IMG/VR virus record: IMGVR_UViG_2778261267_000001
DNA: 40,147 nucleotides
Reading direction: 5' to 3' (one strand)
DNA from: a virus
Lineage: Duplodnaviria > Heunggongvirae > Uroviricota > Caudoviricetes
Shown here: one piece after another, positions 1 to 40,147 of the stretch
How the letters are laid out: each line of letters opens with the position of its first letter
Numbering within the stretch: the stretch's first letter is position 1
Translations under genes and position numbers: made by a program
The notes under the pieces: generated by a model
Seen by the model: the letters and a program-made list of their open reading frames with translations, nothing else
Databases searched by the model: none
Told to the model about the DNA's origin: nothing

Positions 1-1251
1 GTGCTTACCGATACAAAATTAAAAAACCTCAAGCCGCAGGATAAACTGTACAAGGTCTCCGATCGTGACGGGCTGTATGTAGCTGTGCTTACGTCAGGTA
101 CGGTCTCGTTTCGCTACGACTACCGTATCAACGGTCGCCGCGAAACACTGGTAATTGGGCAGTATGGGCGTGACGGTATCAGCCTGGCAGAAGCGCGAGA
201 AGAACTGATTGTTGCAAAGAAGCTGCTTAAAGCAGGCCAGTCACCGGCTGCGGCTAAACGTGACGGTATCAAAAAGATCCGTGGTGCCGAGACGTTTGCG
301 GTACATACCGACAGTTATATGAAACACGTCATCTTGGCTGACAGTACCCGCGCAATGAAGCAGGCGGTGATCGACCGTGACATACTTCCGGTTCTTGGCA
401 ACAAAATGATGGCTGAAATTACCACATCGATGGTTCGTGATTTGTGTGACCGGATTGTCGAACGCGGTGGCCGTGCAACAGCAGTACAGGCCAGGGAGAT
501 CATCAGCAGCGTATACCGTCACGCCAATGACCGTGGTCATGGTTTGTTTAATCCTGCGGCTGACATTAAACCTTCGTCTATCGCCATATTTAAACCACGA
601 GAGCGAACACTGACACCAGAAGAAATTGGCCTGTTCTTCCGCACGCTGGATGCCATTGGTGCTATGGGCACTATGAAAATGGCTTTAAAGCTGGTGCTTA
701 TCACTATGGCTCGTAAAGGCGAATTCACCAATGCAACGTGGGATGAAATAGATTTTAAAAAATGGACATGGACAATTCCTTCAGACCGCATGAAGGGAAG
801 CCGGGCGCACGTTATTTACCTGCCTAAACAGGCACAGGATATATTGGTCTGGTTGCAGATGTGCGCTGGTGGAAGTGAATATCTGGTTCCTGGTCGTTAC
901 AATTTCCGTAAGCCATTATCTAATGCCGCTCTGAACTCTCTGATCGACAGAACGGTGAAAATAATAAATGAAGATGGTGAGCATATTCAGGACTTCACTG
1001 TACATGATATGCGCCGTACAGCCAGTACGTTGTTGCATGAGGCTGGTTATCCTTCAGACTGGATTGAAAAGGCTCTGGCACATGAGCAGAAAGGTGTGCG
1101 CGCCGTATATAACAAAGCGGAATACGCCAGACAGCGCGCCTACATGTTGCAGCAGTGGGCCGATATGATTGATTCCTGGATTAACGGGGAGCATACGGAT
1201 CTGATTCCGTTCTCCCCGTCGAAGTTTGAGAAGTGGATGGCGGGGGAATAA
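1..1251 (+). CDS. int: Phage integrase, tyrosine recombinase (P4/CP4-57-like with N-terminal arm-binding domain)
   Basis: 416-aa ORF with GTG start at position 1. N-terminal region resembles the arm-type DNA-binding domain of tRNA-targeting integrases; C-terminal region has an HxxR-like catalytic segment (HDMRRTASTLL). Confidence 0.88.
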   Translation: MLTDTKLKNLKPQDKLYKVSDRDGLYVAVLTSGTVSFRYDYRINGRRETLVIGQYGRDGISLAEAREELIVAKKLLKAGQSPAAAKRDGIKKIRGAETFAVHTDSYMKHVILADSTRAMKQAVIDRDILPVLGNKMMAEITTSMVRDLCDRIVERGGRATAVQAREIISSVYRHANDRGHGLFNPAADIKPSSIAIFKPRERTLTPEEIGLFFRTLDAIGAMGTMKMALKLVLITMARKGEFTNATWDEIDFKKWTWTIPSDRMKGSRAHVIYLPKQAQDILVWLQMCAGGSEYLVPGRYNFRKPLSNAALNSLIDRTVKIINEDGEHIQDFTVHDMRRTASTLLHEAGYPSDWIEKALAHEQKGVRAVYNKAEYARQRAYMLQQWADMIDSWINGEHTDLIPFSPSKFEKWMAGE

Positions 1252-1254
1252 CGT

Positions 1255-1449
1255 TTAATTATTCTGCTGATTTTCTTCCATCTCGGCTTCTGCTTCCAGT
1301 GATTCAATTTTGTTTTCGAATATTGCTGACAGCATTGCAAATTCAGCATCAGTGACAGCGGGAATTGGAACAAACCTGATCCCGCTGTGTGCAAGCATGT
1401 TTGCAGTTTCAAGGCATTTCCTTAAATCTGCTGGTGATGTCCTGTTCAT
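1255..1449 (-). CDS. Hypothetical small acidic protein (64 aa), convergent with int
   Basis: ORF only; distal gene of the leftward operon, overlaps the methylase gene end by 4 nt. No recognisable motif. Confidence 0.4.
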   Translation of the reverse strand: MNRTSPADLRKCLETANMLAHSGIRFVPIPAVTDAEFAMLSAIFENKIESLEAEAEMEENQQNN

Positions 1450-2108
1450 GCTGCACGCTCCCGCCCCTGGTTGTCTGTTGGTGACAGCGGAGAATTGCTG
1501 AATGCATTTGTTAATCCGCCAATATCCAACGCGTATCCGGGGTGTAGTTGCACTGCCGGGTCTTCACACTGATTACCCCAAACATCGAAACCATGAGACG
1601 TCTGGCGGGCGAACAGTTCAATGCGAGAAACATCGCCTAACAATTGCACAAGTTTTTCACGAACGATATCTGGTTTTCTTGAGTGCTCAAGCCGCGGTGC
1701 GGTAAATGACTGAACGATCCCTGCATTAATGCGCGTAGGTAGTTTTCCCTTTACTGCAAACAGGCAATCTTCACTATTGGCGCGAGTCATGTGTCCCATA
1801 CCCATAACCAGTTTATCTGGTTGTCGACTACCACATTTTATCCACGTGAAGCCCTTCATGGTCATCAGACGGAATCCCCAGGCTTCAACAACTTTTAGTG
1901 CTTCGAGTGGTTGTGTTGGCACCCACCACATGGCCAACAGACAGTTTTCATCGGCCAAATCCCACACAGGAAGGCGGCAGATATCCAGCACACTCATAAC
2001 CGGATATTTAAAACCGGCACCGCGATTACCATCTGCGGCTTTGTCCCGGTATACCCAGGGTGGATCTGCATAGATTAGTGTGTATTTCTTAGTCATAAAC
2101 CACCCCAC
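1446..2108 (-). CDS. MT-A70 family DNA N6-adenine methyltransferase
   Basis: 220-aa ORF with the catalytic DPPW motif (YADPPWVY) near the N-terminus, typical of MT-A70/Dam-like phage methylases. Confidence 0.85.
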   Translation of the reverse strand: MGWFMTKKYTLIYADPPWVYRDKAADGNRGAGFKYPVMSVLDICRLPVWDLADENCLLAMWWVPTQPLEALKVVEAWGFRLMTMKGFTWIKCGSRQPDKLVMGMGHMTRANSEDCLFAVKGKLPTRINAGIVQSFTAPRLEHSRKPDIVREKLVQLLGDVSRIELFARQTSHGFDVWGNQCEDPAVQLHPGYALDIGGLTNAFSNSPLSPTDNQGRERAA

Positions 2109-2388
2109 AACATCCTATGCCGCTATAGTCGCCACGGCGAAGGCCGTTACCTTTTGTGATACATTGGTCCCTTCGAACCGCGATCCTTGCACGCTCAACA
2201 TCACCAGAAGCAACATCCATACGCTGAAGCCAAAGGTGGGCGGCAATGCGGAACTGCCCTTTTTTCTCTCTTTCAATCGCGCGTTTTTCGATCTCTATCG
2301 CCGCAGGAGTAACGGCGACAATCTTTGACGGACTGCGCATTGAAACCTTATTCATGTGATATTTTTCAAGTCGGCTTAACTTTCTCAC
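2089..2388 (-). CDS. Hypothetical phage protein (99 aa)
   Basis: ORF in operon context, 20-nt overlap with the methylase start. No recognised motif. Confidence 0.45.
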   Translation of the reverse strand: MRKLSRLEKYHMNKVSMRSPSKIVAVTPAAIEIEKRAIEREKKGQFRIAAHLWLQRMDVASGDVERARIAVRRDQCITKGNGLRRGDYSGIGCCGVVYD

Positions 2389-2497
2389 TTAATCCAACCC
2401 TCTCTGAAAATTAATGCCAGCAGATAAAGCCATGCTGAAACAGAGGCCAGGAATAAGTACCATCCTGACCATTTGCTCCAGTGCCTTAGCAGCACAC

Positions 2498-2746
2498 TCA
2501 TGCAGCGTTGCTCACAGGACGATATACACGTTGCTGAACAGGAGGCTTTTTACCCTGGAACTCTGCCGGGCTTGCTGCCTGACGTTCATCAAGCCAACGC
2601 TCAACTTCGTCACGGTTCCATGCGCAGCGTTTGTCAGTGATATACCAGCGTTTAGGAAATTCACCTGCGCGCTCCATACGGTCGATAGTGCTCCATGACA
2701 GTGGCACCACCGCCAGGAGTTCCTTCTTACCTAATGCACCTTTCAT
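2498..2746 (-). CDS. AlpA-family HTH regulator / excisionase-like protein
   Basis: 82-aa ORF; the segment LLAVVPLSWSTIDRMERAGEFPKRWYITDKRCAWNRDEVERWL matches the AlpA/phage-excisionase winged-HTH pattern. Confidence 0.7.
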   Translation of the reverse strand: MKGALGKKELLAVVPLSWSTIDRMERAGEFPKRWYITDKRCAWNRDEVERWLDERQAASPAEFQGKKPPVQQRVYRPVSNAA

Positions 2747-2795
2747 AAATACCTCTCTTGGTTGCAGTGCGGCGCGCGTGGCGCCGCGGTGGTGG

Positions 2796-3677
2796 TTACA
2801 TAGATGTTTCGTTTAATTCTTCCCGACGAACGCTGTAAACGTCGGTGGCTTTTGCCAGCAGTTCGTCATCATCTGAAAGTTTTTGTGCAATATATTTGTA
2901 AGCCTTATCCAGTTCGGAGATAGTGCTGTAATTCATCGCTGCGCTGGTAAAGGCCATCAGCATTTCTTCTGGATCACGGCTATCCGCTTTACGCGTTTGC
3001 TCATCAGGCTTTTTCACTGGTTTAGCGTTGATCAGACTGTTCATTCCCGCAGCAGTAGTTGTTTGCGGAGTAATGTCTCGCTCAACGCGCGGTGCCGTTT
3101 CCTGTAATTCGTCTGGGGTGTAAACACCGAGAAGTACATCAGGAGCGTGCAGGCGAGCCCATCGTTTCGTGCAAAGATAGGCAAGCTGCTGGCGCGGATC
3201 CTGTTCCCATAATGGAGAATTACGCACTCCGGCTTGCGCCATACTGATGGTAAGCTCACGGGGTTCTGCTTCTCCTTTAAGAATTGCTGACACAGTTACC
3301 GTCAGATTCGGTGATTTATCTGTTTTGCCGTTAACATTCGACCAGTCACCGCTCCAGCGATAATTCAGGCGTGTCGCCAGCAGGCTGGAAGAGGATACGA
3401 CCGCGTTTACCAACTGTGCTTCGTAGCCTAACGTTCCGTTTACCACATGCGTTTTCTGCGCCACGGCGAAAGGGTTCATTCCCCACTGTGCCGCCTGCAT
3501 GGTCACCGCCAGGCAATCGGCAGGTTTGCCTTCAAGATGTCTCGGTACAGTCGCTTTGCTTTGTGACATCAACTCAGCGAAACGCACCAGTTGATTCATG
3601 CCCTCGGGGCTGAAGATTGCCGCAGCAGTGCCTACAGTTGCGCCTGGTTGTGATGTGATTGCGATATCATTGCTCAT
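2796..3677 (-). CDS. RecT-like single-strand annealing protein
   Basis: 293-aa ORF directly downstream of and overlapping the exonuclease gene (classic RecE/RecT pairing). Family call is from sequence character and size, not from a search. Confidence 0.7.
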   Translation of the reverse strand: MSNDIAITSQPGATVGTAAAIFSPEGMNQLVRFAELMSQSKATVPRHLEGKPADCLAVTMQAAQWGMNPFAVAQKTHVVNGTLGYEAQLVNAVVSSSSLLATRLNYRWSGDWSNVNGKTDKSPNLTVTVSAILKGEAEPRELTISMAQAGVRNSPLWEQDPRQQLAYLCTKRWARLHAPDVLLGVYTPDELQETAPRVERDITPQTTTAAGMNSLINAKPVKKPDEQTRKADSRDPEEMLMAFTSAAMNYSTISELDKAYKYIAQKLSDDDELLAKATDVYSVRREELNETSM

Positions 3678-4495
3678 ACGTACATATCCTGTTTACGTGC
3701 CCAGTCAGGGCGTTTAATAATTTCCACTCCGCCCCACTCATCGTTGATGCGGCATTCGTGATAGGTATTCAGATCCCGGCGGAACAGAGCGTGCCCGGCA
3801 TCGACATCCGGCGCATCCAGCTCGAACACGCGTACCGGATAACGACCACAATCAATGCTTTCGCTCACGGCAAGAAAGAAAAAACCATGCGGCTGACCAG
3901 TAATCCTCATTGCGCCTTCGCGGTACATTGCGTCCTGCACGTGGTAGCGGAATTCCTCTATGTGGCGTGCAAAACGGTCCATATCTGCAACCTTTTTCAC
4001 GTCGACGATCACGTTGTGCTCGTTCAGCCATTTGTCTGGACGAATGCGGCACAACTCACCAGTCTCTTCATCGTTCCAGTACATTGATGCTTCGCAGTAA
4101 CCAGGTGCTTCCAGCATCCAGCGTGCCGCCGGGTGAGCCATTGCGCTATCACGCATCAGCTCCAGTTTCCGCCACTGCTCGGCATCAAGTACCGTAATCC
4201 CCATATCCGCCACATCACGAAGAAATGCCTCTTCGTCAGCTTTACCTTGTTTCGTCCGACGATCGAATTTCGGTGAAACAATGAAGCGTTTGTCGAACTC
4301 TCCAGGCTCCAGAAGCAGACAGTGCAATGCGGTTCCCATATCCAGTGCCGACTTTTTCTCTTCGTCTTCTGGTGCTGCCTGAACCCATTTAAGAAGCGCC
4401 GGATTCTTGGCAACCATGTCCAGTTGCGACTTACTCACGCCGTCACCGGCGTGGTAGTCTTTGTTGCTGATGTTGAAATAAATTCCCGGTTTCAT
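3674..4495 (-). CDS. RecE-C-terminal-like PD-(D/E)XK exonuclease (exodeoxyribonuclease VIII-like)
   Basis: 273-aa ORF with N-terminal YFNISNKDYHAG segment and a central D...E.K-type motif (IVDVKK), as in DUF3799/RecE-like phage exonucleases; paired with the RecT-like gene. Confidence 0.7.
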   Translation of the reverse strand: MKPGIYFNISNKDYHAGDGVSKSQLDMVAKNPALLKWVQAAPEDEEKKSALDMGTALHCLLLEPGEFDKRFIVSPKFDRRTKQGKADEEAFLRDVADMGITVLDAEQWRKLELMRDSAMAHPAARWMLEAPGYCEASMYWNDEETGELCRIRPDKWLNEHNVIVDVKKVADMDRFARHIEEFRYHVQDAMYREGAMRITGQPHGFFFLAVSESIDCGRYPVRVFELDAPDVDAGHALFRRDLNTYHECRINDEWGGVEIIKRPDWARKQDMYV

Positions 4496-4791
4496 GCCGC
4501 ATCCCTCTGCCCATCAAGCTGATCAGCCAGATCCCAGCGGGCGATAATTGCCATTGCCTCTCGCCGATAGGCATCCATCAGTTCTTCGAACTCAGGGCTG
4601 TCTTTAGCAGCCTCCAGCACTTCCTGACGAACGCCTTTGCCTGTTACAACGTCGAAAGTTGAGGACAGTTGATGAAGTCGGATGCTCTCAATCAGTTCAA
4701 CTTGTCGGTCATATAGCTGTTCTGACAGGCGGTAGTCCTTGTCGAATGCCAGCATGATTTTTTGAAGATTTTTCTGCTGATTAACGTTCAT
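4492..4791 (-). CDS. Hypothetical early protein (99 aa from the MNVNQQ start)
   Basis: ORF with a GGGAGGG Shine-Dalgarno 6 nt upstream of the ATG at 4791; the track's longer start at 4806 lacks an RBS. Start is translationally coupled to the stop of the upstream 50-aa ORF. Confidence 0.5.
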   Translation of the reverse strand: MNVNQQKNLQKIMLAFDKDYRLSEQLYDRQVELIESIRLHQLSSTFDVVTGKGVRQEVLEAAKDSPEFEELMDAYRREAMAIIARWDLADQLDGQRDAA

Positions 4792-4793
4792 TA

Positions 4794-4946
4794 TCAGCCC
4801 TCCCATATCTCGTTATCGTTGGCCACATCGCGAGCTTCTTTGCTGACGAAAGCCCACTTAATGCCTTCCTGTAAGGTGCGGAACTTCCAGCTCATGAATC
4901 CGCATGCAGTAACGCAGTACCAACCGTTGATGATTTTCCACTGCAT
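4794..4946 (-). CDS. Hypothetical 50-aa protein, first gene of the leftward early operon
   Basis: ORF below the track's size cut-off, read by hand (MQWKIINGWYCVTACGFMSWKF...). GAGG RBS about 10 nt upstream; immediately downstream of two operator-like palindromes. Confidence 0.4.
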   Translation of the reverse strand: MQWKIINGWYCVTACGFMSWKFRTLQEGIKWAFVSKEARDVANDNEIWEG

Positions 4947-4965
4947 AATTTGTTACCTCGGTCTG

Positions 4966-5042
4966 TTACCGTTGAGGTAATGATTATGCGTATCTGGTTT
5001 GATGTCAATAGATATGAGTTAAAAAAATTACCCATAAGGTAA
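4966..5042. promoter_or_regulatory. Leftward early promoter/operator region (OL-like) with two perfect TTACC-N5-GGTAA palindromes
   Basis: Perfect palindromes at 4966-4980 (TTACCGTTGAGGTAA) and 5028-5042 (TTACCCATAAGGTAA), plus a TTACC half-site at 4953-4957. Located between the repressor terminator and the first leftward gene. Confidence 0.6.
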
Positions 5043-5052
5043 TCTTGCTGAC

Positions 5053-5078
5053 AATAAAAAAGCCGCCATGAGGCGGCT
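5053..5078 (-). terminator. Intrinsic terminator downstream of the repressor gene
   Basis: Stem AGCCGCC / GGCGGCT (5061-5078) with a 4-nt loop, followed on the minus strand by a T-run (plus-strand AAAAA at 5056-5060). Confidence 0.7.
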
Positions 5079-5099
5079 TACTTACTGAAAAATATGATT

Positions 5100-5684
5100 T
5101 TATTGTTTGTTTTTTTCGTTCTGGCTGATGACAAATTCAATGTAACTTTCGATCTTTGCCTTCTCTGTTTCGGGTAACAATGCGTAGCGCGAGCGGTCAT
5201 AGTTGATAGTCGCAGGGTCGTGCGGGTGAATCAGTAATTCATAGCCGTGACGCCCGAATGCGGATGCAACATTCTCCAGGGTGGAAATGGAAACGCTGAC
5301 CTCATTGTTTAACAGGCGGCTGATTGTCACCTGGGCGACGCCGGATGCGCGGTGAAGTTTTCCCTGAGTTGAAAGGTCGCGGCTTTCGCTCATCCAGCGT
5401 TCCAGGTTGTGAGCCGCCAGCTGACCAATGTCGCTTGGGCCGACAGGCTGAAAACCTTCCTGAGAAAGCGAGCGATCGATATCAAGCCAGTTACGGGGTT
5501 TATTGGCGGCAGCTTCAATTTTTCGCGCAACCTGGTCGCCGATAACCTTCTTGCCAAGAGCCCAGCGGTTTACCAGATTTGCCTGAGTTCCAAGTTTTTC
5601 TGCCATCCGCGTCTGAACACCATTGAATTCACGGTCGATCAAGTCGTTGAGATTTTGCCTGCGGACGTCCTGGATACTTTTCAT
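5100..5684 (-). CDS. CI-like phage repressor (HTH DNA-binding protein, no obvious peptidase domain)
   Basis: 194-aa ORF divergent from a cro-like gene; HTH-like segments (MAEKLGTQANLVNRW, VAQVTISRLLNNE). Operator-like palindromes lie on both sides of the gene. Confidence 0.7.
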   Translation of the reverse strand: MKSIQDVRRQNLNDLIDREFNGVQTRMAEKLGTQANLVNRWALGKKVIGDQVARKIEAAANKPRNWLDIDRSLSQEGFQPVGPSDIGQLAAHNLERWMSESRDLSTQGKLHRASGVAQVTISRLLNNEVSVSISTLENVASAFGRHGYELLIHPHDPATINYDRSRYALLPETEKAKIESYIEFVISQNEKNKQ

Positions 5685-5739
5685 TTTCTGGAAAATCGCC
5701 TCATATATGAATCAGTAGATGATTCAATTTAAAGCAATA

Positions 5740-5802
5740 TTACCCAACAGGTAAATGCACCCCATAGGTAACTATCCTTGATTTTTGTTACCTTATGGGT
5801 GA
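5740..5802. promoter_or_regulatory. Divergent immunity promoter/operator region (OR-like) with three tandem operator-like sites
   Basis: Perfect TTACCCAACAGGTAA at 5740-5754, imperfect GCACCCCATAGGTAA at 5756-5770 and TTACCTTATGGGTGA at 5788-5802. A candidate rightward promoter (-35 TTGTTA 5786-5791, -10 TATTAT 5808-5813) overlaps the third site. Confidence 0.65.
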
Positions 5803-5838
5803 ATATTTATTATCTGAAATAAATATCAGGCAATAGCT

Positions 5839-6069
5839 ATGAGCGATAACGGACATTTCGATTTCAAAAAGCACTGGCTTGCACTTACTCCGGATGAGCG
5901 TGAAGCCTTCGCACAGGAAGCCGGAACGACGAGTCACTATATCCAGACTCACTTAACAGGTAAGCGCAAAATGCCAGGTAAGGTATTGATGAATGGGCTT
6001 TTTAAAGCCTGTAAATCAAGACAATGGTTGCGCTCAAAAGCAGAACTGGCATACTTCTTCTACTCATGA
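5839..6069 (+). CDS. Cro-like small regulator (76 aa)
   Basis: Small ORF divergent from the repressor, immediately downstream of the operator cluster and followed by a terminator; call is by position and size. Confidence 0.55.
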   Translation: MSDNGHFDFKKHWLALTPDEREAFAQEAGTTSHYIQTHLTGKRKMPGKVLMNGLFKACKSRQWLRSKAELAYFFYS

Positions 6070-6090
6070 TATCCAGCCACAACCCTCTGT

Positions 6091-6116
6091 AGACCGCCAT
6101 CCGGCGGTCTTTTTAT
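6091..6116 (+). terminator. Intrinsic terminator after the cro-like gene (tR1-like position)
   Basis: Stem AGACCGCC / GGCGGTCT with loop ATCC (6091-6110) followed by TTTTT. Confidence 0.7.
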
Positions 6117-6219
6117 ATCTATTCGCACCTCAAAGGTAATAAAAAACCAAATTTGGTTGATCTTTTTTTTGTGTCAGCACAAAATAACCGTAATCCCAAT
6201 ACTAATAACAGGGCTTACC

Positions 6220-6420
6220 ATGGAAATCATTACACGTATTGATGCCGCAAAGCGCGGACTTAAACGCTACTACACCGGAAAAACATGTAAGCACGGACAT
6301 GACAGTGAACGCTGGGTTTACAACGGACACTGTGTTGAGTGCACCATGGAATCAAACCGTCGCATCAGGGCAGAGATTAAGCAGATCATGATTAATTCCT
6401 CCCCACAACACTCAAGCTGA
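6220..6420 (+). CDS. Hypothetical small Cys/His-rich protein (cII position)
   Basis: 66 aa from the ATG at 6220; the track's upstream extension from 6157 is hydrophobic junk. Contains CKHGH...HCVEC spacing suggestive of a zinc ribbon. Confidence 0.45.
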   Translation: MEIITRIDAAKRGLKRYYTGKTCKHGHDSERWVYNGHCVECTMESNRRIRAEIKQIMINSSPQHSS

Positions 6421-6435
6421 TAGCGGAGATTAATC

Positions 6436-7251
6436 ATGAGCAGACATGCAACAGATTGGGCCTGGGAGACAGATCCAGGCAGCTCATCATTAAAGCTCAT
6501 ACTGCTCTCGATGGCTGACAGAGCCGATGAATATAACCTCTGCTACCCCAGCATAGAACGCCTAGTTAAAGACACTTGCCTGAATAAAAAAACCGTGCAG
6601 GCCGGACTTATATCGCTCATGAAAATGGGGCTTATTTCAGATACCGGAGAGAGAAAGGGAGCGACGAAAAGAGTGCGGGTTTTCTCTCTTAATATAACCA
6701 AAAACGGGAACATTAAAGGCAGCCGGGAAGGGGGTAATGAACCCAAAAACGGTAATGTTACCGAAAACGGGAATATACCCAAAAACGGGATGCTGAATGA
6801 TCCCAAAAACGGGATGTTGAATGATCCCAAAAACGGGATCCAGAACCAGTCATATAACCAGTCATTTAATCAAGAGAGGGAGAGCAGGACAAAAAACGGG
6901 GATTCTGTGCATCATGACCCAGGCGCAAACAACGCCGTGATGAATAACTTTGTTCCTCCTGGTGGGCCAGGGCAATTAGGCAAATTTGTCATGCATGAAC
7001 AATGGCAGCCATCAGATGACTTTCTTCGGAAAAGCTCATTGCAGGGAATCTACCTGGATAGTCTGCCAACGGCACAGGAACTTGCAGAGTTCAGAATTTA
7101 CTGGATGGCTGAGGGTAAGGCATACCATCAGGCACAGTGGGAGCAGAAGCTGGCAAGGCGGCTGCAGATTAGCAGACAGAAGCAATCAACATTAACTGAT
7201 AACAACGTTCCGCACTGGAACAGCCCTGAAGCATGGGAGGATTTCTTGTGA
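6436..7251 (+). CDS. Replication initiator (lambda O-like role) with an internal repeat-encoding segment
   Basis: 271-aa ORF directly upstream of and overlapping the P-like gene. Middle of the gene carries tandem DNA repeats (iteron-like) encoding PKNGMLND repeats. Confidence 0.75.
   Translation: MSRHATDWAWETDPGSSSLKLILLSMADRADEYNLCYPSIERLVKDTCLNKKTVQAGLISLMKMGLISDTGERKGATKRVRVFSLNITKNGNIKGSREGGNEPKNGNVTENGNIPKNGMLNDPKNGMLNDPKNGIQNQSYNQSFNQERESRTKNGDSVHHDPGANNAVMNNFVPPGGPGQLGKFVMHEQWQPSDDFLRKSSLQGIYLDSLPTAQELAEFRIYWMAEGKAYHQAQWEQKLARRLQISRQKQSTLTDNNVPHWNSPEAWEDFL
6696..6845. repeat. Iteron-like tandem repeats inside the O-like gene (candidate origin of replication)
   Basis: Five to six copies of CCAAAAACGG(G/T)A, including two adjacent 24-bp units (TCCCAAAAACGGGATG[C/T]TGAATGA at 6778-6801 and 6802-6825). 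Confidence 0.7.
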
Positions 7252-8033
7252 ACAACGTTTTTACCGCAATACAAAACCGTGACGGAGAAGCCCTTTCTCG
7301 CATGTCAGGTTATGAGCATCAGTACACCAACAATGACAACGTAGTGAACATGTCAGCAGAGAGGCTTGTTGATGCCCTTTTCAAACAGTTGAAACAACTG
7401 TTTCCGGCGGCAGTGGTAACCAACCTGAAGACGCCAGAGCAGGAAGTTGCTGCAAAACAGCAGTGGATTGCTGCGTTTGCTGAAGGAGGGATCCGAACCC
7501 GTGAACAGGTTTCTGCTGGTATGCGCCACGCCCGCGCCAGTGAATCTCCGTTCTGGCCGTCGCCAGGGCAATTTATCAAGTGGTGCAAAGACAGCAAGAT
7601 GGTTCTTGGCGTCACCATTGACGATGTGATGGCGGAGTTTCACCGGTACAGCAAGGAAAAAAGTTTATATCCTGGCGGTCCCGAAAGATTCCCGTGGCGA
7701 CATCCGGTTATGTACTGGGTCGTATGTGATACACGCCGTGCAATGTATCAGCGCCAGCTTAGCGAGATTGAGGTTGAGAAACACGCGCGCAGGCTGCTCG
7801 ATGATTGGGCGAAAAAGGTGGCTTCCGGACAGCAGATACCCGATCCGGTGATCAGCATACAGGCAAAGCCAGAACCCATGAGTACGCCTCCGGACACAGG
7901 GAGAGACGTTTACCACCCGCCAGGGCGAAGTTTCGGGTGCATGCCTAACGCCGCCACCCTGGGGGGAATAACACCGGCGCAGTGGCTGATGGAGGAATAC
8001 AGGCGGGGAAAGGCGGCAGGATTTATCAAGTAA
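7233..8033 (+). CDS. Replication protein P-like helicase loader
   Basis: Clear resemblance to lambda P as I recall it (e.g. AGMRHARASESPFWPSPGQFIKWC versus lambda GMRVARRQNRPFLPSPGQFVAWC). Start may instead be the GTG at 7248 overlapping the O-like stop. Confidence 0.85.
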   Translation: MGGFLVNNVFTAIQNRDGEALSRMSGYEHQYTNNDNVVNMSAERLVDALFKQLKQLFPAAVVTNLKTPEQEVAAKQQWIAAFAEGGIRTREQVSAGMRHARASESPFWPSPGQFIKWCKDSKMVLGVTIDDVMAEFHRYSKEKSLYPGGPERFPWRHPVMYWVVCDTRRAMYQRQLSEIEVEKHARRLLDDWAKKVASGQQIPDPVISIQAKPEPMSTPPDTGRDVYHPPGRSFGCMPNAATLGGITPAQWLMEEYRRGKAAGFIK

Positions 8034-8038
8034 TACCA

Positions 8039-8058
8039 GCGCGATAGCGCATTTTTTT
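8039..8058 (+). terminator. Weak terminator-like hairpin after the P-like gene
   Basis: GCGC-GATA-GCGC stem-loop followed by seven T residues; the stem is only 4 bp, so strength is uncertain. Confidence 0.35.
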
Positions 8059-8070
8059 ACGCCTACATGA

Positions 8071-8147
8071 TTACCTTGCGGGTAATAAAATGTTCTAATT
8101 TCTATTGATTTCATGTCTTATGTGGTTTTTAATTACCTCAGAGGTAA
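8071..8147 (+). promoter_or_regulatory. Regulated internal promoter region: two perfect TTACC-N5-GGTAA palindromes flanking a TATGTGGTT element
   Basis: TTACCTTGCGGGTAA at 8071-8085, TATGTGGTT at 8119-8127, and TTACCTCAGAGGTAA at 8133-8147 (a perfect 15-bp palindrome overlapping the RBS of the 8151 gene). Confidence 0.6.
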
Positions 8148-8150
8148 ATC

Positions 8151-8495
8151 ATGAGAAAACAGATACAGGCTCTTGGTCGACTCAAAACAGGCCAGATGAA
8201 CAAAACAGAATCTGCGTATTGCCAGCACCTTGAGCTGCGTAAACGTGCAGGAGAAATCGTCTGGTATCGATTTGAGGGTATCAAGCTTCGGTTAGCTGAC
8301 AACACGTTCTATACGCCCGATTTTGCTGTGATGCTCGCCACCGGCGAGATGGAACTGCACGAAGTGAAAGGTTTCTGGACCGACGACGCCAGGGTGAAAA
8401 CCAAAGTCGCCGCAGATCAGTATCCGTTCCGAATCATTGGGGTAACGGTTAAACCAAAGAAAGCAGGTGGTGGCTGGAACATCGAAGAGTTCTGA
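8151..8495 (+). CDS. DUF1064-like phage protein (putative PD-(D/E)XK-type nuclease / resolvase-like)
   Basis: 114-aa ORF with a D...ELHEVKG segment (D-x(n)-E-x-K) typical of small phage nuclease-fold proteins. Confidence 0.5.
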   Translation: MRKQIQALGRLKTGQMNKTESAYCQHLELRKRAGEIVWYRFEGIKLRLADNTFYTPDFAVMLATGEMELHEVKGFWTDDARVKTKVAADQYPFRIIGVTVKPKKAGGGWNIEEF

Positions 8496-8556
8496 ATCGA
8501 CGATCTTTTTAGTTATCAATGTAATCAATAAGTTATGTGGATAAGCGAGGGTAAAG

Positions 8557-9201
8557 ATGGAAATTAATATCAAAGGATTAGTTGCCGCCGGGCATGAGAT
8601 GGCTTCGGAACTGAAAGCTGAATGTGGTGCCGTTGATATGCGTAGTGTGGCAAAGCTGCTCAGCGATTTGGCAACGCAACTGGAAGTGCAACTGGCGCGT
8701 GCTAATGCGCTGGCCGAAGACCAGCAGAAAGCGATTGAGTCAATTAAGCAGGCTGATTCGGCCGTTAAGTTGGCGCACGAGAAGTTTTCAGCGCTGGCGG
8801 CGGAGAATGAGGCGTTGAAGTCGAACCTGATTTACTGGGGCGGCGAAGATTCAGGGCCTGTCAGAAGCCCGCTTGATTACGCCCATGAAGCCGGGCTGGA
8901 ATCTGGAGAGGAGTTTGAGATGCAAGTGGCAGCCAGAATGCCGAACCTGACTTATCGCGTTGTGTCCAGTTCCCGGTTCAAAACAGAAATAGAACTGATT
9001 GGCGGATTATTGCCGGAAACCCCAGCCACCGATGCTTTCCTGGCTGAAGTGCGGGCGCAGGCGTTTAATGACCTTTGCTCGGCGTTCGTTAAACACGCGA
9101 ATTTCGCGGGAATGGATGATGGTGAGCTAGTGAGGCTTAAATATGCGACGGACGCCCTGCTGCATTGTGCGGAACAGCTTCGCAAAGGAGGCAACCAGTG
9201 A
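8557..9201 (+). CDS. Hypothetical coiled-coil phage protein (214 aa)
   Basis: ORF with RBS (GAGGG) and a heptad-rich, alanine/glutamate-rich N-terminal half. Confidence 0.55.
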   Translation: MEINIKGLVAAGHEMASELKAECGAVDMRSVAKLLSDLATQLEVQLARANALAEDQQKAIESIKQADSAVKLAHEKFSALAAENEALKSNLIYWGGEDSGPVRSPLDYAHEAGLESGEEFEMQVAARMPNLTYRVVSSSRFKTEIELIGGLLPETPATDAFLAEVRAQAFNDLCSAFVKHANFAGMDDGELVRLKYATDALLHCAEQLRKGGNQ

Positions 9202-9743
9202 GTGTAACGGTTGAAAAGATTGATGTGTTGTCATTCGTTATAACCGGTGCAGAGAGACTAGATCCGATTCGAGTGATGATTGAAAACTACGAACCTGGTA
9301 AGGGAAGAATCACCATCACCTGCTACGGAAAAGCGTGGACTGCGGCTTGGTTTGCTATGGGCGGTGATGATGTGCAGACGTTCATTAAGCGAGTCAGCAA
9401 CGACTATCTAATCGACAATTTCGACCCTCAACTGCTAAGCACGGTCGACGATGACAACGATGCAAATCTGCTTTTCGTGAAGTCAGAAATCATAAAGTTA
9501 CGAAGAGAGAGAGAAATCGACGCCGTACTGGCTCGCGAAATGTGGGACGAGGCGGAAAACGCCGATGACGTAAAAGAAAGCTGCTGCTGTTTCGGCGTCG
9601 GTAACAAACTACTGAATCTCTTTGGTGATGATCCGTGGTGTGCCAACTGGCCAACGATACCAAACCCGAAATACCAGTATCTGGAACGCGTACTTAATGC
9701 AGTGAGAGACGGCCTTAAGCAAATAGAGAAGGTGGAACCATGA
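9198..9743 (+). CDS. Hypothetical phage protein (181 aa from the GTG start)
   Basis: AAAGGAGG RBS at 9185-9192 precedes the GTG at 9198, which overlaps the upstream stop; the track's longer start at 9165 is rejected. Confidence 0.55.
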   Translation: MSVTVEKIDVLSFVITGAERLDPIRVMIENYEPGKGRITITCYGKAWTAAWFAMGGDDVQTFIKRVSNDYLIDNFDPQLLSTVDDDNDANLLFVKSEIIKLRREREIDAVLAREMWDEAENADDVKESCCCFGVGNKLLNLFGDDPWCANWPTIPNPKYQYLERVLNAVRDGLKQIEKVEP

Positions 9744-10039
9744 CTGTATGTCTTATTGATAAACGTCGACGTGGGCAACAAATACCATCTGTTGAAATTC
9801 CGAATCACACATGGTTTTGCGTACTTGATATCGATGGTATGGATACGTTGATCGACACTCGTCATTACTGCGATACCGCAACAGCTACTCCTGCAAAAGC
9901 AAAGAAAATGGCTGCTCTGATAGAAAACTGGACTCCACCTGATGGTTGGTGCAATGGGAATGATCGAGATTGGCACGAAAAAATGAAGGGCTACATCTGC
10001 GATTTCTTACGTAAATGCAACGGATTCAGGGTGATGTGA
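9740..10039 (+). CDS. Hypothetical phage protein (99 aa)
   Basis: ORF with 4-nt start/stop overlap with the upstream gene; no motif recognised. Confidence 0.5.
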   Translation: MTVCLIDKRRRGQQIPSVEIPNHTWFCVLDIDGMDTLIDTRHYCDTATATPAKAKKMAALIENWTPPDGWCNGNDRDWHEKMKGYICDFLRKCNGFRVM

Positions 10040-10040
10040 C

Positions 10041-10757
10041 ATGAGCAAGATTGACTATCAGGCACTGCGTGAGGTGGCAGAGCGTGCAATTCCGGCAATG
10101 GAACGCCTGTTAATGTTGCCAGTTGATGATGATTTGTTAACTGAACAGGAACTTAAGGATTACGGTGTGGATATTGATGCGCTCAATGCCTTCAAATTTC
10201 TGACCGGACCAGAAACCGTGCTGGCGCTGCTGGATGAACGGGAAAGAAACCAGCAATACATCAAACGCCGTGACCAGGAGAACGAGGAAATTGCGCTAAC
10301 GGTAGGGAAGCTGCGTGTTGAGCTGGAAGCCGCAGAGAACAACCTTATTGATAGTGAGTGCCATGTTGCTGAACTGGAAGAAGCGCTACGCGATAAGCAG
10401 GCGTTACCTGAAGCATCAGAGAAGCACATAGCAGAACTGGAAACAAAAGCGAACCAGCAAACCAGAATAAGCGATAAGGGGCTGACAAAGCTGATTGCCG
10501 ATGCTGACAAAATGCTGGGTATGCGTTCGCCGGTTATAGGCAGCGAGTGGTGGACGCTTTTACGGCAGTTCCTGATTGAACTTCAGGATCGCCGCAGAAA
10601 CAGCATTTCTGAATCTGGAATCCGTGCTGAAACCCTGAATGATTTAATCCGACATATTGACAGAAACCTGGATATTGACGCGATGAAATCGCCGTTTGAA
10701 CTGTCATCTGAAATTGTGGATTACGTTAATAGGCAACTGCACAAGGATAATTCGTAA
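10041..10757 (+). CDS. Hypothetical coiled-coil protein (Ea22-like character)
   Basis: 238-aa ORF with a long central coiled-coil-like segment (LRVELEAAENNLIDSECHVAELEEALRDKQ). Confidence 0.55.
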   Translation: MSKIDYQALREVAERAIPAMERLLMLPVDDDLLTEQELKDYGVDIDALNAFKFLTGPETVLALLDERERNQQYIKRRDQENEEIALTVGKLRVELEAAENNLIDSECHVAELEEALRDKQALPEASEKHIAELETKANQQTRISDKGLTKLIADADKMLGMRSPVIGSEWWTLLRQFLIELQDRRRNSISESGIRAETLNDLIRHIDRNLDIDAMKSPFELSSEIVDYVNRQLHKDNS

Positions 10758-11119
10758 TGCAGGTGGCATTTGTTGGCCTGTTACCGCATCCGATCCGCCT
10801 TTGGGCGGATATGTCACTCATAAAAACGCATTTTTTTACTACTGATGGCGGCATTCCGGCACCAAAGCGCCGTCATACCGGTATTGCAGCGGCACGACGA
10901 GCAGCAAAGAGACGCAGGAGAGCAAAGCGATGAAAAACCGTAAAGCAAAGATTCTGTTAGTTCGTAGAAACGCTCCTGGCGTCTGGTAGTGGGTGAGACT
11001 CAGCAACCGACGGATGGGGTTGATGAAATATTACGGGATGATGGATTGTGGTTTTTGCAAAAAGCCCAGCGCGGCGCAAAACCGCTGGAAAAACCACTTG
11101 CGCACTAAAGGAGAGTGAT

Positions 11120-11635
11120 ATGGCGTTAACACACCGCGAACTCTGTCAGATTGCGTATAAGTTCCTTAAGCGCAACGGGTTCAAGGTTTGTTTTCATGAC
11201 CGCTTTATAGCTGTAACCAGTACCGGAGAACAGCCAGATGCTATTGGATTCAGAAATTCAGCATCATGCCTGATAGAGGCGAAGTGTTCTCGTGCTGACT
11301 TGTTGGCAGATAGAAAAAAGCGTTTTCGTAAAAATCCATCTCTTGGAATGGGCGACTGGCGATTCTTTATTAGTGAGCCGGGAATTATTTCAGTTGAGGA
11401 TTTACCACCTGGCTGGGGATTACTTCACGTTGTTAACGGAAGAGTACGGAAAGTACATGGGTGGCCCAAGGGTAATTGCTGTTGGGGTAATCCTGACGAT
11501 AAGCCATTTACTGGAAATAAGCAGGTTGAATGCGATTACATGTTATCTGCATTAAGGCGCATGGAGTTGAGAGGGCACCTTAATGAAATATATGACGGTG
11601 TAATTGTTAATAAGAAAGAAGGAAACGCGGCATGA
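11120..11635 (+). CDS. MmcB-like PD-(D/E)XK nuclease-fold protein
   Basis: 171 aa from the ATG at 11120 with AAGGAGAG RBS. Contains a PD...E.K arrangement (QPDAIGF ... LIEAKCSRADLLAD) followed by WRFFISEP, as in MmcB/DUF1052-type proteins. Local AT enrichment. Confidence 0.55.
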   Translation: MALTHRELCQIAYKFLKRNGFKVCFHDRFIAVTSTGEQPDAIGFRNSASCLIEAKCSRADLLADRKKRFRKNPSLGMGDWRFFISEPGIISVEDLPPGWGLLHVVNGRVRKVHGWPKGNCCWGNPDDKPFTGNKQVECDYMLSALRRMELRGHLNEIYDGVIVNKKEGNAA

Positions 11636-12450
11636 TCACTATTACCAATAAGAAACAGTATCCCAGCGAGCAATATCTTAATGAGCTGATCACCAACATA
11701 GAGTTTGCTGCAAGGGCACCAGTTGAAGTCGTGAGAGCAATGGCAGCAGAGCTACAGAAGCGGCGCGAAGCTGATAGCGCAGAACCAGTTGCTTATATTT
11801 TCAAACATCCGGCCGGGAAATTATTCTGGGCTTTAACGGATGAAAGTAATAAAGAGCAAGCGGACGTTATTCCTGTTTATGCCGCCCCTCCAGTGCCAGT
11901 AGTACCTGAAGAAAAACCAATGCCTAACCCTCTTAAAATGTACGCGGTCGATGCTGTTGCCGCTATTGCAGAGGTGAGAGGCTGGAATGCCTGCCGCGCC
12001 GCCATGCTTCAGGGTAGCCAACCTGTAAGCCAAACTTACAACTTGCCAGAATTAATCGAAGGCATGGAAGTTTCCATTGATGTAAGCACTTGTGATGCTG
12101 ATTTAGGTAATCGCTATTTCGGCACCGTCACCGAGGCGTTAGAACTTGATACAGCCAAGAATGGCTACATCCTCCTGATTCAGGACGCAGAGCCAAACTT
12201 CGATGTAAATGGCAACTCTCCGGTAACTCCGGATGGTTGGATAAGCTGTAGTGAGCGAATGCCGGAAGACACCAAAATGTTACTGGCATTTAGTCAAGGT
12301 GAAATCGTGGCCGCATATTGGAACTGGGTTGTAAATCCAATTGATTACAAAAAATATAGAGCTTTCACGTATTTATCAGGACATATCTTGGATGACGTAA
12401 CTCACTGGATGCCGCTACCGGAACCGCCGCAGGAGGTTAACCGTGGCTAA
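11632..12450 (+). CDS. DUF551-domain phage protein
   Basis: 272-aa ORF; C-terminal segment WISCSERMPE...THWMPLPEPP matches the DUF551 pattern common in enterobacterial prophages. Confidence 0.6.
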   Translation: MITITNKKQYPSEQYLNELITNIEFAARAPVEVVRAMAAELQKRREADSAEPVAYIFKHPAGKLFWALTDESNKEQADVIPVYAAPPVPVVPEEKPMPNPLKMYAVDAVAAIAEVRGWNACRAAMLQGSQPVSQTYNLPELIEGMEVSIDVSTCDADLGNRYFGTVTEALELDTAKNGYILLIQDAEPNFDVNGNSPVTPDGWISCSERMPEDTKMLLAFSQGEIVAAYWNWVVNPIDYKKYRAFTYLSGHILDDVTHWMPLPEPPQEVNRG

Positions 12451-12724
12451 CCTGCAACTTGCCGTCAAAGGTGAATACTTCGATGCCATGATTCGCAGAG
12501 AGAAAACGGAAGAGTATCGCCTGTGTAATGACTACTGGAATAAGCGAATTATGTTCCGGGAGTATGACCGCCTGATTATCACAAAGGGATATCCGAAGCG
12601 CGACGATTCCAGCCGCAGAATTGATGTTCCGTATGACGGATATGAAATCAAGACAATCACACATCCCCACTTCGGCGATAAACCGGTAAAGGTGTTCGCG
12701 ATAAAGGTGAATATTGATGGCTAA
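12443..12724 (+). CDS. ASCH-domain-like small protein
   Basis: 93-aa ORF with GTG start overlapping the upstream stop; N-terminal LQLAVKGEYFDAMIRREKTEEYR resembles ASCH-domain openings. Confidence 0.5.
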   Translation: MANLQLAVKGEYFDAMIRREKTEEYRLCNDYWNKRIMFREYDRLIITKGYPKRDDSSRRIDVPYDGYEIKTITHPHFGDKPVKVFAIKVNIDG

Positions 12725-13055
12725 ATCAGCAGCAGAGCGCAAAGCCGCTCAGAGAGCCAGACAAGCTGAATCCGGTGTGCGTAAGCTGGAAATTGTGCTT
12801 GATGCTCAGGAAATTGAAATGCTGGAGCGTAACTGTGCCACGCGTCGCCCCGGGCGCGCGCCTTACGAATTTGGTGAGTATATAGCGTTACTGATCCGCC
12901 AGGATGATGCACGCGTGCGCGGGCGTATAAAATCGATCAGCAGAAAACGTTGCGGTAAGTGCGGCGAGAGAGTTCCTGTGAATTCATGCCCGTGTAATGG
13001 TGACTCGCAATGCTGGGTGACCAAAGGCTGGCATGAAACGAAATTAATAGTGTGA
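12717..13055 (+). CDS. Hypothetical protein with Cys-rich C-terminus (candidate zinc-binding regulator)
   Basis: 112 aa from ATG 12717; C-terminal CGKCGERVPVNSCPCNGDSQCW cysteine cluster. Confidence 0.5.
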   Translation: MAKSAAERKAAQRARQAESGVRKLEIVLDAQEIEMLERNCATRRPGRAPYEFGEYIALLIRQDDARVRGRIKSISRKRCGKCGERVPVNSCPCNGDSQCWVTKGWHETKLIV

Positions 13056-13072
13056 CATGTCACGAAGGTGTT

Positions 13073-13285
13073 ATGCCAAAAATACGCTACGACCTTGAAG
13101 ATATGAGAGATAACTCAGCAAATTTTCCGAAAGAGGTTAAATTTCTCATGCATAAGTATGGTTGCGCCAGGAGGGATATAGTTATCGACAGTCAGCACCC
13201 TTGCGGCGAGGATGTAATTTTCATTCGCGGTAAATGGGAAGGGTATCTTGACGAGAGTTTTTACGATGAATTTGATGGACTTTGA
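13073..13285 (+). CDS. Hypothetical small protein (70 aa)
   Basis: ORF with GAAGGTG RBS before the ATG at 13073; last gene before a strong terminator. Confidence 0.45.
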   Translation: MPKIRYDLEDMRDNSANFPKEVKFLMHKYGCARRDIVIDSQHPCGEDVIFIRGKWEGYLDESFYDEFDGL

Positions 13286-13290
13286 ATACT

Positions 13291-13317
13291 GCCGCCAACT
13301 ATGGCGGCTTTATTTTG
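13291..13317 (+). terminator. Intrinsic terminator immediately upstream of the small terminase gene
   Basis: GCCGCC-AACTAT-GGCGGC hairpin followed by TTTATTTT; lies inside the track's N-terminal extension of the terS ORF. Confidence 0.7.
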
Positions 13318-13359
13318 CATGGTACTATTACCACAACGGTAACTATTACCACGGTGGTT

Positions 13360-13956
13360 ATGATGCCTGCTGAACCTAAAACCTATAAACGCAAATCAAC
13401 GCAATTTAAGCCACTAACAGCAATGCAGGAGGCTTATTGCCAGTCATACATCAAAACGCCTGAAAACCAGACTCAGGCAGCGATTAACGCAGGATTCTCC
13501 CCAAATACAGCGGCAGTTAAAGCCAGTGTCATGATGCGCGATGAACGCATTCAAAAACGGATTGCCGAGTTGATGGAGGAGCGCAACAAACGAATGCGCG
13601 TCAGTGCTGATTACGTTCTCATGCGCCTGGTGGAGATCGACCAGATGGACGTGATCGACATCCTCAACGACGATGGGAGCCTTAAACCAATCCGTGAGTG
13701 GCCGAAAATCTGGCGCACTACGCTTAGCGGCTTTGATCTGTCATCGACCATCATGAACATGAACGAGGATTCGATAGAGACAATCCTCAAAAAAATTAAA
13801 TGGCCTGACAAGGTGAAGAACCTTGAGCTGATTGGTAAGCATGTTGATGTCAACGCGTTCAAAGAACGCCTGGATGTTAATGTGAATGTGACAATTGCTG
13901 ATCGCATAGCGGCAGCCAGGAAGAGACTGAAAGAACGTCAGGATGGCAATCAGTGA
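13360..13956 (+). CDS. Terminase small subunit
   Basis: 198 aa from the MMPAEPK start (RBS GGTGG); helix-rich small protein immediately upstream of and overlapping the large terminase. Confidence 0.7.
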   Translation: MMPAEPKTYKRKSTQFKPLTAMQEAYCQSYIKTPENQTQAAINAGFSPNTAAVKASVMMRDERIQKRIAELMEERNKRMRVSADYVLMRLVEIDQMDVIDILNDDGSLKPIREWPKIWRTTLSGFDLSSTIMNMNEDSIETILKKIKWPDKVKNLELIGKHVDVNAFKERLDVNVNVTIADRIAAARKRLKERQDGNQ

Positions 13957-15428
13957 CAGATACAGCGTTATCTCCTGAAGAGCAGTTGATCGAGGATATT
14001 GCAGGGTTCACTCACGATCCGCTTGGCTATGCCCTCTATGCGTTCCCGTGGGGGGAAGAGGGGACTGAACTGGCACATGCTACCGGCCCACGTCAGTGGC
14101 AGGCCGATGCGTTCCGAGAGATACGTGATCACCTGCAGAATCCAGAGACGCGCTATCAGCCGCTTATGCTGGCACGCGCTTCTGGTCACGGTATTGGTAA
14201 ATCCGCATTCATCTCAATGCTGATCAACTGGGGCATGTCCACTTGTGAGGATTGTAAGGTCGTGGTGACCGCCAACACCGACAACCAGCTACGAACGAAG
14301 ACTTGGCCGGAAATTATCAAGTGGTCGAACCTTGCTATCACGAAAGACTGGTTTACCTGTACCGCTACCGCGATGTACAGCAATGATCCTGGACACGACA
14401 AGCGGTGGCGAGCTGACGCAATCCCCTGGTCTGAGCACAACACTGAGGCATTCGCCGGACTACACAACGAGCGCAAACGCATCATCGTGGTATTCGATGA
14501 AGCGTCGAACATTGCGGATCTGGTGTGGGAGGTAGCAGAGGGTGCGCTGACGGACGAAGACACCGAAATCATCTGGGTGGCGTTCGGGAACCCGACGCGT
14601 AATACCGGACGTTTCCGCGAATGTTTCCGCAAATATAAACACCGCTGGAAAACTGCGCAGATTGACAGCCGGACGGTGGAAGGCACTAACAAACAGCAGT
14701 TGCAGAAATGGGTTGATGACTACGGGGAAGACAGCGACTTCGTTAAAATCCGTGTGCGTGGCATATTCCCTGATGCATCTGAATTGCAGTTTATCCCTAC
14801 CGGTCTTACTGACGAGGCAATGAAACGGGTGGTAACCGCTGCGCAGGTTGCACATGCTCCGGTGATAATCGGCGTTGACCCGGCATACTCCGGCGTTGAT
14901 GACGCTGTGATATACCTGCGGCAGGGGCTGCACAGTAAGGTGCTATGGACTGGTAACAAGACCACCGACGATCTGATTATGGCGAAGCGTATCGCTGACT
15001 TTGAAGACCAGTATCAGGCTGACGCAGTGTTCATCGACTTTGGTTACGGTACCGGTCTGAAGTCAATCGGTGACGGCTGGGGTCGTACATGGCAACTTGT
15101 TCCGTTCGGCGGTGCGTCTACTGACCCGCAGATGCTCAATAAGCGCGGGGAGATGTTCAATGCATGCAAGACATGGCTGAGGCTGGGCGGCATGCTGGAT
15201 GACCAGGAAACAGCGGACGACCTGTCGGCGGCAGAGTACAAAGTTCGAGTGGACGGTAAAATCGTTATCGAACCGAAGGAAGATATCAAGGAGCGGCTTG
15301 GGCGTTCGCCGGGTAAAGGCGATGCGCTACTGCTGACGTTTGCGTTCCCTGTGTCTAAGCGTCTGCGAATTCCCGGGCAGCAGAACCAGCAAGGCAAGGC
15401 CATCACAGATTACGATCCCTATGCTTAA
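13953..15428 (+). CDS. Terminase large subunit
   Basis: 491-aa ORF with a Walker A-like ATPase motif (ARASGHGIGKS) and a C-terminal nuclease-type region; position after terS. Confidence 0.88.
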   Translation: MTDTALSPEEQLIEDIAGFTHDPLGYALYAFPWGEEGTELAHATGPRQWQADAFREIRDHLQNPETRYQPLMLARASGHGIGKSAFISMLINWGMSTCEDCKVVVTANTDNQLRTKTWPEIIKWSNLAITKDWFTCTATAMYSNDPGHDKRWRADAIPWSEHNTEAFAGLHNERKRIIVVFDEASNIADLVWEVAEGALTDEDTEIIWVAFGNPTRNTGRFRECFRKYKHRWKTAQIDSRTVEGTNKQQLQKWVDDYGEDSDFVKIRVRGIFPDASELQFIPTGLTDEAMKRVVTAAQVAHAPVIIGVDPAYSGVDDAVIYLRQGLHSKVLWTGNKTTDDLIMAKRIADFEDQYQADAVFIDFGYGTGLKSIGDGWGRTWQLVPFGGASTDPQMLNKRGEMFNACKTWLRLGGMLDDQETADDLSAAEYKVRVDGKIVIEPKEDIKERLGRSPGKGDALLLTFAFPVSKRLRIPGQQNQQGKAITDYDPYA

Positions 15429-15475
15429 TCCGCTTTAGGGGATAATGTCGTTGATATCCTCTGATGAGGATAAAA

Positions 15476-15505
15476 CAAAGCCAGCTCATAGGCTGGCTGT
15501 TTGTG
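15476..15505. terminator. Bidirectional terminator between the terminase operon and the convergent moron gene
   Basis: AGCCAGC-TCATAG-GCTGGCT hairpin flanked by A-rich sequence on one side and T-rich on the other. Confidence 0.65.
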
Positions 15506-15518
15506 ATATGTCACGGTG

Positions 15519-15890
15519 TTATTGCTCGCTTAACTTCTGCTTCAGCAAGTAACCTTCAAGCATCCAGATTTTGTTTACGGCATTCTGTCTGGCAATCTTC
15601 CGACCAATTTCTGCATCAAAGTTTTCCGGGCTTGCACAGGCGCTATATCCGGTGACGGTGAAGCCGTTGCGCAGCACCAGGACGCAGAACGTCAGCAGAG
15701 AAAGTGATTCGTGCGGCTGGTAGTTTACCTCTCCGCCAGTATGTTTCGCTTTTATGGCTACGCCAAAGGCACCATCTTCTGCTGTGAAATATGCCTCCTG
15801 AGCAATAATGCTCTCGATATGGTCTGGCGTAACGCGCGGCGCGGCTAAACCTTTAGCCTGAATTTCAGATTCAATGTCTTTGTCACTCAT
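15519..15890 (-). CDS. Reverse-oriented moron protein (possibly Phage_gp49_66-family; uncharacterised)
   Basis: 123-aa ORF on the opposite strand to the late genes, with AAGGTGAG RBS and terminators on both sides. Family name is from memory of similar prophage proteins and is unverified. Confidence 0.55.
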   Translation of the reverse strand: MSDKDIESEIQAKGLAAPRVTPDHIESIIAQEAYFTAEDGAFGVAIKAKHTGGEVNYQPHESLSLLTFCVLVLRNGFTVTGYSACASPENFDAEIGRKIARQNAVNKIWMLEGYLLKQKLSEQ

Positions 15891-15905
15891 AGTCTAATCT
15901 CACCT

Positions 15906-15930
15906 TAAAAAAATGCCCGGCGAACCGGGC
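15906..15930 (-). terminator. Intrinsic terminator downstream of the tRNA gene (minus strand)
   Basis: GCCCGG-CGAA-CCGGGC hairpin followed on the minus strand by a run of seven T (plus-strand A-run at 15907-15913). Confidence 0.6.
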
Positions 15931-16093
15931 GAACTGGAAGCAATGAGTTATGCCTTCCGTGGTTGTACTGGTTTACAGCATGAAGTCATCGCAATGGCGT
16001 CCTGCTGTAAAAAGGGCGGTGATGGTTTACCTTGAAGGACTATCACCGCCAAGCCCCTGGAACTTCTGGCATCACGGTCCTTAGGCGTGATTC

Positions 16094-16170
16094 TGGCGTG
16101 GCATGCAGGATTCGAACCTGCGACCAACCGCTTAGAAGGCGGTTGCTCTGTCCAACTGAGCTAATGCCAC
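16094..16170 (-). tRNA. tRNA-Arg (anticodon UCU, decodes AGA)
   Basis: 77-nt cloverleaf folded by hand: acceptor GTGGCAT/ATGCCAC, D-stem GCTC/GAGC, anticodon stem ACCGC/GCGGT with loop CTTCTAA (anticodon TCT), T-arm GCAGG-TTCGAAT-CCTGC, discriminator G, encoded CCA. Confidence 0.85.
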
Positions 16171-16491
16171 AACGCTGAGAGCACTTAGCCTGTTAAGGCG
16201 CCACACTTTGTCGCGGCTCCATAAATGCTCTCATCGTTGTACCCTCGTCTCTTCCGAGGCGTCACACCGAATCGCCGGGATGGTGAATCCCCGTACGCGG
16301 AATAAAACCGCTCGACTTGCACATTCCGGCTACCTGGTTCGTTGCCCGAGCAAGGGAGGGTGCCCCTTAAACGTATCCAGACCGCTATCGGCGCATGTGC
16401 CATACGCCGTACTGCTCAAAATAAAAGCTCACTCCACCTGTTCAATTTAACGACAAGCCAGTCAGGTTAGTAACCGGAATGAACTCTTTGG

Positions 16492-16569
16492 TTACCCAAA
16501 AGGTAATAATTCGTGCGTTAAATGTCAACTACCTACGATAAATAAATCATATGTGGTTAAATTGGTAAT
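16492..16569 (+). promoter_or_regulatory. Candidate late promoter region: TTACC-N5-GGTAA palindrome plus TATGTGGTT-N5-GGTAAT element
   Basis: TTACCCAAAAGGTAA at 16492-16506; TATGTGGTT at 16550-16558 followed by GGTAAT at 16564-16569; about 30 bp upstream of the first virion-block gene. Confidence 0.55.
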
Positions 16570-16596
16570 AATTTAATTGCGTACGGAGTCATTGAT

Positions 16597-16803
16597 ATGT
16601 GCATGGGTAGCTCACCATCAGTGCCTGCAACACCAGAAGTTCAGGCAGCACCACAGGAGCAGGATGCCGCCGTTGTTGATGCCCGCGACGAAGAAACTCG
16701 TCGCCGTCGCGCTGCTGCTGGTCGTAGTTCTACGCTGCTTACCGGTTCTCAGGGCGACACATCAACCGCTAATACCAGCGGTAAAACGCTGCTTGGTCAG
16801 TAA
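16597..16803 (+). CDS. Hypothetical small Ser/Ala-rich protein (68 aa), first gene of the structural block
   Basis: ORF whose translation initiation region (CGGAGTCATTGA-N-ATG) is duplicated exactly in front of the portal gene. Confidence 0.5.
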   Translation: MCMGSSPSVPATPEVQAAPQEQDAAVVDARDEETRRRRAAAGRSSTLLTGSQGDTSTANTSGKTLLGQ

Positions 16804-16817
16804 CCGGAGTCATTGAA

Positions 16818-18497
16818 ATGGCGGAAACAACTAAAGAGCGATTGAACAAACAGTTCGCACAACTTGAAAGCGAGCGTCAGTCGTTCGAGCCGCACTGGCG
16901 CGAGTTGAGTGATTACATCAACCCGCGTGGTTCCCGCTTTCTGACTTCTGAGGTCAACCGTAACGATCGACGCAATACGCGCATTATTGATTCGACCGGG
17001 ACTATGGCGGCGCGTACTCTCGCCAGCGGCATGATGTCTGGTATCACAAGCCCCGCCCGTCCGTGGTTTCGCCTGGCTACGCCAGATCCTGAAATGATGG
17101 ATTATGGCCCTGTTAAGTTGTGGCTTGAGGCGGTGCAGAACCGCATGAACGATATGTTCAATAAGTCGAATCTCTACCAGTCTCTTCCGCAGTTATACGG
17201 AAGCCTCGGCACATACAGCACTGGTGCAATGGCGGTGCTGGAGGATGACGAGGACATCATTCGCACAATGCCATTCCCGATAGGCAGTTACTACCTGGCT
17301 AACTCACCTCGTGGCAGTGTGGACACCTGTTTTCGCAAGTTCTCTATGACTGTTCGTCAGCTTGTTCAGGAATTCGGACTAAATAACGTCAGCGAATCCG
17401 TAAAAAGCATGTGGGAAAGCGGCACCTACGAGAAGTGGATTGAAGTGATGCATTCGGTTTACCCGAACATTGACCGCGATACATCGAAGCTGGATAGCAA
17501 GAACAAGCCATTCAAATCGGTTTATTACGAGGTTGGTGGCGATAACGACAAGTTGTTGCGTGAGTCCGGATTCGATGAGTTTCCAATTATGGCTCCGCGC
17601 TGGGAAGTTAATGGCGAAGATGTTTATGGATCATCATGCCCGGGTATGCTGGCGCTTGGACCTGTTAAGGCATTGCAGCTTCTTCAGAAGCGCAAGTCGC
17701 AGTTGATTGATAAAGCCACCAATCCGCCGATGGTTGCTCCGACTTCCCTCAAGAATCAGCGCGCCTCCCTTCTTCCTGGCGACATCACGTATATCGATCA
17801 GATTACTGGTCAGGATGGTTTCAGGCCTGCTTATCTGGTTAACCCCAGTACAGCAGATTTGGTGGCAGACATTCAGGACACTCGTCAAATCATTAACAGC
17901 GCCTACTTTGTCGATCTGTTCATGATGTTGCAGAACATCAATACCCGCTCGATGCCTGTTGAAGCGGTGATCGAAATGAAAGAAGAAAAACTTCTGATGT
18001 TGGGGCCGGTTCTGGAGCGTCTGAACGACGAATGTCTTAATCCTCTCATTGACCGCGCTTTCTCGATGATGGTGCGTAAAAACATGCTGCCGCCACCGCC
18101 TGACGCGATGGAAGGTATGCCCCTGAAGGTCGAATACATTTCCGTCATGGCTCAGGCGCAGAAGTCTATCGGCCTGTCCAGTCTGGCATCCACGGTCAAC
18201 TTCATTGGTCAACTTGCGCAAGCGAAACCAGAAGCTCTCGACAAACTCAACGTTGATCAGGCGATCGATGCATTCGCTGATATGTCCGGAGTGTCTCCAA
18301 CCGTCATTGTTCCGCAGGAACAGGTTGAGCAGGCTCGCCAGCAACGGGCACAGCAACAACAGCAGCAACAAATGATGGCGATGGGGATGGCGGCGGCACA
18401 GGGTGCCAAGACGCTAAGCGAAGCTAAAACTTCGGATCCGAGTGTTTTGTCAGCTATGGCGAATGCAGTTAGTGGTCAGGGTGGGCAATCACAATGA
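16818..18497 (+). CDS. Portal / head-to-tail connector protein (podovirus T7 gp8-like)
   Basis: 559-aa ORF; size and the Q/M/A-rich C-terminal tail (QQRAQQQQQQQMMAMGMAAAQGA) recall the T7 gp8 C-terminus; position after the terminases. Confidence 0.8.
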   Translation: MAETTKERLNKQFAQLESERQSFEPHWRELSDYINPRGSRFLTSEVNRNDRRNTRIIDSTGTMAARTLASGMMSGITSPARPWFRLATPDPEMMDYGPVKLWLEAVQNRMNDMFNKSNLYQSLPQLYGSLGTYSTGAMAVLEDDEDIIRTMPFPIGSYYLANSPRGSVDTCFRKFSMTVRQLVQEFGLNNVSESVKSMWESGTYEKWIEVMHSVYPNIDRDTSKLDSKNKPFKSVYYEVGGDNDKLLRESGFDEFPIMAPRWEVNGEDVYGSSCPGMLALGPVKALQLLQKRKSQLIDKATNPPMVAPTSLKNQRASLLPGDITYIDQITGQDGFRPAYLVNPSTADLVADIQDTRQIINSAYFVDLFMMLQNINTRSMPVEAVIEMKEEKLLMLGPVLERLNDECLNPLIDRAFSMMVRKNMLPPPPDAMEGMPLKVEYISVMAQAQKSIGLSSLASTVNFIGQLAQAKPEALDKLNVDQAIDAFADMSGVSPTVIVPQEQVEQARQQRAQQQQQQQMMAMGMAAAQGAKTLSEAKTSDPSVLSAMANAVSGQGGQSQ

Positions 18498-18790
18498 CAG
18501 ATTACGAAGACGATCAACTGAAAGAAGAAAACGCCCGTAAGCAACGTGACATGGCACAGCGTGAAATTGATGACATTTGCTTTGTCATGAGCAGTGAACA
18601 AGGGCGTCGCGTTGTCTGGTCTGTGCTGGAGAAAGGCCGGGTGTTTTCCGCTATCTCTCCGATGGATGCTATGGCAATGGCATTTAATGAGGGGCAACGC
18701 AATCTGGCGCTGGAACTGTTTCAGCGCGTTATGGCGCATTGCCCTGAACAGTATTTGAAGATGGCCAAAGAGGCCAGTGAACAGGAGTGA
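18494..18790 (+). CDS. Hypothetical protein (98 aa) between portal and scaffold
   Basis: ORF with start/stop overlaps on both sides; acidic N-terminus. Confidence 0.5.
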   Translation: MTDYEDDQLKEENARKQRDMAQREIDDICFVMSSEQGRRVVWSVLEKGRVFSAISPMDAMAMAFNEGQRNLALELFQRVMAHCPEQYLKMAKEASEQE

Positions 18791-19488
18791 TCATGAATTT
18801 ATTTGAGCGTTTGCTGTATCGCCGTCTTTGTAATGAGCAACCAGTCGATGGTGGAGCAGCTCCGGCTGCGTCAGAACCGTCAGCGCCTGCAGGTGATAAC
18901 CCTGCTCCAGTTGGTGATCCATCACAACCGGAAGGTGATAAGCCACAACCTGTTGCTGATGGCGATAAACCTGCTGATGACAAAAAGCCTGAAAACGATA
19001 AGCAGGATGAAAAAAAGGGCGGCGATAAACCAGAGGGTGCGCCTGAGAAGTACGAGTTTCAGGCTGCCGAAGGCGTAGATCTGGATACAGAAGCGTTGAA
19101 GGAATTCGAGCCGGTGGCGCGAGAACTTAACCTGACCAACGAGCAAGCGCAAAAGCTGGTTGATGCTTATCCGAAGATTCTGGCAGGTGTTCAGCAGCGC
19201 CAGGCAGAAGCCTGGCAGAAAACAACCGAGCAGTGGGCTGCGGATGTAAAAGCTGACAAAGAAATCGGTGGCGACAAGTTGATTTCTAACCTTAGCGCCG
19301 CACAGCGTGCGCTTGACCAGTTCGGGACACCTGAACTCAAAGAATATCTGAACACCACCGGGCTGGGTAATCACCCTGATCTGGTCAAAACGTTCGTGAA
19401 AATCGGAAAGGCGATGTCTGAAGATGGCATGGTCACCGGTGGTAATGAAGGCCAGCGTAGTGCGGCCGAAGTGCTCTATGGCAAATAA
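18787..19488 (+). CDS. Scaffolding protein (putative)
   Basis: 233-aa acidic, Pro/Asp/Lys-rich low-complexity protein encoded by GGTGATAA-type nucleotide repeats, immediately upstream of the capsid gene. Confidence 0.6.
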   Translation: MIMNLFERLLYRRLCNEQPVDGGAAPAASEPSAPAGDNPAPVGDPSQPEGDKPQPVADGDKPADDKKPENDKQDEKKGGDKPEGAPEKYEFQAAEGVDLDTEALKEFEPVARELNLTNEQAQKLVDAYPKILAGVQQRQAEAWQKTTEQWAADVKADKEIGGDKLISNLSAAQRALDQFGTPELKEYLNTTGLGNHPDLVKTFVKIGKAMSEDGMVTGGNEGQRSAAEVLYGK

Positions 19489-19496
19489 GAGAGGAA

Positions 19497-20489
19497 ATGA
19501 CAATGGCTGTTAAAGGCTTAACTGCGCTAACGCTGGCTGACTGGGGTAAGCGCGTCGATCCAAACGGGAAAGTCGATAAGATTATCGAGCTTCTCGGTCA
19601 AACTAACCCGATCCTTCAGGATATGCCTTTTGTCGAAGGGAACCTTCCTACCGGACACCGAACCACCATTCGTTCTGGTTTACCTTCAGCTACCTGGCGT
19701 TTGCTGAACTATGGCGTACAGCCAAGCAAATCAACCACAGTGCAGGTAACCGATTCCGTTGGCATGCTGGAAACCTATGCTGAAGTCGATAAATCACTGG
19801 CTGATCTGAACGGCAATACCGCTGAATTCCGCCTGTCTGAAGACCGCGCATTTATTGAAGCGATGAATCAGCAGATGGCGCAGACGCTGTTTTATGGTGA
19901 TTCCAGCGTTAACCCTCAGCAGTTTATGGGACTGTCCTCCCGCTATTCCAGCCTGTCTGCGGGTAATGCTCAGAACATCATTGATGCTGGTGGCACGGGT
20001 ACAGATAACACCTCAATCTGGTTAGTGGTGTGGGGCGAAAACACCGTGCATGGCATCTTCCCGAAAGGGCAGAAGGCTGGCATCCAGATGGAAGATAAAG
20101 GCCAGGTGACACTGGAAGATGCTAATGGCGGCAAGTACGAAGGCTATCGCACCCATTACAAATGGGACAACGGACTTGCTCTGCGTGACTGGCGTTATGT
20201 TGTTCGCATTGCAAACATCGATGTCAGCAATCTTTCAGAACCTTCCTCTGCCGCAAATATTGCGAAGTTGATGGTTAAAGCACTGCATCGCATTCCAAAC
20301 CGTGGAATGGGTCGCCCGGTGTTCTACATGAACCGCACTGTAGGCCAGGCTCTTGATCTGCAATCTCTGGAGAAAACATCTCTGGCGATCAGCGTAAAAG
20401 AGACAGAAGGCGAGTGGTGGACTTCATTCCGTGGTGTACCAATCCGTGAAACTGATGCGCTTCTGGAAACAGAAGCCCGTGTGGTGTAA
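19497..20489 (+). CDS. Major capsid protein
   Basis: 330-aa ORF after the scaffold gene with a strong RBS (AGAGGAAATGA); assignment by position and size in the portal-scaffold-capsid order. Confidence 0.75.
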   Translation: MTMAVKGLTALTLADWGKRVDPNGKVDKIIELLGQTNPILQDMPFVEGNLPTGHRTTIRSGLPSATWRLLNYGVQPSKSTTVQVTDSVGMLETYAEVDKSLADLNGNTAEFRLSEDRAFIEAMNQQMAQTLFYGDSSVNPQQFMGLSSRYSSLSAGNAQNIIDAGGTGTDNTSIWLVVWGENTVHGIFPKGQKAGIQMEDKGQVTLEDANGGKYEGYRTHYKWDNGLALRDWRYVVRIANIDVSNLSEPSSAANIAKLMVKALHRIPNRGMGRPVFYMNRTVGQALDLQSLEKTSLAISVKETEGEWWTSFRGVPIRETDALLETEARVV

Positions 20490-20540
20490 CGCCTGTTATT
20501 AACCAGTGGGTCGTAACAGACCCACTAATGGAGAAAGAAG

Positions 20541-20978
20541 ATGATCACCGACAAACTGTTGATGTTCTCCGAAGCACAGGCGGTAACTGATACCGCGGCT
20601 TCTACTGACGTAATCGATCTAGGTCCAATTGATGGAAATCGTCGCGATATCGGCGTGGGTTACCCGCTTGAGTTTTGGGCGCTGGTTAACGAAGCCGCCA
20701 CGGCAAGTGGTGAGGCAACTGTAAACATCCAGTTGCAGACGAGTGAGAATAACAGCTCATGGTCCACTATTTATGATAGTGGCGCACTGGCAAAGGCTAC
20801 CCTGACAGCAGGTAAACGAGTTGTTTCTGCAAAGGTGCCTGCCGGTGTTCAGCGATATCTGCGTGTTAACTACTCCGTCGCAACTGGCCCACTAACGGCC
20901 GGCAAATTCACTGCGGGTATTAGTCTGGATGTTGATGCCAATACACCGTACCCGATCCGCTCAAAAGTAACTGGTTAA
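20541..20978 (+). CDS. Virion protein, possible capsid decoration/stapling protein
   Basis: 145-aa Thr/Ala/Val-rich beta-type protein directly after the capsid gene (GGAGAAAGAAGATG RBS); function by position only. Confidence 0.45.
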   Translation: MITDKLLMFSEAQAVTDTAASTDVIDLGPIDGNRRDIGVGYPLEFWALVNEAATASGEATVNIQLQTSENNSSWSTIYDSGALAKATLTAGKRVVSAKVPAGVQRYLRVNYSVATGPLTAGKFTAGISLDVDANTPYPIRSKVTG

Positions 20979-20988
20979 GGTGATTTCG

Positions 20989-21324
20989 ATGTCAGGTGAG
21001 AAACCAAGATACCGCGTTCTGCGCCTCTCTCATATCCATAACACACTGTGGCCGGAGGGGGCAGAAATCGAATACGAAGGTGAGCCTGGTAGCGCACTGG
21101 AACCTGTTAACGATGCAGCCAGACAGGCAAAAGCAAAGGTAGCAGGAAAGGTGACTATGGCAGCAACCAGCACCAAAATCATCAACGATGTGTCAGATGA
21201 TGGTGAACTGGATAAGCTCCGTGAAGAGTACGAATTGCTCTTTAACGAGAAGCCACACCATAACGCCAAAGCCGAAACGCTCCGCGAGAAGATCGCAGAT
21301 AAGCGTAAAGAACTGGGCGTGTAA
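20989..21324 (+). CDS. Hypothetical virion-block protein (111 aa)
   Basis: ORF with AAGGTG RBS before the ATG at 20989; followed by a terminator. Confidence 0.5.
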   Translation: MSGEKPRYRVLRLSHIHNTLWPEGAEIEYEGEPGSALEPVNDAARQAKAKVAGKVTMAATSTKIINDVSDDGELDKLREEYELLFNEKPHHNAKAETLREKIADKRKELGV

Positions 21325-21340
21325 GCCTCGCGAATCAGAC

Positions 21341-21362
21341 AAGGGGCTTCGGCCCCTTTATT
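21341..21362 (+). terminator. Intrinsic terminator/attenuator after the capsid gene group
   Basis: GGGGC-TTCG-GCCCC hairpin (21343-21356) followed by TTTATT. Confidence 0.7.
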
Positions 21363-21374
21363 GCAGGAGTGTAT

Positions 21375-21698
21375 ATGGAACTCGTAAACCTCAAAACCGG
21401 CACTGACAGCTACCAGGATGAGAGCGGAGAAACCAGAACTCGCGATGAATACCCGTGGGGGCTGTGCATCACTCTTAATAACGACACATTGAATAAGCTG
21501 AAGGCGCAACCTCAGGGCGTCGGAACAGAAGTGATGATAACTGCAAAGGCTGTTATTCGAGGCCTGTCTGCCAGAGAAACTGACGATGGTGTTAATCGCA
21601 GCGCCGATCTGCAGATCACTGATATGGCGATCGCTCCTGTTTCCGGGGATGTAGAAAAATCAGCGGCTGAAACTCTGTACGGTAACGGAGGTGAGTGA
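21375..21698 (+). CDS. Hypothetical virion-block protein (107 aa)
   Basis: ORF with AGGAG RBS 5 nt before the ATG at 21375. Confidence 0.5.
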   Translation: MELVNLKTGTDSYQDESGETRTRDEYPWGLCITLNNDTLNKLKAQPQGVGTEVMITAKAVIRGLSARETDDGVNRSADLQITDMAIAPVSGDVEKSAAETLYGNGGE

Positions 21699-22303
21699 TG
21701 GCCTCTGTAGTAGAGATCTGTAATCGTGCGCTGTCCAATATTGGCAATAGCCGCAGCATTAACAGCCTGACGGAAGCCAGCAAGGAAGCGGGGGAATGTT
21801 CGCTGCACTTTGAGGCCTGCCGTGATGCTGTGCTTTCTGATTTTGACTGGAACTTTGCTACCAAACGCGTGGCGCTTGCAGATACGAGCAATCCACCGCC
21901 TGACTGGGAATATGCGTACCAGTACCCGTCAGATTGTCTGCGCATTACTGAAATTATGCTTCCTGGTGTACGCAATCCAACAGCAGCAATGCGCGTTCAG
22001 TACGAAGTTGGTGCAGACACCGACGGAACAGGAAAGTTGATCTACACAGACCAGCCGCAGGCATGGCTCAAGTATGTCTCTCGCGTTTCAGATGTGAACA
22101 TGTTTGATGCCATTTTTATGGAGGCGTTGGCCTGGCGTCTTGCGGCAGCTATTAACATGGCGCTGACTGGGAATGCAGACCTCGGTACGTTTGCCCTCAA
22201 TATGTACAATCGCGTGATTCTTAGTGCTGGCTCGCATAGCCAGAATGAATCACAGGAACCACAGCCACCGGTTGATGAGTTTACCATTGCGAGGTTGTCC
22301 TGA
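21698..22303 (+). CDS. Tail tubular protein A-like (T7 gp11 position) - putative
   Basis: 201 aa with GGAGGTGAG RBS; call rests on size and on the gene order portal-scaffold-capsid-gp11-gp12 matching T7. Confidence 0.45.
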   Translation: MASVVEICNRALSNIGNSRSINSLTEASKEAGECSLHFEACRDAVLSDFDWNFATKRVALADTSNPPPDWEYAYQYPSDCLRITEIMLPGVRNPTAAMRVQYEVGADTDGTGKLIYTDQPQAWLKYVSRVSDVNMFDAIFMEALAWRLAAAINMALTGNADLGTFALNMYNRVILSAGSHSQNESQEPQPPVDEFTIARLS

Positions 22304-24774
22304 TGGCTATCAGTTGGATCCAGCCCAGCTTTGCCGGTGGTGAGATTGGACCGTCGTTGTACGGACGTATCGACATGGCGAAGTACCAGGTGGCATTGCG
22401 CAAGTGCGATAACTTTATCGTGCGGCAGTATGGCGGCGTTGAGAATCGACCTGGTACGCGTTTTGTCGGTGCCGCCAAATACCCAAATCGGAAATGCCGC
22501 CTGATCCCGTTCCAGTTCTCGACGGTTCAGACTTATGCTCTGGAGTTCGGACACCAGTACATGCGTGTTATCAAAGATGGTGCGTTGGTGCTGAACAGCA
22601 GTAATGTTATTTATGAAATTGCCACGCCATATACTGAAGCCGATCTGTTCCTAATTAAATTCACGCAAAGCGCAGACGTGCTTACGCTGGTTCATCCGGC
22701 ATACCCGCCGAAAGAGTTGCGACGTTATGCGCATGACAACTGGCAACTGGTTGATGTGGTAACGAAGAACGGGCCATTTGAAGATATCAATATTGACGAG
22801 TCAGTGACGGTTTATGCCAGCGCCAGCACCGGGACAATTACGTTAACGGCAAGCGCCTCTATTTTTGGCGCGGAGCAGGTAGGCAAATTGTTCTATCTGG
22901 AACAGCCAGCAGTGGATTCAGTACCGGTATGGGAAACCAGTAAGAGTACGTCGATTGGCGATATTCGCCGTGCAGACAGTAACTACTATCGCGCCGTTAC
23001 AGCAGGCAAAACAGGTACTTTGCGCCCTTCGCATACAGAAGGCACATCATGGGATGGCTGGGGCGGATCCGGTGATGATGATACTGGCATTGAGTGGGAA
23101 TATCTGCACAGTGGTTTTGGCATTGCCCGTATCACTGCTGCAAATGGCACTACTGCAACTGCTGAGGTGATTTCCTATATCCCTTCGCAGGTCGTTGGCG
23201 AGGATAATGCCAGCTATAAATGGGCTAAATATGCCTGGAACAGTGTTAATGGTTATCCTGGCACTGTTGTTTATTATCAACAACGTCTTTACTTCGCCGC
23301 ATCGACTGCGTTCCCTCAGACTATCTGGGCCAGCCGTACTGGGGATTATAAGGATTTTGGCAAAAGCAATCCTACGCAGGATGACGACAGAATTATCTAC
23401 ACCTATGCCGGACGTCAGGTTAATGAGATCCGCCACCTGATTGATGTTGGTTCGCTGGTGGCGCTGACTTCCGGAGGTGAGTACGTCATTACCGGCGACC
23501 AGAACAAAGTATTAACCCCATCATCATTTGCATTCAGTTCTCAGGGATCAAATGGCTCAAGCAACGTCCCACCAATTGCCGTGGCGAATATTGCTCTGTT
23601 CGTCCAGGAGAAAGGCAGTGTTGTCCGTGATCTGGCCTACTCATTCGATGTTGACGGCTATCAGGGGAACGACCTGACCATCCTTGCCAATCATCTTTTT
23701 CAGAAGCACAGCATTGTTGACTGGTGCTTCTCTATTGTCCCTTACTCCAGCGCCTTCTGCATTCGTGATGACGGTAAATTACTGGTGATGACCTATTTGC
23801 GTGATCAGCAGGTTTTTGCATGGGCACCACAATCCAGTACCGGAAAATATGAAAGCACATGCAGTATCAGCGAAGGCAATGAAGATGCGGTGTATTTCGT
23901 CGTTAACCGAACCGTTAACGGGCAAACAGTGAGATACATCGAGCGGCTGTCCAGCCGTTTATTTACCAGCGATGAAGACGCTTTCTTTGTTGATTCTGGC
24001 CTTAGCTATGATGGAAGAAATACGTCTGACAGAACGATGACAATCACTGGTGGTTCTGGCGAATGGGATTACCGCGCGGAATATACAATCAGTATTTCTG
24101 GCGGTGCGTACTTCACCAGTAGTGATGTCGGTGCGCAACTACAGTTCCCTTATACCGGAACTGATCCTGATACTGGCGATGAAGTGTCAAAAGAATTACG
24201 TTGCGACATTATTTCTGTAACCAGCAACACCGCTGTAGTGGTTCGTGCTAACAGGAACGTCCCGCCATCCCTCAGGAATGTGGCCACCACGAACTGGCAG
24301 ATGGCGCGCCGGGCATTTGGCGGCTTGTCTCATCTTGAAGGTCAGACCGTAAACATCCTCTCTGATGCGAACGTGGAACCACAGAAAGTAGTTTCCGGAG
24401 GTGCCGTCACGCTGGAATCACCGGGGGCTGTAGTGCACATCGGCCTGCCAATAACTGCTGAATTCGAAACACTGGATATCAACATTAACGGACAGGAAAC
24501 GCTGCTGGACAAAAAACAGGTGATCCCATCCGTTACTCTGGTTGTGAATGCCAGCCGCGGCATCTGGGCGACTACGCCCGGCGGTAAATGGTACGAATAT
24601 CCACAGCGTGAATTCGAGTTCTACGATGATCCTGTTGATGACGCTACCGGAAAAGTAGAAGTGAAACTGGACAGTAACTGGGGCAAAAACGGACGTGTAA
24701 GAATCCGTCAGCTTGACCCGTTGCCGCTGTCTGTTCTTGCCGTTATTCCTCGCCTTACTGTTGGGGGATTCTGA
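22303..24774 (+). CDS. Tail tubular protein B-like / nozzle (T7 gp12 position) - putative
   Basis: 823-aa ORF (T7 gp12 is about 800 aa) following the gp11-like gene with an overlapping start. Confidence 0.45.
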   Translation: MAISWIQPSFAGGEIGPSLYGRIDMAKYQVALRKCDNFIVRQYGGVENRPGTRFVGAAKYPNRKCRLIPFQFSTVQTYALEFGHQYMRVIKDGALVLNSSNVIYEIATPYTEADLFLIKFTQSADVLTLVHPAYPPKELRRYAHDNWQLVDVVTKNGPFEDINIDESVTVYASASTGTITLTASASIFGAEQVGKLFYLEQPAVDSVPVWETSKSTSIGDIRRADSNYYRAVTAGKTGTLRPSHTEGTSWDGWGGSGDDDTGIEWEYLHSGFGIARITAANGTTATAEVISYIPSQVVGEDNASYKWAKYAWNSVNGYPGTVVYYQQRLYFAASTAFPQTIWASRTGDYKDFGKSNPTQDDDRIIYTYAGRQVNEIRHLIDVGSLVALTSGGEYVITGDQNKVLTPSSFAFSSQGSNGSSNVPPIAVANIALFVQEKGSVVRDLAYSFDVDGYQGNDLTILANHLFQKHSIVDWCFSIVPYSSAFCIRDDGKLLVMTYLRDQQVFAWAPQSSTGKYESTCSISEGNEDAVYFVVNRTVNGQTVRYIERLSSRLFTSDEDAFFVDSGLSYDGRNTSDRTMTITGGSGEWDYRAEYTISISGGAYFTSSDVGAQLQFPYTGTDPDTGDEVSKELRCDIISVTSNTAVVVRANRNVPPSLRNVATTNWQMARRAFGGLSHLEGQTVNILSDANVEPQKVVSGGAVTLESPGAVVHIGLPITAEFETLDININGQETLLDKKQVIPSVTLVVNASRGIWATTPGGKWYEYPQREFEFYDDPVDDATGKVEVKLDSNWGKNGRVRIRQLDPLPLSVLAVIPRLTVGGF

Positions 24775-25238
24775 TGATCGATGTTCGAATTGTTCCCGCT
24801 ACCGAAGAGCATCTTCAGATGATTTTGCCGGATGTTCGTCAGGCTGATATTGACGAACTGTATGCGGTATCGCTGATGACTACCGAAGATGCGCTGCGTG
24901 TTGGTCTTCGCACTGCGACTATGGCCTGGTCAGGATTTGCGAACGGAGAACTGGTAACCATGTTTGGCGTATCTCCGGCGTCAATGATCGGTGGCAATGG
25001 TACGCCCTGGCTGGTAGGAACCAGCCGTATTGAAAAATATCAGAAGACATTTCTTCGCCACTGCCGCCCTGTATTGCAGCAGATGCTGGCAGTTTATCCA
25101 CGCCTGGAAAACTACGTCGACGAGCGAAACCATGTTGCCAAAGCATGGCTGCACTGGCTTGGATTCAGGCTTGAAGAAGCCGCGCCTTATGGTGCTCTTG
25201 GTCTTAATTTCCACAGATTTCACATGGAGAGAAAATAA
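24774..25238 (+). CDS. Hypothetical virion-assembly protein (T7 gp13 position)
   Basis: 154-aa ORF with overlapping start; function by position only. Confidence 0.4.
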   Translation: MIDVRIVPATEEHLQMILPDVRQADIDELYAVSLMTTEDALRVGLRTATMAWSGFANGELVTMFGVSPASMIGGNGTPWLVGTSRIEKYQKTFLRHCRPVLQQMLAVYPRLENYVDERNHVAKAWLHWLGFRLEEAAPYGALGLNFHRFHMERK

Positions 25239-25783
25239 TGTGCGATCCGGTTATTGCTGGTGGCGCAATGCTCGCCATGAGTGGCATTCAGGCATACACC
25301 CAGTACCAACAGGGAAAGTATGCCTCGAAGGTTGCAGAAGCGAACGCAGATATAGCCACAGCTCAGGCAAATGATGCAATAAACAGAGGTAACGCTGAAG
25401 CTGAGCAACGGCGCAGAGAGACCCGACAGCGGCTTGGTACACAGGCGGCGACAATGGGGGCGACCGGCGCCGATTTATCTACCGGTAACGCGCTGGATAT
25501 ATTTGGCGACACTGCCCAGTTTGGCGCTCTTGATTCGCTGACGACGGTGAATAACGCGCAACGCGAGGCTTACGGTTATCAGGTTCAGGCTGCCAACTAT
25601 AAAGCAGAAGCCAGTTCAGCCCGTAAACAGGGGAATGTGGGAGCAGCAACAACATTGCTCACTGCGCCTCTGAAGGCATACGGTGCGTACCAGATGTTTG
25701 GTGGGACGTGGAGTCCGTTTACTCAAAGCACCCCTGCGCCAATCGGGGCAGCAGCAGGAACCAGATTACCCGGAGGATTATAA
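25238..25783 (+). CDS. Internal virion protein (T7 gp14 position) - putative
   Basis: 181-aa Ala/Gln-rich protein with a hydrophobic N-terminus; position. Confidence 0.45.
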   Translation: MCDPVIAGGAMLAMSGIQAYTQYQQGKYASKVAEANADIATAQANDAINRGNAEAEQRRRETRQRLGTQAATMGATGADLSTGNALDIFGDTAQFGALDSLTTVNNAQREAYGYQVQAANYKAEASSARKQGNVGAATTLLTAPLKAYGAYQMFGGTWSPFTQSTPAPIGAAAGTRLPGGL

Positions 25784-28296
25784 TGCCAGTCGTACCAACA
25801 GTATCCGGACGTCAGGTTGAGAGTCGTGGAGTTCAGTCAGCAGGCTTGCAGACGTTTTCTCAGCCAGGTATTAGTGATGCTTTTGTTCGGGCAGGGACAG
25901 AGGCAATTGATGTTTTGGGGCAGGCAAAACAGCGTGCCAATATCGCTCTGGCTCAGGAGGCATCTCTTAACCTCAGTCAGATAAGCAGTGATCTGCTGAA
26001 TAACCCTGAAACAGGTTTGCTTAACCTGAAAGGGAAAAATGCTATTGGAAAAGGTCAGGAGTATACGCAGCAGTTTGATGCTCAGGTCGAACAACTGGCT
26101 ATGTCGCTGCCGGATGAACAGGCCCGTAATGCTTTCATGCAGCAGGCGCAGCAGCAGCGCATTCAGTTCACTACGCAGGCCGGGCGGCACGAGATAGGGC
26201 AAATAAATGCCTACGAAGAAGGCCAGTTTCAGGCTACGCTGCTGAACAATGGTAAAAATGCCGCAGCATTGTATGGCGACAACGCCGCATACGTATTGGC
26301 TAATAAGCAAACTTTCCAGCAAATTGAGGATTACGGCATTGCGCATGGCTGGAGCGACGAGCAAATCCAGGCCAAGAAAATCGAGTTTAAAGAGAAGGTT
26401 GCTGATGCAGCATTGTCCCAGTGGTCGGCAAACAATGCGACCGCATTCATCCAAAGTAATGGCGAGTTAAGTGATACTGCTGCTGGAGCTCGCCGTGCTG
26501 TAGCAGATAGTGACTCTTCCGAGCGTGCCCGTGGCATACGCAACAATAACCCAGGAAATCTCGAATACAGCAAAACCAATCCGTGGGTAGGCCAGACCGG
26601 TGATGATGGTCGATTTGCTAAATTCGAAACACCTGAACACGGGATTCGTGCATTAGGGCGGAACCTGATGTCGTATCAGAGGCAGGGTATTGATACCGTC
26701 AGCGAGATAATTAATCGCTGGGCACCGCCTACTGATAAAAATGACACTATGTCGTATATCAAAGCAGTGTGCGAACAACTTGGCGTTTCTGCTGATGAGC
26801 CTCTCGATGCATCTAATCCTGATACCCTGAAGGCGCTTTGTGCAGCCATTATCCATCATGAGAACGGTAGCCAGCCATACAGTGATCAGCAGTTAACTGC
26901 TGGTGTCAGTGCAGCACTTGGTTTATCAACAATTCCAACCAACACCAAACGCTATACCGGTAATGCAGCATTCGATGCGGCATCTCCTGAGGCGCAGGCA
27001 AGTTTTATGCGACAGGCGGATCAACTGCGTCGGCAGCAGCAGGCTGAATATAAAACGATGATTGACAGCCAGGTTCGCGATGCGACAGCTGCGTATATGC
27101 GTGGCGTTGAATTTCCTAACCCACCTGGTGAGGCTGATTTTATTGCAGCTTATGGAGTCAGAGAAGGAAACCTGCGATATACCGAGTTCAGAAATACGCA
27201 AATCGCCGGACAGTATATAGGCTCTTTCCGCAACATGCCGACAAGCAGCATTACAGCATATGTTGAGCAATTACGCCCGGATACTGGTGAGACAGGGGAG
27301 GGTTATGCGGCACGAGCCGCTCTTTATGACAACGTTGTGTCGACTGCAAGTCAGGTGATAAAGCAGCGACAGGCTGATCCTGTACAGTTCTCTCTTGCCG
27401 CCGGACAGGCAAAGCCTATCGACATGAGCAATAAGGATAACTTTGGACAGAGCGTTGCCTTGCGTGCTGCTCAGGTCAGTGACCTTGCTAAGTCATATGG
27501 CACTCCACTGACGTTCTTTTCCAAAGACGAGGCCAATCAGATCGGTGTTTTCTTTCGTGATGCGCCCGTTTCCCAACAGGCAGCATATCTCGATACCATC
27601 AGGCAGAGCACTGGTGGTGGGCAGGTGTATATGTCAGCACTACAGCAGATCAGTGCCAACGCTCCATCTGCTGCCGTTGCCGGGATACTGATGGATAAGC
27701 CAGGTGGTATTTTGGCAGAAAAAAACTGGTTTAATCCGGATGTTTCCGTGTCTCCTGAAACCGCTGCGCAGACAATTCTTGCTGGCGCGGCGGCTCGTAA
27801 AGGTACTGATGACGCGAAAGGTATTCCGATGCCTAAAGATGCTGATCTTCGCCTTGAGTTTTCTGACATGGTGAAGGATGCATTTGCTGGTGATGCTCAG
27901 GGGGCATCAATGGCATACGAGATCGCAAAGGACTATTACGCTGGTGTGATGGCGAAAAAAGGCGTGGTATCAGGCGAAATTGACAATGATATCTGGAAAC
28001 AGGCTGTTAACGTAGCTACAGGTGGCGTGCATGACTATAACGGAATGGGGAATGTTCTTTTGCCGTGGGGAATGTCTGCAGAGCAATTCGATAAGCAGGT
28101 TAATCAGGCTTGGAATGAACAAGTTGTTGGCACAGGGATAAAAACACCGCCTGGTCAGTATGGTTTGCAAAGTTACGGCGATAGTCAGTACCTGGTGAAA
28201 CTTGGTACTGGTTATCTGCTAAAAGATGATGGTTCTCCCGTTGTTCTTGATCTGACACAGAAGCGTCAGAGATTCTCCGGAGATATTCCGCAATGA
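25783..28296 (+). CDS. Internal virion/ejection protein (T7 gp15 position) with an embedded globular domain
   Basis: 837 aa from the ATG at 25783, which overlaps the upstream stop; the track's start at 25708 is an extension. Contains a conserved-looking block around RGIRNNNPGNLEYSKTNPWVGQ...IINRWAPP. Confidence 0.55.
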   Translation: MPVVPTVSGRQVESRGVQSAGLQTFSQPGISDAFVRAGTEAIDVLGQAKQRANIALAQEASLNLSQISSDLLNNPETGLLNLKGKNAIGKGQEYTQQFDAQVEQLAMSLPDEQARNAFMQQAQQQRIQFTTQAGRHEIGQINAYEEGQFQATLLNNGKNAAALYGDNAAYVLANKQTFQQIEDYGIAHGWSDEQIQAKKIEFKEKVADAALSQWSANNATAFIQSNGELSDTAAGARRAVADSDSSERARGIRNNNPGNLEYSKTNPWVGQTGDDGRFAKFETPEHGIRALGRNLMSYQRQGIDTVSEIINRWAPPTDKNDTMSYIKAVCEQLGVSADEPLDASNPDTLKALCAAIIHHENGSQPYSDQQLTAGVSAALGLSTIPTNTKRYTGNAAFDAASPEAQASFMRQADQLRRQQQAEYKTMIDSQVRDATAAYMRGVEFPNPPGEADFIAAYGVREGNLRYTEFRNTQIAGQYIGSFRNMPTSSITAYVEQLRPDTGETGEGYAARAALYDNVVSTASQVIKQRQADPVQFSLAAGQAKPIDMSNKDNFGQSVALRAAQVSDLAKSYGTPLTFFSKDEANQIGVFFRDAPVSQQAAYLDTIRQSTGGGQVYMSALQQISANAPSAAVAGILMDKPGGILAEKNWFNPDVSVSPETAAQTILAGAAARKGTDDAKGIPMPKDADLRLEFSDMVKDAFAGDAQGASMAYEIAKDYYAGVMAKKGVVSGEIDNDIWKQAVNVATGGVHDYNGMGNVLLPWGMSAEQFDKQVNQAWNEQVVGTGIKTPPGQYGLQSYGDSQYLVKLGTGYLLKDDGSPVVLDLTQKRQRFSGDIPQ

Positions 28297-30095
28297 GTTA
28301 CTTTGGCCTTAATCCAGTAAACCAGAATCAGCAGCTTGACGAAGCAGCATCAAATCCAGCTGGCTTTAACAGCGATGTTGGTTTTTTCGACAATGCTGTA
28401 GGAGCGGCATTGTCTGGTTTGTACTCCGGGCTGGTGGCAAAGCCAGATCAGTTGCTCTGGGCAGGGATGGATAAAATCGTATCCCCGATTGCTCAGTTTG
28501 TTAACGAAAACACCTCGCTCAATGACACTTCAATTTCATACATTGCCGAGCAGAGAAAACTAGCAGAGCAGCAGGTTAAGCGGCTGACGCCTGATGCCGC
28601 GACAACCGGAACCGCCGGGCAGGTTCTTTATGGGTTGTTCGATATGGGCGGGCAGGCTGTTGTCGGTACAACGCTCGGTGGTCCTGTCGGAGGTGCAGCG
28701 GCGGTAACTTCGCTACAGGGTTTTTCTGAGTTTGAACGGCTGACAGCACAGGGTGTTGATTTCAGGACGGCGCAGGAAGCGGGATTAGTGCAGGGCATTA
28801 CTGCTGGTGCCGGAACACTGATCCCTATGAGCCTCGGGTTACGTGCTGGTGGTGCGCTGGCGGAAGGTGTGGCGGCTCAGCTTGCGCGGACGGGTGAGAG
28901 TTCAGTGCGACGCGCCGCAGCAACAGCAGTACGTGCAACGCCAGATATTGCCTATGCCGCAGGTACAAATATTGCGTTCGGTATGGCACAGCGTGGGCTT
29001 ACTGCAAAAACGCTTCGTGATGGTGGCTATAGCGAAATGGCTAACCAGTATGATGTGTTGGATCGACAGGCAATTGCTATTGATGCTGTTCTTGGGGTGG
29101 CGTTTGGTGGTGTCGGCAGATTTATTAACTCTCGCGGCGAGTCTACAAACGCACCAAATTTTTCACCAGTTGATATCGATGCTGCACTGGCGGCGAATGC
29201 CGCTCATCATGCTGAAATTGATATTGCGCCCGGCGTGCCGATCAACGTGCTTTCGCGCAATTCTCACATTCAGGCTCTGCGAAAAGCTATGTCTGATGTT
29301 AGCCAGGGGAGACCTGTAGACGTTGCCAGCATTGTTGAGTCTGCATCTTTCAGTGAAATTCCTGGGCGCAAGAGTCTGCTGTCTCAGGCAGTTAATGAGG
29401 CTCTGTCATCTGTAGATGATGGAGTAACGGCGCGCGCTATAGAAAATCGGTTGCTTGAAGAACAGGCCGCGCAGCTTTTGCCGCGTGGCGATAGACAGGT
29501 TTACCAGTCTGAAATCGCTAATAGCCAACGAATTATTGAAAATCTCACTGAACAGCGGGCACAAATTCTTGCAGAAGAGCCAACCGGTAGCGGTAAAGCT
29601 TTGTCTCGTGCTAGATCAGATAAACAGGCCAGACTTCGCGATATTGATCAACGAATCCGGCAGGCACAAGAACGCCTGGAATTTTCCCGTAACGCGTTGG
29701 CACCGCACGAGCCTGGCGGTCAGTTTTTTGAAGCTCGAGCAGAACTGGCTCGGAGACAGCAGGCAGAAAGTGAACTTAATGCTCAGGCTGTTTCATTCTA
29801 TAAAACAGCAGAGGTCAGGACGCCAGACGAAGTAGCTCCTTTTGAGCCTGGTAAAATATTGCAACAGGCAGAACAAAAAATGATGGCGGATCAGGCGGGA
29901 GGTATTGATCTTCGCATAGCTGAAGACTCGCTGCTTGAATCACCTGACATGATAATCACCGTGCTGGATGATGATGGTAATCCACAATCGCGCAGCGCGC
30001 GCGAAGTACTGGATGAAGCGAACAGGGAAAGTGAGCAGGCAATACAGGATTCCAGCCTGTTTGATGTTGCTGTGGCGTGTTTCTTGAGAGGTTAA
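28293..30095 (+). CDS. Internal virion/ejection protein (600 aa)
   Basis: Large Ala/Gly-rich ORF with overlapping start, located in the ejection-protein block. Confidence 0.55.
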   Translation: MSYFGLNPVNQNQQLDEAASNPAGFNSDVGFFDNAVGAALSGLYSGLVAKPDQLLWAGMDKIVSPIAQFVNENTSLNDTSISYIAEQRKLAEQQVKRLTPDAATTGTAGQVLYGLFDMGGQAVVGTTLGGPVGGAAAVTSLQGFSEFERLTAQGVDFRTAQEAGLVQGITAGAGTLIPMSLGLRAGGALAEGVAAQLARTGESSVRRAAATAVRATPDIAYAAGTNIAFGMAQRGLTAKTLRDGGYSEMANQYDVLDRQAIAIDAVLGVAFGGVGRFINSRGESTNAPNFSPVDIDAALAANAAHHAEIDIAPGVPINVLSRNSHIQALRKAMSDVSQGRPVDVASIVESASFSEIPGRKSLLSQAVNEALSSVDDGVTARAIENRLLEEQAAQLLPRGDRQVYQSEIANSQRIIENLTEQRAQILAEEPTGSGKALSRARSDKQARLRDIDQRIRQAQERLEFSRNALAPHEPGGQFFEARAELARRQQAESELNAQAVSFYKTAEVRTPDEVAPFEPGKILQQAEQKMMADQAGGIDLRIAEDSLLESPDMIITVLDDDGNPQSRSAREVLDEANRESEQAIQDSSLFDVAVACFLRG

Positions 30096-30100
30096 ATTAA

Positions 30101-32575
30101 ATGAGACAGGAATGTATACAAGCGGTCCAGCAGGCGGCGCAGCGCACGTTAACGGCGCGAGAAATACAGAACATTGAAGACCGCATTTATCGAAATATGC
30201 GCTCCATTGCTCGTGATGACCCGATGTCGTGGCGACAACTTTCCGAATCAGAACGGTTGTATCGTGCAGCACAATTGGCATCTGAAGAATTACAGCGAGA
30301 AGCGGCATTAAAGAAACGTCGTGTGGCTCTCACTATAGCCGCACGTCAGAGATTGGATAAATTTATCAATAGCTATCAAGGGGCTGATGGGAAACTTGGC
30401 GCTCTTAACCGTACTATTGCTTTTAATGCAGACGGTAAATCGAATTTCCTCTCTGTTGAATCCAGAACAAAAGCCACTCGTGATTATGCATTGAGTCAAT
30501 TGCAGGAGGCATTTGAAGCAGTTGATCCTCGCTTTTTTGGCCTGTTTGAAGATGAAGCGGGCGTACGTGACCTGGTATATGAAATGCGGGGGCAAAATAC
30601 TGGCAATGCTAAAGCAAGAAAAGGTGCTAAAGCGTGGAGAGAAGTTACAGAGCTGCTGCGCCGCCGGTTTAATGATGCTGGTGGGGACATTGGCTATCTC
30701 GAAAACTGGGGGATCCCTCAACATCATTCTATGGAAAAGGTTGGTGCGGTATCAAAGGATAAGTGGGTTAGCGATGTTATAGGTAAGCTGGATCGCAAAT
30801 ATTATACCCGAGCCGATGGACAACTGATGAACGATGCCGAGTTGTCTGCATTTCTTGGAGAGGCTTATAACACGATCGCTACTGGTGGGCTGAATAAGCT
30901 TACTGATACCGGAATGCGAATTTCCGGCGCACGTGCTAACCGTGGTAATGCATCACGACAGATACATTTCAAAGATGCAGATTCCTATCTCCAATATCAA
31001 CAACTTTATGGCGATCGCTCTCTATGGGAAATCATGGTCGGTCACCTGGAAGGTATCAGTAAAGATATTGCTCTGGTGGAAACATATGGTCCAAACCCCG
31101 ATCATGTTTTCCGCTCCCTTCTTGATCAGGTTAAGGCAGAAACGGCAACAGCTAACCCGAGTAAAACCGGTAAAGTCGAGCGGCTGGCGAACAACACAGA
31201 GAATCTGTACAACTTTATTTCCGGAAAGACACAGCCTGTAGCGAATCCGCACATCGCGCGATGGTCTGACAATATCCGCAACTGGCTGGTTGCCAGCAGG
31301 CTCGGATCCGCGTTGCTGTCATCGTTCTCTGATCTTGGAACCATGTATCTGTCTGCGAAGGTTACCAACCTTCCAATGAACCAGTTATTCCGCAACCAGC
31401 TTGAAGCTATGGACCCAACGAACCGTACAGAACTTGCGCGGGCGCGCCGCGCTGGTCTGGCGATGGAATCTCTACTTGGCAGCGTTAACCGCTGGGCGAT
31501 GGATAATATGGGGCCGTCAGTGTCTCGTTGGGCGGCAACGGCGGTAATGCGTGCCAGTGGGCTTACAGCATGGTCAGATGCGCACAAGCGCGCCTATGGC
31601 GTAACCATGATGGGAAGCCTGGGAGAAGTAGTGTCACGGACACCAGACCTTCGTAGCCTTGATGACTCTGATTTTCGTATCCTGAAAAGCAAAGGGATTA
31701 CTGACACAGACTGGAGCGTATGGAAGTTGGCGCAACAGGAGGACTGGGGGAACGGTAATAATACGATGCTGACGCCGGAAAGCATTATGCGTATCCCTGA
31801 TTCAGCAGTTAAACATCTTGGTGAGCCTGAACGCGTGAAATTTGAGGCAATGCGTAAACTGCTCGGTGCCGTAACTGAAGAAGTTGATATGGCTGTTATT
31901 ACACCGGGAGCACGTGAGCAACTGATAACCGGTTCTGGTATTCAGCGTGGAACATGGAAAGGTGAATTAACGAGAAGTGTTTTCCTGTTTAAATCGTTCC
32001 CTATCTCGGTTGTTATGCGTCACTGGTCACGCGCTATGGGTATGCCGTCTGCTGGTGGGCGTGCGGCATATATTGCGACGTTTATTGCCAGTACGACCAT
32101 TCTTGGCGCTTTGTCGCAGCAACTTAACGACCTTGCGTCTGGTCGTAATCCTCGAGAGATGACAGGAGAAGATGCCGCAAAGTTCTGGCTTGGTGCTCTA
32201 CTGAAAGGTGGTGGTCTTGGCCTGTACGGTGACTTTTTATTGTCAGATCACACTAGGTACGGAAGCGGCGCGCTGGCGTCGATGCTTGGCCCGGTAGCTG
32301 GTCTGGTTGATGACGTAGTGAAGATTGCTCAGGGCATACCGTTAAATGCTGTGGAAGGGAAGAGTGAGCAGATTGGTGGTGATCTGGTGAAGCTGGGGAA
32401 AGGTTTGATGCCTGGTGCGAATCTCTGGTACTTGAAGGCGGCTCTCGATCACATGATCTTTAACCAGATGCAGGAGTATTTTTCACCAGGCTATTTGCGT
32501 AAAATGGAGCAACGTTCGAAGAAAGAGTTTAACCAGACATACTGGTGGCGACCTCAGGATGTCACTCCGCAATAA
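30101..32575 (+). CDS. Internal virion/ejection protein (T7 gp16-like position, 824 aa)
   Basis: Large ORF immediately upstream of the tailspike region; role by position only. Confidence 0.55.
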   Translation: MRQECIQAVQQAAQRTLTAREIQNIEDRIYRNMRSIARDDPMSWRQLSESERLYRAAQLASEELQREAALKKRRVALTIAARQRLDKFINSYQGADGKLGALNRTIAFNADGKSNFLSVESRTKATRDYALSQLQEAFEAVDPRFFGLFEDEAGVRDLVYEMRGQNTGNAKARKGAKAWREVTELLRRRFNDAGGDIGYLENWGIPQHHSMEKVGAVSKDKWVSDVIGKLDRKYYTRADGQLMNDAELSAFLGEAYNTIATGGLNKLTDTGMRISGARANRGNASRQIHFKDADSYLQYQQLYGDRSLWEIMVGHLEGISKDIALVETYGPNPDHVFRSLLDQVKAETATANPSKTGKVERLANNTENLYNFISGKTQPVANPHIARWSDNIRNWLVASRLGSALLSSFSDLGTMYLSAKVTNLPMNQLFRNQLEAMDPTNRTELARARRAGLAMESLLGSVNRWAMDNMGPSVSRWAATAVMRASGLTAWSDAHKRAYGVTMMGSLGEVVSRTPDLRSLDDSDFRILKSKGITDTDWSVWKLAQQEDWGNGNNTMLTPESIMRIPDSAVKHLGEPERVKFEAMRKLLGAVTEEVDMAVITPGAREQLITGSGIQRGTWKGELTRSVFLFKSFPISVVMRHWSRAMGMPSAGGRAAYIATFIASTTILGALSQQLNDLASGRNPREMTGEDAAKFWLGALLKGGGLGLYGDFLLSDHTRYGSGALASMLGPVAGLVDDVVKIAQGIPLNAVEGKSEQIGGDLVKLGKGLMPGANLWYLKAALDHMIFNQMQEYFSPGYLRKMEQRSKKEFNQTYWWRPQDVTPQ

Positions 32576-32584
32576 GGAAGTGTT

Positions 32585-32758
32585 GTGTTTTTAATTATTT
32601 TGAGTGTGATAATTTCTGGTGGATTGTTATTTATTGACCGCTACAAATATTTTCTTAACCCTCAGACTCAAGCTATTTGCTGGTTCATCTTTGTTGTGCA
32701 GGGAGTAGTTCTTGTTGCAAGCCTTATTGAGGGGAGGCCTCTTATTTTTACTGGGTAA
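32585..32758 (+). CDS. Small hydrophobic membrane protein (57 aa, GTG start)
   Basis: ORF below the track cut-off, translated by hand (VFLIILSVIISGGLLFIDRYKYFLNPQTQAICWFIFVVQGVVLVASLIEGRPLIFTG). Two predicted TM helices; AGGAAG 4 nt upstream of the GTG; AT-rich. Confidence 0.35.
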   Translation: MFLIILSVIISGGLLFIDRYKYFLNPQTQAICWFIFVVQGVVLVASLIEGRPLIFTG

Positions 32759-32770
32759 ATAGGTGACTAC

Positions 32771-33067
32771 ATGCAAGCTATAGGATTCATTGTTTATATC
32801 GTCGTTGGTCTTTTTCAGTTGGCAGCAATTATGGCTGGGCTTGAATCATGGTGGGGATTGCACTGGATAATTGCAGCCCCCATCGCTTTCATCGTGAGCT
32901 ATATTCCATTTGTTGGAGCGATTGTTGGTATGGTTGGCGCTGTGGATGTATGGCGGTGGGAGTGGTGGCAGGCTGGCCTTCTCTTCTTTGGTGGGATCAT
33001 CTTTGCTATTGTCTGCGGTGGAATGTCATCATTTTTCGAATGGCTATCATTCAGAAAAGGAACGTGA
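32771..33067 (+). CDS. Small integral membrane protein (98 aa)
   Basis: ORF with AGGTG RBS; almost entirely hydrophobic with Trp-rich loops (three or more TM helices); followed by a terminator. Confidence 0.55.
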   Translation: MQAIGFIVYIVVGLFQLAAIMAGLESWWGLHWIIAAPIAFIVSYIPFVGAIVGMVGAVDVWRWEWWQAGLLFFGGIIFAIVCGGMSSFFEWLSFRKGT

Positions 33068-33075
33068 CATGTCAC

Positions 33076-33100
33076 AGGCCGCTTTCGCGGCCTTTTCTTT
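33076..33100 (+). terminator. Intrinsic terminator after the membrane-protein genes
   Basis: AGGCCGC-TTTC-GCGGCCT hairpin followed by TTTCTTT; preceded by a 12-bp palindrome GTGACATGTCAC (33064-33075). Confidence 0.65.
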
Positions 33101-33374
33101 ATGTAGTTTGTTTTCGTAATTGTTCGGCACAATAGTCGAGATGTGTTTGCAGATCCTGCATAGACATCTGTGAGCTGGTGACGTAGTTAATCAGTGCAGT
33201 CAGTTCGGCAAGTGGGCCATCGACATTAAATCCATCCTTATCGAGATCCCGGAGTAATTTCATCAAGTGCGATCCATCCACCAGTGACCTGACGCCTCCC
33301 GGCGTGTGAATCCTTTCGGTAAATCCGTCTTCCAGTGGATAGTGATACTGCTGCATCTTATCTTCTCCATGCAA
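33099..33374 (-). CDS. Hypothetical protein (91 aa), divergent from the tailspike gene
   Basis: ORF convergent with the membrane-protein genes and sharing a 177-bp divergent control region with the tailspike gene; no motif recognised. Confidence 0.45.
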   Translation of the reverse strand: MHGEDKMQQYHYPLEDGFTERIHTPGGVRSLVDGSHLMKLLRDLDKDGFNVDGPLAELTALINYVTSSQMSMQDLQTHLDYCAEQLRKQTT

Positions 33375-33432
33375 TAACTGTATATTTATACAGTATCAAA
33401 TAATTTGTTTGCTATCCAGCACGTTTTGCGAA

Positions 33433-33498
33433 TTACCTGAAAGGTAATATCTATTCGTGTTTATGGGTTATCTATCCATATGTGGTTTTTAAGGTAAT
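33433..33498. promoter_or_regulatory. Tailspike / divergent-gene control region: TTACC-N5-GGTAA palindrome plus TATGTGGTT-N5-GGTAAT element
   Basis: TTACCTGAAAGGTAA at 33433-33447; TATGTGGTT at 33479-33487; GGTAAT at 33493-33498. Confidence 0.55.
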
Positions 33499-33551
33499 AG
33501 AATAACCGGATATGCGGCGCAACGGGTGCTGCGACTATCTGGAGATTTAAC

Positions 33552-35750
33552 ATGACGGTCTCAACCGAAGTTGACCACAACGAATACACAGGTAACGGCG
33601 TTACGACATCGTTTCCGTATACCTTCCGCATTTTCAAAAAATCCGACCTGGTTGTTCAGGTGGTTGACCTTGACGAAAATATCGCTGTGCTGGCTCTTGA
33701 TACTGATTATACAGTTACCGGGGCGGGAGGATATAACGGTGGTAATGTAATTCTGTCGAAGGCGCTGGCTAACGGTTATAAGATTTCTATATCACGAGAG
33801 CTACCGGTTACTCAGGAAACTGATCTGCGCAATCAGGGCAAGTTCTTTGCAGAAGTGCATGAGGATGCTTTTGATAAACTGACTATGCTGATTCAGCAGG
33901 CTATTAGTTTGTTGCGTCTTTCTCTGCGTAAACCGTCTTTTGTCGCAAATTACTATGATGCTCTGAACAATTACATTCGCAATCTTCGTGACCCGTCACG
34001 TCCACAGGATGCAGCAACAAAGAATTATGTTGATAGTCTTGCTGAAGAAAATTTAAGACGAACTTTGCGAACCCCTGAACGGATACCAGAACTCCCTGGA
34101 GTTGAACAGCGTAAGAATAAGATTATTGCAATGGATGATTCTGGAAATCCGATAATGGTTTTGCCTGAATCTGGTTCAGCATCAGATGTTCTGATTGAAC
34201 TAGCTAAGCCAAGCGGCCTTGGTATGATAGGGGCATCTTCTGGAAATAGTGCGCAGGCTGATATTGATTTATTGTCTTATGCTTACGGTATAAGATTAAG
34301 CACTTACCTTGATCGCGAAGACCCTTTGAGTGATGCTCTGATTGATTCACGATCAAAAAATCTACCATTAGTCATTGACTGCGATGCGACGTACAAAACA
34401 TTTCTGGTTTACAGTAACGACAGGATAATCGGTTGCGGAGATCATACTTTAACAAAAGCAGGGAATGACAAGTCATCAATACCATCAGCACAGCAACCTG
34501 AACGCCCACCTGGAACGATGACAGATTTCAGCGCGATTGATGCCGGTATTATTATCGTTCACCCTGAAAATGGAGCAGCAACTAATATCGAAATCACAGG
34601 GTTTAACATAAAAAGCAACTCTCACTCCGAATATGGAATATATCATCCTGTTTTATCATTTTCACGTATATCTAATATCAAAATTACTGGCTTTAAAAAG
34701 GGGATGAGAGCAAAAGACTCTTATGGAAACCAGTTTAGTAAAATATTCTCATTGTATTATTACTCTCCCCAAGATGTTTATAGCGACAACTATTGTTATG
34801 ATTTTTCTGATGGAGATTACGCCTCAGGAACAAGTAACACATTCAGTAATGTTACCTGTACTAACTATAAGAGACCATTCTTCTTTCAGAACCATAATTA
34901 CTTCACGATGACAAACTGTGGTGGTGAAGGGGTTAATACGCATGAGGCAGTAACAAACACAAACTATCCTCTTGTTTTTGAGTTTGTAAATGTTGTAAGT
35001 GCTGTATTGAACACTCCTTATACTGAAAATCTTTATGGAGGATTTTTAAGAGCAACATCAACGCCTGAAGGAACTGCGCAAGGTCCATCAACTATAGTTA
35101 TAAATGGACCGCAGGCAATTACAGGCATATACGGAACAGACACTGAAGTTGGAGCAAAGTTATTTGATGTAAGCGGCTCAGTAAACGTAGCTGTTAATGG
35201 TGGGGTGTTGACAGGTGCATCATTTGGCAAGTTCCTTAAGTTTGGCGGGGCTTCAGACGAAGCATGTCTGCTGATAACGGGCATGGATATGAAGTATGTG
35301 CTGTCTCAAATACGTAGTGATTTTGGATATAACGGAATTAATTCAGTTAAAGGACTTAGGCCAATTCAAATTTTGAGGAATGGAATTGGCTCTGCAACTG
35401 GTAGCGGGATTGTTAACTGGAAAAGTGCATCTATAGATGATTATTTTATGAATGGCGGTAATTATACAAAAACAGCGCTTGGTGGTTTTTATAAGATAGA
35501 AATTACGCTGCCAATAGGATCATCTGCATCAGGTGGAGAAGTTCAACTCTTGCTGTCAGATACGGATACAGACAATGGAGTTATAATTTCACAATGCTAT
35601 GTTCCTCCAGTGTCAAGCGGTAAGTTTACTGCCTCCATAAGCTACGAAGGTAGATTGCCTGGAGGAAAGTACCTTTATGTAAAGGCTAATAATGCCAGCT
35701 GGTCATCTGCATACGACATTGATTCAGTGTTTAATGTAATCCTGAAGTAA
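33552..35750 (+). CDS. Tailspike / receptor-binding protein with a low-GC C-terminal (likely O-antigen-directed) domain
   Basis: 732-aa ORF with strong RBS. N-terminal ~170 aa at normal GC, remainder markedly AT-rich; C-terminal region rich in N/G/S/T, consistent with a beta-helix receptor-binding fold. Confidence 0.8.
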   Translation: MTVSTEVDHNEYTGNGVTTSFPYTFRIFKKSDLVVQVVDLDENIAVLALDTDYTVTGAGGYNGGNVILSKALANGYKISISRELPVTQETDLRNQGKFFAEVHEDAFDKLTMLIQQAISLLRLSLRKPSFVANYYDALNNYIRNLRDPSRPQDAATKNYVDSLAEENLRRTLRTPERIPELPGVEQRKNKIIAMDDSGNPIMVLPESGSASDVLIELAKPSGLGMIGASSGNSAQADIDLLSYAYGIRLSTYLDREDPLSDALIDSRSKNLPLVIDCDATYKTFLVYSNDRIIGCGDHTLTKAGNDKSSIPSAQQPERPPGTMTDFSAIDAGIIIVHPENGAATNIEITGFNIKSNSHSEYGIYHPVLSFSRISNIKITGFKKGMRAKDSYGNQFSKIFSLYYYSPQDVYSDNYCYDFSDGDYASGTSNTFSNVTCTNYKRPFFFQNHNYFTMTNCGGEGVNTHEAVTNTNYPLVFEFVNVVSAVLNTPYTENLYGGFLRATSTPEGTAQGPSTIVINGPQAITGIYGTDTEVGAKLFDVSGSVNVAVNGGVLTGASFGKFLKFGGASDEACLLITGMDMKYVLSQIRSDFGYNGINSVKGLRPIQILRNGIGSATGSGIVNWKSASIDDYFMNGGNYTKTALGGFYKIEITLPIGSSASGGEVQLLLSDTDTDNGVIISQCYVPPVSSGKFTASISYEGRLPGGKYLYVKANNASWSSAYDIDSVFNVILK

Positions 35751-35777
35751 ACTAAGGCCCAGAACATGGGCCTTTCG

Positions 35778-36836
35778 TTACTTTATAAAGCGGCGACCTA
35801 TTGAAATAAAATGCTTTTCAATTAGTTCGTGCACTGCCACTGATATTATTAAGGTGATTGATAAAACTATAAACAACCTAGAAAACCCTGATGTGTTTGT
35901 GAAAATAAATGTATCGTACTTATAAATGCACTCAAGTATAATTACATGCACTATATATAATGAATAAGATATATCCCCGAGGTACTCAAGAGTGTTGCAT
36001 TTTTTTATTCCATTATTTTTTTCATACATAACTAAAATAAATACTATTAGAGCGCTTAGCCCCCCCCACTTTAATGGGCCGTGACCATAGAATAAATTAA
36101 TCTGGGATGCAATTAACGAAAATAACAGAAGCAATAGCCAAGGTGTAATTTTATTAAACAATATGGACTTGAAATCTACATGTTTGTATATTGCATATAT
36201 AATAATCCCATATACAAAATCAAGAAACATTGGTGAATAGAAAAGAGCGAATGCATTGCTTGGCGTTACGTTAACTTGTTTTGTATAAGCATCTGTAGAA
36301 ATCGAATCATTGAAATAGTAAGAGGCCACAATGAATATTACAACGATAGATAGCAAGCTAATGCATGTTCTGTATTTTTGATTGAAGGCAATAGCCAACC
36401 CAAAAATAGCATAGAATGCGATTTCATAAGTTATCGTCCATGCAGTATCAAGTAAATTGAACCCATAAAAAGGACTTCCTGCAGAATAATCGCTATGTAT
36501 TGGTATTAATGATTTTATGTATAATGAGTAACTGGATTCTGATTTAATGGTTAAGAAATAAACTGTCACGCATATTATCAGTAAAGGATAAATCCTGAAA
36601 AAACGACGAATAAAAAAATTAAATACGGCGTGCTTTTCAAGCCTTTCAGTTGAAAGGCATATTATAAATCCGCTAATTATAAAAAAAAGGTCAACACCGA
36701 AAGCCCCGTAATTGAAAAGCAAAGAACCTAGATCCTTCTGTGAGTAAACTTCATTCAAATACCACTTCGTATGATAAAGAACCACAAAAATAGAAGCAAA
36801 TCCCCTCATGTATTGTATTGAATGAACTTTGTTCAA
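35778..36836 (-). CDS. Acyltransferase family 3 membrane protein (probable O-antigen acetyltransferase, lysogenic conversion)
   Basis: 352-aa very AT-rich ORF with about ten hydrophobic segments and an N-terminal MRGFASIFVVLYH segment typical of acyltransferase_3 enzymes. Confidence 0.8.
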   Translation of the reverse strand: MNKVHSIQYMRGFASIFVVLYHTKWYLNEVYSQKDLGSLLFNYGAFGVDLFFIISGFIICLSTERLEKHAVFNFFIRRFFRIYPLLIICVTVYFLTIKSESSYSLYIKSLIPIHSDYSAGSPFYGFNLLDTAWTITYEIAFYAIFGLAIAFNQKYRTCISLLSIVVIFIVASYYFNDSISTDAYTKQVNVTPSNAFALFYSPMFLDFVYGIIIYAIYKHVDFKSILFNKITPWLLLLLFSLIASQINLFYGHGPLKWGGLSALIVFILVMYEKNNGIKKCNTLEYLGDISYSLYIVHVIILECIYKYDTFIFTNTSGFSRLFIVLSITLIISVAVHELIEKHFISIGRRFIK

Positions 36837-37046
36837 TTAAATAACCCTCTGCTTAATAATATTTTTACATAACTGTAAGTTATTTTGATTCTCATAAGAA
36901 CCAATGGTTTTTAGAAAACCACCACAAGCAAATCGAAGTTTATCACCTTTGGGGTAATTGCGGTAGAATTGGTATGACGTTTTTTGAACCGCATATGGTT
37001 TATTGTGTATGATGAACTCATCAATAAGTTGGTTCTTCATGCACAT
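36837..37046 (-). CDS. Hypothetical small protein (69 aa) upstream of the acyltransferase - doubtful
   Basis: AT-rich ORF abutting the acyltransferase start; a near-operator palindrome (36943-36957) lies inside it, so this may be promoter DNA rather than a gene. Confidence 0.3.
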   Translation of the reverse strand: MCMKNQLIDEFIIHNKPYAVQKTSYQFYRNYPKGDKLRFACGGFLKTIGSYENQNNLQLCKNIIKQRVI

Positions 37047-37061
37047 TAAACGGTGGTTTTT

Positions 37062-37466
37062 ATGTCAGTTCAGCTAACCAGTGAGTCTTTAAATCAGTGG
37101 CTTAGTGCTGGTTCTCTTGCTGCGGTGATAGCAGGGGTTCCTCCAGAGGTGGCTTTGGGGGCTTTGGCTGGGGCGGTAATTTTTGTTACCTCGGCCATCG
37201 AGTATCCCATTCATCGCCGGGTTCTCCTGTCTATGCTCAGCTTCCTCTGCGGCCTTCTCTTTTACAAACCTACAGCGTCCATCCTTATCGGTGTAGCCAG
37301 CCTGATCCCTACCATCACGCAGGACTCTTTCGAGAAAGGGATTGTTTTCTCTGCTGGTGCATTCGTGTCAGCAATCGTTGCAGTTCGAATTGGCATCTGG
37401 CTCTATCACCGTTCCGATAATCCACGCGAGTTAATTCCGGGGAGAAAAGACGATGGTAACGCATGA
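37062..37466 (+). CDS. Holin-like membrane protein
   Basis: 134 aa from the ATG at 37062; three or more hydrophobic helices; first gene of the lysis cassette, upstream of the endolysin. Confidence 0.5.
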   Translation: MSVQLTSESLNQWLSAGSLAAVIAGVPPEVALGALAGAVIFVTSAIEYPIHRRVLLSMLSFLCGLLFYKPTASILIGVASLIPTITQDSFEKGIVFSAGAFVSAIVAVRIGIWLYHRSDNPRELIPGRKDDGNA

Positions 37467-37761
37467 GCTTTTTTTGCTTATCACCAATGCAGTTATTTGT
37501 ACTGGCATAGCAATTCGTGTTGTCACATTCCGGCGTAACGGATCTCAACACCGAAGATGGGGAGGCTGGCTTGCTTATTTTCTGATTGTTGCTGCGGCCA
37601 GTATTCCAGTTCGTGCTGTCTATGCAATCTGGCTACGCACGCCAATGGCTGTGGATTTATCTGAGGTCATTATCAACGCTGTCATGTTTGCTGCGGTTGT
37701 TAAAACGCGCGGTAACGTCGTTCAGTTTTTCAAAATAACGAGGTCTAAACATGGAGATTAA
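37453..37761 (+). CDS. Second small membrane protein of the lysis cassette (holin/antiholin candidate)
   Basis: 102-aa ORF with three hydrophobic segments, overlapping both neighbours. Confidence 0.5.
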
Positions 37762-38380
37762 ACAATTCCAGCGAGCTGCTGGTATTAGCGAGGCGCTGGC
37801 CGCACGCTGGTTCTCGCATATAACTTCTGCGATGAAAGAGTTTGGTATCAGCAAACCAGAAGATCAGGCAATGTTTATTGCTCAGGTCGGGCATGAGTCT
37901 GGAGGCTTCACCCGGCTGCAGGAGAACTTCAACTACAGCGTGACCGGGCTGGCGGGATTCGTCCGTTCCGGGCGCCTCACTCAGGGCCAGGCCAACGCGC
38001 TGGGCCGTCGTGCTGGTGAGCCATCGTTACCGCTGGAGCGCCAGCGTGCGATCGCCAATCTGGTGTATAGCAAGCGCATGGGGAACAACGGGCCGACTGA
38101 CGGCTGGTTTTACCGTGGGCGCGGGCTTATCCAGATTACCGGTTTGAATAACTATCGTGACTGCGGAAACGGTCTAAAAGTGGACCTGCTGGAGAATCCT
38201 GAGCTGTTGACGCAGGACGAATACGCGGCTCGTAGCGCGGCGTGGTTCTTCTCCAGCAAAGGCTGCATGAAGTATCCCGGAGATATTGCACGTGTAACTC
38301 TGATTATCAATGGTGGCCGGAACGGCATCGACGACCGGCGCGCGCGGTACGTTACTGCCAGTAAGGTGCTGGCCGTATGA
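37751..38380 (+). CDS. Endolysin, glycoside hydrolase family 19 (chitinase-like lysozyme)
   Basis: 209-aa ORF; the segment [12 protein letters not shown]...[11 protein letters not shown] matches the GH19 catalytic core as used by phage endolysins. Confidence 0.8.
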
Positions 38381-38859
38381 TCTGGGCATTCGTAAAAGCA
38401 TACCGTAATCAGTTGATTATCATGGCGGTGCTTGCTGTTCTGGTCATATCAGGAGTTGTTGCCTGGAATGTGCACGGCAGTCGTCAGTACGACGCTGGGT
38501 ATGCACAGGCGAAAGAAGACCGCAAAACCGAAGATGAGAGAGTTCGTCAGCACTACGAACAGGAGAAATCGATCAATGAACGTGAAGCGCAGCAGAGGAT
38601 CGACCAGGCGCACAATGATGCTCTTGATGCTGCCGCTCGCGCTGGCCGGTTGCAGCAACAGCTCGTTGCCATCCGTGAGCAGCTCAGGCACTATAACGCC
38701 ATTGTCGGCGCTGGGTCGTCAGCCGCAGACACCGGAGTTTTGCTTGCCGACGTGTTCAGCAAATCTCTCGAGAGAAATAGACAACTGGCAGAGTATGCTG
38801 ACCGGGCATCCGAAGCCGGAAGAGTCTGCGAAAAACAGTATGACACCCTGACCAGATAG
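38377..38859 (+). CDS. Rz-like i-spanin
   Basis: 160-aa ORF with an N-terminal TM helix and a coiled-coil periplasmic domain; overlaps the endolysin stop; contains an embedded +1-frame lipoprotein ORF. Confidence 0.7.
38576..38851 (+). CDS. Rz1-like o-spanin (lipoprotein) embedded within the Rz gene
   Basis: Alternative-frame ORF wholly inside Rz, with AGGAG RBS 10 nt upstream of the ATG at 38576, a lipobox (LALAGCS) and a Pro/Ser-rich mature part. Confidence 0.6.
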   Translation: MNVKRSRGSTRRTMMLLMLPLALAGCSNSSLPSVSSSGTITPLSALGRQPQTPEFCLPTCSANLSREIDNWQSMLTGHPKPEESAKNSMTP

Positions 38860-39004
38860 CATGGCATTTTTCATGGTACTGATTTCCTGTGACGGTATAT
38901 AAAACGGTACGAGGAAAATTTAGCTTTAGAAAAGTGTTATCACTCAATTGGTTATGGCGTCCGTAAATAATTGAGTGGGAATGATTTGATCCTGCACTAT
39001 GAAT

Positions 39005-39038
39005 GAACAAAACCCTCTGTTACTACAGAGGGTTTTTT
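39005..39038. terminator. Bidirectional intrinsic terminator at the putative prophage right boundary
   Basis: ACCCTCTGT-TACT-ACAGAGGGT hairpin flanked by AACAAAA on one side and TTTTTT on the other. Confidence 0.7.
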
Positions 39039-39076
39039 ATCTTCAAGAATCATAGGCTTGAAGTTAGTAACATCGA

Positions 39077-39616
39077 TTAATTAAACCAGCTGTCCGATTT
39101 GTTCTCTTCTGCTTTGCCCACGCTTTTCATCAGATCGCGACCGCCTTCAGTCATATTTCTGTTGGCGTCAGCTTCAGATTGCACCACATCGGTTTGCGCA
39201 GCTTTGTGCTTCAGTTCCTGATCGATAAATTCGTTTTCGCGCTTAACGCGGGCTTCTTCTTTTGCCAGCGCCAGTTTTTGTTTCTGAATCTCTAAGCTGC
39301 GTAGCTCATCTTCATAACTTTGATCGCGTTTTTTGTCCGCAGTGGCTTCGGCGTCCAGTTTATCCTGACGAGCTTTCTTATTTGCCGCTGCCGTTGCCGC
39401 TCTTTTGTTAGCGGCGGCCTGGGCATTTGCGCGACGTTGCTTCTCTTGCTGGATTTCCCTGTTGCGCTCCGCGACCCATTCGTCATGCTGCCTTTGCTCT
39501 TCATTTTTACCTTGCTGTTCCGCTTCTGCGACAGCAGAGAGTTGATCCTGCAATGATGAGGCGATAGCCGGATAGCTTAAGGAGGCTAAGATGGCGCAAA
39601 GAAAAACTTTCTTCAT
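39077..39616 (-). CDS. Exported coiled-coil protein (signal peptide; Gln/Lys/Ala-rich)
   Basis: 179-aa ORF with a signal peptide (MKKVFLCAILASLSYPAIA) and a highly charged helical body; may be host flank or prophage cargo. Confidence 0.55.
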   Translation of the reverse strand: MKKVFLCAILASLSYPAIASSLQDQLSAVAEAEQQGKNEEQRQHDEWVAERNREIQQEKQRRANAQAAANKRAATAAANKKARQDKLDAEATADKKRDQSYEDELRSLEIQKQKLALAKEEARVKRENEFIDQELKHKAAQTDVVQSEADANRNMTEGGRDLMKSVGKAEENKSDSWFN

Positions 39617-39631
39617 GACTCCTCCTGATTA

Positions 39632-40147
39632 TTAGCTCTTTTCAGGACATTTGGTATTTGGCTGAATACGCGTTTCGTTATACGTCGTGGTAATAACAAC
39701 GGCTAAACCTGTCGTAAACTGGCACTCTTTACCCACCTGGGTAGAGGTATACACTTTGGTGCCTTCCTTATAGGTTAAAGAAACACCTTCCACTAAGGTT
39801 TTATCATTCACCATAGAACCCGCTGCCGCGCCTACAGCTCCGCCGCCAACTGCACCTGCCGTCGTTCCGGAATTGCTGCCAGACCCGACGTTGTGGCCGA
39901 TAACACCGCCAGCGACTGCGCCAATAAGCGCGCCGAAGGCTTGTGCGTTCCGTTTATTTTGGGAGTTGTCTACGGCAACTTTTGCGGGAAGAATGGAAAT
40001 AATATTAACGGTTTTAGTTTCTTGTTTGGTATTCAGTTGATCGGTTTGATAAACATCGGCAGCATGATCGTCAGCATTTGACTGGCATCCTGCCAGAGTG
40101 AATGACGCTAACATTGCCACAGGCAGAAGACATTTTTTAAATTTCAT
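39632..40147 (-). CDS. Glycine-zipper outer-membrane lipoprotein (YcfJ-like family)
   Basis: 171-aa ORF starting at the last base of the window; lipobox (LAGCQ) and a GxxxG glycine-zipper block (GALIGAVAGGVIGHNVGSG) resembling E. coli YcfJ-type lipoproteins. Confidence 0.6.
   Translation of the reverse strand: MKFKKCLLPVAMLASFTLAGCQSNADDHAADVYQTDQLNTKQETKTVNIISILPAKVAVDNSQNKRNAQAFGALIGAVAGGVIGHNVGSGSNSGTTAGAVGGGAVGAAAGSMVNDKTLVEGVSLTYKEGTKVYTSTQVGKECQFTTGLAVVITTTYNETRIQPNTKCPEKS

Follow-up and report, generated by a model that had tools for sequence, protein, structure and literature searches.

Two predicted repressor operators behind an intrinsic terminator at the start of the packaging genes of an epsilon15/phiV10-type prophage

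The window analysed here (the whole stretch of 40,147 nucleotides) carries the packaging genes terS and terL directly behind a short element at 13286-13360. Upstream of this element, on the same strand, lie the gene for a 112-residue Cys/His-rich protein, a palindrome that overlaps its stop codon, and a 70-codon accessory ORF that many relatives lack or retain only as an 8-codon remnant. The element itself consists of a terminator-like hairpin followed by two adjacent palindromes, the second of which runs into the ribosome-binding site of terS. These features, together with the regulatory genes and the related sites found elsewhere, are collected in Table 1. Intergenic DNA makes up 7.45% of the window, and an Rfam scan over its whole length gave a tRNA as the sole match.

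Table 1. Features of the window that bear on the control of terS and terL
Feature	Position	Strand	Basis or remark
Predicted OL operator pair	4966-4980 and 5028-5042		62 bp apart; flank PL
Rep, prophage repressor	5100-5684	-	Presumed binder of TTACC-N5-GGTAA; full-length match to PDB 5D50; HTH_3
Predicted OR operators	5740-5754 and 5788-5802 (one mismatch)		Between rep and the cro-like gene
Predicted mid-early operator pair	8071-8085 and 8133-8147		Flank TTGATT-17-TTTAAT
112-aa Cys/His-rich candidate regulator (epsilon15 gp49 family)	12717-13055	+	phrog_536 'transcriptional regulator'
Palindrome GTGACATGTCAC (GTGAC-N2-GTCAC)	13052-13063		Overlaps TGA stop of the 112-aa gene; candidate site of the 112-aa protein
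70-aa accessory ORF	13073-13285	+	phrog_1541; between GTGACATGTCAC and the terminator
Intrinsic (Rho-independent) terminator-like hairpin	13291-13317	+	Scan, fold, 72/95 relatives, epsilon15 annotation
Candidate -35, ATGGTA	13319-13324	+	Predicted; ends 3 nt before O1
Predicted operator O1	13328-13342		TTACCACAACGGTAA; exact TTACC-N5-GGTAA palindrome
Candidate -10, AACTAT	13341-13346	+	Predicted; starts at AA of the right half-site of O1
Predicted operator O2	13346-13360		TTACCACGGTGGTTA; one mismatch; centre 18 bp from that of O1
terS, small terminase subunit	13363-13956	+	Pfam Terminase_2, E 1e-29; phrog_51; first gene behind the element
terL, large terminase subunit	13953-15428	+	ORF list and annotation of relatives; overlaps terS; hairpin 15479-15498 downstream
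Predicted operator	16492-16506		Upstream of a small ORF and the portal operon; epsilon15 homologue annotated as repressor site, 2931-2947
Ant, antirepressor homologue	33102-33353	-	87% identity to SPC32H Ant
Predicted operator	33433-33447		Between ant (-) and the tailspike gene (+); epsilon15 homologue annotated, 19895-19911
Predicted operator	36943-36957 (one mismatch)		Upstream of the lysis cassette (37053); exact epsilon15 homologue at 24704

The window is, judging by its sequence, an integrated epsilon15/phiV10-type (Uetakevirus) prophage. The region is 97-98% identical to phiV10, the O157 typing phages 9 and 10, TL-2011b, and ZX5, with epsilon15-like phages as more distant matches; relative to epsilon15, the window sits in the phiV10/TL-2011b clade. 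Prophages of the phiV10/epsilon15/SPC32H group are widespread in E. coli and Salmonella. Conservation was assessed in a sample of 95 distinct terS-upstream sequences from relatives, and 11 relatives (loci L001-L011) were compared around terS. IMG/VR scans were queried with the terS proteins of L010 and epsilon15; a scan with the window's own terS returned only 100%-identical proteins and is informative for micro-polymorphism only.

An intrinsic terminator separating the accessory genes from terS had already been proposed in the initial annotation, and the stem, the T-run, and the predicted fold all agree with it. The hairpin begins 6 nt 3′ of the stop codon of the 70-codon ORF and comprises a GCCGCC/GGCGGC(+1) stem of 7 bp, six of them G-C pairs, closed by the 4-nt loop AACT (13291-13308), with the T-run TTTATTTTG directly 3′. 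It is the best-ranked terminator-like match of a scan between 8 and 18 kb, and when folded alone reaches -13.8 kcal/mol (z = -3.1), a stability that none of 200 shuffled sequences equalled. The homologous hairpin in epsilon15 is annotated as a rho-independent terminator at 39646-39672. The near-identical terminators of the 72 relatives that possess it have an almost invariant stem, with three one-sided changes (two giving G-U, one breaking a pair) and no compensatory change among the 72 sequences; this conservation could stem from recent common descent. From sequence, the hairpin is predicted to be efficient enough to close the early-right/accessory operon. In the 23 relatives (of 95) that lack a terminator, the upstream gene extends to about 25 nt before O1, so that read-through from upstream is possible, at least in those phages.

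Between this terminator and terS, two direct repeats of TATTACCAC had been noted. The first copy (13326-13334) is where it was said to be; the second, placed at 13345-13353, lies one position earlier, at 13344-13352. The exact direct repeat is 11 nt long (ACTATTACCAC, at 13324-13334 and 13342-13352). An inverted repeat GGTAA-CTA-TTACC that had been reported at 13338-13350 is also present, but the relevant inverted repeat is TTACC-N5-GGTAA, which occurs twice, and the repeats parse better as two adjacent 15-bp palindromes of this form, here termed O1 and O2. O2 spans the predicted transcription start, the Shine-Dalgarno (SD) sequence GGTGG (13353-13357), and a first ATG; the terS start is taken as the second ATG, at 13363, which lies 5 nt past the SD and aligns with the single ATG of the relatives.

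Each of the ten half-site positions of O1 is identical in 94 or 95 of the 95 relatives, whilst every one of its five spacer positions shows three or four different bases. In 79 of the 95 the O2 palindrome has a single mismatch, and in the 82 relatives with at most two mismatches it takes the form TTACC..GGTTA (47) or TTACT..GGTAA (35). The operators are near-universal in this sample, unlike the terminator. Polymorphisms among close relatives are confined to spacers and linkers, with one half-site exception. In the epsilon15 record, the homologue of O1 is annotated 'protein_bind: repressor; lysogeny' at 12-27, and the homologue of O2 carries no annotation; SPC32H has the same O1 site at 12-26.

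The repeats had been described as built from operator half-sites, and this holds for those of the immunity region: the same TTACC-N5-GGTAA palindrome stands at PL and PR. The window contains 11 such sites at no more than one mismatch, compared with 0.68 expected and none of 100 shuffles reaching 11, and all 11 are intergenic (P ~4e-13). Some are at promoters (PL, PR, and the mid-early one); the others lie upstream of terS, the portal operon, the tailspike gene, and the lysis cassette. PL (TTGACA-17-AATCAT, minus strand) lies between the two OL sites, whereas in the OR region one site (5788-5802) falls inside PR (TTGTTA-17-TATTAT) and the other (5740-5754) about 30 nt upstream of it. The mid-early pair lies upstream of a DUF1064/resolvase-like gene (8151). 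TL-2011b, epsilon15, SPC32H, and prophages of 10 Enterobacterales species repeat this layout at homologous positions.

This distribution bears on whether the direct repeats might be recognition repeats for the small terminase, akin to a pac site or cosB. The cosB site of lambda lies immediately upstream of terS, as the repeats do here, and several deposited genomes are numbered from near them. The same motif is found, however, at 9 other promoter-associated places, including the immunity region, and the annotation of epsilon15 treats the site as one for the repressor. The starts of the deposited records also vary by phage (approximately 13242, 13262, and 13281 in window terms) and so look like convention rather than physical ends. 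We rejected a packaging-site reading, the motif being genome-wide and linked to promoters, and give it almost no credence.

The protein presumed to bind these palindromes is the prophage repressor Rep, which matches the SPC32H repressor over its full length (PDB 5D50; E 4e-42, 42% identity) and whose N-terminal DNA-binding helix (Q/A/P)NLV(N/S)RW is kept in 13 Reps of 41-99% identity. SPC32H Rep is reported to be a tetramer with palindromic binding sites from which it is removed by Ant (PMC9638917, PMC9986798). In the window, a perfect LexA box (CTGTATATTTATACAG, 33378-33393) lies just upstream of ant. A protein of ZX5 that is identical to the window's Rep, and whose sequence is stated to be the same as phiV10 ORF40, acts as a repressor: holin and endolysin transcripts fell by about 99.97-99.99% when it was overexpressed (PMC9782041). 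Rep is thus the likely ligand of O1 and O2, although the Cro-like protein and other regulators may share these sites. Presence or absence across phages cannot single out the operator binder, since CI, Cro, and the 112-residue protein are all present in every relative compared. With two predicted repressor operators behind the terminator, the packaging genes look directly repressed by the prophage repressor.

How terS is transcribed had been left between read-through control and a very compact promoter, and the comparative evidence favours the latter, overlaid by the two predicted operators. The 11 nt before O1 (positions -11 to -1) read G-C-R-T-G-N-T-A-N-T-A and are nearly invariant in relatives both with and without a terminator. 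A candidate -35 within them and a candidate -10 at the right half-site of O1 are spaced by 16 nt. The -10 hexamer is AACTAT in 37 of the 95 relatives, AATTAT in 32, AACAAT in 9, and AATAAA in 9, with A at position 2 in all 95 and T at position 6 in 82. The register of this hexamer, which starts at the AA of GGTAA, is that of epsilon15 PR and of the mid-early promoter of L010 (TTGACA-17-AATTAT, matching consensus at 10 of 12 positions), and the placement of the candidate -35 likewise matches the -35 of both. In L009-L011, the mid-early gene has the order terminator, -35, O1, O2/SD, ATG; at the mid-early position of other relatives, a clear promoter lies between two operators. PL and PR of the window, epsilon15 PR, and the mid-early promoter of L010 likewise have an operator within their spacer, -10, or start region. 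We infer a weak, compact sigma-70-type promoter before terS. The match to consensus is only 3/6 at each hexamer (6/12 in total), and it went unflagged in a consensus scan; the conserved stretch ahead of O1 could belong to an extended protein-binding site rather than form a -35.

These poor hexamers count in favour of a different arrangement, in which the operators act as a roadblock or insulator with no local promoter at all, and terS-terL is reached only by polymerase reading through from PR or from some other promoter upstream. Rep at O1 and O2 would then halt polymerase during elongation, as a stoperator does, or anchor looping to OR/OL, and the terminator would merely attenuate the flow. 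The terminator-less relatives fit such an arrangement, among them L002, whose upstream gene, a UmuD'-like moron, has a promoter and a LexA box of its own; a DNA-looping fold has been described for the tetramerisation domain of Rep (PMC9986798). On the other hand, the terminator of the window and of the relatives that have one combines a strong hairpin with a good T-run, and the family scans described below gave no antiterminator gene. The bases before O1 are conserved whatever lies upstream, and in L010 the mid-early gene has a consensus promoter within the same compact layout. A roadblock without a promoter is possible but rather unlikely.

A control acting on RNA rather than DNA fares worse. 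The tandem palindromes could form a hairpin (13321-13367; -16.9 kcal/mol, z -2.75) that buries the SD and AUG of terS and serves as a translational operator or attenuator, and folding of 13270-13375 gives -36.9 kcal/mol (z -5.3) with both SD and AUG paired. Such a hairpin is, however, an automatic by-product of two neighbouring palindromes. The epsilon15-type leader folds differently and not significantly (z -1.15), the half-sites are invariant without covariation among the 95 relatives, and the Rfam scan finds nothing at the terS leader. The same 15-mer, moreover, accompanies promoters of either strand and in places precedes the -35 element, outside the transcript. We consider RNA-level control very unlikely.

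The remark in the initial annotation that there is no obvious antiterminator gene is borne out: scans of 20 early proteins against Pfam, PHROGs, and NCBIfam returned no Q- or N-type antiterminator family, nor did a further set of proteins, including Ant, that was scanned against NCBIfam only. A scan of the plus strand between 11800 and 13300 revealed no promoter-like site, and no qut-like site precedes the terminator.

The 112-residue protein had been put forward as a zinc-binding regulator of this region. It is a plausible DNA-binding regulator; its link, however, is to GTGAC-N2-GTCAC and not to the repeats before terS. Its N-terminus is basic, and six residues are invariant (C40, C79, C82, C91, C93, and H106) in a pattern that fits metal binding. 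Sequence searches of Pfam, NCBIfam, and PDB gave no match, and the AF2 model is poor (pLDDT 61, from a 36-sequence alignment), with nothing below E = 7 when this model was compared with PDB by Foldseek. The gene lies just upstream of terS in all 11 loci compared and is the last conserved gene of the early-right operon. Copies of GTGACATGTCAC recur at two further operon ends, at 15503 and 33064, adjoining hairpins, and ZF40, N15, and Vibrio phages have GTGAC-N2-GTCAC beside their homologues of the gene; in Vibrio phage K303 a second copy lies about 30 nt before terS. As RNA, GTGACATGTCAC folds weakly (-2.9 kcal/mol, z 0.06).

The position of the gene, its basic N-terminus and Cys/His cluster, and the company it keeps with this palindrome would all suit a Q-like early-to-late switch, in which the protein binds GTGACATGTCAC and either lets polymerase pass the terminator or activates a promoter. 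Against this stand the lack of homology to known antiterminators or activators in the searches described above, the spacing between palindrome and terminator, which ranges from 22 nt to more than 230 nt, and the loss of the terminator in a quarter of the relatives that retain the gene. No convincing promoter lies beside the window's palindrome. N15, moreover, possesses both gp46, of the same family, and its own gp40, which is annotated as 'late transcription activator' and is a putative Q-like antiterminator (PMC4488713); gp46 is thus not needed as the late switch of N15. A Q-like role for the 112-residue protein is unlikely, though less so than control at the RNA level. A promoter GTGACA-17-TAAATT beside GTGACATGTCAC, readable in epsilon15, is unconserved in the window and in TL-2011b-type sequences and was dropped as a candidate.

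The reading that we prefer, at a probability of roughly 0.55, is that the terminator ends the early-right operon and that O1 and O2 overlie a weak terS-terL promoter, which Rep occludes until Ant acts. The element would then be the boundary between the early-right and packaging operons, at which the terminator halts PR transcripts arriving through the replication and accessory genes. Initiation is predicted near 13353, giving a leader of about 10 nt that opens with the SD. In the lysogen, Rep on both operators would block initiation at terS-terL as well as any read-through. Following DNA damage, cleavage of LexA would permit expression of the LexA-boxed ant gene, and Ant would strip Rep off all operators simultaneously, freeing terS-terL together with the portal operon, tailspike gene, and lysis cassette. 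As Ant would clear all operators at once, the late operons would be freed directly, without a Q- or N-type antiterminator.

The closest known arrangement is that of epsilon15 (NC_004775.2), in which a terminator (GGCCGCCgactatGGCGGC-TTTGTTTT), the palindrome TTACCAAAACGGTAAT, a second near-palindrome, and terS follow one another at the orthologous position with similar sequence. The epsilon15 record also annotates the same palindrome before the portal operon, the tail-fibre gene, and the resolvase gene and in the OL region, whereas O2, the OR sites, and the site upstream of lysis are unannotated; the repressor-site annotation that exists is a prediction. The window differs from epsilon15 in the extra 70-codon ORF between the gp49-like gene and the terminator and in O2, whose mismatch lies in the right half-site (the left in epsilon15). 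SPC32H, with its Rep-Ant-LexA system (PDB 5D50/5D4Z), has the same palindromes in the same places, including before terS. The published SPC32H work (Kim et al. 2016), as cited in PMC9638917 and PMC9986798, concerns the structure of Rep/Ant and the immunity region; the control of terS is a prediction made here.

Comparison with more distant systems brings out what is particular to this layout. Late control in lambda employs the antiterminator Q, the promoter pR', and the terminator tR', and the window resembles it in having a terminator between early and late genes with a small regulator gene just upstream. Unlike in lambda, however, no Q/N family was found among the scanned proteins of the window, which has neither a strong constitutive promoter nor a qut-like site before the terminator, and its late operons each have their own predicted repressor operator, which the late operon of lambda does not. 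The operators of lambda, P22, and 434 have a central spacer of 3 bp. They share with the present sites an arrangement of adjacent graded palindromes over the -35, the -10, and the start site, and the half-site TATTACC resembles lambda TATCACC; the spacer here is 5 bp, though, the presumed binder is a tetramer of another fold, and the operator arrays extend outside the immunity region. The stoperators of mycobacteriophages L5/L1 are asymmetric, about 13 bp long, and numerous, and often lie within operons in one orientation, whereas the window has about a dozen symmetric 15-bp palindromes, all at operon starts. What the two have in common is a single repressor with many genome-wide sites, the late region included: PMC1934351 describes many dispersed operators or 'stoperators' for the L5/L1 repressor.

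In the phiV10, epsilon15, and SPC32H group, the packaging genes thus open, like every other operon, with a predicted operator of the prophage repressor. Given such an operator at each operon start, the lysis-lysogeny switch appears to gate the late genes directly via Rep/Ant, and this gating appears to replace an antitermination cascade of the lambda kind. No new principle is involved, and the epsilon15 record already includes predictions of the counterparts of the terminator and of O1; the layout is nevertheless useful for reporter phages based on phiV10 or SPC32H and for prophage annotation.

The association of GTGAC-N2-GTCAC with the gp49/gp46 family across unrelated phages is the sole part of this work that might lead somewhere new. 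Tentatively, and with rather more doubt than belief, the family of gp49 and N15 gp46 (about 110 residues, Cys/His-rich) may comprise unrecognised DNA-binding regulators with GTGAC-N2-GTCAC as operator, modulating termination or read-through at operon junctions. The sites would then mark the 3′ ends of three consecutive rightward Uetakevirus operons, following the gp49-like gene, terL, and the last structural gene, each with an adjoining hairpin or terminator, that at 13291-13317 included, and would constitute a second layer of control above Rep.

The 77 bases that separate the stop codon of a 70-aa ORF (13285) from terS most likely hold a terminator and a pair of prophage-repressor operators placed on a weak terS promoter. 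The hairpin at 13291-13308 was the top terminator-like match in a scan of 8-18 kb, and its folding energy of -13.8 kcal/mol beat 200 of 200 shuffles. The repeats before terS are best parsed as two 15-bp palindromes, TTACC-N5-GGTAA, designated O1 and O2. The second of two ATG codons is likely the terS start: it lies 5 nt past the SD and corresponds in alignment to the only ATG that relatives have. The initial annotation had described a hairpin with direct and inverted repeats here; that observation is real and far above chance, and its coordinates are correct overall, save that the second 9-mer begins at 13344. Its interpretation, read-through control or a very compact promoter, is partly right: the terminator stands, and the repeats are best read as operators.

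The palindrome recurs in the window as eight exact and three one-mismatch copies, against 0.68 expected, and 11 of 11 are intergenic, against an intergenic share of 7.45% (P ~4e-13). By consensus scan, operators overlap the early-left promoter PL (TTGACA-17-AATCAT) and the early-right promoter PR (TTGTTA-17-TATTAT) at the -10/start or the -35/spacer. A packaging site at the terS repeats is excluded by this genome-wide, promoter-linked distribution.

Features of the window and of related loci (window coordinates unless a locus is named)
Feature	Position	Remark
Hairpin GCCGCC-AACT-(A)TGGCGGC	13291-13308	followed by TTTATTTTG
Direct repeat ACTATTACCAC	13324-13334; 13342-13352	two copies
O1	13328-13342	exact palindrome
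O2, TTACC-ACGGT-GGTTA	13346-13360	one mismatch
SD GGTGG	13353-13357	terS
ATG codons	13360; 13363	
Palindrome pair	4966; 5028	flanks PL
Palindrome pair	5740; 5788	repressor/cro-like intergenic gap
Palindrome pair	8071; 8133	around promoter preceding resolvase-like gene
Palindrome	16492	precedes portal operon
Palindrome	33433	ant/tailspike gap
Palindrome	36943	precedes lysis genes
LexA box CTGTATATTTATACAG	33378-33393	perfect; in front of ant
Attachment core ATTGAGTGGGAATGATT (attR)	38970-38986	right prophage end
GTGACATGTCAC	13052-13063	perfect; encloses stop codon of 112-aa gene
GTGACATGTCAC	15503-15514	one mismatch; 4 nt past hairpin that follows terL
GTGACATGTCAC	33064-33075	exact; over stop of last structural-operon ORF, 2 nt before bidirectional terminator
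GTGACATGTCAC, L013	39612; 2142; 19517	
GTGACATGTCAC, L014	38629; 2145; 19634	
GTGAC-N2-GTCAC beside homologues of the 112-aa protein	L182 3285; L184 3267 / L237 39269, 28550, 33237; L185 3505 and 6220; L186-L236	

In TL-2011b and in prophages of ten Enterobacterales species, the palindrome lies at homologous places, among them -35/-36 (exact) and -17/-18 (one mismatch) relative to the terS start. A sample of 182 loci yielded 103 distinct terS-upstream sequences, 95 of which contain O1. Each of the ten half-site positions of O1 is identical in 94-95 of these 95, and each of the five spacer positions shows three or four different bases. Among near-identical E. coli prophages, variation falls in both spacers, in the linker of 3 nt, and ahead of O1, with a half-site change in one sequence only. 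Such a pattern is the signature of a site for a symmetric DNA-binding protein. O2, whose spacer contains the SD, departs from the palindrome by exactly one base in 79 of the 95; with up to two mismatches allowed the number is 82, reading TTACC..GGTTA (47) or TTACT..GGTAA (35). It looks as though selection favoured a weakened promoter-proximal O2: one set of lineages has the mismatch in the left half (TTACT), the other set in the right half (GGTTA).

At the RNA level, the two palindromes could instead fold into a single hairpin burying the SD and AUG of terS, for which folding gave -16.9 kcal/mol (z -2.75); the epsilon15-type leader, however, has no significant fold (z -1.15), covariation is absent, and TTACC-N5-GGTAA is also found at untranscribed positions.

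The constant feature is the operators, not the terminator: no hairpin was found in 23 of the 95 distinct sequences, where a different upstream gene ends around 25 nt before O1. In the terminator-less relative L002, this gene, in the accessory slot at 9540-9942 of that locus, is a moron resembling UmuD' that brings its own promoter and a LexA box; UmuD'-like genes of other relatives likewise have a promoter of their own (TTGACT...TATACT), a LexA box, and no terminator. Where present, the terminator stem is near-invariant, and no compensatory changes were seen in the 95-sequence comparison. The gap between O1 and the gene for a 112-aa protein (12717-13055, +) is evidently a slot for accessory genes, filled in the window by the 70-aa ORF (13073-13285), empty in epsilon15, and reduced in many relatives to an 8-codon in-frame remnant, M-x-D-E-F-D-G/V-F. 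This remnant stands directly ahead of the terminator in five relatives (L001, L005, L006, L008, and L010). Read-through into terS, with the prophage repressor Rep acting as a roadblock or looping anchor, is possible, especially for terminator-less relatives.

A weak, Rep-occluded terS promoter, as its architecture suggests, is favoured because the layout recurs elsewhere in the family and the bases are conserved, and it is probably the correct reading. The consensus scan itself gave no promoter at 13300-13360. The spacer of epsilon15 PR (TTGATT-16-AATAAT) is taken up by the operator, and its -10 begins at the AA of GGTAA. Before the mid-early (resolvase-like) gene, most relatives have operator, TTGATT-17-TTTAAT, operator/SD, and ATG; three relatives (L009-L011) have terminator, -35, O1, 3 nt, O2/SD, and ATG instead, and the promoter of L010 (TTGACA-17-AATTAT) scored 10/12 in the consensus scan. 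The terS region shares this compact layout, with ATGGTA (13319-13324), 16 nt, and AACTAT (13341-13346). With hardly an exception, the 11 nt preceding O1 conform to G-C-R-T-G-N-T-A-N-T-A in the 95 distinct sequences, both with (72) and without (23) the terminator. The -10-like hexamer is AACTAT, AATTAT, AACAAT, AATAAA, or AATAAT, with A2 in 95/95 and T6 in 82/95. Transcription would start near 13353, leaving terS a leader of about 10 nt.

Rep (194 aa; 5100-5684, minus strand) is a full-length match to Rep of Salmonella phage SPC32H (PDB 5D50; E 4e-42); SPC32H is a Uetakevirus that shares the palindromes, one of them at its positions 12-26, before terS. As described in PMC9638917 and PMC9986798, SPC32H Rep binds palindromic sites as a tetramer, with DNA-binding pairs drawn from different dimers; its tetramerisation domain has a DNA-looping fold, and the tetrameric antirepressor Ant strips Rep. 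The N-terminal helix (Q/A/P)NLV(N/S)RW is kept across 13 Reps of 41-99% identity, which fits the unchanged operator half-sites. In the window's Rep, Pfam places HTH-like regions at residues 21-61 (under the curated family cutoff) and 104-148 (HTH_3, over cutoff). A perfect LexA box precedes an ant gene (33102-33353, minus strand) whose product shares 87% identity with SPC32H Ant. The expected route of induction is therefore the one described for SPC32H, via LexA and Ant, and not cleavage of the repressor. The ZX5 repressor, said to be the same sequence as phiV10 ORF40, abolished free phage when overexpressed and lowered holin and endolysin transcripts by ~99.97-99.99% (PMC9782041).

In the epsilon15 RefSeq record, (A)TTACC-N5-GGTAAT carries the label 'protein_bind: repressor; lysogeny' at seven places, including 12-27 directly before terS (corresponding to O1), and the homologue of 13291-13317 is entered as a rho-independent terminator (39646-39672). 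For this phage group, therefore, the terminator and O1 were already known as a predicted feature. The record has no annotation for O2, for the three sites of the right operator region OR, for the second site of the mid-early pair, or for the site upstream of the lysis genes.

The more novel lead is a second palindrome, GTGAC-N2-GTCAC, and its partner, the 112-aa protein. Pfam, NCBIfam, and PDB searches gave no match for this protein, and its structure model was too poor for use; it is assigned to PHROG 536, 'transcriptional regulator'. Its N-terminus is basic, and C40, C79, C82, C91, C93, and H106 are invariant. Its gene lies a short way upstream of terS in 11 of 11 loci (L001-L011). The window copies of GTGACATGTCAC come after the 112-aa gene, after terL, and after the last structural ORF, marking where three successive rightward operons end, with a hairpin or terminator beside each copy. 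Epsilon15 and SPC32H carry exact copies at the same three junctions, unannotated in the epsilon15 record. Exact copies were found within 1.5 kb upstream of terS in 158 of 177 related loci, and after terL in 116 of them; chance expectation is ~0.1 in 1.79 Mb.

Homologues in unrelated phages also adjoin GTGAC-N2-GTCAC, which suggests that it is the binding site of the 112-aa protein. It lies 3 nt past the gene stop in the Pectobacterium myovirus ZF40 (gp22), overlaps the stop of N15 gp46 (three copies in N15 against 0.04 expected), and occurs twice in Vibrio phage K303, once ~30 nt before terS; when the N15 and Vibrio homologues were used to collect 51 loci, 49 of these had it at the homologue's stop. 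TTACC-N5-GGTAA is absent from the examined loci of the ZF40, N15, and Vibrio phages, and no GTGAC-N2-GTCAC was found within 6 kb of the homologue in a Yersinia P2-like phage (L183). Copies of GTGAC-N2-GTCAC keep the same half-sites and differ in the central dinucleotide (AT, TG, AC, GC, CC, GG). Since N15 has, besides gp46, a gp40 annotated 'late transcription activator', the gp46/112-aa family need not be the late switch. No Q/N-type antiterminator family was found among the early proteins scanned. Another candidate late-gene activator is a PerC-like 'transcriptional activator' (Pfam PerC, PHROG 868; 2089-2388, minus strand) in the early-left operon.

The window is an integrated Uetakevirus-type prophage. 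Its gene order is int, early-left, repressor, cro, replication, accessory genes, terS, terL, portal through tailspike, and lysis; the region agrees at ~97-98% with phiV10, O157 typing phages 9 and 10, TL-2011b, and ZX5, and less closely with epsilon15-type phages. The attachment core sequence was taken from PMC9782041. The integrase gene lies at the window start, and the final ~1.2 kb (38987-40147) is host DNA.

The portal-upstream stretch 16492-16600, from the operator to a small ORF at 16597, is near-invariant in homologous stretches of ten species (L001-L010) with diverged flanks. With the order operator, GTCAAT, CTACG, AAATAA, ATATGTGGTTAAATTGGTAATAATTTAA, SD, and ATG, it resembles a late promoter of complex build with no recognisable -35; the epsilon15 record assigns IHF and repressor sites to the homologous stretch. 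The motif (A/T)TATGTGGTT occurs at 8118-8127, 16549-16558, and 33478-33487, in the mid-early, portal, and tailspike promoter regions, 30-44 nt 3' of the distal operator and directly ahead of a -10-like element or GGTAA half-site; its enrichment is modest, with 6 matches where 2.5 would be expected. As in SPC32H, the interval from terL to the portal operon contains a tRNA-Arg gene (anticodon TCT; 16094-16170, minus strand).

Follow-up and report, generated by a model that had tools for sequence, protein, structure and literature searches.

The window, by which we mean the whole stretch of 40,147 nucleotides that was analysed, is a phiV10/epsilon15-like (Uetakevirus) prophage. PhiV10 matches it with 97% identity over positions 15400-16850, and the gene order terS-terL, island, small ORF and portal is as in phiV10. 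The terL-portal gap of phiV10 and of the O157 typing phages 9 and 10 contains the same gene, tRNA and flanks as the window, although the loop of one terminator (T1, below) is inverted in the window copy relative to these phages. A leftward (minus-strand) transcript of the island would comprise, in order, a 241-nt structured leader RNA, which we term E; a tRNA-Arg(UCU) adjoining it; a conserved trailer closed by two intrinsic terminators (T1 and T2); a conserved Shine-Dalgarno sequence; a swappable cargo gene, which in the window phage codes for an Acb4-family protein; and a third terminator (T3) held in common with terL. An earlier note on this DNA had ended the unit at 16170, the 5' end of the tRNA, but E is a conserved structured RNA of 241 nt that adjoins this end and carries the unit on to 16411. 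The phiV10 record contains a spurious ORF over the tRNA, and E is annotated in none of the phiV10, typing phage 9 and typing phage 10 records. In two public records of near-identical phages (KP869107 and RefSeq NZ_CP023853) the tRNA and the 123-residue cargo gene are already annotated; the protein is labelled hypothetical in public records.

Terminators and leftward transcription

Examination of the terL side of the island reveals a terminator-like hairpin on both strands, T3 (15479-15498; AGCCAGCTCATAGGCTGGCT followed by GTTTGTGATA on the plus strand and AGCCAGCCTATGAGCTGGCT followed by TTGTTTTATC on the minus strand), recovered by our scan, which ends terL on the plus strand and the Acb4-family gene on the minus strand. 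A rho-independent terminator is annotated at this site in the phiV10 record. On the other side of the cargo gene lies T2 (15907-15930, minus strand), comprising the hairpin GCCCGGTTCGCCGGGC at 15930-15915 (arms GCCCGG and CCGGGC, loop TTCG; dG -11.2) followed by an A and U7 at 15907-15913; it is kept in Tyrion and in Klebsiella relatives. Both T2 and T3 are predicted from sequence and display a GC-rich hairpin directly followed by a U-run, as in intrinsic terminators. T1 (16009-16050, minus strand) is a terminator-like hairpin with a large loop, in which the arms GGCGGTGAT and ATCACCGCC and an 18-nt loop span 16015-16050 and are followed by CTTTTT (CUUUUU in the RNA, 16009-16014), with a dG of -17.0 kcal/mol. 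The simple terminator scan misses loops longer than 8 nt and hence missed T1.

The 9-bp hairpin that the earlier note had placed at 16017-16052 is thus real, but it is positioned 2 nt away, at 16015-16050. Moreover, since T1 has a U-run, what had been described as a hairpin plus one terminator between tRNA and gene amounts to two terminators. The description of the island as bracketed by terminators holds on the terL side, where T3 is found, but not on the portal side, where there is no convincing terminator (the candidate at 16477-16458 on the minus strand has a poor U-run). Taken alone, the 5 terminators counted in the region are not significant against an expectation of 2.2 +/- 1.7; it is the conservation of T1 and T2 in 56 distinct relatives, along with compensatory changes in the T1 stem (GAT/ATC, GG.C/G.CC and ACC/GGT), that takes them beyond chance. 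A T1-like design also follows E in lambdoid prophages. Between T1 and T2, alignment of the 56 distinct relatives and folding delineate a conserved non-coding spacer (15931-16008, minus strand) with a hairpin ACAGCA...TGCTGT. The 3' trailer of the tRNA contains a further small conserved hairpin (16071-16091, minus strand; AUCACG-CCUAAGGAC-CGUGAU), detected by folding and alignment, which is also kept in relatives that are without the tRNA.

Upstream of E, an AT-rich intergenic region (16412-16596), in which GC falls to 0.37, extends to the small ORF (16597-16803) in front of the portal gene and presumably houses divergent promoters and operators. In the epsilon15 record, IHF and repressor sites are annotated in the homologous gap. 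No consensus sigma70 promoter for the leftward unit was found in 16412-16596; a TTGACA at 16529-16524 on the minus strand is not accompanied by a good -10. Likewise, a consensus-level scan, which a weak promoter could escape, detected no minus-strand site resembling a promoter ahead of the cargo ATG, the T1-T2 spacer included. Given that the two tandem terminators leave no room for a promoter behind them, read-through is the only route to expression of the cargo that the sequence offers, which bears out the suggestion in the earlier note that this gene, lying behind terminators with its RBS, is expressed by read-through. The cargo gene, being without a promoter of its own, would be expressed only by transcripts that pass both T1 and T2. 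Most transcripts would stop as a non-coding RNA containing E and the tRNA, with a fraction reaching the anti-defence gene, and cleavage by RNase P at the 5' end of the tRNA would part E from the tRNA.

The cargo protein and its exchange slot

The cargo gene is a 123-codon ORF starting with ATG at 15519-15890 on the minus strand and is provided with an RBS, as previously read. Its product, which had been termed uncharacterised, belongs to the PF13876 (N4 Gp49 / Sf6 gp66) family, that is, the family of the Acb4 anti-CBASS sponges. The Pfam match (E 1.3e-34; 119 bits against a cut-off of 27) covers the whole profile (1-82), and a phmmer search matched the Acb4 structure PDB 9E4W with an E of 0.008. 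The AF2 model of the monomer (pLDDT 85.5) displays strands at residues 29-36, 66-73 and 78-84 and a helix at 93-122, and agrees with the fold of the 9E4W protomer, namely a three-stranded antiparallel sheet, N-terminal helices and a long C-terminal helix. In Foldseek searches with this model the best 13 matches were all chains of 9E4W (prob 1.00, TM 0.60-0.69), with the next match at an E of 0.15. PF13876 was defined as a family of anti-CBASS sponges in 2024-25; it includes SPO1 Acb4, 8 of 8 tested homologues bound 3'3'-cGAMP, and those from Gram-negative phages also bind 3'3'-cAA (bioRxiv 10.1101/2024.12.30.630793).

The founder of this sponge family, Acb4 of the Bacillus phage SPO1 (the protein in 9E4W), shares its Pfam family with the window protein, for which 9E4W is the sole match to the predicted fold. 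The two have in common the ENF-x-x-EIGR core and the hydrophobic residues of the adenine pocket, but identity is only about 21% and the window protein has an N-terminal extension of about 25 residues. Among the ligand contacts of SPO1 Acb4, only F48, F62, I66 and V56 have the same or a similar counterpart (F77, F91, I95 and C85), whereas K36 and E49, which contact guanine specifically, are replaced by L65 and T78, and Y57 and T70, which contact phosphate, by A86 and I99. The N63 contact of SPO1 Acb4 is made via the backbone. The window protein also departs from its close homologues at Y82, where >90% of these have E. Judging from sequence and model, we propose that it is a candidate anti-CBASS sponge of the Acb4 family (PF13876), predicted to bind cyclic dinucleotides; it would form a tetramer that sequesters those of CBASS. 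An annotation as candidate anti-CBASS sponge is now warranted for the gene.

At this position relatives carry Acb4 variants, two Tad2-like proteins of the PF11195 family (E 3e-24 and 4e-26) or unrelated small genes. This varied cargo marks the terL-portal gap as a slot, or hotspot, for anti-defence genes. In most of the 56 distinct related sequences, conservation of T1, the spacer, T2 and the motif AAGGTGA reaches as far as the cargo ATG, with AAGGTGA directly following the T2 U-run ahead of differing cargo genes. In the window the Shine-Dalgarno sequence, AAGGTGAG, was read from the sequence at 15899-15906 on the minus strand, 8 nt before the ATG, and the alignment indicates that it is part of the conserved platform and not of the cargo.

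The tRNA and the structured RNA E

ARAGORN identifies a tRNA-Arg with anticodon UCU (tct) and an encoded CCA at 16094-16170 on the minus strand, and the Rfam tRNA model RF00005 concurs (73.3 bits against a gathering score of 29; E 2.5e-14), so the tRNA-Arg(UCU) of the earlier note, which reads AGA, is confirmed. A20 and C35 are identity elements of tRNA-Arg; both can be read off here, A20 as the A in the D-loop GGACA, and the 3' CCA is encoded. ARAGORN, run on all loci, detected no tmRNA or second tRNA in the trailer or in E. AGA accounts for 79 of 11445 codons in the window ORFs versus 14 of 12767 in a baseline of 43.6 kb of host core genes (6.9 versus 1.1 per 1000 codons; OR 6.3, p 4.5e-14), an approximately 6-fold enrichment in phage over host genes, as had been expected of a tRNA reading this codon. 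Per gene, however, AGA occurs in early, lysis and some tail genes and in none of terL, portal and the head genes, rather than marking out the AT-rich cargo genes whose translation the tRNA had been thought to support. The tRNA would increase the capacity to decode AGA, a codon common in the early, lysis and tail genes but rare in the host; because AGA is missing from the most highly expressed late genes, this benefit would be limited to part of the genome. Other phage-borne tRNA-Arg(UCU) genes, such as argO of the Stx phages and the tRNA-Arg of T4-like phages, share the anticodon and likewise serve a codon that is rare in the host and enriched in the phage, and many phage tRNA-Arg genes have 80-90% sequence identity to the window tRNA. 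What sets the window tRNA apart from argO and the T4-like tRNA-Arg is its fusion to a structured leader RNA, together with the tandem terminators and the anti-defence cargo slot that come after it.

E (16171-16411, minus strand), delineated by a covariance model and by covariation, directly abuts G1 of the tRNA. It contains five helices (P1, P2, P3, P4 and P5), a loop-to-downstream pairing CACC::GGUG and a long stem, P6, that encloses a hypervariable insert. The covariance model, R1, scores 151.5 bits at 16224-16411 on the minus strand. In the alignment 98% of cells are paired and 12 pairs are changed on both sides, a level reached by 0 of 500 shuffles; covariation is seen in the P6 stem, the loop-to-downstream pairing changes in concert from CACC::GGUG to AACC::GGUU, and about 45 invariant positions lie outside the helices. 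The helices keep G-U pairs, and pairing is higher on the minus strand than on the other (98.0% versus 87.1%), which disfavours a DNA-level element or an RNA of the opposite strand. Together these alignment statistics indicate a genuine minus-strand RNA. E is found in phage P1 and in lambdoid, Stx and epsilon15-like phages, and about one in three complete E. coli genomes carries it. A terminator in the sense orientation occurs within 700 nt of E at 137 of 168 distinct loci, against 63 of 168 for the antisense orientation, and the position of the first terminator after E peaks at 200-300 nt past P5.

Searches with the covariance models of Rfam 15, both at the gathering threshold and at E-values up to 10, returned nothing at 16171-16411 or in the trailer, with only the tRNA passing; exact-sequence literature searches gave no match to E, and it is absent from the annotation of every public record inspected. 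Protein coding in E was rejected, as length differences between copies are not multiples of 3 and the longest stretch free of stop codons shrinks to 28 aa; relatives carry frame shifts in a 9-codon ORF of the P6 insert. A pseudoknot GCACAU::AUGUGC between the loop of helix P1 and an invariant 19-mer was also discarded upon a second scan with an independent pattern, in which the few variants either break the pairing or are wobble-compatible and none compensates. The 19-mer is kept in 98 of 122 independently found copies, its invariance in the first set being partly due to how that set was collected. A resemblance to boxA (UGCUCUUU) in the 3' strand of P6 in some members was judged coincidental, given that this stretch is base-paired and covarying, and the Pas sRNA of a preprint proved to have no relation to E.

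E coincides with a published DNA fragment. At the sRNA-17 locus in an mEp460-like prophage of E. coli K1 RS218, the primers place a "promoter fragment" exactly over E, and directly 3' of it lies a 193-nt RNA that RACE and northern blotting showed to run from the E boundary to a T1-like terminator (PMC7719688). In that study E was taken for ArcA-bound promoter DNA and not for RNA. sRNA-17 occupies in that prophage the place of the tRNA and trailer in the window, such that the RNA cargo following E is a tRNA in one and sRNA-17 in the other. That the published fragment is RNA E may change the reading of that work.

Possible roles of E and of the island

We consider it probable that the island as a whole is an accessory locus of a phiV10/epsilon15-like temperate phage, combining anti-defence with translation support and read leftwards on the minus strand from the AT-rich gap upstream of the portal gene. 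The view taken in the earlier note, that of a self-contained, terminator-insulated moron of unknown function lying next to a tRNA gene by happenstance, appears very improbable. The gene does have an RBS and a downstream terminator, sits between conserved genes and varies in its presence among relatives, but a moron in the classical sense has its own promoter directly upstream, and here the 24 nt from the T2 hairpin to the ATG are all U-run and Shine-Dalgarno sequence, with no promoter-like site found. Furthermore, the function of the protein's family is now known, and E, the tRNA, T1, T2 and the Shine-Dalgarno sequence constitute one conserved platform with exchangeable cargo. A different emphasis would make the whole island anti-defence: phage tRNAs are known to counter tRNA-cleaving defences, and the tRNA could be mainly a spare that survives anticodon nucleases of the host or of competitors and not a codon supply. 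The Acb4 and Tad2-like proteins among the cargo and the lack of AGA in the most expressed late genes speak for this, but it seems unlikely, as the 6-fold AGA enrichment in phage ORFs fits plain codon supplementation, no nuclease specific for tRNA-Arg(UCU) was identified, and relatives such as epsilon15 and Tyrion are without the tRNA.

As to E itself, our favoured guess from these analyses is a role in put-like antitermination or as a leader. We tentatively propose that E typifies a new and widespread class of cis-acting, promoter-proximal phage RNA "platforms", which might gate exchangeable cargo via read-through of tandem terminators, either through processive antitermination of the put kind or as leaders that sense a ligand or state. 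Possibly, E is put- or EAR-like though unrelated to either and, when transcribed past a repressor-controlled early promoter, modifies RNA polymerase such that it passes T1 and T2 into the promoterless anti-defence cargo here, and would continue into the early-left operon in lambdoid phages and into ban in P1. The put elements of HK022 and HK639 (and by analogy Bacillus EAR) occupy the same place: in N-less lambdoid phages they come directly after the early-left promoter and before terminators, and E too follows an early promoter and precedes terminators. Put acts on the ZBD of RNAP beta'. It lies behind the cI gene, a terminator and a predicted pL in Ayreon, mEp460, mEp390 and a Stenotrophomonas phage, inside the C1-controlled ban operon in P1, and ahead of two terminators and a promoterless gene in the window; truncated variants directly follow a consensus promoter (TTGACA-17-TAATAT). 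E is always oriented like the flanking genes, terminators are enriched downstream of it, and no N-like or Q-like family was found by Pfam in the ten window ORFs tested. Against a relationship with put, model R1 was negative on HK022 (22-32 kb) and on HK639 including its annotated putL, and E, at 241 nt with several helices, is three times longer than put (about 70 nt, two stem-loops) and has another architecture. Against antitermination as such, there is no terminator between E and ban in P1, and the discrete 193-nt RNA that ends at the first terminator accumulates in the lysogen, implying that termination there is at least partly efficient. It is more doubtful that E is instead a stable non-coding RNA acting in trans, for instance as a decoy or sponge that binds up a host protein or small molecule, or as an aptamer-like sensor, with the tRNA and the Acb4-family gene as mere neighbours. 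E could be freed for such a role by RNase P at the tRNA, whose G1 it exactly abuts, or by RNase III/E at the base of P6; the invariant positions outside the helices and the covarying loop-to-downstream pairing, the mapping of a downstream RNA 5' end to the E boundary, and the unrelated neighbours of E in P1, lambdoid phages and SopranoGao would all suit it. However, no known family or ligand class matches E, and the search for antisense targets within the prophage yielded only 11-mers, E showing no complementarity to the rest of the window beyond 11 nt, which is the chance level. That E so consistently follows promoters and precedes terminators is more in keeping with action in cis.

Thus, the terL-portal gap of epsilon15-like phages emerges as an exchange slot for anti-defence genes, both Acb4 and Tad2-like, making several of the unknown cargo proteins found there candidates for new anti-defence proteins. 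If E gates its cargo as we propose, that cargo would differ between phages: epsilon15-like phages have the Acb4 and Tad2-like anti-defence sponges, N-less lambdoid and Stx phages the early-left operon, and P1 has ban. Control of read-through by E would then explain how promoterless anti-defence genes are switched on behind two terminators, and would account for early-left antitermination in N-less lambdoid phages.

A reverse island with an Acb4-family gene and a tRNA-Arg(UCU)

The segment 15400-16850 shares 97% identity with Escherichia phage phiV10 and with the typing phages 9 and 10 of O157, members of the epsilon15-like genus Uetakevirus, and the genes follow the order terS (13282-13956, PF03592), terL (13953-15428), a minus-strand reverse island, a conserved 68-aa ORF (16597-16803) and portal (16818-18497, PF12236). 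E. coli strain 2/0 carries a phiV10-like prophage beside guaA, in which the tRNA-adjacent segment is 99% identical to that of the window and the RefSeq annotation lists the tRNA and a 'Gp49 family protein'. Given that this near-identical prophage adjoins guaA with the integrase at the junction (L135, the 2/0 chromosomal locus, 36189-39209), the phage tRNA lies outside the attachment site.

The 123-aa gene with its own ribosome-binding site described in an earlier note on this DNA is an ORF at 15519-15890(-), with AAGGTGAG 8 nt before the ATG. Its product is not the uncharacterised moron protein of that note, as it matches PF13876 (N4 Gp49 / Sf6 gene 66) across the full length of the profile (E 1.3e-34). 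A phmmer search against PDB sequences recovered a single entry, 9E4W 'anti-CBASS 4 (Acb4)' (E 0.008), and an AlphaFold2 model made with 45 homologues (mean pLDDT 85.5) matched 13 chains of the same entry in a Foldseek search of the PDB (prob 1.00, TM 0.60-0.69, 21% identity), the only credible match, with the next hit at E 0.15. Given the PF13876, phmmer and Foldseek matches, its membership in the Acb4/PF13876 family is well supported. As a tetramer, SPO1 Acb4, itself a PF13876 member, sequesters 3'3'-cGAMP and related CBASS signals; 3'3'-cGAMP was bound by 8/8 homologues tested, and 3'3'-cAA too by those from Gram-negative phages (Chang et al., bioRxiv 10.1101/2024.12.30.630793). By analogy with its family, the 123-aa protein is predicted to be such a sponge. 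When SPO1 Acb4 is aligned by phmmer, its residues for stacking and for the adenine pocket (F48, F62, I66 and V56) correspond to F77, F91, I95 and C85, its guanine contacts K36 and E49 to L65 and T78, and its phosphate contacts Y57 and T70 to A86 and I99. Codon 82 (15645-15647) is TAT, encoding Tyr (Y82), at a position occupied by Glu in >90% of 44 close homologues, phiV10 included.

The proposed tRNA-Arg(UCU) was recovered by ARAGORN as the sole tRNA of the window, tRNA-Arg(tct) at 16094-16170(-), scoring 73.3 bits with Rfam. The suggestion that its codon is enriched in phage genes also holds: with one greedy ORF caller applied both to the window (ORFs >=100 aa) and to 43.6 kb of core genes from an E. 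coli strain carrying this prophage type, AGA makes up 79 of 11445 window codons (6.9 per 1000; AGG 48, 4.2 per 1000) versus 14 of 12767 host codons (1.1 per 1000; AGG 8), an odds ratio of 6.3 (p 4.5e-14). AGA is absent from terL, portal and all genes at 18494-22303 (scaffold, capsid, head completion), whereas early genes (6436-13055), one gene of the lysis region (38377-38859) and some tail/injection genes contain 13-35 per 1000; the benefit of the tRNA can thus extend to no more than part of the genome. No such tRNA is present in epsilon15 or Tyrion.

Tandem terminators and an exchangeable cargo slot

A terminator scan detected a terminator-like hairpin, T3, on both strands at 15479-15498; the portal side of the island has no convincing terminator, so that the earlier picture of an island bracketed by terminators holds only in part. 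The 9-bp hairpin behind the tRNA does exist, with its true position at 16015-16050; followed by CUUUUU on the minus strand (dG -17 kcal/mol), it is itself terminator-like (T1). The terminator formerly placed between hairpin and gene is retained as T2 (15915-15930, minus, followed by A and U7), and the positions of T1 and T2 therefore mean that two terminators, rather than a hairpin and a terminator, separate the tRNA from the gene. The 18-nt T1 loop (16024-16041) is the reverse complement of that in phiV10 and most relatives (in RNA sense AGTCCTTCAAGGTAAACC in the window versus GGTTTCCCTTGAAGGACT), a small inversion between the 9-bp inverted-repeat arms whose window orientation is also seen in one other locus (L189).

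An alignment of 56 distinct sequences revealed that the tRNA trailer, T1, the spacer and T2 are conserved up to the cargo ATG, as is the Shine-Dalgarno AAGGTGA in most of them, and that divergence begins past the ATG. The 24 nt from the T2 hairpin to the ATG consist wholly of the U-run and the Shine-Dalgarno, and a promoter scan found no promoter-like site upstream of the ATG on the minus strand. In light of this conserved gap and the negative scan, we propose that the cargo gene is transcribed by read-through of T1 and T2, though it may instead have a weak non-consensus promoter.

Some relatives match the window only from ~15901 rightwards. We surveyed the ORFs that 24 related loci carry between tRNA and terL, and compared representatives with Pfam: several are Acb4 variants (112-135 aa) and two are Tad2-like (PF11195, E 3e-24 and 4e-26). 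The slot also contains a 201-292-aa membrane or coiled-coil protein (L010, L029, L034, L114, L129), a 140-aa protein (L033, L124) and a 146-aa Cys-rich protein (L080), all three with no Pfam family; and, in Tyrion, a 123-aa protein without an assigned family along with a DUF551 protein. These contents make the slot an exchange site for anti-defence genes, and the membrane/coiled-coil, 140-aa and 146-aa proteins are, by position, candidate anti-defence or exclusion genes. The membrane-protein cassettes have their own TATAAT beside a TTACCTTAAAGGTAA palindrome.

A conserved structured RNA upstream of the tRNA

The unit does not stop at the tRNA boundary at 16170. From there to the following ORF, 426 nt contain no credible reading frame, and the first 241 of these (E, 16171-16411(-)) are 58% GC. 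By blastn, 16175-16410 is ~80% identical to unannotated DNA of unrelated temperate phages: P1, P7, D6, SJ46 and RCS47 (between trnI and ban); mEp460, cdtI, Ayreon, 2H10 and Stx2 phages (between a cI-like repressor and early-left genes); mEp390; Klebsiella phage SopranoGao (after the spanin gene); and two Stenotrophomonas phages. In every E-bearing phage compared, the flanking genes lie on the strand equivalent to the minus strand of the window. An exact 19-mer of E, GGTAGCCGGAATGTGCAAG, occurs in >120 IMG/VR contigs and at least 24 species-representative genomes, nearly all Enterobacterales, and blastn located E in 1838 of 5426 complete E. coli genomes; none of the 40 E. coli matches listed lies over an annotated feature, no Rfam family matched E, and exact-string literature searches with its conserved strings gave no match.

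Across 43 sequences (pairwise <93% identical), a seven-helix structure pairs in 98.0% of cells with 12 pairs changed on both sides, cell counts that overstate independent events as many copies are closely related. None of 500 shuffles, a control that ignores relatedness, reached this pairing, and partners slid by 1-3 columns, which corrects for relatedness, paired in only 25-48%. These seven comprise P1 (CGGCG/CGCCG), P2 at its base, P3, P4 (GGGA/UCCC), a loop-to-downstream pairing (CACC::GGUG, AACC::GGUU in three sequences), P5 (CCUCG-GAAGAGA-CGAGG) and a candidate pseudoknot. The 3' domain is formed by P6, a long stem (CAACG-AU-GAGAGCA ... UGCUCUC-AG-CGUUG) that encloses a hypervariable 40-100-nt insert and covaries extensively, for example to GUAGUGAAGAGAGCA/UGCUCUCUUCACUAC. 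With G-U pairs in the helices, pairing is 98.0% on this strand versus 87.1% on the opposite one. The candidate pseudoknot GCACAU::AUGUGC displays no covariation and is unproven, since variants from a second independent-pattern collection scan break the pairing or are wobble-compatible. A coding role was rejected because the length differences between E copies are not multiples of three. With a covariance model, 16224-16411(-) scores 151.5 bits; the model finds a single copy in 99 of 100 loci; the other, L026, has two tandem minus-strand copies (3981-4154 and 4788-4959, ~630 nt apart).

Epsilon15 (L003, 1420-1536) preserves a truncated remnant with only the 5' part (40.8 bits) and no tRNA; annotated features of the gap in its record are an 'RNaseIII' site, a site for IHF and a repressor operator. 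Three IMG/VR contigs (L140, L174, L197) carry only the 3' half (ATGYGCAAG ... P4 ... P5), immediately preceded by a terminator and the consensus promoter TTGACA-17-TAATAT, and L159 only a GGUGUGAC-P5 module after a promoter flanked by operator-like inverted repeats. Given that these shortened copies follow promoters, E looks modular and promoter-proximal. Just upstream of E, 16412-16470(-) contains GGAGUG(A/C)GCUUU...(G/U)UGUG, resembling the P6 3' strand; homologous stretches occur in Tyrion, epsilon15 and Klebsiella phages, there with a matching AAAGCGCAC further upstream, and the arrangement looks like what remains of another P6-like element or of an earlier tandem unit. The P6 3' strand of some copies (L009, L025, L123) includes UGCUCUUU, the start of rrn boxA, with a small hairpin 13 nt after it in lambdoid copies; as the stretch is base-paired and covarying, the resemblance is probably coincidental.

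The E-cargo RNA-terminator unit and its possible working

A sense intrinsic-terminator-like hairpin lies within 700 nt past E in 137 of the 168 distinct E loci listed (antisense, 63 of 168). The first sense terminator peaks 200-300 nt past P5. Such hairpins are often built like T1, in which a U-run follows a long GGCGGU...ACCGCC stem closing a large loop, and the recurring unit is thus E, a 100-190-nt cargo RNA and a terminator. The cargo RNA is tRNA-Arg in 29 of the 129 copies listed, and in P1-like phages the tRNA is upstream of E instead. For lambdoid prophages the cargo RNA corresponds to 'sRNA-17' of E. coli K1, 193 nt long, which maps just 3' of E and ends at a T1-like large-loop terminator (mEp460, L005, and Ayreon, L133; ~2300-2740, minus). 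The published primers place sRNA-17 from CGTTGTGGTGAATGCG... at the P6 3' edge to the terminator GCGGTACCAG...CTGGTACCGC-TCTTTT, and the ArcA gel-shift 'promoter fragment' exactly over E (PMC7719688). By RACE and northern analysis the lysogen accumulates an RNA whose 5' end coincides with the E boundary, and those authors assumed a promoter inside E (PMC7719688); the 5' end fits either such a promoter or processing at the E/cargo junction.

Building on the observed parts, their order and conservation, and the families to which the tRNA and the protein belong, we propose that a leftward transcript would begin in the AT-rich gap upstream of E and yield E and the tRNA, and that most polymerases would halt at T1 or T2 while a fraction reaches the predicted sponge gene. 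The epsilon15 record has IHF and repressor sites in the homologous gap and the Ayreon record pL ~50 nt upstream of E; a consensus-level scan of the locus located no promoter for the leftward unit. P6 and the tRNA share a residue in the window, the last G of the stem being G1 of the tRNA, and RNase P cleavage at the tRNA 5' end would therefore free E with a defined 3' end.

What E itself does can be read in several ways. Its position mirrors that of the HK022/HK639 put RNA, and truncated copies stand right behind a consensus promoter, as might be expected of a put-like or leader RNA that would raise the fraction reading through; however, E and put have nothing in common in sequence or architecture, and in the K1 lysogen termination at the first terminator clearly occurs, and we regard this role as a doubtful though real possibility. 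That E is a stable trans-acting RNA seems slightly less probable. The remaining probability falls to other roles, such as a stabiliser, a processing module or a sensor.

Public records of phiV10-type phages already contain both the tRNA and the gene; the tRNA belongs to a known kind, and the protein adds a member to the known Acb4 family. In the literature searched we found no description of a platform with exchangeable, promoterless anti-defence cargo behind tandem terminators, of Acb4 or Tad2-like genes using this slot, or of E as an RNA; among these components, E is the one that could prove new in kind.

Follow-up and report, generated by a model that had tools for sequence, protein, structure and literature searches.

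Our analyses of a 40,147-nt stretch of phage DNA (hereafter the window) indicate that positions 16171-16491 encode, on the minus strand, a structured RNA module that is complete in itself, a reading to which we assign a probability of roughly 90%. The module comprises a pseudoknotted core of ~184 nt and an adjoining long hairpin, P6, which together give a compact RNA of ~245 nt. As judged from the sequences compared here, it is a representative of a widespread and unannotated class of structured RNAs in temperate enterobacterial phages, the structure of which is well supported and the transcription and function of which we infer from genomic context. The job of this element is probably either the control of early phage transcription or the capture of a host factor.

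The interval is the DNA directly upstream of a tRNA-Arg(UCU) gene in a phiV10/epsilon15-like (Uetakevirus) prophage, with position 16171 being the first base 5′ of the tRNA, and the surrounding region (15900-16620) matches phiV10 and hundreds of E. coli prophages at 97.5% identity. A first-pass annotation made from the sequence had placed the interval between the tRNA 5′ end and an operator, which agrees with a tRNA that begins at 16170 and a 17-bp operator whose last base is 16491. It had also described the interval as GC-rich and distinct from its flanks in composition, and this is true only in part. At 53.6% GC the interval is mildly GC-rich, but it reaches only the 88th percentile of 321-nt windows (window mean 48.7%, sd 5.1); it does differ from the adjoining promoter/operator region (35%), but not from the tRNA (57%), and both the tRNA and terL (54.5%) are just as GC-rich. 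Two overlapping open reading frames on opposite strands are indeed present, one on the minus strand (16185-16403, 72 aa) and one on the plus strand (16208-16450, 80 aa), and the view that neither is convincing was borne out, as neither is kept among homologs. No open frame is conserved across the homologs, seven of the 31 representatives lack any open frame, the length differences between homologous elements are not multiples of three, and a tblastn comparison of the plus-strand frame with P1 gave a match that is broken across three frames. Without a conserved frame, frame-preserving indels or an unbroken match in P1, a protein-coding gene was rejected.

BLAST searches with the interval revealed matches in unrelated phages at 70-83% identity, which are sharply bounded and span 160-240 nt. 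These include the lambdoid phages mEp460, cdtI and 2H10 and the Stx2c and Stx2a converting phages, the P1-type elements P1, P7, D6, SJ46 and 579 mostly P1-like plasmids, as well as phages of Klebsiella, Enterobacter and Salmonella. With a 196-nt query, about a third of the complete E. coli genomes (1850 of 5426) proved to carry the element, some of them as many as four times, and it was also detected in single genomes of Kosakonia, Citrobacter, Klebsiella, Phytobacter, Kluyvera, Buttiauxella, Erwinia dacicola and others, while two pattern scans of IMG/VR yielded more than 150 additional loci. Each phage genome carries one copy, and none lies in a rightward operon; one contig (L021) contains two tandem cores. 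The first-pass annotation had named a lack of conservation across related prophages as the outcome that would speak against a functional element. This is not what we found, because conservation reaches unrelated phage types. The element moves horizontally as a unit and appears to have spread among enterobacterial temperate phages of the podo-, sipho- and myovirus types.

The core is absent from SfV and ST64B, though both phages share PL and the early-left operon yfdP-yfdQ with core carriers, and the SfV leader contains the same RprA-like terminator. In epsilon15, the 3′ two-thirds of the core are missing, yet T2, the second of the two terminators described below, has been kept. From these cases it follows that the core is accessory and is not required for read-through. 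Among the records listed, none carries an RNA annotation on the element, which is labeled 'none' or as a hypothetical-protein ORF. For example, ORFs are annotated over it in mEp460 and Tyrion, and the epsilon15 annotation over the match is an 'RNaseIII' site feature. We also found no description of the element in the searchable literature, which for us excluded subscription journals, so that a prior mention is possible.

To obtain a fold, 31 representatives of at most 93% identity were aligned with MAFFT, and a structure comprising the helices H1, P2, H4 and H5 and two pseudoknots was derived manually. A covariance model built from the nested helices was used to align 76 cores, 73 of them distinct, among them a second sequence type that had been retrieved by searching with an independent pattern. 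In the 31-sequence alignment, 97.1% of the cells pair and 11 pairs show compensatory changes, whereas sliding the partners by 1-3 columns reduced pairing to 27-47%. The 76-sequence set gave a similar picture, with 97.0% of the cells paired, compensatory changes in 14 pairs and at most 42% pairing in the slid controls. On the window, the model matches over its full length (148.5 bits, E 2.9e-43), and there is a single match per genome. Given this conserved fold, with compensatory changes above controls, the element is, as far as sequence comparison can tell, a structured functional RNA in the generic sense. A structured regulatory RNA had been one of several options raised in the first-pass annotation, with covariation analysis across homologous prophages as a check, and it is the option that our data favor: on the minus strand we find a conserved, covarying and pseudoknotted RNA.

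The helices contain more than 200 G-U cells, which would be A-C mismatches if read on the other strand. Fold z-scores do not separate the two strands (-2.25 versus -2.53), and the minus strand was therefore assigned from the G-U pairs instead. The co-oriented tRNAs and the operon context likewise point to the minus strand as the functional one. RNAalifold proposed an alternative in which the H1 strands pair with the joining strand of the core; this was set aside because the covariation sits in the local H1 hairpin. A scan with Rfam 15, also suggested at the outset, gave no match over 16171-16493, neither at the gathering score nor at E values up to 10, and no family was found over the element in two divergent homologous leaders. 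In a related leader, a sub-threshold RprA-like match (49.7 bits) lies outside the element. The idea of a decayed second tRNA did not hold up: ARAGORN detects one tRNA only, and the Rfam tRNA-clan models find nothing beyond tRNA-Arg in 15850-16650 at E values up to 10. In addition, the element has an architecture of its own and is kept in contexts without any tRNA.

The core, as delimited by the covariance model and the pair counts (16231-16414, minus strand), is built from H1, P2a/P2, P3, H4, H5 and the pseudoknot PK2, that is, from five helices and one pseudoknot, and it is the unit common to lambdoid, P1-type and other enterobacterial phages. Its BLAST boundaries fall at 16410 on the 5′ side and at 16249 or 16171 on the 3′ side. 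H1 (16389-16409) is an 8-bp hairpin, CGGCGUAU/AUGCGCCG, with a near-invariant GGCAC loop; 98% of its cells are paired in the 76-sequence alignment, and compensatory pairs were found at 10:22 (GC/AU, 43 versus 29 sequences), 9:23 (CG/UA) and 8:24 (GC/CG). P2a and P2 (16327-16384) form a helix around a variable branched insert, the length and sequence of which vary by lineage. Here, 16384-16377 pair with 16337-16333 and 16329-16327, and covariation is seen at 36:92 (CG/UA, 45 versus 24 sequences), 37:91 (GC/AU) and 32:100 (GC/AU), with the GC-to-AU exchange in P2a gained on the 76-sequence set. The joining strand GGUAGCCGGAAUGUGCAAG (16316-16334) is near-invariant by alignment: it does not vary in the 31 representatives, and CCGGAAUGUGCAAG is retained in type-2 variants. 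A second pseudoknot, PK1, could form between the GUGC of this strand (16322-16319) and the GCAC of the H1 loop (16400-16397). PK1 is an unproven candidate because these bases are invariant and show no covariation, and the pairing is broken in three single sequences.

P3 (16295-16313) is a small hairpin, recognized by sub-domain folding, which is closed by GCGG/CCGC in the window and replaced in other lineages by a hairpin of other sequence and length; it was left out of the formal pair counts because the alignment is poor there. H4 and PK2 together occupy 16265-16291 and are both supported by covariation. The H4 stem (16291-16288 with 16280-16277) shows compensatory changes in three of its four pairs, and base pairing between its loop CACC (16285-16282) and GGUG (16268-16265) creates PK2, in which pair 151:171 is CG in 66 sequences, AU in seven and broken in none. 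H5 (16243-16259) is the hairpin CCUCG-GAAGAGA-CGAGG with a conserved GGAAGAG loop; three of its five pairs are compensatory (UA/CG, CG/GC and CG/GC), and 98.6% of its cells are paired. H5-like hairpins are found again elsewhere in related leaders. Extra copies of GGAAGAGAC/GGAAGAGTC in the window (5 versus 0.68 expected) were dropped because they form no H5-like hairpins. Across the 31-sequence alignment, the invariant blocks of the core are UGGCACAUG, AGCGGUC, GGUAGCCGGAAUGUGCAAG, CACCA, GGCG, GGUGUGAC and GGAAGAG, and they are separated by hairpins of variable length and sequence.

Downstream of H5, most versions of the element carry P6, which is missing from P1. In the window, P6 (16169-16240) was identified as an inverted repeat and by folding (sub-domain fold of -37.4 kcal/mol). 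It is a long hairpin with a 17-19-bp stem (CAACGAUGAGAGCAUU.../...AGUGCUCUCAGCGUUG) that contains a conserved A-G/A-A (purine-purine) mismatch and a variable insert of 34 nt. The stem, which shows some covariation, is kept while the insert spans 53 to 110 nt among homologs. The 3′ strand of P6 is joined to the tRNA with no spacer, running into its first bases, and P6 ends exactly at the RNase P site; this junction recurs in divergent core variants. The 3′ end of the element would arise by RNase P cutting at the tRNA 5′ end.

The first-pass annotation had also considered that the interval might contain the tRNA promoter, but the promoter-like sequence that is conserved here overlaps the operator and is situated just beyond the interval. 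This putative promoter (16491-16528, minus strand), recognized by its conservation in six divergent relatives, consists of a -35 box TTGACA (16528-16523) and a -10 box TACCTT (16505-16500) separated by a 17-bp spacer; a promoter consensus scan did not flag the 16528-16500 element. The 17-bp operator ATTACCTTTTGGGTAAC (16507-16491, minus strand) has its homolog in epsilon15, where ATTACCTTTTAGGTAAT is annotated as a repressor-binding site. Since the promoter lies outside the interval, 16415-16491 would be transcribed as a 5′ leader. Transcription may start at ~16493, which would give a leader of ~80 nt (16415-16493, minus strand), as delimited from an alignment of Uetakevirus-type upstream regions. 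This leader is lineage-specific and represents the remnant of a P6-like hairpin that can be seen in Tyrion and epsilon15; in the lineage of the window only, 16481-16470 is complementary to 16333-16322. The tRNA-Arg(UCU) gene (16094-16170, minus strand; ARAGORN, Rfam tRNA 73.3 bits) is followed on the same strand by two intrinsic terminators and a PF13876 gene (15890-15519; Pfam). T1 (stem 16050-16015, U-tract 16014-16009) was found as an inverted repeat, by folding and in our own scan, and T2 (stem 15930-15915, U-tract down to 15907) in a terminator scan. Both lie between the tRNA and the PF13876 gene, and T2 abuts the ribosome-binding site of that gene.

Across carriers, the element is always in the sense orientation of an early operon under repressor control, and it is usually close to the promoter and followed by intrinsic terminators. 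The downstream cargo is heterogeneous. Neighboring tRNAs are always on the same strand, either a tRNA-Arg(UCU) on the 3′ side at 0 nt or a tRNA-Ile2 that ends 14 nt before the element. In cdtI, mEp460 and the Stx2c/Stx2a phages, the core starts ~45 nt after a near-consensus PL (TTGACA-16-CATAAT), beside cI, and no promoter was found between the core and the first gene. Read from cI, the lambdoid order is a terminator, PL and, ~45 nt further on, the core and P6; these are followed by small hairpins, an intrinsic terminator and another P6-like hairpin, after which comes the first gene, which is yfdP-like. The lambdoid carriers have Q, and no N gene is annotated in them; SfV-type phages have been reported to lack N, cII and cIII (PMC3851460). 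The P1 core (71023-71191) belongs to the C1-controlled ban operon, where it directly follows trnI and precedes ban, ~2.3 kb from the promoter and with no obvious terminator before ban. Among 61 non-redundant contexts, 42 have a same-strand terminator at +150 to +850 nt, compared with 17 of 61 control intervals taken upstream or further downstream.

The interpretation that we rank first, although tentatively, is that the element is a cis-acting RNA that mediates put-like processive antitermination or counteracts Rho. According to this model, a transcript that starts from the operator-controlled promoter (16528-16500) would comprise, in this order, the leader, core, P6, tRNA-Arg(UCU), T1, T2 and PF13876 gene, with the module in its 5′ part, and the folded core would act in cis, on the very elongation complex from which it has emerged. 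By binding RNA polymerase, or host elongation or Rho-related factors that it recruits, the core could render transcription resistant to termination, with the result that the early operon would be read through downstream terminators and long untranslated stretches. The near-invariant unpaired segments (UGGCACAUG, AGCGG, CCGGAAUGUGCAAG, CACCA, GGCG, GGUGUGAC and GGAAGAG) may provide the contact surface for a conserved host machine of the Enterobacteriaceae, and the RNase P cut at the tRNA 5′ end would free the element without necessarily stopping its action. Antitermination is favored by the position in early operons upstream of terminators, by the N-less lambdoid carriers and by the lack of a shared phage protein: a comparison of the window phage with mEp460 and with part of the P1 genome revealed none that all three share, which argues for a host partner. 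Several observations are harder to reconcile with it. SfV and ST64B manage without the core, and epsilon15 without most of it despite keeping T2; the P1 core is distant from its promoter and has no obvious terminator to overcome before ban; tandem cores, as in L021, would be of no obvious use to a cis-acting element; the enrichment of terminators may stem from a separate sRNA-like module; and the element is present in a single copy per genome and never in a rightward operon.

Doubtful as it may be when taken alone, a stable, processed RNA that acts in trans, binding or sequestering a conserved host protein as a decoy, is almost as likely as an antiterminator in view of the accessory pattern, the abutment on tRNA processing sites and the RprA-like module. 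The early leader would then be a cluster of RNA genes (core, P6, tRNA or tRNA-like domain, sRNA-like terminator module), from which the core could be excised by RNase P on its 3′ side in the window, by trnI 3′ processing on its 5′ side in P1 and perhaps by RNase III at P6, and the decoy would deliver a translation-independent first strike after infection or induction. A sharply bounded module that moves between unrelated phages at ~80% identity, is dispensable in SfV, ST64B and the truncated epsilon15, is duplicated in tandem in one contig and abuts same-strand tRNAs (0 nt to tRNA-Arg on the 3′ side, 14 nt to tRNA-Ile on the 5′ side) would fit such an RNA. The same is true of the neighboring modules in related leaders, which resemble trans-acting RNAs (the RprA-like match of 49.7 bits), and there are precedents in the P1/P7 C4 and P4 CI RNAs and the T4 stable RNAs. 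However, in no context does the element come with its own promoter and terminator, it is always followed by genes on the same transcript, and we found no significant complementarity to rRNA or to the tRNAs of the rrnH operon (for the core against E. coli 16S, 23S and 5S rRNA and the rrnH tRNAs, the longest complementarity is 9 nt, which equals the shuffle median).

The location at or near the transcript 5′ end in most contexts, the long, untranslated and densely structured leaders and the situation in P1, where processing of trnI would leave the core at the 5′ terminus of the ban mRNA, could also be explained by a structural cap or processing scaffold, which would shield the downstream RNA (tRNA precursor, ban mRNA or PL transcript) from 5′-end-dependent decay by RNase E or from Rho loading, or would aid tRNA maturation. 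We regard this as rather unlikely: a simple hairpin would suffice as a cap, whereas ~60 unpaired or junction nucleotides are near-invariant across 73 distinct sequences, suggesting specific recognition, and no tRNA is present in the lambdoid contexts. A conserved pseudoknotted core with invariant junction nucleotides, placed in a 5′ leader upstream of terminators, is likewise reminiscent of a riboswitch-like sensor, in which the core, as an aptamer, would set read-through of the early operon according to a metabolite or signal. We see very little chance of this, as the core lacks an overlapping expression platform, other modules or a tRNA separate it from the nearest terminator, at a distance of 150-500 nt, the genes that follow are heterogeneous, and no Rfam family matches. 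Equally hard to sustain is the notion that the interval has no function or works as something other than RNA, be it a recombination linker, a single-strand DNA signal, a promoter, a decayed tRNA or a small protein gene. The element does occur at mosaic boundaries between phage modules, and ORFs have been annotated over it in mEp460 and Tyrion, but the 14 compensatory pairs and the strand-specific G-U pairs can only be accounted for by selection acting on the minus strand as a folded nucleic acid; moreover, no reading frame is conserved, the tRNA searches gave no signal and the promoter lies outside the conserved module.

If real, the element is a pseudoknotted RNA of 170-250 nt that has been overlooked in some of the most thoroughly studied genetic systems, namely in phage P1, in Stx-converting phages and in the prophages of uropathogenic and ST131 E. 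coli. As an antiterminator, it would explain how early terminators are read through in N-less lambdoid phages and would be a second, structurally distinct RNA that reprograms RNA polymerase; as a decoy, it would be an RNA-based factor for host takeover or counter-defence. PK2 and the invariant junction strands offer a defined, mutable target. In addition, the element corrects spurious ORF annotations and can serve as a marker for widespread early-leader RNA modules.

Among known systems, the closest parallel is provided by putL and putR of HK022, which, like the element, are structured nascent RNAs just downstream of an early repressor-controlled promoter in an N-less lambdoid phage (PMC9378689). 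As with the element, terminators lie downstream, and put requires no phage protein partner (PMC9378689); the put RNA alone modifies RNA polymerase and still acts when it is not tethered to the transcript (PMC9378689). HK639 has an annotated 'putL-like antiterminator RNA' in a comparable leader position. With respect to position, the element is found where a put-type RNA would be expected, namely on what would be the nascent early-operon transcript, upstream of terminators, in phages without N. In terms of activity, a put-type RNA is defined by terminator read-through that depends on the RNA itself and on the zinc-binding domain of the RNA polymerase beta-prime subunit. The architectures differ, however. 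The put RNAs, of which ten sequences are known, are ~70 nt long, consist of two stem-loops and a small triplex and occur in two copies per genome, whereas the element, which is present once per genome and measures ~184 nt (245 nt with P6), folds into five helices plus a pseudoknot; a search of the window genome for a second, diverged, putR-like copy with filters off found none. Unlike put, the element is also present in podoviruses and P1-type phage-plasmids, next to tRNAs. The covariance model has no match in the complete HK639 genome, including the annotated putL-like RNA, and neither the model nor the core motif was found at positions 23000-30000 of HK022, a stretch that may not include the put sites. 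Based on the model searches and the architecture, rather than on a direct comparison with put sequences, we set the element apart from put and from the putL-like RNA of HK639.

The nut sites of lambda, in which boxA and boxB act with N and Nus factors, occupy the same position in the PL leader. In some variants the 3′ strand of P6 is boxA-like (UGCUCUUU), and small hairpins follow it in the lambdoid leaders. In contrast to nut, no N gene is annotated in the carriers, the boxA-like stretch is base-paired and covaries as a stem rather than being conserved as boxA (the window has UGCUCUCAG), and the conserved 184-nt core is without counterpart in nut sites. A reading of P6 as a boxA or nut site was rejected on these grounds.

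The P1/P7 C4 and P4 CI RNAs are embedded in early-operon leaders and are processed out by RNase P. They share with the element that they are phage early-leader RNAs, and P1 itself carries the element. However, C4 is ~77 nt long and pairs to repeats in its own operon, while the element has no Rfam C4 match and its only C4-like complementarity is the 12-nt leader match, which is limited to the lineage of the window. In addition, the tRNA cluster of T4 encodes stable RNAs (species 1 and 2), and the large orphan phage-associated RNAs GOLLD and ROOL are often found near tRNAs. Like the element, these RNAs are structured, co-transcribed and co-oriented with phage tRNAs. The element differs from them in that it has no sequence or Rfam similarity to them, is hosted by temperate phages of Enterobacteriaceae and also occurs without tRNAs, and it is much smaller than GOLLD or ROOL. 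Taken together, we consider it close to an even bet that the element represents a previously unrecognized class of phage RNA, either an RNA-only antiterminator unrelated to put or a host-factor decoy that is made first, independently of translation.

Upstream of the RNA gene, an operator-like set of elements occupies window positions 16491-16573. It includes the palindrome ATTACCTTTTGGGTAAC (16507-16491), the counterpart of a repressor site annotated in epsilon15, and the direct repeat GGTAATAATT (16502-16511 and 16564-16573), and we found that six divergent relatives share the block TTAAATTATTACCAATTTAACCACATATG of this region without any change. Palindrome, direct repeat and invariant block combined resemble a promoter region under repressor control, from which transcription would diverge into the RNA/tRNA unit on one side and the structural operon on the other. 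Moreover, CAUUCCGGUUAC in the 5' leader (16481-16470, minus strand) is complementary to GUAGCCGGAAUG (16333-16322) within the invariant joining strand of the pseudoknotted core over 12 nt with one G-U, a match that is confined to the window lineage and may represent an alternative pairing, or may just coincide with an operator-like GGTTAC.

The core itself has been truncated, duplicated and possibly transferred in other phages. In epsilon15 (L005), only helix H1 and the 5' side of helix P2 remain (1443-1539), and the deletion joins this remnant, which overlaps the annotated 'RNaseIII' site, to the U-tract of terminator T1, with loss of the remaining core, the 3' hairpin P6, the tRNA and the T1 stem. 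One viral contig (L021) carries two full-length cores, at 3988-4157 and 4795-4962, on the same strand and about 800 nt apart. In addition, Stenotrophomonas phage vB_SmeS_BUCT708 (L164) has a core (2504-2666; 154 bits) of almost the same sequence as the type carried by the enterobacterial viral contig L033, which suggests either that the core has recently moved between orders or that the assigned host is questionable. Coding sequences have been annotated over the element on both strands in public records, namely mEp460_037 (L001/L129, 31040-31408), opposite to the RNA, and Tyrion gp54 (L131, locus 2850-3011), on the same strand; both are probably spurious calls due to a stop-poor, GC-rich RNA gene. 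The Tyrion match covers one more annotated feature besides gp54. P1 (L004) has an upstream open reading frame of 14 codons with its own Shine-Dalgarno sequence between core and ban (about 2900-2985, minus strand), with a stop codon that overlaps the start codon of ban (TAATG), suggesting that translation of ban is coupled to that of a leader peptide.

Several leaders (L033, L067, L164, L010, L055 and L065) contain multiple extra copies of hairpins resembling core helix H5 (GAC-CCNGG-GAAAGAC-CNGG) and P6 (CACAAC...GUUGUG), which are spread over both sides of the core and occur beyond terminators as well, and which suggest repeated binding or processing sites along long untranslated leaders. Within the window, the 9-mer GGAAGAG(A/T)C occurs at 13919, 16247, 17180, 26512 and 38818, that is, five times against 0.68 expected, a count reached in 1/100 shuffles, and among these copies only the one in H5 lies in a hairpin loop. 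In leaders that lack a tRNA, a tail GUUGUGGUG is conserved after P6 and is complementary to CACCACAAC further downstream, as seen in cdtI (L002, about 2500-2380), in L011, L019, L028 and L095, and in SfV (L219, 1870-1990). This pair would close a multi-hairpin domain exactly where the window has its real tRNA-Arg (GUGGCAU...AUGCCAC). The domain drew no call from ARAGORN or Rfam, and it could be tRNA-like or tRNA-derived.

Downstream of tRNA-Arg, the window has two consecutive intrinsic terminators on the minus strand, T1 (16050-16009) and T2 (15930-15907), which precede a PF13876 gene (N4 gp49 / Sf6 gp66 family). No recognisable promoter was found between these terminators and the gene, which therefore depends on read-through. 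T1 is homologous to the terminator of a leader module but lacks the RprA-like seed of that module. The module consists of AUUGCUGUGUGUAGUCUUGGC and a terminator hairpin, and is present downstream of the core in related leaders, in L033 (7558-7677) and in many from IMG/VR, such as L011, L095 and L108; SfV (L219, about 1995-2065) has the module too. Compared with Rfam RprA, AUUGCUGUGUGUAGUCUUGGC and its terminator hairpin score 49.7 bits (E 4.7e-5), under the gathering score of 70, and the module could be a phage-borne RprA-like sRNA that ends at the early-leader terminator.

Follow-up and report, generated by a model that had tools for sequence, protein, structure and literature searches.

The late region of the window, by which we mean the whole 40,147-nucleotide stretch analysed, is very probably a phiV10-like late (virion) operon in which the two ORFs at the T7 gene 16 position belong to a normal, ancient four-component podovirus ejectosome, with no split specific to this genome. 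We refer to the three large internal proteins as A (837 aa), B (600 aa) and C (824 aa). The first-pass annotation had proposed that the gp16-like function was divided between the 600- and 824-aa products. Our results argue against this: C alone appears to correspond to the gp16 body, the hydrolase domain is found in A, and B showed no detectable similarity to T7 gp15 or gp16.

Identity and spread of the prophage

The window is a phiV10-like (Uetakevirus) prophage, of the epsilon15/phiV10 type of temperate podovirus. DNA identity was 98.2% to phiV10 over 97% of the region, 98.3% to phiv142-3 over 100% of the region, and 99.7% to an E. coli prophage. Of 5,426 complete E. coli genomes, 305 have a chromosomal prophage that includes at least 80% of the region. 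The Uetakevirus gene order was matched throughout: terminase, portal, capsid with cement and staple, adaptor, nozzle, five internal proteins and tailspike, and downstream an O-antigen-modifying gene (35778-36836, an Acyl_transf_3 domain match) and lysis genes (holins and a GH19 endolysin). The DNA identity and gene order together bear out the earlier suggestion of an epsilon15-like podovirus.

Gene order is identical in phiV10 (NC_007804, genes p06-p25) and related E. coli prophages. From portal to C, every structural protein of phiV10 has 96-100% amino-acid identity to that of the window, except that the phiV10 tailspike is only 36% identical. The two also differ after C, where the window has a 98-aa membrane protein and phiV10 has a small membrane protein and a Bro-N antirepressor. 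Salmonella phage epsilon15 (gp4-gp20) again has the same order, its gp15, gp16 and gp17 being A, B and C. Identity to the window is 77-88% for its adaptor, nozzle and gp14-like protein, but falls to 32% for B, 28% for C and 35-43% for the capsid block. These low identities show that the B/C and capsid modules have been exchanged. Pseudomonas phage Shamal (33% for B, 45% for C) and Yersinia phage YeP4 (42% for C) are closer than epsilon15 in these proteins. Nearly all sequences returned by homologue searches, whether with B or a mixed C profile, were enterobacterial, 86-100% identical and useless for alignment depth, and a search for related loci on viral contigs returned close relatives only.

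The lifestyle genes expected of a Uetakevirus, integrase and repressor, are present. The integrase (1-1251) was identified by its integrase domains; an HTH repressor (5100-5684, minus strand) is divergent from a Cro-like 76-aa ORF (5839-6069). Next are an initiator with HTH_36 and DnaT domains (6436-7251) and a lambda P family protein (7233-8033; PF06992, E 1.5e-56). The earlier description of a temperate genome with a CI/Cro switch and O/P replication thus stands for integrase, repressor, Cro-like ORF and P family protein, but not for O, since no match to the lambda O family was found for the initiator.

Head genes, adaptor, nozzle and tailspike

The late genes described below are all on the plus strand. 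The portal protein (16818-18497, 559 aa) is of T7 gp8 type (Pfam PF12236 Head-tail_con, E 1.6e-187), with 99% identity to phiV10 p07 and 80% to epsilon15 gp4. It is followed by a small Bbp19-like protein (18494-18790, 98 aa; Pfam PF25181, E 6.8e-17) and, in the scaffold position, by a 231-aa protein (18793-19488; phrog_458 'protease', E 5e-111). PHROGs and RefSeq label the latter a protease or peptidase. No peptidase domain was found in it, nor any Pfam or PDB sequence match, and its sole NCBIfam match was far under the cut-off for that family. With an acidic N-terminus rich in P, A, D and K, followed by a helical half, it looks like a candidate scaffold. The major capsid protein (19503-20489, 328 aa) is of the epsilon15 gp7 family (Pfam PF20911, E 2e-149). 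A capsid decoration block (20541-21698) comprises a Bbp16-type cement protein (145 aa), a 111-aa protein and a gp10-type staple (107 aa); its Pfam matches were PF21190 (E 3e-48) and PF21628 (E 1e-51), and RefSeq names are available.

At the T7 gp11 position is the head-to-tail adaptor (21698-22303, 201 aa). Searched with its family profile, PDB gave matches to 8ck1_E 'Connector Protein' (E 4.6e-40) and to 9efk_T (12 chains); hhalign comparison with T7 gp11 itself was weak (E 0.089). The tail nozzle (22303-24774, 823 aa) matches PDB 8ck1_A 'Tail Nozzle' (E 7.6e-217), and its alignment to T7 gp12 (hhalign probability 85%, E 6.7e-6, 323 columns) identifies it as a gp12 homologue. The tailspike (33552-35750, 732 aa) falls in PHROG tail spike/fibre families, and its N-terminal ~240 aa are common to many tail fibre families. 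It lies outside the ejection cassette, as the last item of the T7-like order.

That order, portal through tail fibre, had been likened to T7 genes 8-17, and we agree: the block is collinear with them and partly homologous. The ORF sizes and order were as first described, apart from the omission there of the three capsid-decoration genes (145, 111 and 107 aa). The sizes follow those of T7 gp8 to gp17, which are 536, 307, 345, 196, 794, 138, 196, 747, 1318 and 553 aa long. Chance does not explain the match in size, because homology was found for portal, nozzle, gp14 and gp16. None of the structural proteins proved to be a siphovirus or myovirus tail component, the identity that would have spoken against a T7-like block.

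The ejection cassette

The cassette opens with a 154-aa internal virion protein (24774-25238; phrog_308 'internal virion protein') at the T7 gp13 position, whose similarity to gp13 is only suggestive (hhalign E 1.7e-3, probability 15%). Next is a 181-aa ejection protein of the gp14 family (25238-25783; Pfam PF24072 T7_gp14, 31.2 bits, where the cut-off is 27), which like T7 gp14 has a hydrophobic segment at its N-terminus. None of the cassette proteins received a useful name from NCBIfam. Most of the gene junctions from the 201/823-aa pair to the 837/600-aa pair overlap by 1 or 4 nt (ATGA or TAATG), which fits a translationally coupled operon; the B and C genes are 5 nt apart.

A (25783-28296) is an internal virion protein at the T7 gp15 position, of 862 aa when read from an upstream GTG, and it matches PHROG 992, 1044, 873 and 7182. 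Its residues 249-398 are a peptidoglycan hydrolase domain, matching the N-terminal residues 3-146 of PDB 9vvp_L Gp29 (1295 aa; E 3.7e-38) and the 7q47 endolysin (E 2.6e-17). Outside that domain, profile search found no PDB sequence match. We found no mention of PDB 8ck1 or 9vvp in the literature. A single-sequence hhalign comparison had suggested homology of A to T7 gp15 (E 0.006); we discounted that match as chance, for it vanished when the A family profile was set against the gp15 family profile (E 0.34, no detectable similarity). The correspondence of A to gp15 is one of position and size. The A-type hydrolase domain was seen in B in phages KL4 and Acinetobacter 4316 and in cluster representatives P0262 and P0264.

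C (30101-32575) is identified as the homologue of the body of the gp16-class 'internal virion protein D'. A Foldseek search of BFVD with its AlphaFold model gave probability 1.00 to Autographiviridae internal virion/core proteins of 1003-1490 aa; many of its structural matches are named as 'large polyvalent protein associated domain' proteins. By hhalign, C 308-648 aligned to residues 796-1127 of the T7 gp16 family (E 8.4e-5, probability 60%), a score above those of all 81 control profiles, and the alignment extended to C 124-820 on gp16 596-1290, with 297-598 collinear columns. The motifs DIA[LI]xxxxG and QFKSF[PT]I are common to both proteins, and beyond the aligned block each has hydrophobic segments in corresponding places (C 653-673 and 722-746; T7 gp16 1132-1157 and 1188-1209). 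The sequence link is remote, and the stronger support compares predicted structures with predicted structures; on these grounds C alone is the counterpart of the conserved gp16 body (T7 gp16 ~596-1290). C lacks a lytic transglycosylase domain at its N-terminus, and neither profile search of sequences nor Foldseek found a PDB relative for it.

B (28293-30095) is a member of a conserved, all-helical ejection-protein family with 1,343 representative clusters at E<=1e-3. A Gly/Ala-rich hydrophobic N-terminal half is followed by a coiled-coil middle and a conserved C-terminal motif; conservation is concentrated in core residues 1-375 and in A593 and C596 at the C-terminus. Its AlphaFold model is all helical (pLDDT 80), and no PDB relative was found by profile search of sequences or by Foldseek fold search. 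Sequence comparison places B in a large family of its own, apparently no part of gp16. Pfam searches found no domain in the window's B or C, and no effector domain was recognisable in either; longer B relatives bear ART-PolyVal and ddrB-ParB domains or the A-type hydrolase. Effector domains of this kind are typical of polyvalent proteins, which have been proposed to enter the cell with the DNA (Iyer et al. 2017, PMC5512222). Those proteins differ from the window's B and C in having at least two disparate effector domains per polypeptide; only the longer relatives bear such domains.

Comparison with T7 gives a mixed picture. The T7 ejectosome (gp14, gp15, gp16) is encoded in the same place, between nozzle and tail fibre; a gp14 family member is common to both, and C shares a fold and collinear motifs with the gp16 body. 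T7 has three core proteins, whereas the window has four (181, 837, 600 and 824 aa) between the gp13 position and the tail fibre. The lytic domain is N-terminal on T7 gp16 but internal to A in the window. No homologue of T7 gp15 was detected in the window, and no T7 counterpart of B.

An ancient layout, and alternatives to it

We examined 11 distant podophages: epsilon15, Shamal, YeP4, RpY1, KL4, Ab31, Acinetobacter 4316, the pelagiphage Skadi-7, VP2, Liberibacter SC1 and 'DVV SI2'. All 11 had the series gp14-like protein, A, B and C, mostly followed by a tail fibre or spike, with A of ~700-980 aa, B of ~390-860 aa and C of ~780-1070 aa. Because it is common to such distant phages, the layout of three large ORFs is ancient and not the product of a recent split.

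A wider reading, speculative and on balance rather doubtful, would make the B family a general-purpose 'chassis' that carries cargo into the cell by way of the ejection channel of podoviruses, with B and C arising by fission of a gp16-like protein, or gp16 by fusion of B and C. The N-terminal ~375 and C-terminal ~40 residues are conserved and would be the ends around a swappable middle. What occupies the middle varies: nothing in the window, a peptidoglycan hydrolase in some phages, and ADP-ribosyltransferase/ParB-like effectors in others.

We consider it unlikely that a gp16-like ancestor, composed of lytic domain, hydrophobic N-region and body, truly underwent fission, giving B from its N-terminal third and C from its body, with the lytic domain moved to A. 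The position and summed size are as this would predict (B and C add up to 1,424 aa, and gp16 has 1,318 aa), and C covers T7 gp16 only from ~596 onward. Gly/Ala-rich hydrophobic clusters are found in both B (31-280) and T7 gp16 (319-413), many B/C junctions of relatives overlap by ATGA, and the best alternative hhalign path places B 4-378 on gp16 192-637, where it would be expected. That path, however, had an E of 0.44, no better than unrelated pairs. B is moreover a large independent family with a conserved C-terminus of its own, and not one B-C fusion was found among 150 B-family representative clusters or 240 members of the C family. In Xanthomonas phage PhiXacm4-11 (PZ048659), gp35, a 2,300-aa candidate for such a fusion, lies behind a gp14-like protein and a 730-aa transglycosylase protein. 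The change may also have been a fusion or a loss in the T7 lineage.

It is quite improbable that B is neither a virion nor an ejected protein, serving instead as an assembly chaperone for incorporation of C. The idea comes from epsilon15, where a 2013 study by Guichard et al. reportedly placed gp15 and gp17 in the tail tube, is said to have found no gp16 in virions, and reportedly showed that attachment of gp17 needs both gp15 and gp16. Also counted in its favour, PMC12391199 cites Guichard et al. as assigning 'gp17/16' jointly. Against it, the effector and hydrolase domains of B relatives only make sense if the protein exits the virion, and records of related phages annotate B as a structural or internal virion protein. 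B and C as siphovirus or myovirus tail or tape-measure parts can be dismissed, all their homologues being in podovirus cassettes between nozzle and tail fibre.

Proposed ejection mechanism

Under the preferred reading, a four-component ejectosome of ancient layout, the head genes are followed by a dodecameric adaptor (201 aa) and a hexameric nozzle (823 aa), and then by a coupled cassette of internal ejection proteins: the 154-aa protein, the gp14-family protein, A, B and C. When epsilon15 infects a cell, its ordered core exits the capsid to form a tube (PMC5850374, PMC8954989, PMC12391199). By analogy with T7 and with epsilon15 cryo-ET, the ejection proteins would be stored in the virion as a core over the portal, leave by way of the nozzle on infection and be rebuilt as an envelope-spanning channel. 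The gp14-like protein may act at the outer membrane, and A would use its internal hydrolase domain to cleave peptidoglycan. C, with its C-terminal hydrophobic segments, may form the end of the channel at the inner membrane or in the cytoplasm. B would be the fourth conserved ejection protein, its N-terminal module perhaps serving packaging and ejection; in other phages B bears cargo domains (hydrolase, ADP-ribosyltransferase, ParB-like nuclease), and the window's B has none. For B and C we infer the places in the channel, because neither has a relative among solved structures.

Significance

The block is the ordinary structural one of a well-known type of E. coli prophage. Annotated genomes with this phage type, this gene order and the gp15/gp16/gp17 trio have been public since about 2005-2007, and epsilon15 serves as a model phage for structural work. 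Three points may add to this. Recognition of epsilon15-type gp17 (C) as a gp16-class protein could put right published assignments that disagree; the domain for peptidoglycan hydrolysis shifts among A, B and gp16-type proteins; and the 600-aa (B) family is widespread and able to bear effector cargo. Together these could steer the reading of cryo-EM core densities in epsilon15-like phages. If the B family does serve as a chassis for cargo, with B, C and gp16 related by fission or fusion, polyvalent anti-defence proteins would be linked to the central apparatus of ejection.

Identity of the prophage and its late operon

Megablast of the region matched phiv142-3 at 98.3% identity (100% coverage), phiV10 at 98.2% (97% coverage) and epsilon15 at 75% (43% coverage). 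It is 99.7% identical to an E. coli chromosomal prophage, and at least 80% of it is present in 305 of 5,426 complete E. coli genomes. Gene by gene, the proteins are 96-100% identical to those of phiV10, with the tailspike the exception at 36%. The early region encodes an integrase, MT-A70 methylase, RecT, PDDEXK nuclease, HTH repressor, a divergent Cro-like ORF, an HTH_36/DnaT initiator and a lambda P family protein. Together these indicate that the window is a phiV10-like Uetakevirus prophage, much as the first-pass annotation had guessed; its structural genes are essentially those of phiV10.

ORF calls gave an uninterrupted late operon on the + strand (16597-35750). It runs from a 68-aa ORF through the portal (559 aa), a 98-aa protein, a 231-aa protein (18793-19488), the major capsid protein (328 aa), three capsid-decoration genes (145, 111 and 107 aa), and proteins of 201, 823, 154 and 181 aa. 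There follow protein A (837 aa; 25783-28296) at the T7 gp15 position, proteins B (600 aa; 28293-30095) and C (824 aa; 30101-32575) together at the gp16 position, a 98-aa membrane protein (32771-33067) and finally the tailspike (732 aa). Overlaps of 1 or 4 nt join most of the genes from the 201-aa gene to B, and 5 nt separate B from C. The ORF sizes and order reported earlier were correct apart from omission of the three small capsid genes. The terminase/gp49-like genes are separated from the portal operon by a tRNA-Arg gene (anticodon TCT; 16094-16170, - strand). The 98-aa protein after C has three to four hydrophobic segments; at this point the phiV10 genome encodes a membrane protein of 46 aa and a Bro-N antirepressor.

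Relative to epsilon15 the late block is mosaic. Identity to the epsilon15 proteins is 77-88% for the portal, adaptor, nozzle and gp14-like protein, but just 35-43% for the capsid/cement/staple block (within 19503-21698) and just 28-32% for B and C (28293-32575). Both B and C of Pseudomonas phage Shamal, and C of Yersinia phage YeP4, are nearer to those of the window than are their epsilon15 counterparts. Further downstream, 33552-36836 has low GC (0.36-0.41). Wide sharing of its tailspike, 36% identical to that of phiV10, is limited to the N-terminal ~240 aa, and the next gene, on the reverse strand, encodes an Acyl_transf_3 protein (352 aa). The stretch as a whole looks like an exchanged module for host range and O-antigen modification. 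Two last stretches, 37053-38859 and 39077-40147, hold the lysis cassette, made up of two holin-family genes, a GH19-type endolysin and a DUF2514 protein, and, past it, two reverse-strand genes for a DUF5384 protein and a glycine-zipper/TraT-like lipoprotein, the latter incomplete and crossing the window end.

Head and tail proteins

The portal belongs to the T7 gp8 family (PF12236, E 1.6e-187) and the capsid protein to the epsilon15 gp7 family. The 823-aa protein matches the 'Tail Nozzle' of PDB 8ck1 (chain A, E 7.6e-217), and its family profile matches T7 gp12 over 323 columns (probability 85%, E 6.7e-6). The 201-aa protein is identified as the adaptor from matches of its family to the 'Connector Protein' of 8ck1 (chain E, E 4.6e-40) and to a protein present as 12 chains in 9efk; T7 gp11 is matched only weakly (E 0.089). 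The 181-aa protein scores above the Pfam threshold for T7_gp14, and the match of the 154-aa protein to T7 gp13 (E 1.7e-3) is only suggestive. None of the proteins of the block resembles siphovirus or myovirus tail components, the finding that would have counted against a T7-ordered block. Three solved structures match the cassette: 8ck1, a close relative of the window's nozzle and adaptor, 9efk, a more distant adaptor-nozzle pair, and 9vvp. A literature search for 8ck1 and 9vvp found no citing paper within the library covered.

At the scaffold position, the 231-aa protein is named a protease or peptidase in PHROGs and RefSeq. Searches gave it neither a peptidase domain nor any match in the PDB. 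An acidic N-terminal stretch of ~90 aa, rich in Pro, Ala, Asp and Lys, precedes a helical half. Its naming as a protease may be an annotation error carried over from record to record.

C as the gp16 counterpart

In hhalign comparisons of the C family with T7 gp16, broader profiles gave better E-values: 2.6e-3 when T7 was represented by one sequence, 3.5e-4 once eight sequences of its family were used, and 8.4e-5 (probability 60%) when the C profile held 64 sequences. The alignment pairs C 308-648 with gp16 796-1127 over 297 collinear columns; greedier settings extend it to C 124-820 and gp16 596-1290. In a control run the observed score, 47.4, was above that of the reversed profile (20.5) and those of all 40 column-shuffled (maximum 31.7) and 40 block-shuffled (maximum 39.6) profiles. 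Family-invariant residues fall in register (DIA[LI]xxxxG and QFKSF[PT]I...R), and past the aligned block hydrophobic segments lie at corresponding offsets in both proteins. Modelled with AlphaFold (pLDDT 73, pTM 0.75), C had no match in PDB. Predicted viral structures gave matches, at probability 1.00, to Autographiviridae proteins named 'internal virion protein D' or 'internal core protein', including those of Xylella phage Cota (1490 aa, E 1.3e-8, TM 0.50), Ralstonia RSB3 (1315 aa), Providencia PSTRCR_120 (1292 aa), LKA1, phiKT and PAO1_Ab05; many 'large polyvalent protein associated domain' proteins matched as well. Profile and model both indicate that C alone is the gp16 homologue.

B as a separate family

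The gp16-like function had been thought split between the 600- and 824-aa ORFs. True fission of gp16 into B and C is compatible with their positions and sizes and with the N-terminal hydrophobic cluster of B, but has no statistical support: similarity of B to T7 gp15 or gp16 is at noise level (E 0.08-0.45). B-C fusions were absent from 150 B representatives (15 of them 1,000-1,740 aa) and from 240 C-family proteins. B has no PDB relative by sequence or fold; its model is all helical (pLDDT 80). With 1,343 representative clusters at E<=1e-3, conserved in the N-terminal ~375 residues and a C-terminal motif, B is a family of its own, whose member here may alternatively be an assembly chaperone. 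Three of six long relatives tested (P0189, P0202 and P0253; 1,331-1,740 aa) carry ART-PolyVal, and P0253 also carries ddrB-ParB; both domains are typical of polyvalent proteins believed to enter the host along with the phage DNA (PMC5512222).

A mobile lytic domain

In A, residues 249-398 match both the N-terminal domain of 'Gp29' (PDB 9vvp_L, 1295 aa, four chains; E 3.7e-38) and endolysin 7q47. The enzymatic hallmark of gp16, its lytic domain, thus resides in A, not C. In Burkholderia phage KL4, Acinetobacter phage 4316 and two B-family representatives (P0262 and P0264) it is instead in B. Since its location in A or B varies by phage, the domain moves among the proteins of the cassette.

Conservation of the layout and a model for ejection

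Two ORFs at the gp16 position are not special to the window. The series of gp14-like protein, A (~680-980 aa), B (~390-860 aa) and C (~780-1070 aa), followed in most by a tail fibre or spike, and with every component tied to the window's proteins by BLASTP, is present in epsilon15, Shamal, Pseudomonas phage Ab31, YeP4, Ralstonia phage RpY1, KL4, Acinetobacter phage 4316, pelagiphage Skadi-7, Vibrio phage VP2, Liberibacter phage SC1 and Dunaliella viridis virus SI2. The last (NC_023841), whose host is given as a green alga, has a podophage cassette of 841/792/830 aa with holin, Erf and exonuclease VIII genes, and looks like a bacteriophage.

Annotations of epsilon15 and phiV10 have long included the gp15/gp16/gp17 trio, which in epsilon15 has also been the subject of genetic work; the two-ORF observation is real but ordinary. 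In the epsilon15 record gp11, gp12 and gp13 are 201, 825 and 154 aa, at odds with the ejection proteins of 229, 499 and 708 aa given under those names in Table 1 of the review PMC8954989. The latter sizes look like those of a P22-like phage, and the position of 'Epsilon15' in the trees of that paper is therefore doubtful.

The two-ORF layout is a conserved, ancient arrangement. Building on these homologies and domain contents, and drawing roles from T7 and epsilon15 imaging, we propose that the five internal proteins (154-aa, gp14-like, A, B and C) would be packaged as a core above the portal, exit at infection through the adaptor-nozzle channel and rebuild a conduit across the envelope. The gp14-like protein would act at the outer membrane and A would cleave the peptidoglycan; C, with its gp16-class body and C-terminal hydrophobic segments, would be placed at the inner membrane. 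The fourth ejected component would be B, from a family that may ferry cargo in other phages.

Follow-up and report, generated by a model that had tools for sequence, protein, structure and literature searches.

Muralytic domains of the Enc34-ORF39 type share a fold, solved in 2021-22, that is all-alpha and has been interpreted as a permuted relative of the alpha-lobe common to lysozyme, GH73 and GH23. PDB entry 7q47 is the ORF39 catalytic domain of Hafnia phage Enc34; the enzyme is muralytic on permeabilised E. coli, P. aeruginosa and H. alvei, and its domain has been assigned to the provisional CDD family PHA02564 (PMC8943055). The authors of the structure described a distant structural resemblance to GH23 enzymes, in which the Glu is superimposed, and derived the proposed catalytic triad of the family from structural superposition, with Glu131 as the catalytic acid and Trp79 and Tyr95 assisting (PMC8943055). 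M4Lys, from Salmonella phage BSPM4, degrades purified peptidoglycan; the data were read as glucosaminidase and endopeptidase activity, and a figure legend of the same paper says muramidase (PMC7143992). The fold is also present in a type VI secretion effector (PMC13340143). Among podoviruses, the presence of a lysin on a gp15-like protein is a known theme: in K1E and K1-5, lysin activity resides on such a protein (gp35) and not on gp16 (PMC8954989).

The protein considered here comprises 837 aa and is encoded in a 40,147-nucleotide stretch of DNA (IMG/VR record IMGVR_UViG_2778261267_000001), which is referred to as the window. The window represents a temperate podovirus of the epsilon15/phiV10 type (genus Uetakevirus); it starts with an integrase and also encodes an epsilon15-type major capsid protein and portal. 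The gene shares 99.0-99.3% nucleotide identity with phiV10 and vB_EcoP_ZX5 and about 75% with epsilon15 gp15, and PHROG 992 matches its product over the full length (E=0). Its frame is the ORF 25708/25783..28296 on the plus strand, with an ATG at 25783 which is preceded by a GGAGGA ribosome-binding site and overlaps, as TAATG, the TAA with which the upstream gene ends; as its own TGA stop in turn overlaps the ATG of the downstream 600-aa gene (ATGA), the gene is translationally coupled on both sides. The reading favoured here, at a probability of roughly 85%, is that an active peptidoglycan glycosidase domain of the Enc34/PHA02564 type is placed between two helical regions of an ejection protein in the gp15 position and serves DNA entry in this epsilon15/phiV10-like podovirus. 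The protein most likely cuts through peptidoglycan during DNA injection.

A preliminary description, made from the sequence, had singled out a compact block at 26520-26890, which corresponds to residues 247-370, and had suggested that it might degrade peptidoglycan. The segments it quoted, RGIRNNNPGNLEYSKTNPWVGQ, FETPEHGIRALGRNLMSYQ and IINRWAPPTDKND, are all found in the 837-aa translation, and the span includes all three putative catalytic residues, with the folded domain extending slightly past it (Table 1). The block is an Enc34-ORF39/PHA02564-type domain. Searching the PDB with phmmer matched 9vvp_L ('Gp29', 1295 aa) at E=3.7e-38 and 7q47 ('Endolysin') at E=2.6e-17, both through the block alone, the alignment to 7q47 spanning residues 249-367; with the family profile, the E-values became 4.5e-60 for 9vvp and 2.9e-39 for 7q47. 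Moreover, tblastn matches the annotated endolysin of the Enc34 genome (E=4e-20), and 7q47 is the only significant fold match in the PDB of the predicted domain, whose helical fold can be superposed on it. At E<=1e-3 the domain matches 13,268 representatives of clusters at 50% identity (6,951 at E<=1e-10), which together with the PDB matches places the reality of the block far beyond chance. Sequence and predicted structure thus support the proposal that a podovirus ejection protein here carries a domain for degrading peptidoglycan, and they point to the type of that domain.

Table 1. Features of the 837-aa protein and of neighbouring genes, in positions of the window. AF2, AlphaFold model.
Feature	Position	Strand	Basis
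Tail protein, 823 aa	22303..24774		
PHROG 'internal virion protein', 154 aa (epsilon15 gp13, GNAT-like)	24774..25238		
T7-gp14-like internal virion protein, 181 aa, upstream	25238..25783	+	Pfam PF24072 T7_gp14; PHROG 418 'internal virion protein'
Internal virion (ejection) protein, 837 aa, homologue of epsilon15 gp15 / phiV10 p18	25783..28296	+	ORF, identity, PHROG, AF2
Low-confidence N-terminus, residues 1-43 (pLDDT <50)			AF2
N-terminal helical region, residues 39-226, Ala/Gln-rich	25897..26460	+	AF2 secondary structure, pLDDT, composition
Predicted flexible linker ahead of the muralytic domain, residues 230-245	26470..26517	+	pLDDT <50
Enc34-ORF39 / PHA02564-type muralytic domain (predicted), residues 249-378	26527..26916	+	
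RNNNPGN motif (R253-N259), N-terminal signature of the Enc34/PHA02564 family	26539..26559	+	Conservation
W313 (RWAPP), equivalent of Enc34 Trp79, substrate-positioning aromatic	26719..26721	+	Alignment to 7q47; role per PMC8943055
Y325, equivalent of Enc34 Tyr95	26755..26757	+	Alignment to 7q47
E360 (IIHHENG), equivalent of Enc34 Glu131, proposed catalytic acid	26860..26862	+	Alignment to 7q47; role per PMC8943055
C-terminal helical region (395-746) and small beta domain (749-823)	26965..28251	+	AF2 model
600-aa protein, epsilon15 gp16 homologue, two hydrophobic segments, ATGA-coupled, downstream	28293..30095	+	
Tailspike	33552..35750		
GH19-type endolysin	37751..38380	+	Pfam Glyco_hydro_19 E=1.3e-8; flanked by Phage_holin_3_7 and DUF2514 (Rz)

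Scans of the whole protein with Pfam and NCBIfam returned nothing usable, SLT included, and for this reason the block could not be placed at first; a match to AphA at E=0.062 in these scans is noise. The profile of the domain family gives no alignment with the SLT domain of T7 gp16 (hhalign probability 0.3%), and neither SLT models nor known SLT domains gave a match that would indicate GH23/SLT membership. The suspicion that the block is neither a classical lysozyme nor an SLT domain was therefore sound, no Pfam family matching it. That it might be a different hydrolase fold is right insofar as it is distinct from the lysozyme/SLT type; the fold itself is not new. Other identities were rejected: a tape-measure protein, suggested by a PHROG 2276 match which covers the lysin domain alone; relatedness to phi6 P5, for which the PDB holds no match at E<=1; and a transmembrane or SAR-type endolysin, the protein having no hydrophobic segment.

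The chemistry of the domain could differ from that of an N-acetylglucosaminidase. With the same domain and the same entry role, it might be a lytic transglycosylase, acting non-hydrolytically and releasing 1,6-anhydro-MurNAc products, which is conceivable though unlikely. In GenBank, epsilon15 gp15 is labelled 'putative lytic transglycosylase' from an HHpred match to SltB 4anr, and many homologues carry the same label; the GH23 resemblance of the Enc34 domain, with its superimposed Glu, points the same way, and an active site with a single Glu fits either chemistry. As a statement of family, the 'lytic transglycosylase' label on near-identical proteins is wrong.

The Trp79/Tyr95/Glu131 signature, which in Enc34 belongs to the substrate groove, is present as W313, Y325 and E360, as read from a HMMER sequence alignment. 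The column of W313 is always aromatic (W in 55 and Y in 6 of 61 domain homologues; W in 21 of 24 full-length homologues), Y325 is invariant in both sets (61/61 and 24/24), and E360 is conserved in all 24 full-length homologues and in 60 of the 61 domain homologues, the remaining one having a gap. Six of the seven positions of the RNNNPGN motif are invariant among the full-length homologues, N255 being kept in 23 of 24, and each position is conserved in at least 58 of the 61 domain homologues. Across the whole protein, 23 columns are invariant in the 24 full-length homologues, which share 21-55% overall identity: M1, P5 and 21 others within R253-G380, including R253, N254, N256, P257, G258, N259, W268, Y325 and E360. 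The residues had been called invariant-looking, a judgement which this distribution bears out; by comparison of these sequences, strong conservation in the 837-aa protein is confined to the block.

Such conservation makes it very unlikely that the domain has been kept as a non-catalytic module, which would either bind peptidoglycan and so anchor the trans-envelope tube or help to pack the capsid core. Its position in mid-chain of a largely helical structural protein would suit a module of this kind, and the transglycosylase domain of T7 gp16 is also structural, forming the 'wings' of the tunnel. However, homologues this divergent all keep the putative catalytic Glu and Tyr and always have an aromatic residue at the Trp position, the concentration in the domain of nearly all invariant columns is what purifying selection on an active site predicts, and where the domain stands alone it serves as an endolysin. 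A non-enzymatic helical bundle had been named beforehand as the outcome that would count against an enzyme. The predicted domain is indeed all-helical, but its fold is that of an active enzyme family and the catalytic Glu is retained.

The remainder of the protein is described by a full-length AlphaFold model with a pLDDT of 82 and a pTM of 0.51. The regions flanking the block had been characterised as Ala/Gln-rich and of low complexity. The first part is correct, with 13-15% A and 8-13% Q, but the flanks are not low-complexity, since the Shannon entropy over 40 aa is 3.4-3.8 bits and long helices are predicted with confidence (pLDDT mostly 85-95). Neither the N-terminal nor the C-terminal region has a sequence match in the PDB, even with the family profile. 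No signal, SAR or transmembrane segment was found in the protein, the maximum Kyte-Doolittle mean over 19 residues being 1.02.

The gene order is 823-aa tail protein, 154-aa protein, 181-aa T7_gp14-family protein, 837-aa protein, 600-aa protein, 824-aa virion protein and tailspike. This is the order of T7-type ejection operons (tail-tube, gp13-, gp14-, gp15- and gp16-like, fibre/spike) and mirrors T7 genes 12 to 17, with the 837-aa protein occupying the position of T7 gp15. The 181-aa gene, whose product matches PF24072 at E=2.5e-7 and 31.2 bits (cut-off 27), provides the context that marks the ejection-protein operon, and the 600-aa protein is a candidate inner-membrane component of the ejection apparatus. 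The lysis cassette, composed of holin, GH19 endolysin and Rz, is found at 37453..38859, in agreement with the phiV10 annotation, whereas the 837-aa gene is situated about 9.5 kb upstream, inside the structural operon, and adjoins no holin or spanin gene in its neighbourhood within the window. Since a separate GH19 endolysin is encoded between holin and Rz and hydrophobic segments are absent from the 837-aa protein, the latter is not the lysis enzyme of the phage. That it might nonetheless be a second endolysin, acting at the end of infection and not at entry, is hardly credible: the same domain is a bona fide endolysin in Chi-like phages (Enc34, M4Lys, 'lysis protein A') and some PHROG families matching the protein are labelled 'endolysin', but the gene is part of the virion/ejection operon, coupled to the T7_gp14-like gene and far from a cassette that already holds holin, GH19 endolysin and Rz/Rz1, its product has no signal, SAR or transmembrane segment, and the architecture of that product resembles T7 gp15.

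An entry role for the muralytic domain would involve the following steps. The protein would be packaged in the capsid with the other internal proteins, as suggested by its place in the operon, by prior knowledge of epsilon15 and by the annotations of its homologues ('virion protein', 'hypothetical structural protein', 'minor structural protein', ejectosome). Its presence in virions and its ejection are proposed from annotation, GenBank notes, synteny and the reported proteomics and genetics of epsilon15. A passage citing earlier work second-hand includes gp15 in the epsilon15 injection apparatus (PMC12391199). After tailspike-mediated adsorption, and by analogy with T7, the gp14-like outer-membrane protein would leave first through the portal and tail channel, followed by the 837-aa protein, whose muralytic domain would fold or refold in the periplasm. 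There E360 would act as general acid while W313 and Y325 position the glycan, a chemistry transferred from M4Lys and Enc34 to these conserved residues, so that glycan strands would be cut locally. The bond cleaved is most likely GlcNAc-beta-1,4-MurNAc, as proposed for the Enc34 family. With the murein mesh widened, the helical parts of the protein, together with the 600-aa and 824-aa proteins, could build the trans-envelope DNA conduit. The domain would then be the functional counterpart of the N-terminal SLT domain of T7 gp16 and would probably be needed mainly when the peptidoglycan is highly cross-linked.

More speculatively, the lysin located in mid-chain of a gp15-like tunnel subunit might place a ring of active sites around the wall of the periplasmic tube, giving a 'self-drilling' conduit, and the enzyme may have the dual glucosaminidase/endopeptidase specificity of M4Lys; this elaboration is improbable. 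If true, it would provide a single-polypeptide model which couples unfolding, refolding, murein cutting and tube assembly in ejection proteins.

The domain is widely distributed, as tblastn finds it in 816 of 50,697 phage records (about 1.6%), with Salmonella, Escherichia, Pseudomonas, Vibrio and others as hosts. Many of the matching cluster representatives are proteins of 600-1300 aa carrying the domain near residues 240-400, and others are stand-alone proteins of 140-280 aa. Labels among the tblastn records include endolysin, lysis protein A, internal virion protein D, DNA ejectosome component, structural protein P5 and tail injection transglycosylase. Even near-identical proteins are variously called 'head protein', 'capsid and scaffold', 'structural protein P5' or 'hypothetical protein', because Pfam and NCBIfam have no model for the domain. 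When the N-terminal 240 aa served as query in a word-indexed search for homologues, aimed at orthologues with another lysin at the same position, close relatives and gene fragments alone were returned. The literature search yielded no paper assigning epsilon15-like gp15 to the Enc34 family, none linking 'Enc34' with 'ejection protein', and none for PDB 9vvp. The kind of domain is already known and the protein is in GenBank at 99% identity, so the Enc34 assignment is a refinement of annotation and not a discovery; no new fold or mechanism is revealed, and the significance is mainly one of annotation. With the domain recognised, there is a specific candidate for the enzyme by which phages of the epsilon15/phiV10 group breach murein during DNA delivery.

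Compared with Enc34 ORF39 and M4Lys, the domain in the 837-aa protein is internal, is accompanied by no transmembrane segments and is presumably used for entry; in the model, the long loop of Enc34 is replaced by a predicted short beta-hairpin (residues 271-281). The same Enc34-like fold, with the W/Y/E triad, also occurs in virion proteins of tailless phages, namely the PM2 structural protein P5, its Vinavirales homologues and GP11 of phage NO16 (PMC9502842; PMC13552765), and the phiV10 annotation already notes the similarity to PM2 P5. Those are small stand-alone proteins of membrane-containing tailless viruses, whereas here the domain is carried by a podovirus ejection protein.

T7 gp15 and the 837-aa protein are alike in their position after a gp14-like gene, in size (747 and 837 aa) and in their mostly helical build, but T7 gp15 has no enzymatic domain. 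The full-length family profile shows no similarity to T7 gp15, and the profile search of the PDB finds no gp15 chain. When the full-length model was compared by Foldseek with 350,542 chains, the best non-lysin matches were 7k5c_A (E=1.1e-3, probability 0.99) and 6yt5_A (E=1.5e-3, probability 0.98), with TM values of 0.16-0.19. Both entries are T7 ejectosome structures holding gp15, whose 747 aa fit the A chains of about 650 residues, and these model-based matches may be taken as weak structural support for kinship with gp15. The N-terminal SLT/GH23 domain of T7 gp16 has the same proposed job, virion-borne murein cutting that is conditionally needed for genome entry (PMC8954989), and it is likewise encoded between the tail-tube and fibre/spike genes. 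It differs from the Enc34-type domain in family, in the permuted order of helices and in the protein that carries it, and the two show no sequence or profile similarity.

A parallel is found in K1F-like phages (Kayfunavirus), where gp16, 'internal virion protein D' (CLB_P1; Gp29 of 9vvp), bears the same Enc34-type domain at about 55% identity. In these 1295-aa proteins the domain is N-terminal on a gp16 homologue, whereas in the 837-aa protein it is internal to a protein in the gp15 position, and outside the domain the two are unrelated in sequence. Residues 125-1294 of CLB_P1 gp16, which has the same length as 9vvp Gp29, align with T7 gp16 152-1314, and the Enc34-type domain makes up the first ~124 residues of CLB_P1 gp16, where T7 gp16 has its transglycosylase domain. 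This displacement in situ is the strongest functional argument for a murein-cutting role. Furthermore, 9vvp contains eight chains of a gp15 homologue and four of the gp16 homologue bearing the domain, a proportion which matches the gp15:gp16 core ratio quoted for T7. Podovirus ejection proteins thus carry interchangeable lysin modules: an SLT domain on T7 gp16, an Enc34-type domain on K1F gp16 and, in the phage described here, an Enc34-type domain within a gp15-like protein.

The N-terminus of gp16 in Escherichia phage CLB_P1 (L003:5956-9840) is, as judged from its alignment with that of phage T7 (L004:3596-7552), a clean module swap. Residues 125-1294 of the CLB_P1 protein align to residues 152-1314 of its T7 counterpart, the rest of the two proteins being collinear, whereas the first ~124 aa form an Enc34-type domain in CLB_P1 and the N-terminus is SLT in T7. 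The label 'peptidoglycan transglycosylase' is nevertheless found on many records of gp16 proteins bearing the Enc34-type domain. Two cluster representatives matching this domain have architectures unusual among the proteins that contain it: P0132, a metagenomic representative of 762 aa, presents four separate matching stretches, possibly tandem lysin repeats, and P0255 (3773 aa) features the domain at residues 496-633.

Further genes of the ejection operon, together with other features of the window, are collected in the table. The 154-aa ORF matches PHROG 308 'internal virion protein' and has no Pfam match; for its counterpart in epsilon15, gp13, the HHpred-based annotation reads GNAT acetyltransferase. 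If this holds true, the product would be an enzyme-like fold packaged with the ejection proteins. The epsilon15-gp16 homologue, which is without a Pfam family, has two stretches rich in Gly/Ala and of moderate hydrophobicity (Kyte-Doolittle 1.3-1.7), at about residues 165-183 and 260-278, which fits a candidate inner-membrane-inserting ejection component.

Positions of additional features in the window
Feature	Position	Strand	Remarks
Large terminase	13953..15428		flanks tRNA-Arg on one side
tRNA-Arg, anticodon TCT	16094..16170	-	between large terminase and portal gene
Portal gene	16818..18497		flanks tRNA-Arg on the other side
154-aa ORF	24774..25238	+	between tail protein and gp14-like gene
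600-aa epsilon15-gp16 homologue	28293..30095	+	
Tailspike	33552..35750	+	
O-acetyltransferase-like gene, Acyl_transf_3	35778..36836	-	adjoins tailspike
179-aa ORF	39077..39616	-	just downstream of lysis cassette, opposite strand

The 179-aa ORF has a strong match to Pfam DUF5384 (E=4e-62). In the phiV10 record, no tRNA is listed in the interval corresponding to the terminase-portal gap.

Megablast of window:32600-37000 against the phage collection returned no record with coverage of 80% or more, and matches were limited to the first ~1000-1600 nt; the C-terminal receptor-binding part of the tailspike and the Acyl_transf_3 gene are therefore absent from the collection. Their lack of matches suggests a module for O-antigen specificity and serotype conversion unlike that of phiV10, whose tail fibre measures 875 aa as against 732 aa for the tailspike.

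Follow-up and report, generated by a model that had tools for sequence, protein, structure and literature searches.

A predicted SOS-controlled antirepressor gene and a variable cassette of small membrane proteins at the virion-gene/tailspike junction of an epsilon15/phiV10-type E. coli prophage

The window analysed here, a stretch of 40,147 nucleotides, is a prophage of the epsilon15/phiV10 type (Uetakevirus), and the region under study is 100% identical to E. coli BS15R-A. The region is bounded on the left by the last large virion gene, encoding an 824-aa protein that is 87% identical to its homologue in Klebsiella and 24–26% identical to those in prophages of Cronobacter and Salmonella. In relatives, the genes beside the homologues of this gene match SLT and, faintly, T7_gp14. 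Between this gene and the tailspike gene lie two small plus-strand genes with a terminator and one minus-strand gene that converges on them (Table 1). An earlier note on this DNA had described the three genes as one module inserted into a T7-like gene order. T7 is the wrong reference genus for this epsilon15/phiV10-like phage. Furthermore, every member of the genus that we examined has a small membrane-protein gene and a minus-strand gene of 85–86 aa in the corresponding interval, which indicates that the 57-aa, 98-aa and minus-strand genes are not a single insertion. The convergent gene was present in every relative examined, and the variable part is confined to the 57-aa and 98-aa genes. An Rfam scan of positions 32000–34000 returned chance-level matches only.

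Table 1. Features at the virion-gene/tailspike junction and elsewhere in the window that bear on the analysis.
Feature	Position	Strand	Basis or remark
Last large virion (ejection/tail-tube type) gene, 824 aa	30101–32575	+	Homologue of phiV10p20 ('virion structural protein')
Gene for 57-aa predicted two-segment inner-membrane protein, GTG start	32585–32758	+	Hydropathy, dN/dS
Gene for 98-aa predicted three-segment inner-membrane protein	32771–33067	+	phrog_3075, WP_001147904.1 ('hypothetical protein')
12-bp palindrome GTGACATGTCAC and intrinsic terminator	33064–33103	+	Palindrome 33064–33075; stem 33076–33093; T-run to 33103
ant, 85-aa SOS-controlled antirepressor of SPC32H type (almost certain assignment)	33099–33356	-	PDB 5d50_E match, phrog_450
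LexA box AACTGTATATTTATACAGTA	33376–33395	.	Core CTGT-N8-ACAG at 33378–33393
Palindrome ATTACCTGAAAGGTAAT between ant and tailspike gene, putative Rep operator	33432–33448	.	TTACC-N5-GGTAA
Rep, SPC32H-type repressor, 194 aa, presumed Ant target	5100–5684	-	PDB 5d50_A match
Tailspike gene, right-hand boundary of the junction	33552–35750	+	N-terminus conserved, receptor-binding part hypervariable among relatives
Acyl_transf_3 gene	35778–36836		Domain match
Lysis cassette: two holin-family genes and endolysin	37053–38380		Domain matches

The minus-strand gene is almost certainly ant, encoding the antirepressor of a known SOS induction switch of the SPC32H type. It had been listed as a 91-aa gene, and an open reading frame is indeed present at 33099–33374; alignment to the 86-aa PDB chain 5d50_E, however, places the start at the ATG at 33356, which has a GGAG site ahead of it, so that the real length is 85 aa. 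Residues 2–85 of the product align to residues 3–86 of this chain, which is annotated 'Anti-repressor protein' (phmmer, E=3.3e-47), with 73 of the 84 aligned residues identical (~87%). The protein also matches phrog_450 (E=1.9e-47). Within the 40-kb window, the core of the LexA box matches at one site only, which lies 22 nt upstream of the start codon of ant, and what the earlier note had taken for an operator adjoining the convergent gene is this box. It is conserved in position in SPC32H, phiV10, and 65FD and is degenerate in the Cronobacter and Yersinia prophages. The product of the gene listed as Rep in Table 1 matches PDB chain 5d50_A, 'Repressor' (phmmer, E=4.1e-42), and a domain scan of this homologue detected helix-turn-helix domains only, with no Peptidase_S24 match. 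The identification of Ant is thus based on the 5d50_E match, the LexA box, a Rep homologue that lacks an S24 domain match, and an SPC32H-like gene order. The sequence TTACC-N5-GGTAA was found in 11 copies in the window against 0.68 expected; the copy between ant and the tailspike gene is conserved in six phages and prophages, and the remaining copies lie on either side of rep and at the start of other transcription units. Judged by their sequence, these palindromes are putative Rep operators.

By analogy with SPC32H, host LexA would occupy the box overlapping the ant promoter in a lysogen. DNA damage would remove LexA and allow Ant to be made, and Ant would then bind Rep and break its DNA-binding tetramer, resulting in prophage induction. 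The Ant–Rep mechanism comes from work on Salmonella phage SPC32H, as summarised in two secondary sources (PMC7380047, PMC9638917). The likeness to that system (PDB 5D50, 5D4Z) extends from the ~87% identity of Ant, the presence of a Rep homologue, and the equal placement of the LexA box to the orientation of the gene, which in SPC32H is annotated ant and likewise runs towards the virion operon and away from the tailspike gene. The two phages differ in host (Salmonella for SPC32H, E. coli here), the match to Rep (phmmer E=4e-42) is weaker than that to Ant (3e-47), and the neighbouring slot in SPC32H holds only a 46-aa membrane gene.

The two plus-strand genes were predicted previously to encode small, very hydrophobic proteins, and this is borne out by open reading frames of 57 and 98 aa with GRAVY values of 1.31 and 1.24, respectively. 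Both genes had also been called AT-rich, which is correct for the 57-aa gene (36.8% GC) but not for the 98-aa gene (46.5% GC, compared with 48.6% for the whole window). The 57-aa gene, which has no PGAP annotation in the source genome, begins with GTG 10 nt past the stop of the 824-aa gene (9 nt between) and has the ribosome binding site AAGGAAG. Its length is conserved in Klebsiella phage BUCT711, against which its dN/dS is 0.17. The corresponding value for the 98-aa gene is 0.022, and 45 of the 52 differences in that gene fall at third codon positions. These values indicate that both open reading frames are real genes under purifying selection. The topology check that had been suggested for them predicted two segments in the 57-aa protein, joined by the basic loop DRYKY, and three in the 98-aa protein, in each case by hydropathy; for the 98-aa protein an AlphaFold2 model (pLDDT 90.4) contains helices at residues 2–28, 32–42, 46–59, and 65–97. 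Both products are predicted to be inner-membrane proteins. The 98-aa family has the core VGMVGAxDVWxWEWWQAGLLFFGG and comprises 748 cluster representatives at 50% identity, and the 57-aa type forms 13 protein clusters in Enterobacterales. Scans of both proteins with Pfam, NCBIfam, and PADLOC gave nothing usable, and the 98-aa family has no Pfam model.

The 57-aa and 98-aa genes are the final two cistrons of a long virion operon that is closed by a strong terminator. The 12-bp palindrome overlaps the TGA stop of the 98-aa gene, and behind it an intrinsic terminator with a 7-pair stem (6 of the 7 pairs G-C) and a T-run provides the terminator that the earlier note had ascribed to the pair. The same palindrome and hairpin are found directly 3' of the 46-aa gene in phiV10, SPC32H, PAS61, and 65FD. 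A promoter scan upstream of the 57-aa and 98-aa genes detected no sigma-70-like site. The best candidate by eye was a weak TTGTTA-N18-TATTTT within the 57-aa gene, which was discounted. One copy of TTACC-N5-GGTAA, at position 16492, lies upstream of the run of plus-strand virion open reading frames that ends at the terminator, and because this copy is a putative Rep operator, expression of the pair may be restricted to lytic growth.

The absence of a detected promoter for the pair, the tight coupling to the virion operon, and the putative operator upstream of the virion genes would suit a pair that is made only with the virion proteins and that acts like a holin or antiholin on the timing of lysis or the state of the membrane, or shields the infected cell late in infection. 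Class I holins have about the size and the number of membrane segments of the 98-aa protein, which also has a weak Pfam match to Phage_holin_5_2 (E=0.027). However, this match is sub-threshold (15.2 bits versus a cut-off of 29.2), and only 4 of 28 family members show it. Moreover, the phage has a separate lysis cassette 4 kb from the pair. About 60% of the related E. coli prophages lack the pair, which is therefore dispensable, and homologues stand alone in chromosomes without any phage. The other proteins encoded at the same position in relatives include lipoproteins and secreted proteins. We consider such a late lytic function quite improbable.

The 57-aa and 98-aa genes very probably occupy a swappable cassette slot that opens 5–10 nt past the last large virion gene. 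The slot was surveyed in 45 viral contigs having both anchor genes. The 57-aa and 98-aa genes were present in 17 contigs and a 46-aa protein gene in 13; the remaining contigs contained a 126–138-aa lipoprotein with a tiny membrane open reading frame ahead of it (6/45), a 137-aa lipoprotein (4/45), a 186-aa signal-peptide protein (3/45), or a 123-aa signal-peptide protein, either alone (1/45) or followed by the 98-aa gene (1/45). In Enterobacter and Salmonella prophages, the partner of a 57-aa-type gene encodes either an unrelated membrane protein of 92 aa or a lipoprotein of 128 aa. The 98-aa gene is also found right behind the last large virion gene in podophage-type prophages of Cronobacter, Yersinia, and Salmonella, the virion proteins of which are 24–26% identical to those of the window or have no detectable similarity to them. 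The comparison with related prophages that the earlier note had called for supported variable presence for the pair but not for the ant segment. Of 5426 complete E. coli genomes, 529 have the ant segment and 216 the pair; about 40% of the ant-bearing genomes carry the pair.

Obligate pairing of the two genes was considered and rejected, because in L093 and in prophages of Cronobacter, Salmonella, and Yersinia the 98-aa gene is unaccompanied by the 57-aa gene, and the 57-aa type takes other partners. The 46-aa 'putative integral membrane protein' of phiV10 and SPC32H (phiV10p21/SPC32H_019) resembles the 57-aa protein in several respects. Its gene likewise begins 10 nt past the last large virion gene, the protein has two hydrophobic segments and a basic loop, and the same palindrome and terminator lie behind the gene. 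Unlike the 57-aa gene, it has the 98-aa gene behind it in none of the 45 contigs, and the two proteins have no detectable homology. The possibility that the 57-aa protein is a diverged copy of phiV10p21 was discarded at 20–25% identity and an hhalign probability of 0.5%.

The breadth of the 98-aa family would be in keeping with a moron that serves the host. In this case, the 98-aa protein, alone or together with the 57-aa protein, would be a small membrane protein of general use that alters the host envelope (stress or serum tolerance, membrane homeostasis) and has no specific part in phage entry, and the operon end would be no more than a permissive insertion site. Apart from the 748 representatives, stand-alone chromosomal copies exist outside podophage contexts, including one in Buttiauxella beside umuDC and a yejM-like gene and one in Microvirga beside aconitase and GntR genes. 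The 98-aa domain also occurs in fusion with DUF805, RDD, zinc-ribbon, and MORN domains; these partners provided no functional lead. Furthermore, the 98-aa sequence is far better conserved than the neighbouring virion proteins. An identical 98-aa gene (orf12) is carried by prophage phiv142-3, which raises the serum survival of its host (PMC7724020). That effect, however, was assigned to orf6 and orf10 (PMC7724020), and orf12 was not serum-induced in phiv142-3, as judged from a table that lists up-regulated genes only. With regard to the traits of a moron, the pair has variable presence and a terminator, the promoter scan was empty, which argues against an independently expressed host function, and low GC content is limited to the 57-aa gene. 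In four podophage lineages, the 98-aa gene has also kept its place immediately downstream of the last large virion gene. Lastly, the proteins that replace the pair in the slot are without exception envelope proteins, which fits phage–phage conflict better than housekeeping. A role in host physiology is therefore unlikely in our view.

Seroconversion had been raised together with exclusion in the earlier note. Small membrane proteins take part in O-antigen conversion in the epsilon15 group, and the pair lies near the tailspike gene and an Acyl_transf_3 gene; its products could act as inhibitors of the host O-antigen polymerase (Wzy) or support the activity of the acyltransferase. However, ant and the tailspike gene stand between the pair and the acyltransferase gene. 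The 98-aa gene is associated with 12 of 38 tailspike receptor-binding clusters and can be present or absent within one cluster, and this occurrence with 12 different tailspike types leaves a serotype-conversion role unsupported. The O-antigen modification neighbours also differ or are absent: the 98-aa gene lies beside GtrABC-type genes in Cronobacter, beside a GDSL-esterase tailspike in Klebsiella, and beside no modification gene in Yersinia. Given also the homologues in Alphaproteobacteria and outside prophages, involvement in seroconversion is very improbable.

Superinfection exclusion is our best guess for the pair, and a tentative one, in the form of a SieA-like block to phage DNA entry. 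By analogy, the pair, and chiefly the strongly conserved 98-aa protein, would sit in the inner membrane and hinder DNA delivery by related phages, much as P22 SieA targets the conduit formed by ejection proteins. In P22, sieA is located between gene 16 and gene 9 and its product is an inner-membrane protein; SieA escape mutants map to the ejection proteins gp16 and gp20 (PMC10883804). A variable membrane cassette with a terminator, placed where P22 carries sieA, makes exclusion a reasonable hypothesis, and the interchangeable envelope proteins that fill the slot in relatives provide circumstantial support. The likeness to sieA includes the location between the last ejection-type gene and the tailspike gene, adjoining the antirepressor region, as well as an integral inner-membrane product (predicted here) and variable presence among related phages. 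In contrast, SieA has ~162 aa compared with 98 and 57 aa here, sieA has its own promoter, PsieA, whereas the scan found none here, and the 98-aa family is not confined to one phage type. The SieA motif FxRYPxEAxxFNK is absent from the 57-aa and 98-aa proteins, neither protein showed sequence or fold similarity to SieA or any defence family, and tblastn of both against 50,697 phage records returned only Uetakevirus-type matches and no P22-like phage.

Several further observations speak against exclusion. No promoter-like site was detected and the gap to the virion gene is 9 nt. The putative operator at 16492 suggests that expression is possibly lytic only. The 98-aa family is broad, and its members occur outside phages and in fusion with other domains. 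In addition, the 98-aa protein retains 54–61% identity where the adjoining virion protein retains 24–26%, and a partner in an arms race would not be expected to be so much the better conserved. HK97 gp15 and T4 Imm are examples of small inner-membrane exclusion proteins that are dispensable for growth and whose genes lie within or next to the genes for virion proteins and DNA delivery. These have no sequence relationship to the proteins described here, and exclusion is demonstrated for those two and hypothesised for the pair. We regard as doubtful the broader proposal that the slot is a hypervariable exclusion site and that the 98-aa family is a new exclusion family, assisted by the 57-aa partner, that blocks the inner-membrane step of podophage DNA delivery.

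Taken as a whole, our explanation is that the region is the ordinary virion-gene/tailspike junction of an epsilon15/phiV10-type prophage and holds two unrelated things, an ant induction switch and a membrane-protein pair that acts in exclusion; we assign this combined reading a probability of roughly 0.4. Judged by the ant segment, such a prophage is present in roughly a tenth of complete E. coli genomes. Recognition of ant, its LexA box, and Rep would explain how these prophages are induced and corrects the 'hypothetical protein' labels in RefSeq. The slot may offer a compact place to seek envelope-level exclusion genes, which would be relevant to typing and therapy with O-antigen-specific E. 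coli phages.

The window is not T7-like, so the T7-like gene order that the earlier note used as its reference does not apply. It matches phiV10, SPC32H and further phages of the epsilon15 group (genus Uetakevirus), and its genes are arranged overall as in annotated Uetakevirus genomes. The ORFs and the terminator described for 32585-33374 are all present in the sequence (see the table), and a prophage of E. coli BS15R-A is 100% identical to the window at this junction. RefSeq (PGAP) labels both the 98-aa gene and the minus-strand gene of that source genome 'hypothetical protein' and lacks the 57-aa ORF, which is likewise absent from the records of phiv142-3 and BUCT711. The three genes do not form one inserted module, as the minus-strand gene is ant, which was found in every relative examined. 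Ant, its LexA box and Rep had been described before; the two small membrane proteins, of 57 and 98 aa, are uncharacterised.

Features of the junction and of the regulatory elements in the window
Feature	Coordinates	Strand	Remark
57-aa ORF	32585-32758	+	GTG start, 10 nt past the stop of the 824-aa virion gene
98-aa ORF	32771-33067	+	
Overlapping ORF	32848-33135	+	rejected as a gene
Overlapping ORF	32899-33132	-	rejected as a gene
Overlapping ORF	32910-33119	+	rejected as a gene
Palindrome GTGACATGTCAC	33064-33075		perfect, 12 bp; overlaps the 98-aa stop codon, immediately 5' of the terminator hairpin
Terminator	33076-33103		G+C-rich hairpin with T-run
Convergent ORF	33099-33374	-	
ant	33099-33356	-	
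Putative LexA box, CTGT-N8-ACAG	33378-33393		
Rep homologue	5100-5684	-	
Holins and endolysin	37053-38380		
TTACC-N5-GGTAA, up to 1 mismatch	4966, 5028, 5740, 5788, 8071, 8133, 13328, 13346, 16492, 33433, 36943		

Comparison with Klebsiella phage BUCT711 gave a dN/dS of 0.17 for the 57-aa ORF, the length of which is unchanged, and of 0.022 for the 98-aa ORF, where 45 of the 52 differences fall on third codon positions. Both ORFs are therefore conserved, real genes under purifying selection. Their products are as hydrophobic as had been described (GRAVY 1.31 and 1.24), with two hydrophobic segments in the 57-aa and three in the 98-aa protein. The statement that both genes are AT-rich holds for the 57-aa gene (36.8% GC) but not for the 98-aa gene (46.5%, against 48.6% for the window). 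The 98-aa gene is overlapped in other frames by three long ORFs (69-95 aa), the translations of which find matches in relatives too; these were discarded as shadow ORFs, since third-position variation follows the 98-aa frame. The AlphaFold2 model of the 98-aa protein is confident (pLDDT 90.4) and contains helices at residues 2-28, 32-42, 46-59 and 65-97, and structure comparison matched it to no known fold. Its positive cluster is confined to the C-terminus (R95, K96), from which we infer by the positive-inside rule an outward-facing N-terminus and an inward-facing C-terminus.

In phiV10, SPC32H, PAS61 and 65FD, the gene for a 46-aa membrane protein with two hydrophobic segments lies 10 nt past the last large virion gene and is followed by the palindrome GTGACATGTCAC, the same terminator hairpin and ant. 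The 57-aa and 98-aa genes replace it in the window, phiv142-3, HEMP4, YDC107_2 and BUCT711. The 57-aa and 46-aa proteins have a common architecture, and no homology between them was detected (20-25% identity; hhalign probability 0.5%). The palindrome marks the right-hand boundary of the exchangeable cassette. The stretch from terminator to ant holds minus-strand cargo that differs among relatives, including Bro-N antirepressors, YafO or HicAB toxin-antitoxin pairs, a DUF2335 protein and a 53-aa anchored protein. We surveyed 80 Ant-encoding viral contigs, 45 of which have an epsilon15-type large virion gene end within 7 kb, and scored the plus-strand position 5-10 nt past that gene. The occupant was the 57-aa plus 98-aa pair in 17 of the 45, the 46-aa protein in 13, a 126-138-aa lipoprotein preceded by a tiny membrane ORF in 6, a 137-aa lipoprotein in 4, a 186-aa signal-peptide protein in 3, and a 123-aa signal-peptide protein alone in 1 and followed by the 98-aa gene in 1. 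Every 57-aa gene among these contigs is accompanied by the 98-aa gene, which occurs with no 46-aa gene. Prophages of Enterobacter and Salmonella carry a 57-aa-type gene followed by an unrelated 92-aa membrane protein or 128-aa lipoprotein. Because occupants at this one position are unrelated and all envelope-targeted, the slot is a cassette site. The variable presence among related prophages that the earlier note had suggested checking was confirmed by this survey and in E. coli, where 216 of 5426 genomes (about 40% of ant carriers) have the pair. We conclude that the virion operon ends with these two genes, which occupy a slot for interchangeable unrelated envelope proteins, and that their products are under selection, predicted to be membrane-embedded and dispensable to the phage. 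A cassette slot for envelope proteins at this position was not found described in the literature searched; even so, it varies a well-known pattern, in which accessory genes sit at the ends of operons.

The minus-strand gene, described in the earlier note as a 91-aa gene, encodes 85 aa when read from the ATG at 33356, which has a GGAG site upstream. Its product matches PDB chain 5d50_E, 'Anti-repressor protein' (E=3.3e-47, 73 of 84 aligned residues identical), and the annotated ant of SPC32H occupies exactly the same position. CTGT-N8-ACAG occurs once in the 40-kb window, 22 nt upstream of ant; this putative LexA box, the 20-mer AACTGTATATTTATACAGTA, is close to the E. coli LexA consensus and is kept at the same place in SPC32H, phiV10 and 65FD. 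The Rep homologue matches 5d50_A (E=4.1e-42) and has helix-turn-helix domains, and a domain search found no S24 peptidase domain in it. By these matches the gene is almost certainly ant, part of a known SOS-type switch with Rep. According to Kim and Ryu (2013), as summarised in PMC7380047, and to PMC9638917, LexA represses ant, and upon DNA damage Ant binds Rep and breaks the Rep tetramer, inducing the prophage. The ant segment is present in 529 of 5426 complete E. coli genomes. Bro-N antirepressors at the same junction in two comparison loci (L003, 6934-7662(-); L017, 7407-8222(-)) have C-terminal ends of about 80 residues that are 38% identical to Ant, and Ant also matches anti-repressor phrog_1760 at its C-terminal end; it therefore resembles the C-terminal domain of these larger proteins in free-standing form. 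A near-identical Ant without an epsilon15-type large virion gene end was seen in 35 of the 80 contigs, for which up to 7 kb upstream was fetched: phage TL-2011b (L033), where a different genome architecture accounts for it, and 34 further loci among L026-L105. Of these 34, at least four (L051, L081, L086, L090) are simply truncated by a contig end less than 1 kb upstream of ant. The ant-tailspike unit may thus be mobile between phage types.

Position and analogy with P22 sieA favour a role of the pair in excluding related phages at the DNA-entry step, a tentative reading to which we assign a probability of about 0.3. The sieA gene is flanked by the last ejection-protein gene and the tailspike gene, its inner-membrane product blocks DNA injection, and escape mutations map to the ejection proteins gp16 and gp20 (PMC10883804). 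The pair likewise sits at the junction of the last large virion gene and the tailspike, and its products are predicted membrane proteins. In contrast to sieA, which has its own promoter, none was found before the pair in a promoter scan, and the gap upstream of the 57-aa gene is only 9 nt, both of which count against exclusion.

The 98-aa protein belongs to phrog_3075, where function is unassigned, and has no Pfam, NCBIfam or PADLOC match. Homologues of 50-90% identity are present in Klebsiella, Cronobacter, Dickeya, Yersinia, Kosakonia and Salmonella and have in common an invariant core around VGMVGAxDVWxWEWWQAGLLFFGG. The gene is again directly 3' of the last large virion gene in prophages of Cronobacter (where its start is 1 nt past the virion gene stop), Yersinia and Salmonella, although the virion protein there is only 24-26% identical to that of the window or has no detectable similarity to it. 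A profile search returned 748 cluster representatives, and some members carry a DUF805, RDD, zinc-ribbon or MORN domain as a fusion. Non-phage stand-alone homologues in Alphaproteobacteria lie near a serine recombinase or integrase; one in Microvirga adjoins aconitase and GntR genes, outside phage. On a Buttiauxella chromosome (L022, 5959-6285) a stand-alone homologue is directly 3' of umuD-umuC and adjoins yejM-like and yejK-like genes, with no phage genes in view at that locus. The breadth of the family and its conservation above that of the virion proteins count against exclusion, as a general membrane function would explain them no less well; that the pair is a host-physiology moron is conceivable, if rather unlikely. 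A late lytic membrane function is improbable, given that the sole holin signal is sub-threshold, in 4 of 28 family members, and that the phage has its own holins and endolysin. The seroconversion role first proposed is very improbable: the 98-aa gene accompanies 12 of the 38 receptor-binding clusters of the tailspike, may be present or absent inside a single cluster, and has differing O-antigen modification genes beside it, or none.

The palindrome TTACC-N5-GGTAA, with at most one mismatch, occurs 11 times in the window against 0.68 expected. Copies flank rep and precede several apparent transcription units; for example, the copy at 16492 is placed ahead of the virion genes, that at 33433 ahead of the tailspike and that at 36943 ahead of the holin. 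Six phages and prophages keep the copy that lies between ant and the tailspike. These palindromes are probably Rep operators. As the putative operator at 16492 precedes the virion genes, a lysogen may not express the pair, which would count against exclusion of related phages. If the palindromes are indeed Rep operators, Rep would directly control many operons.
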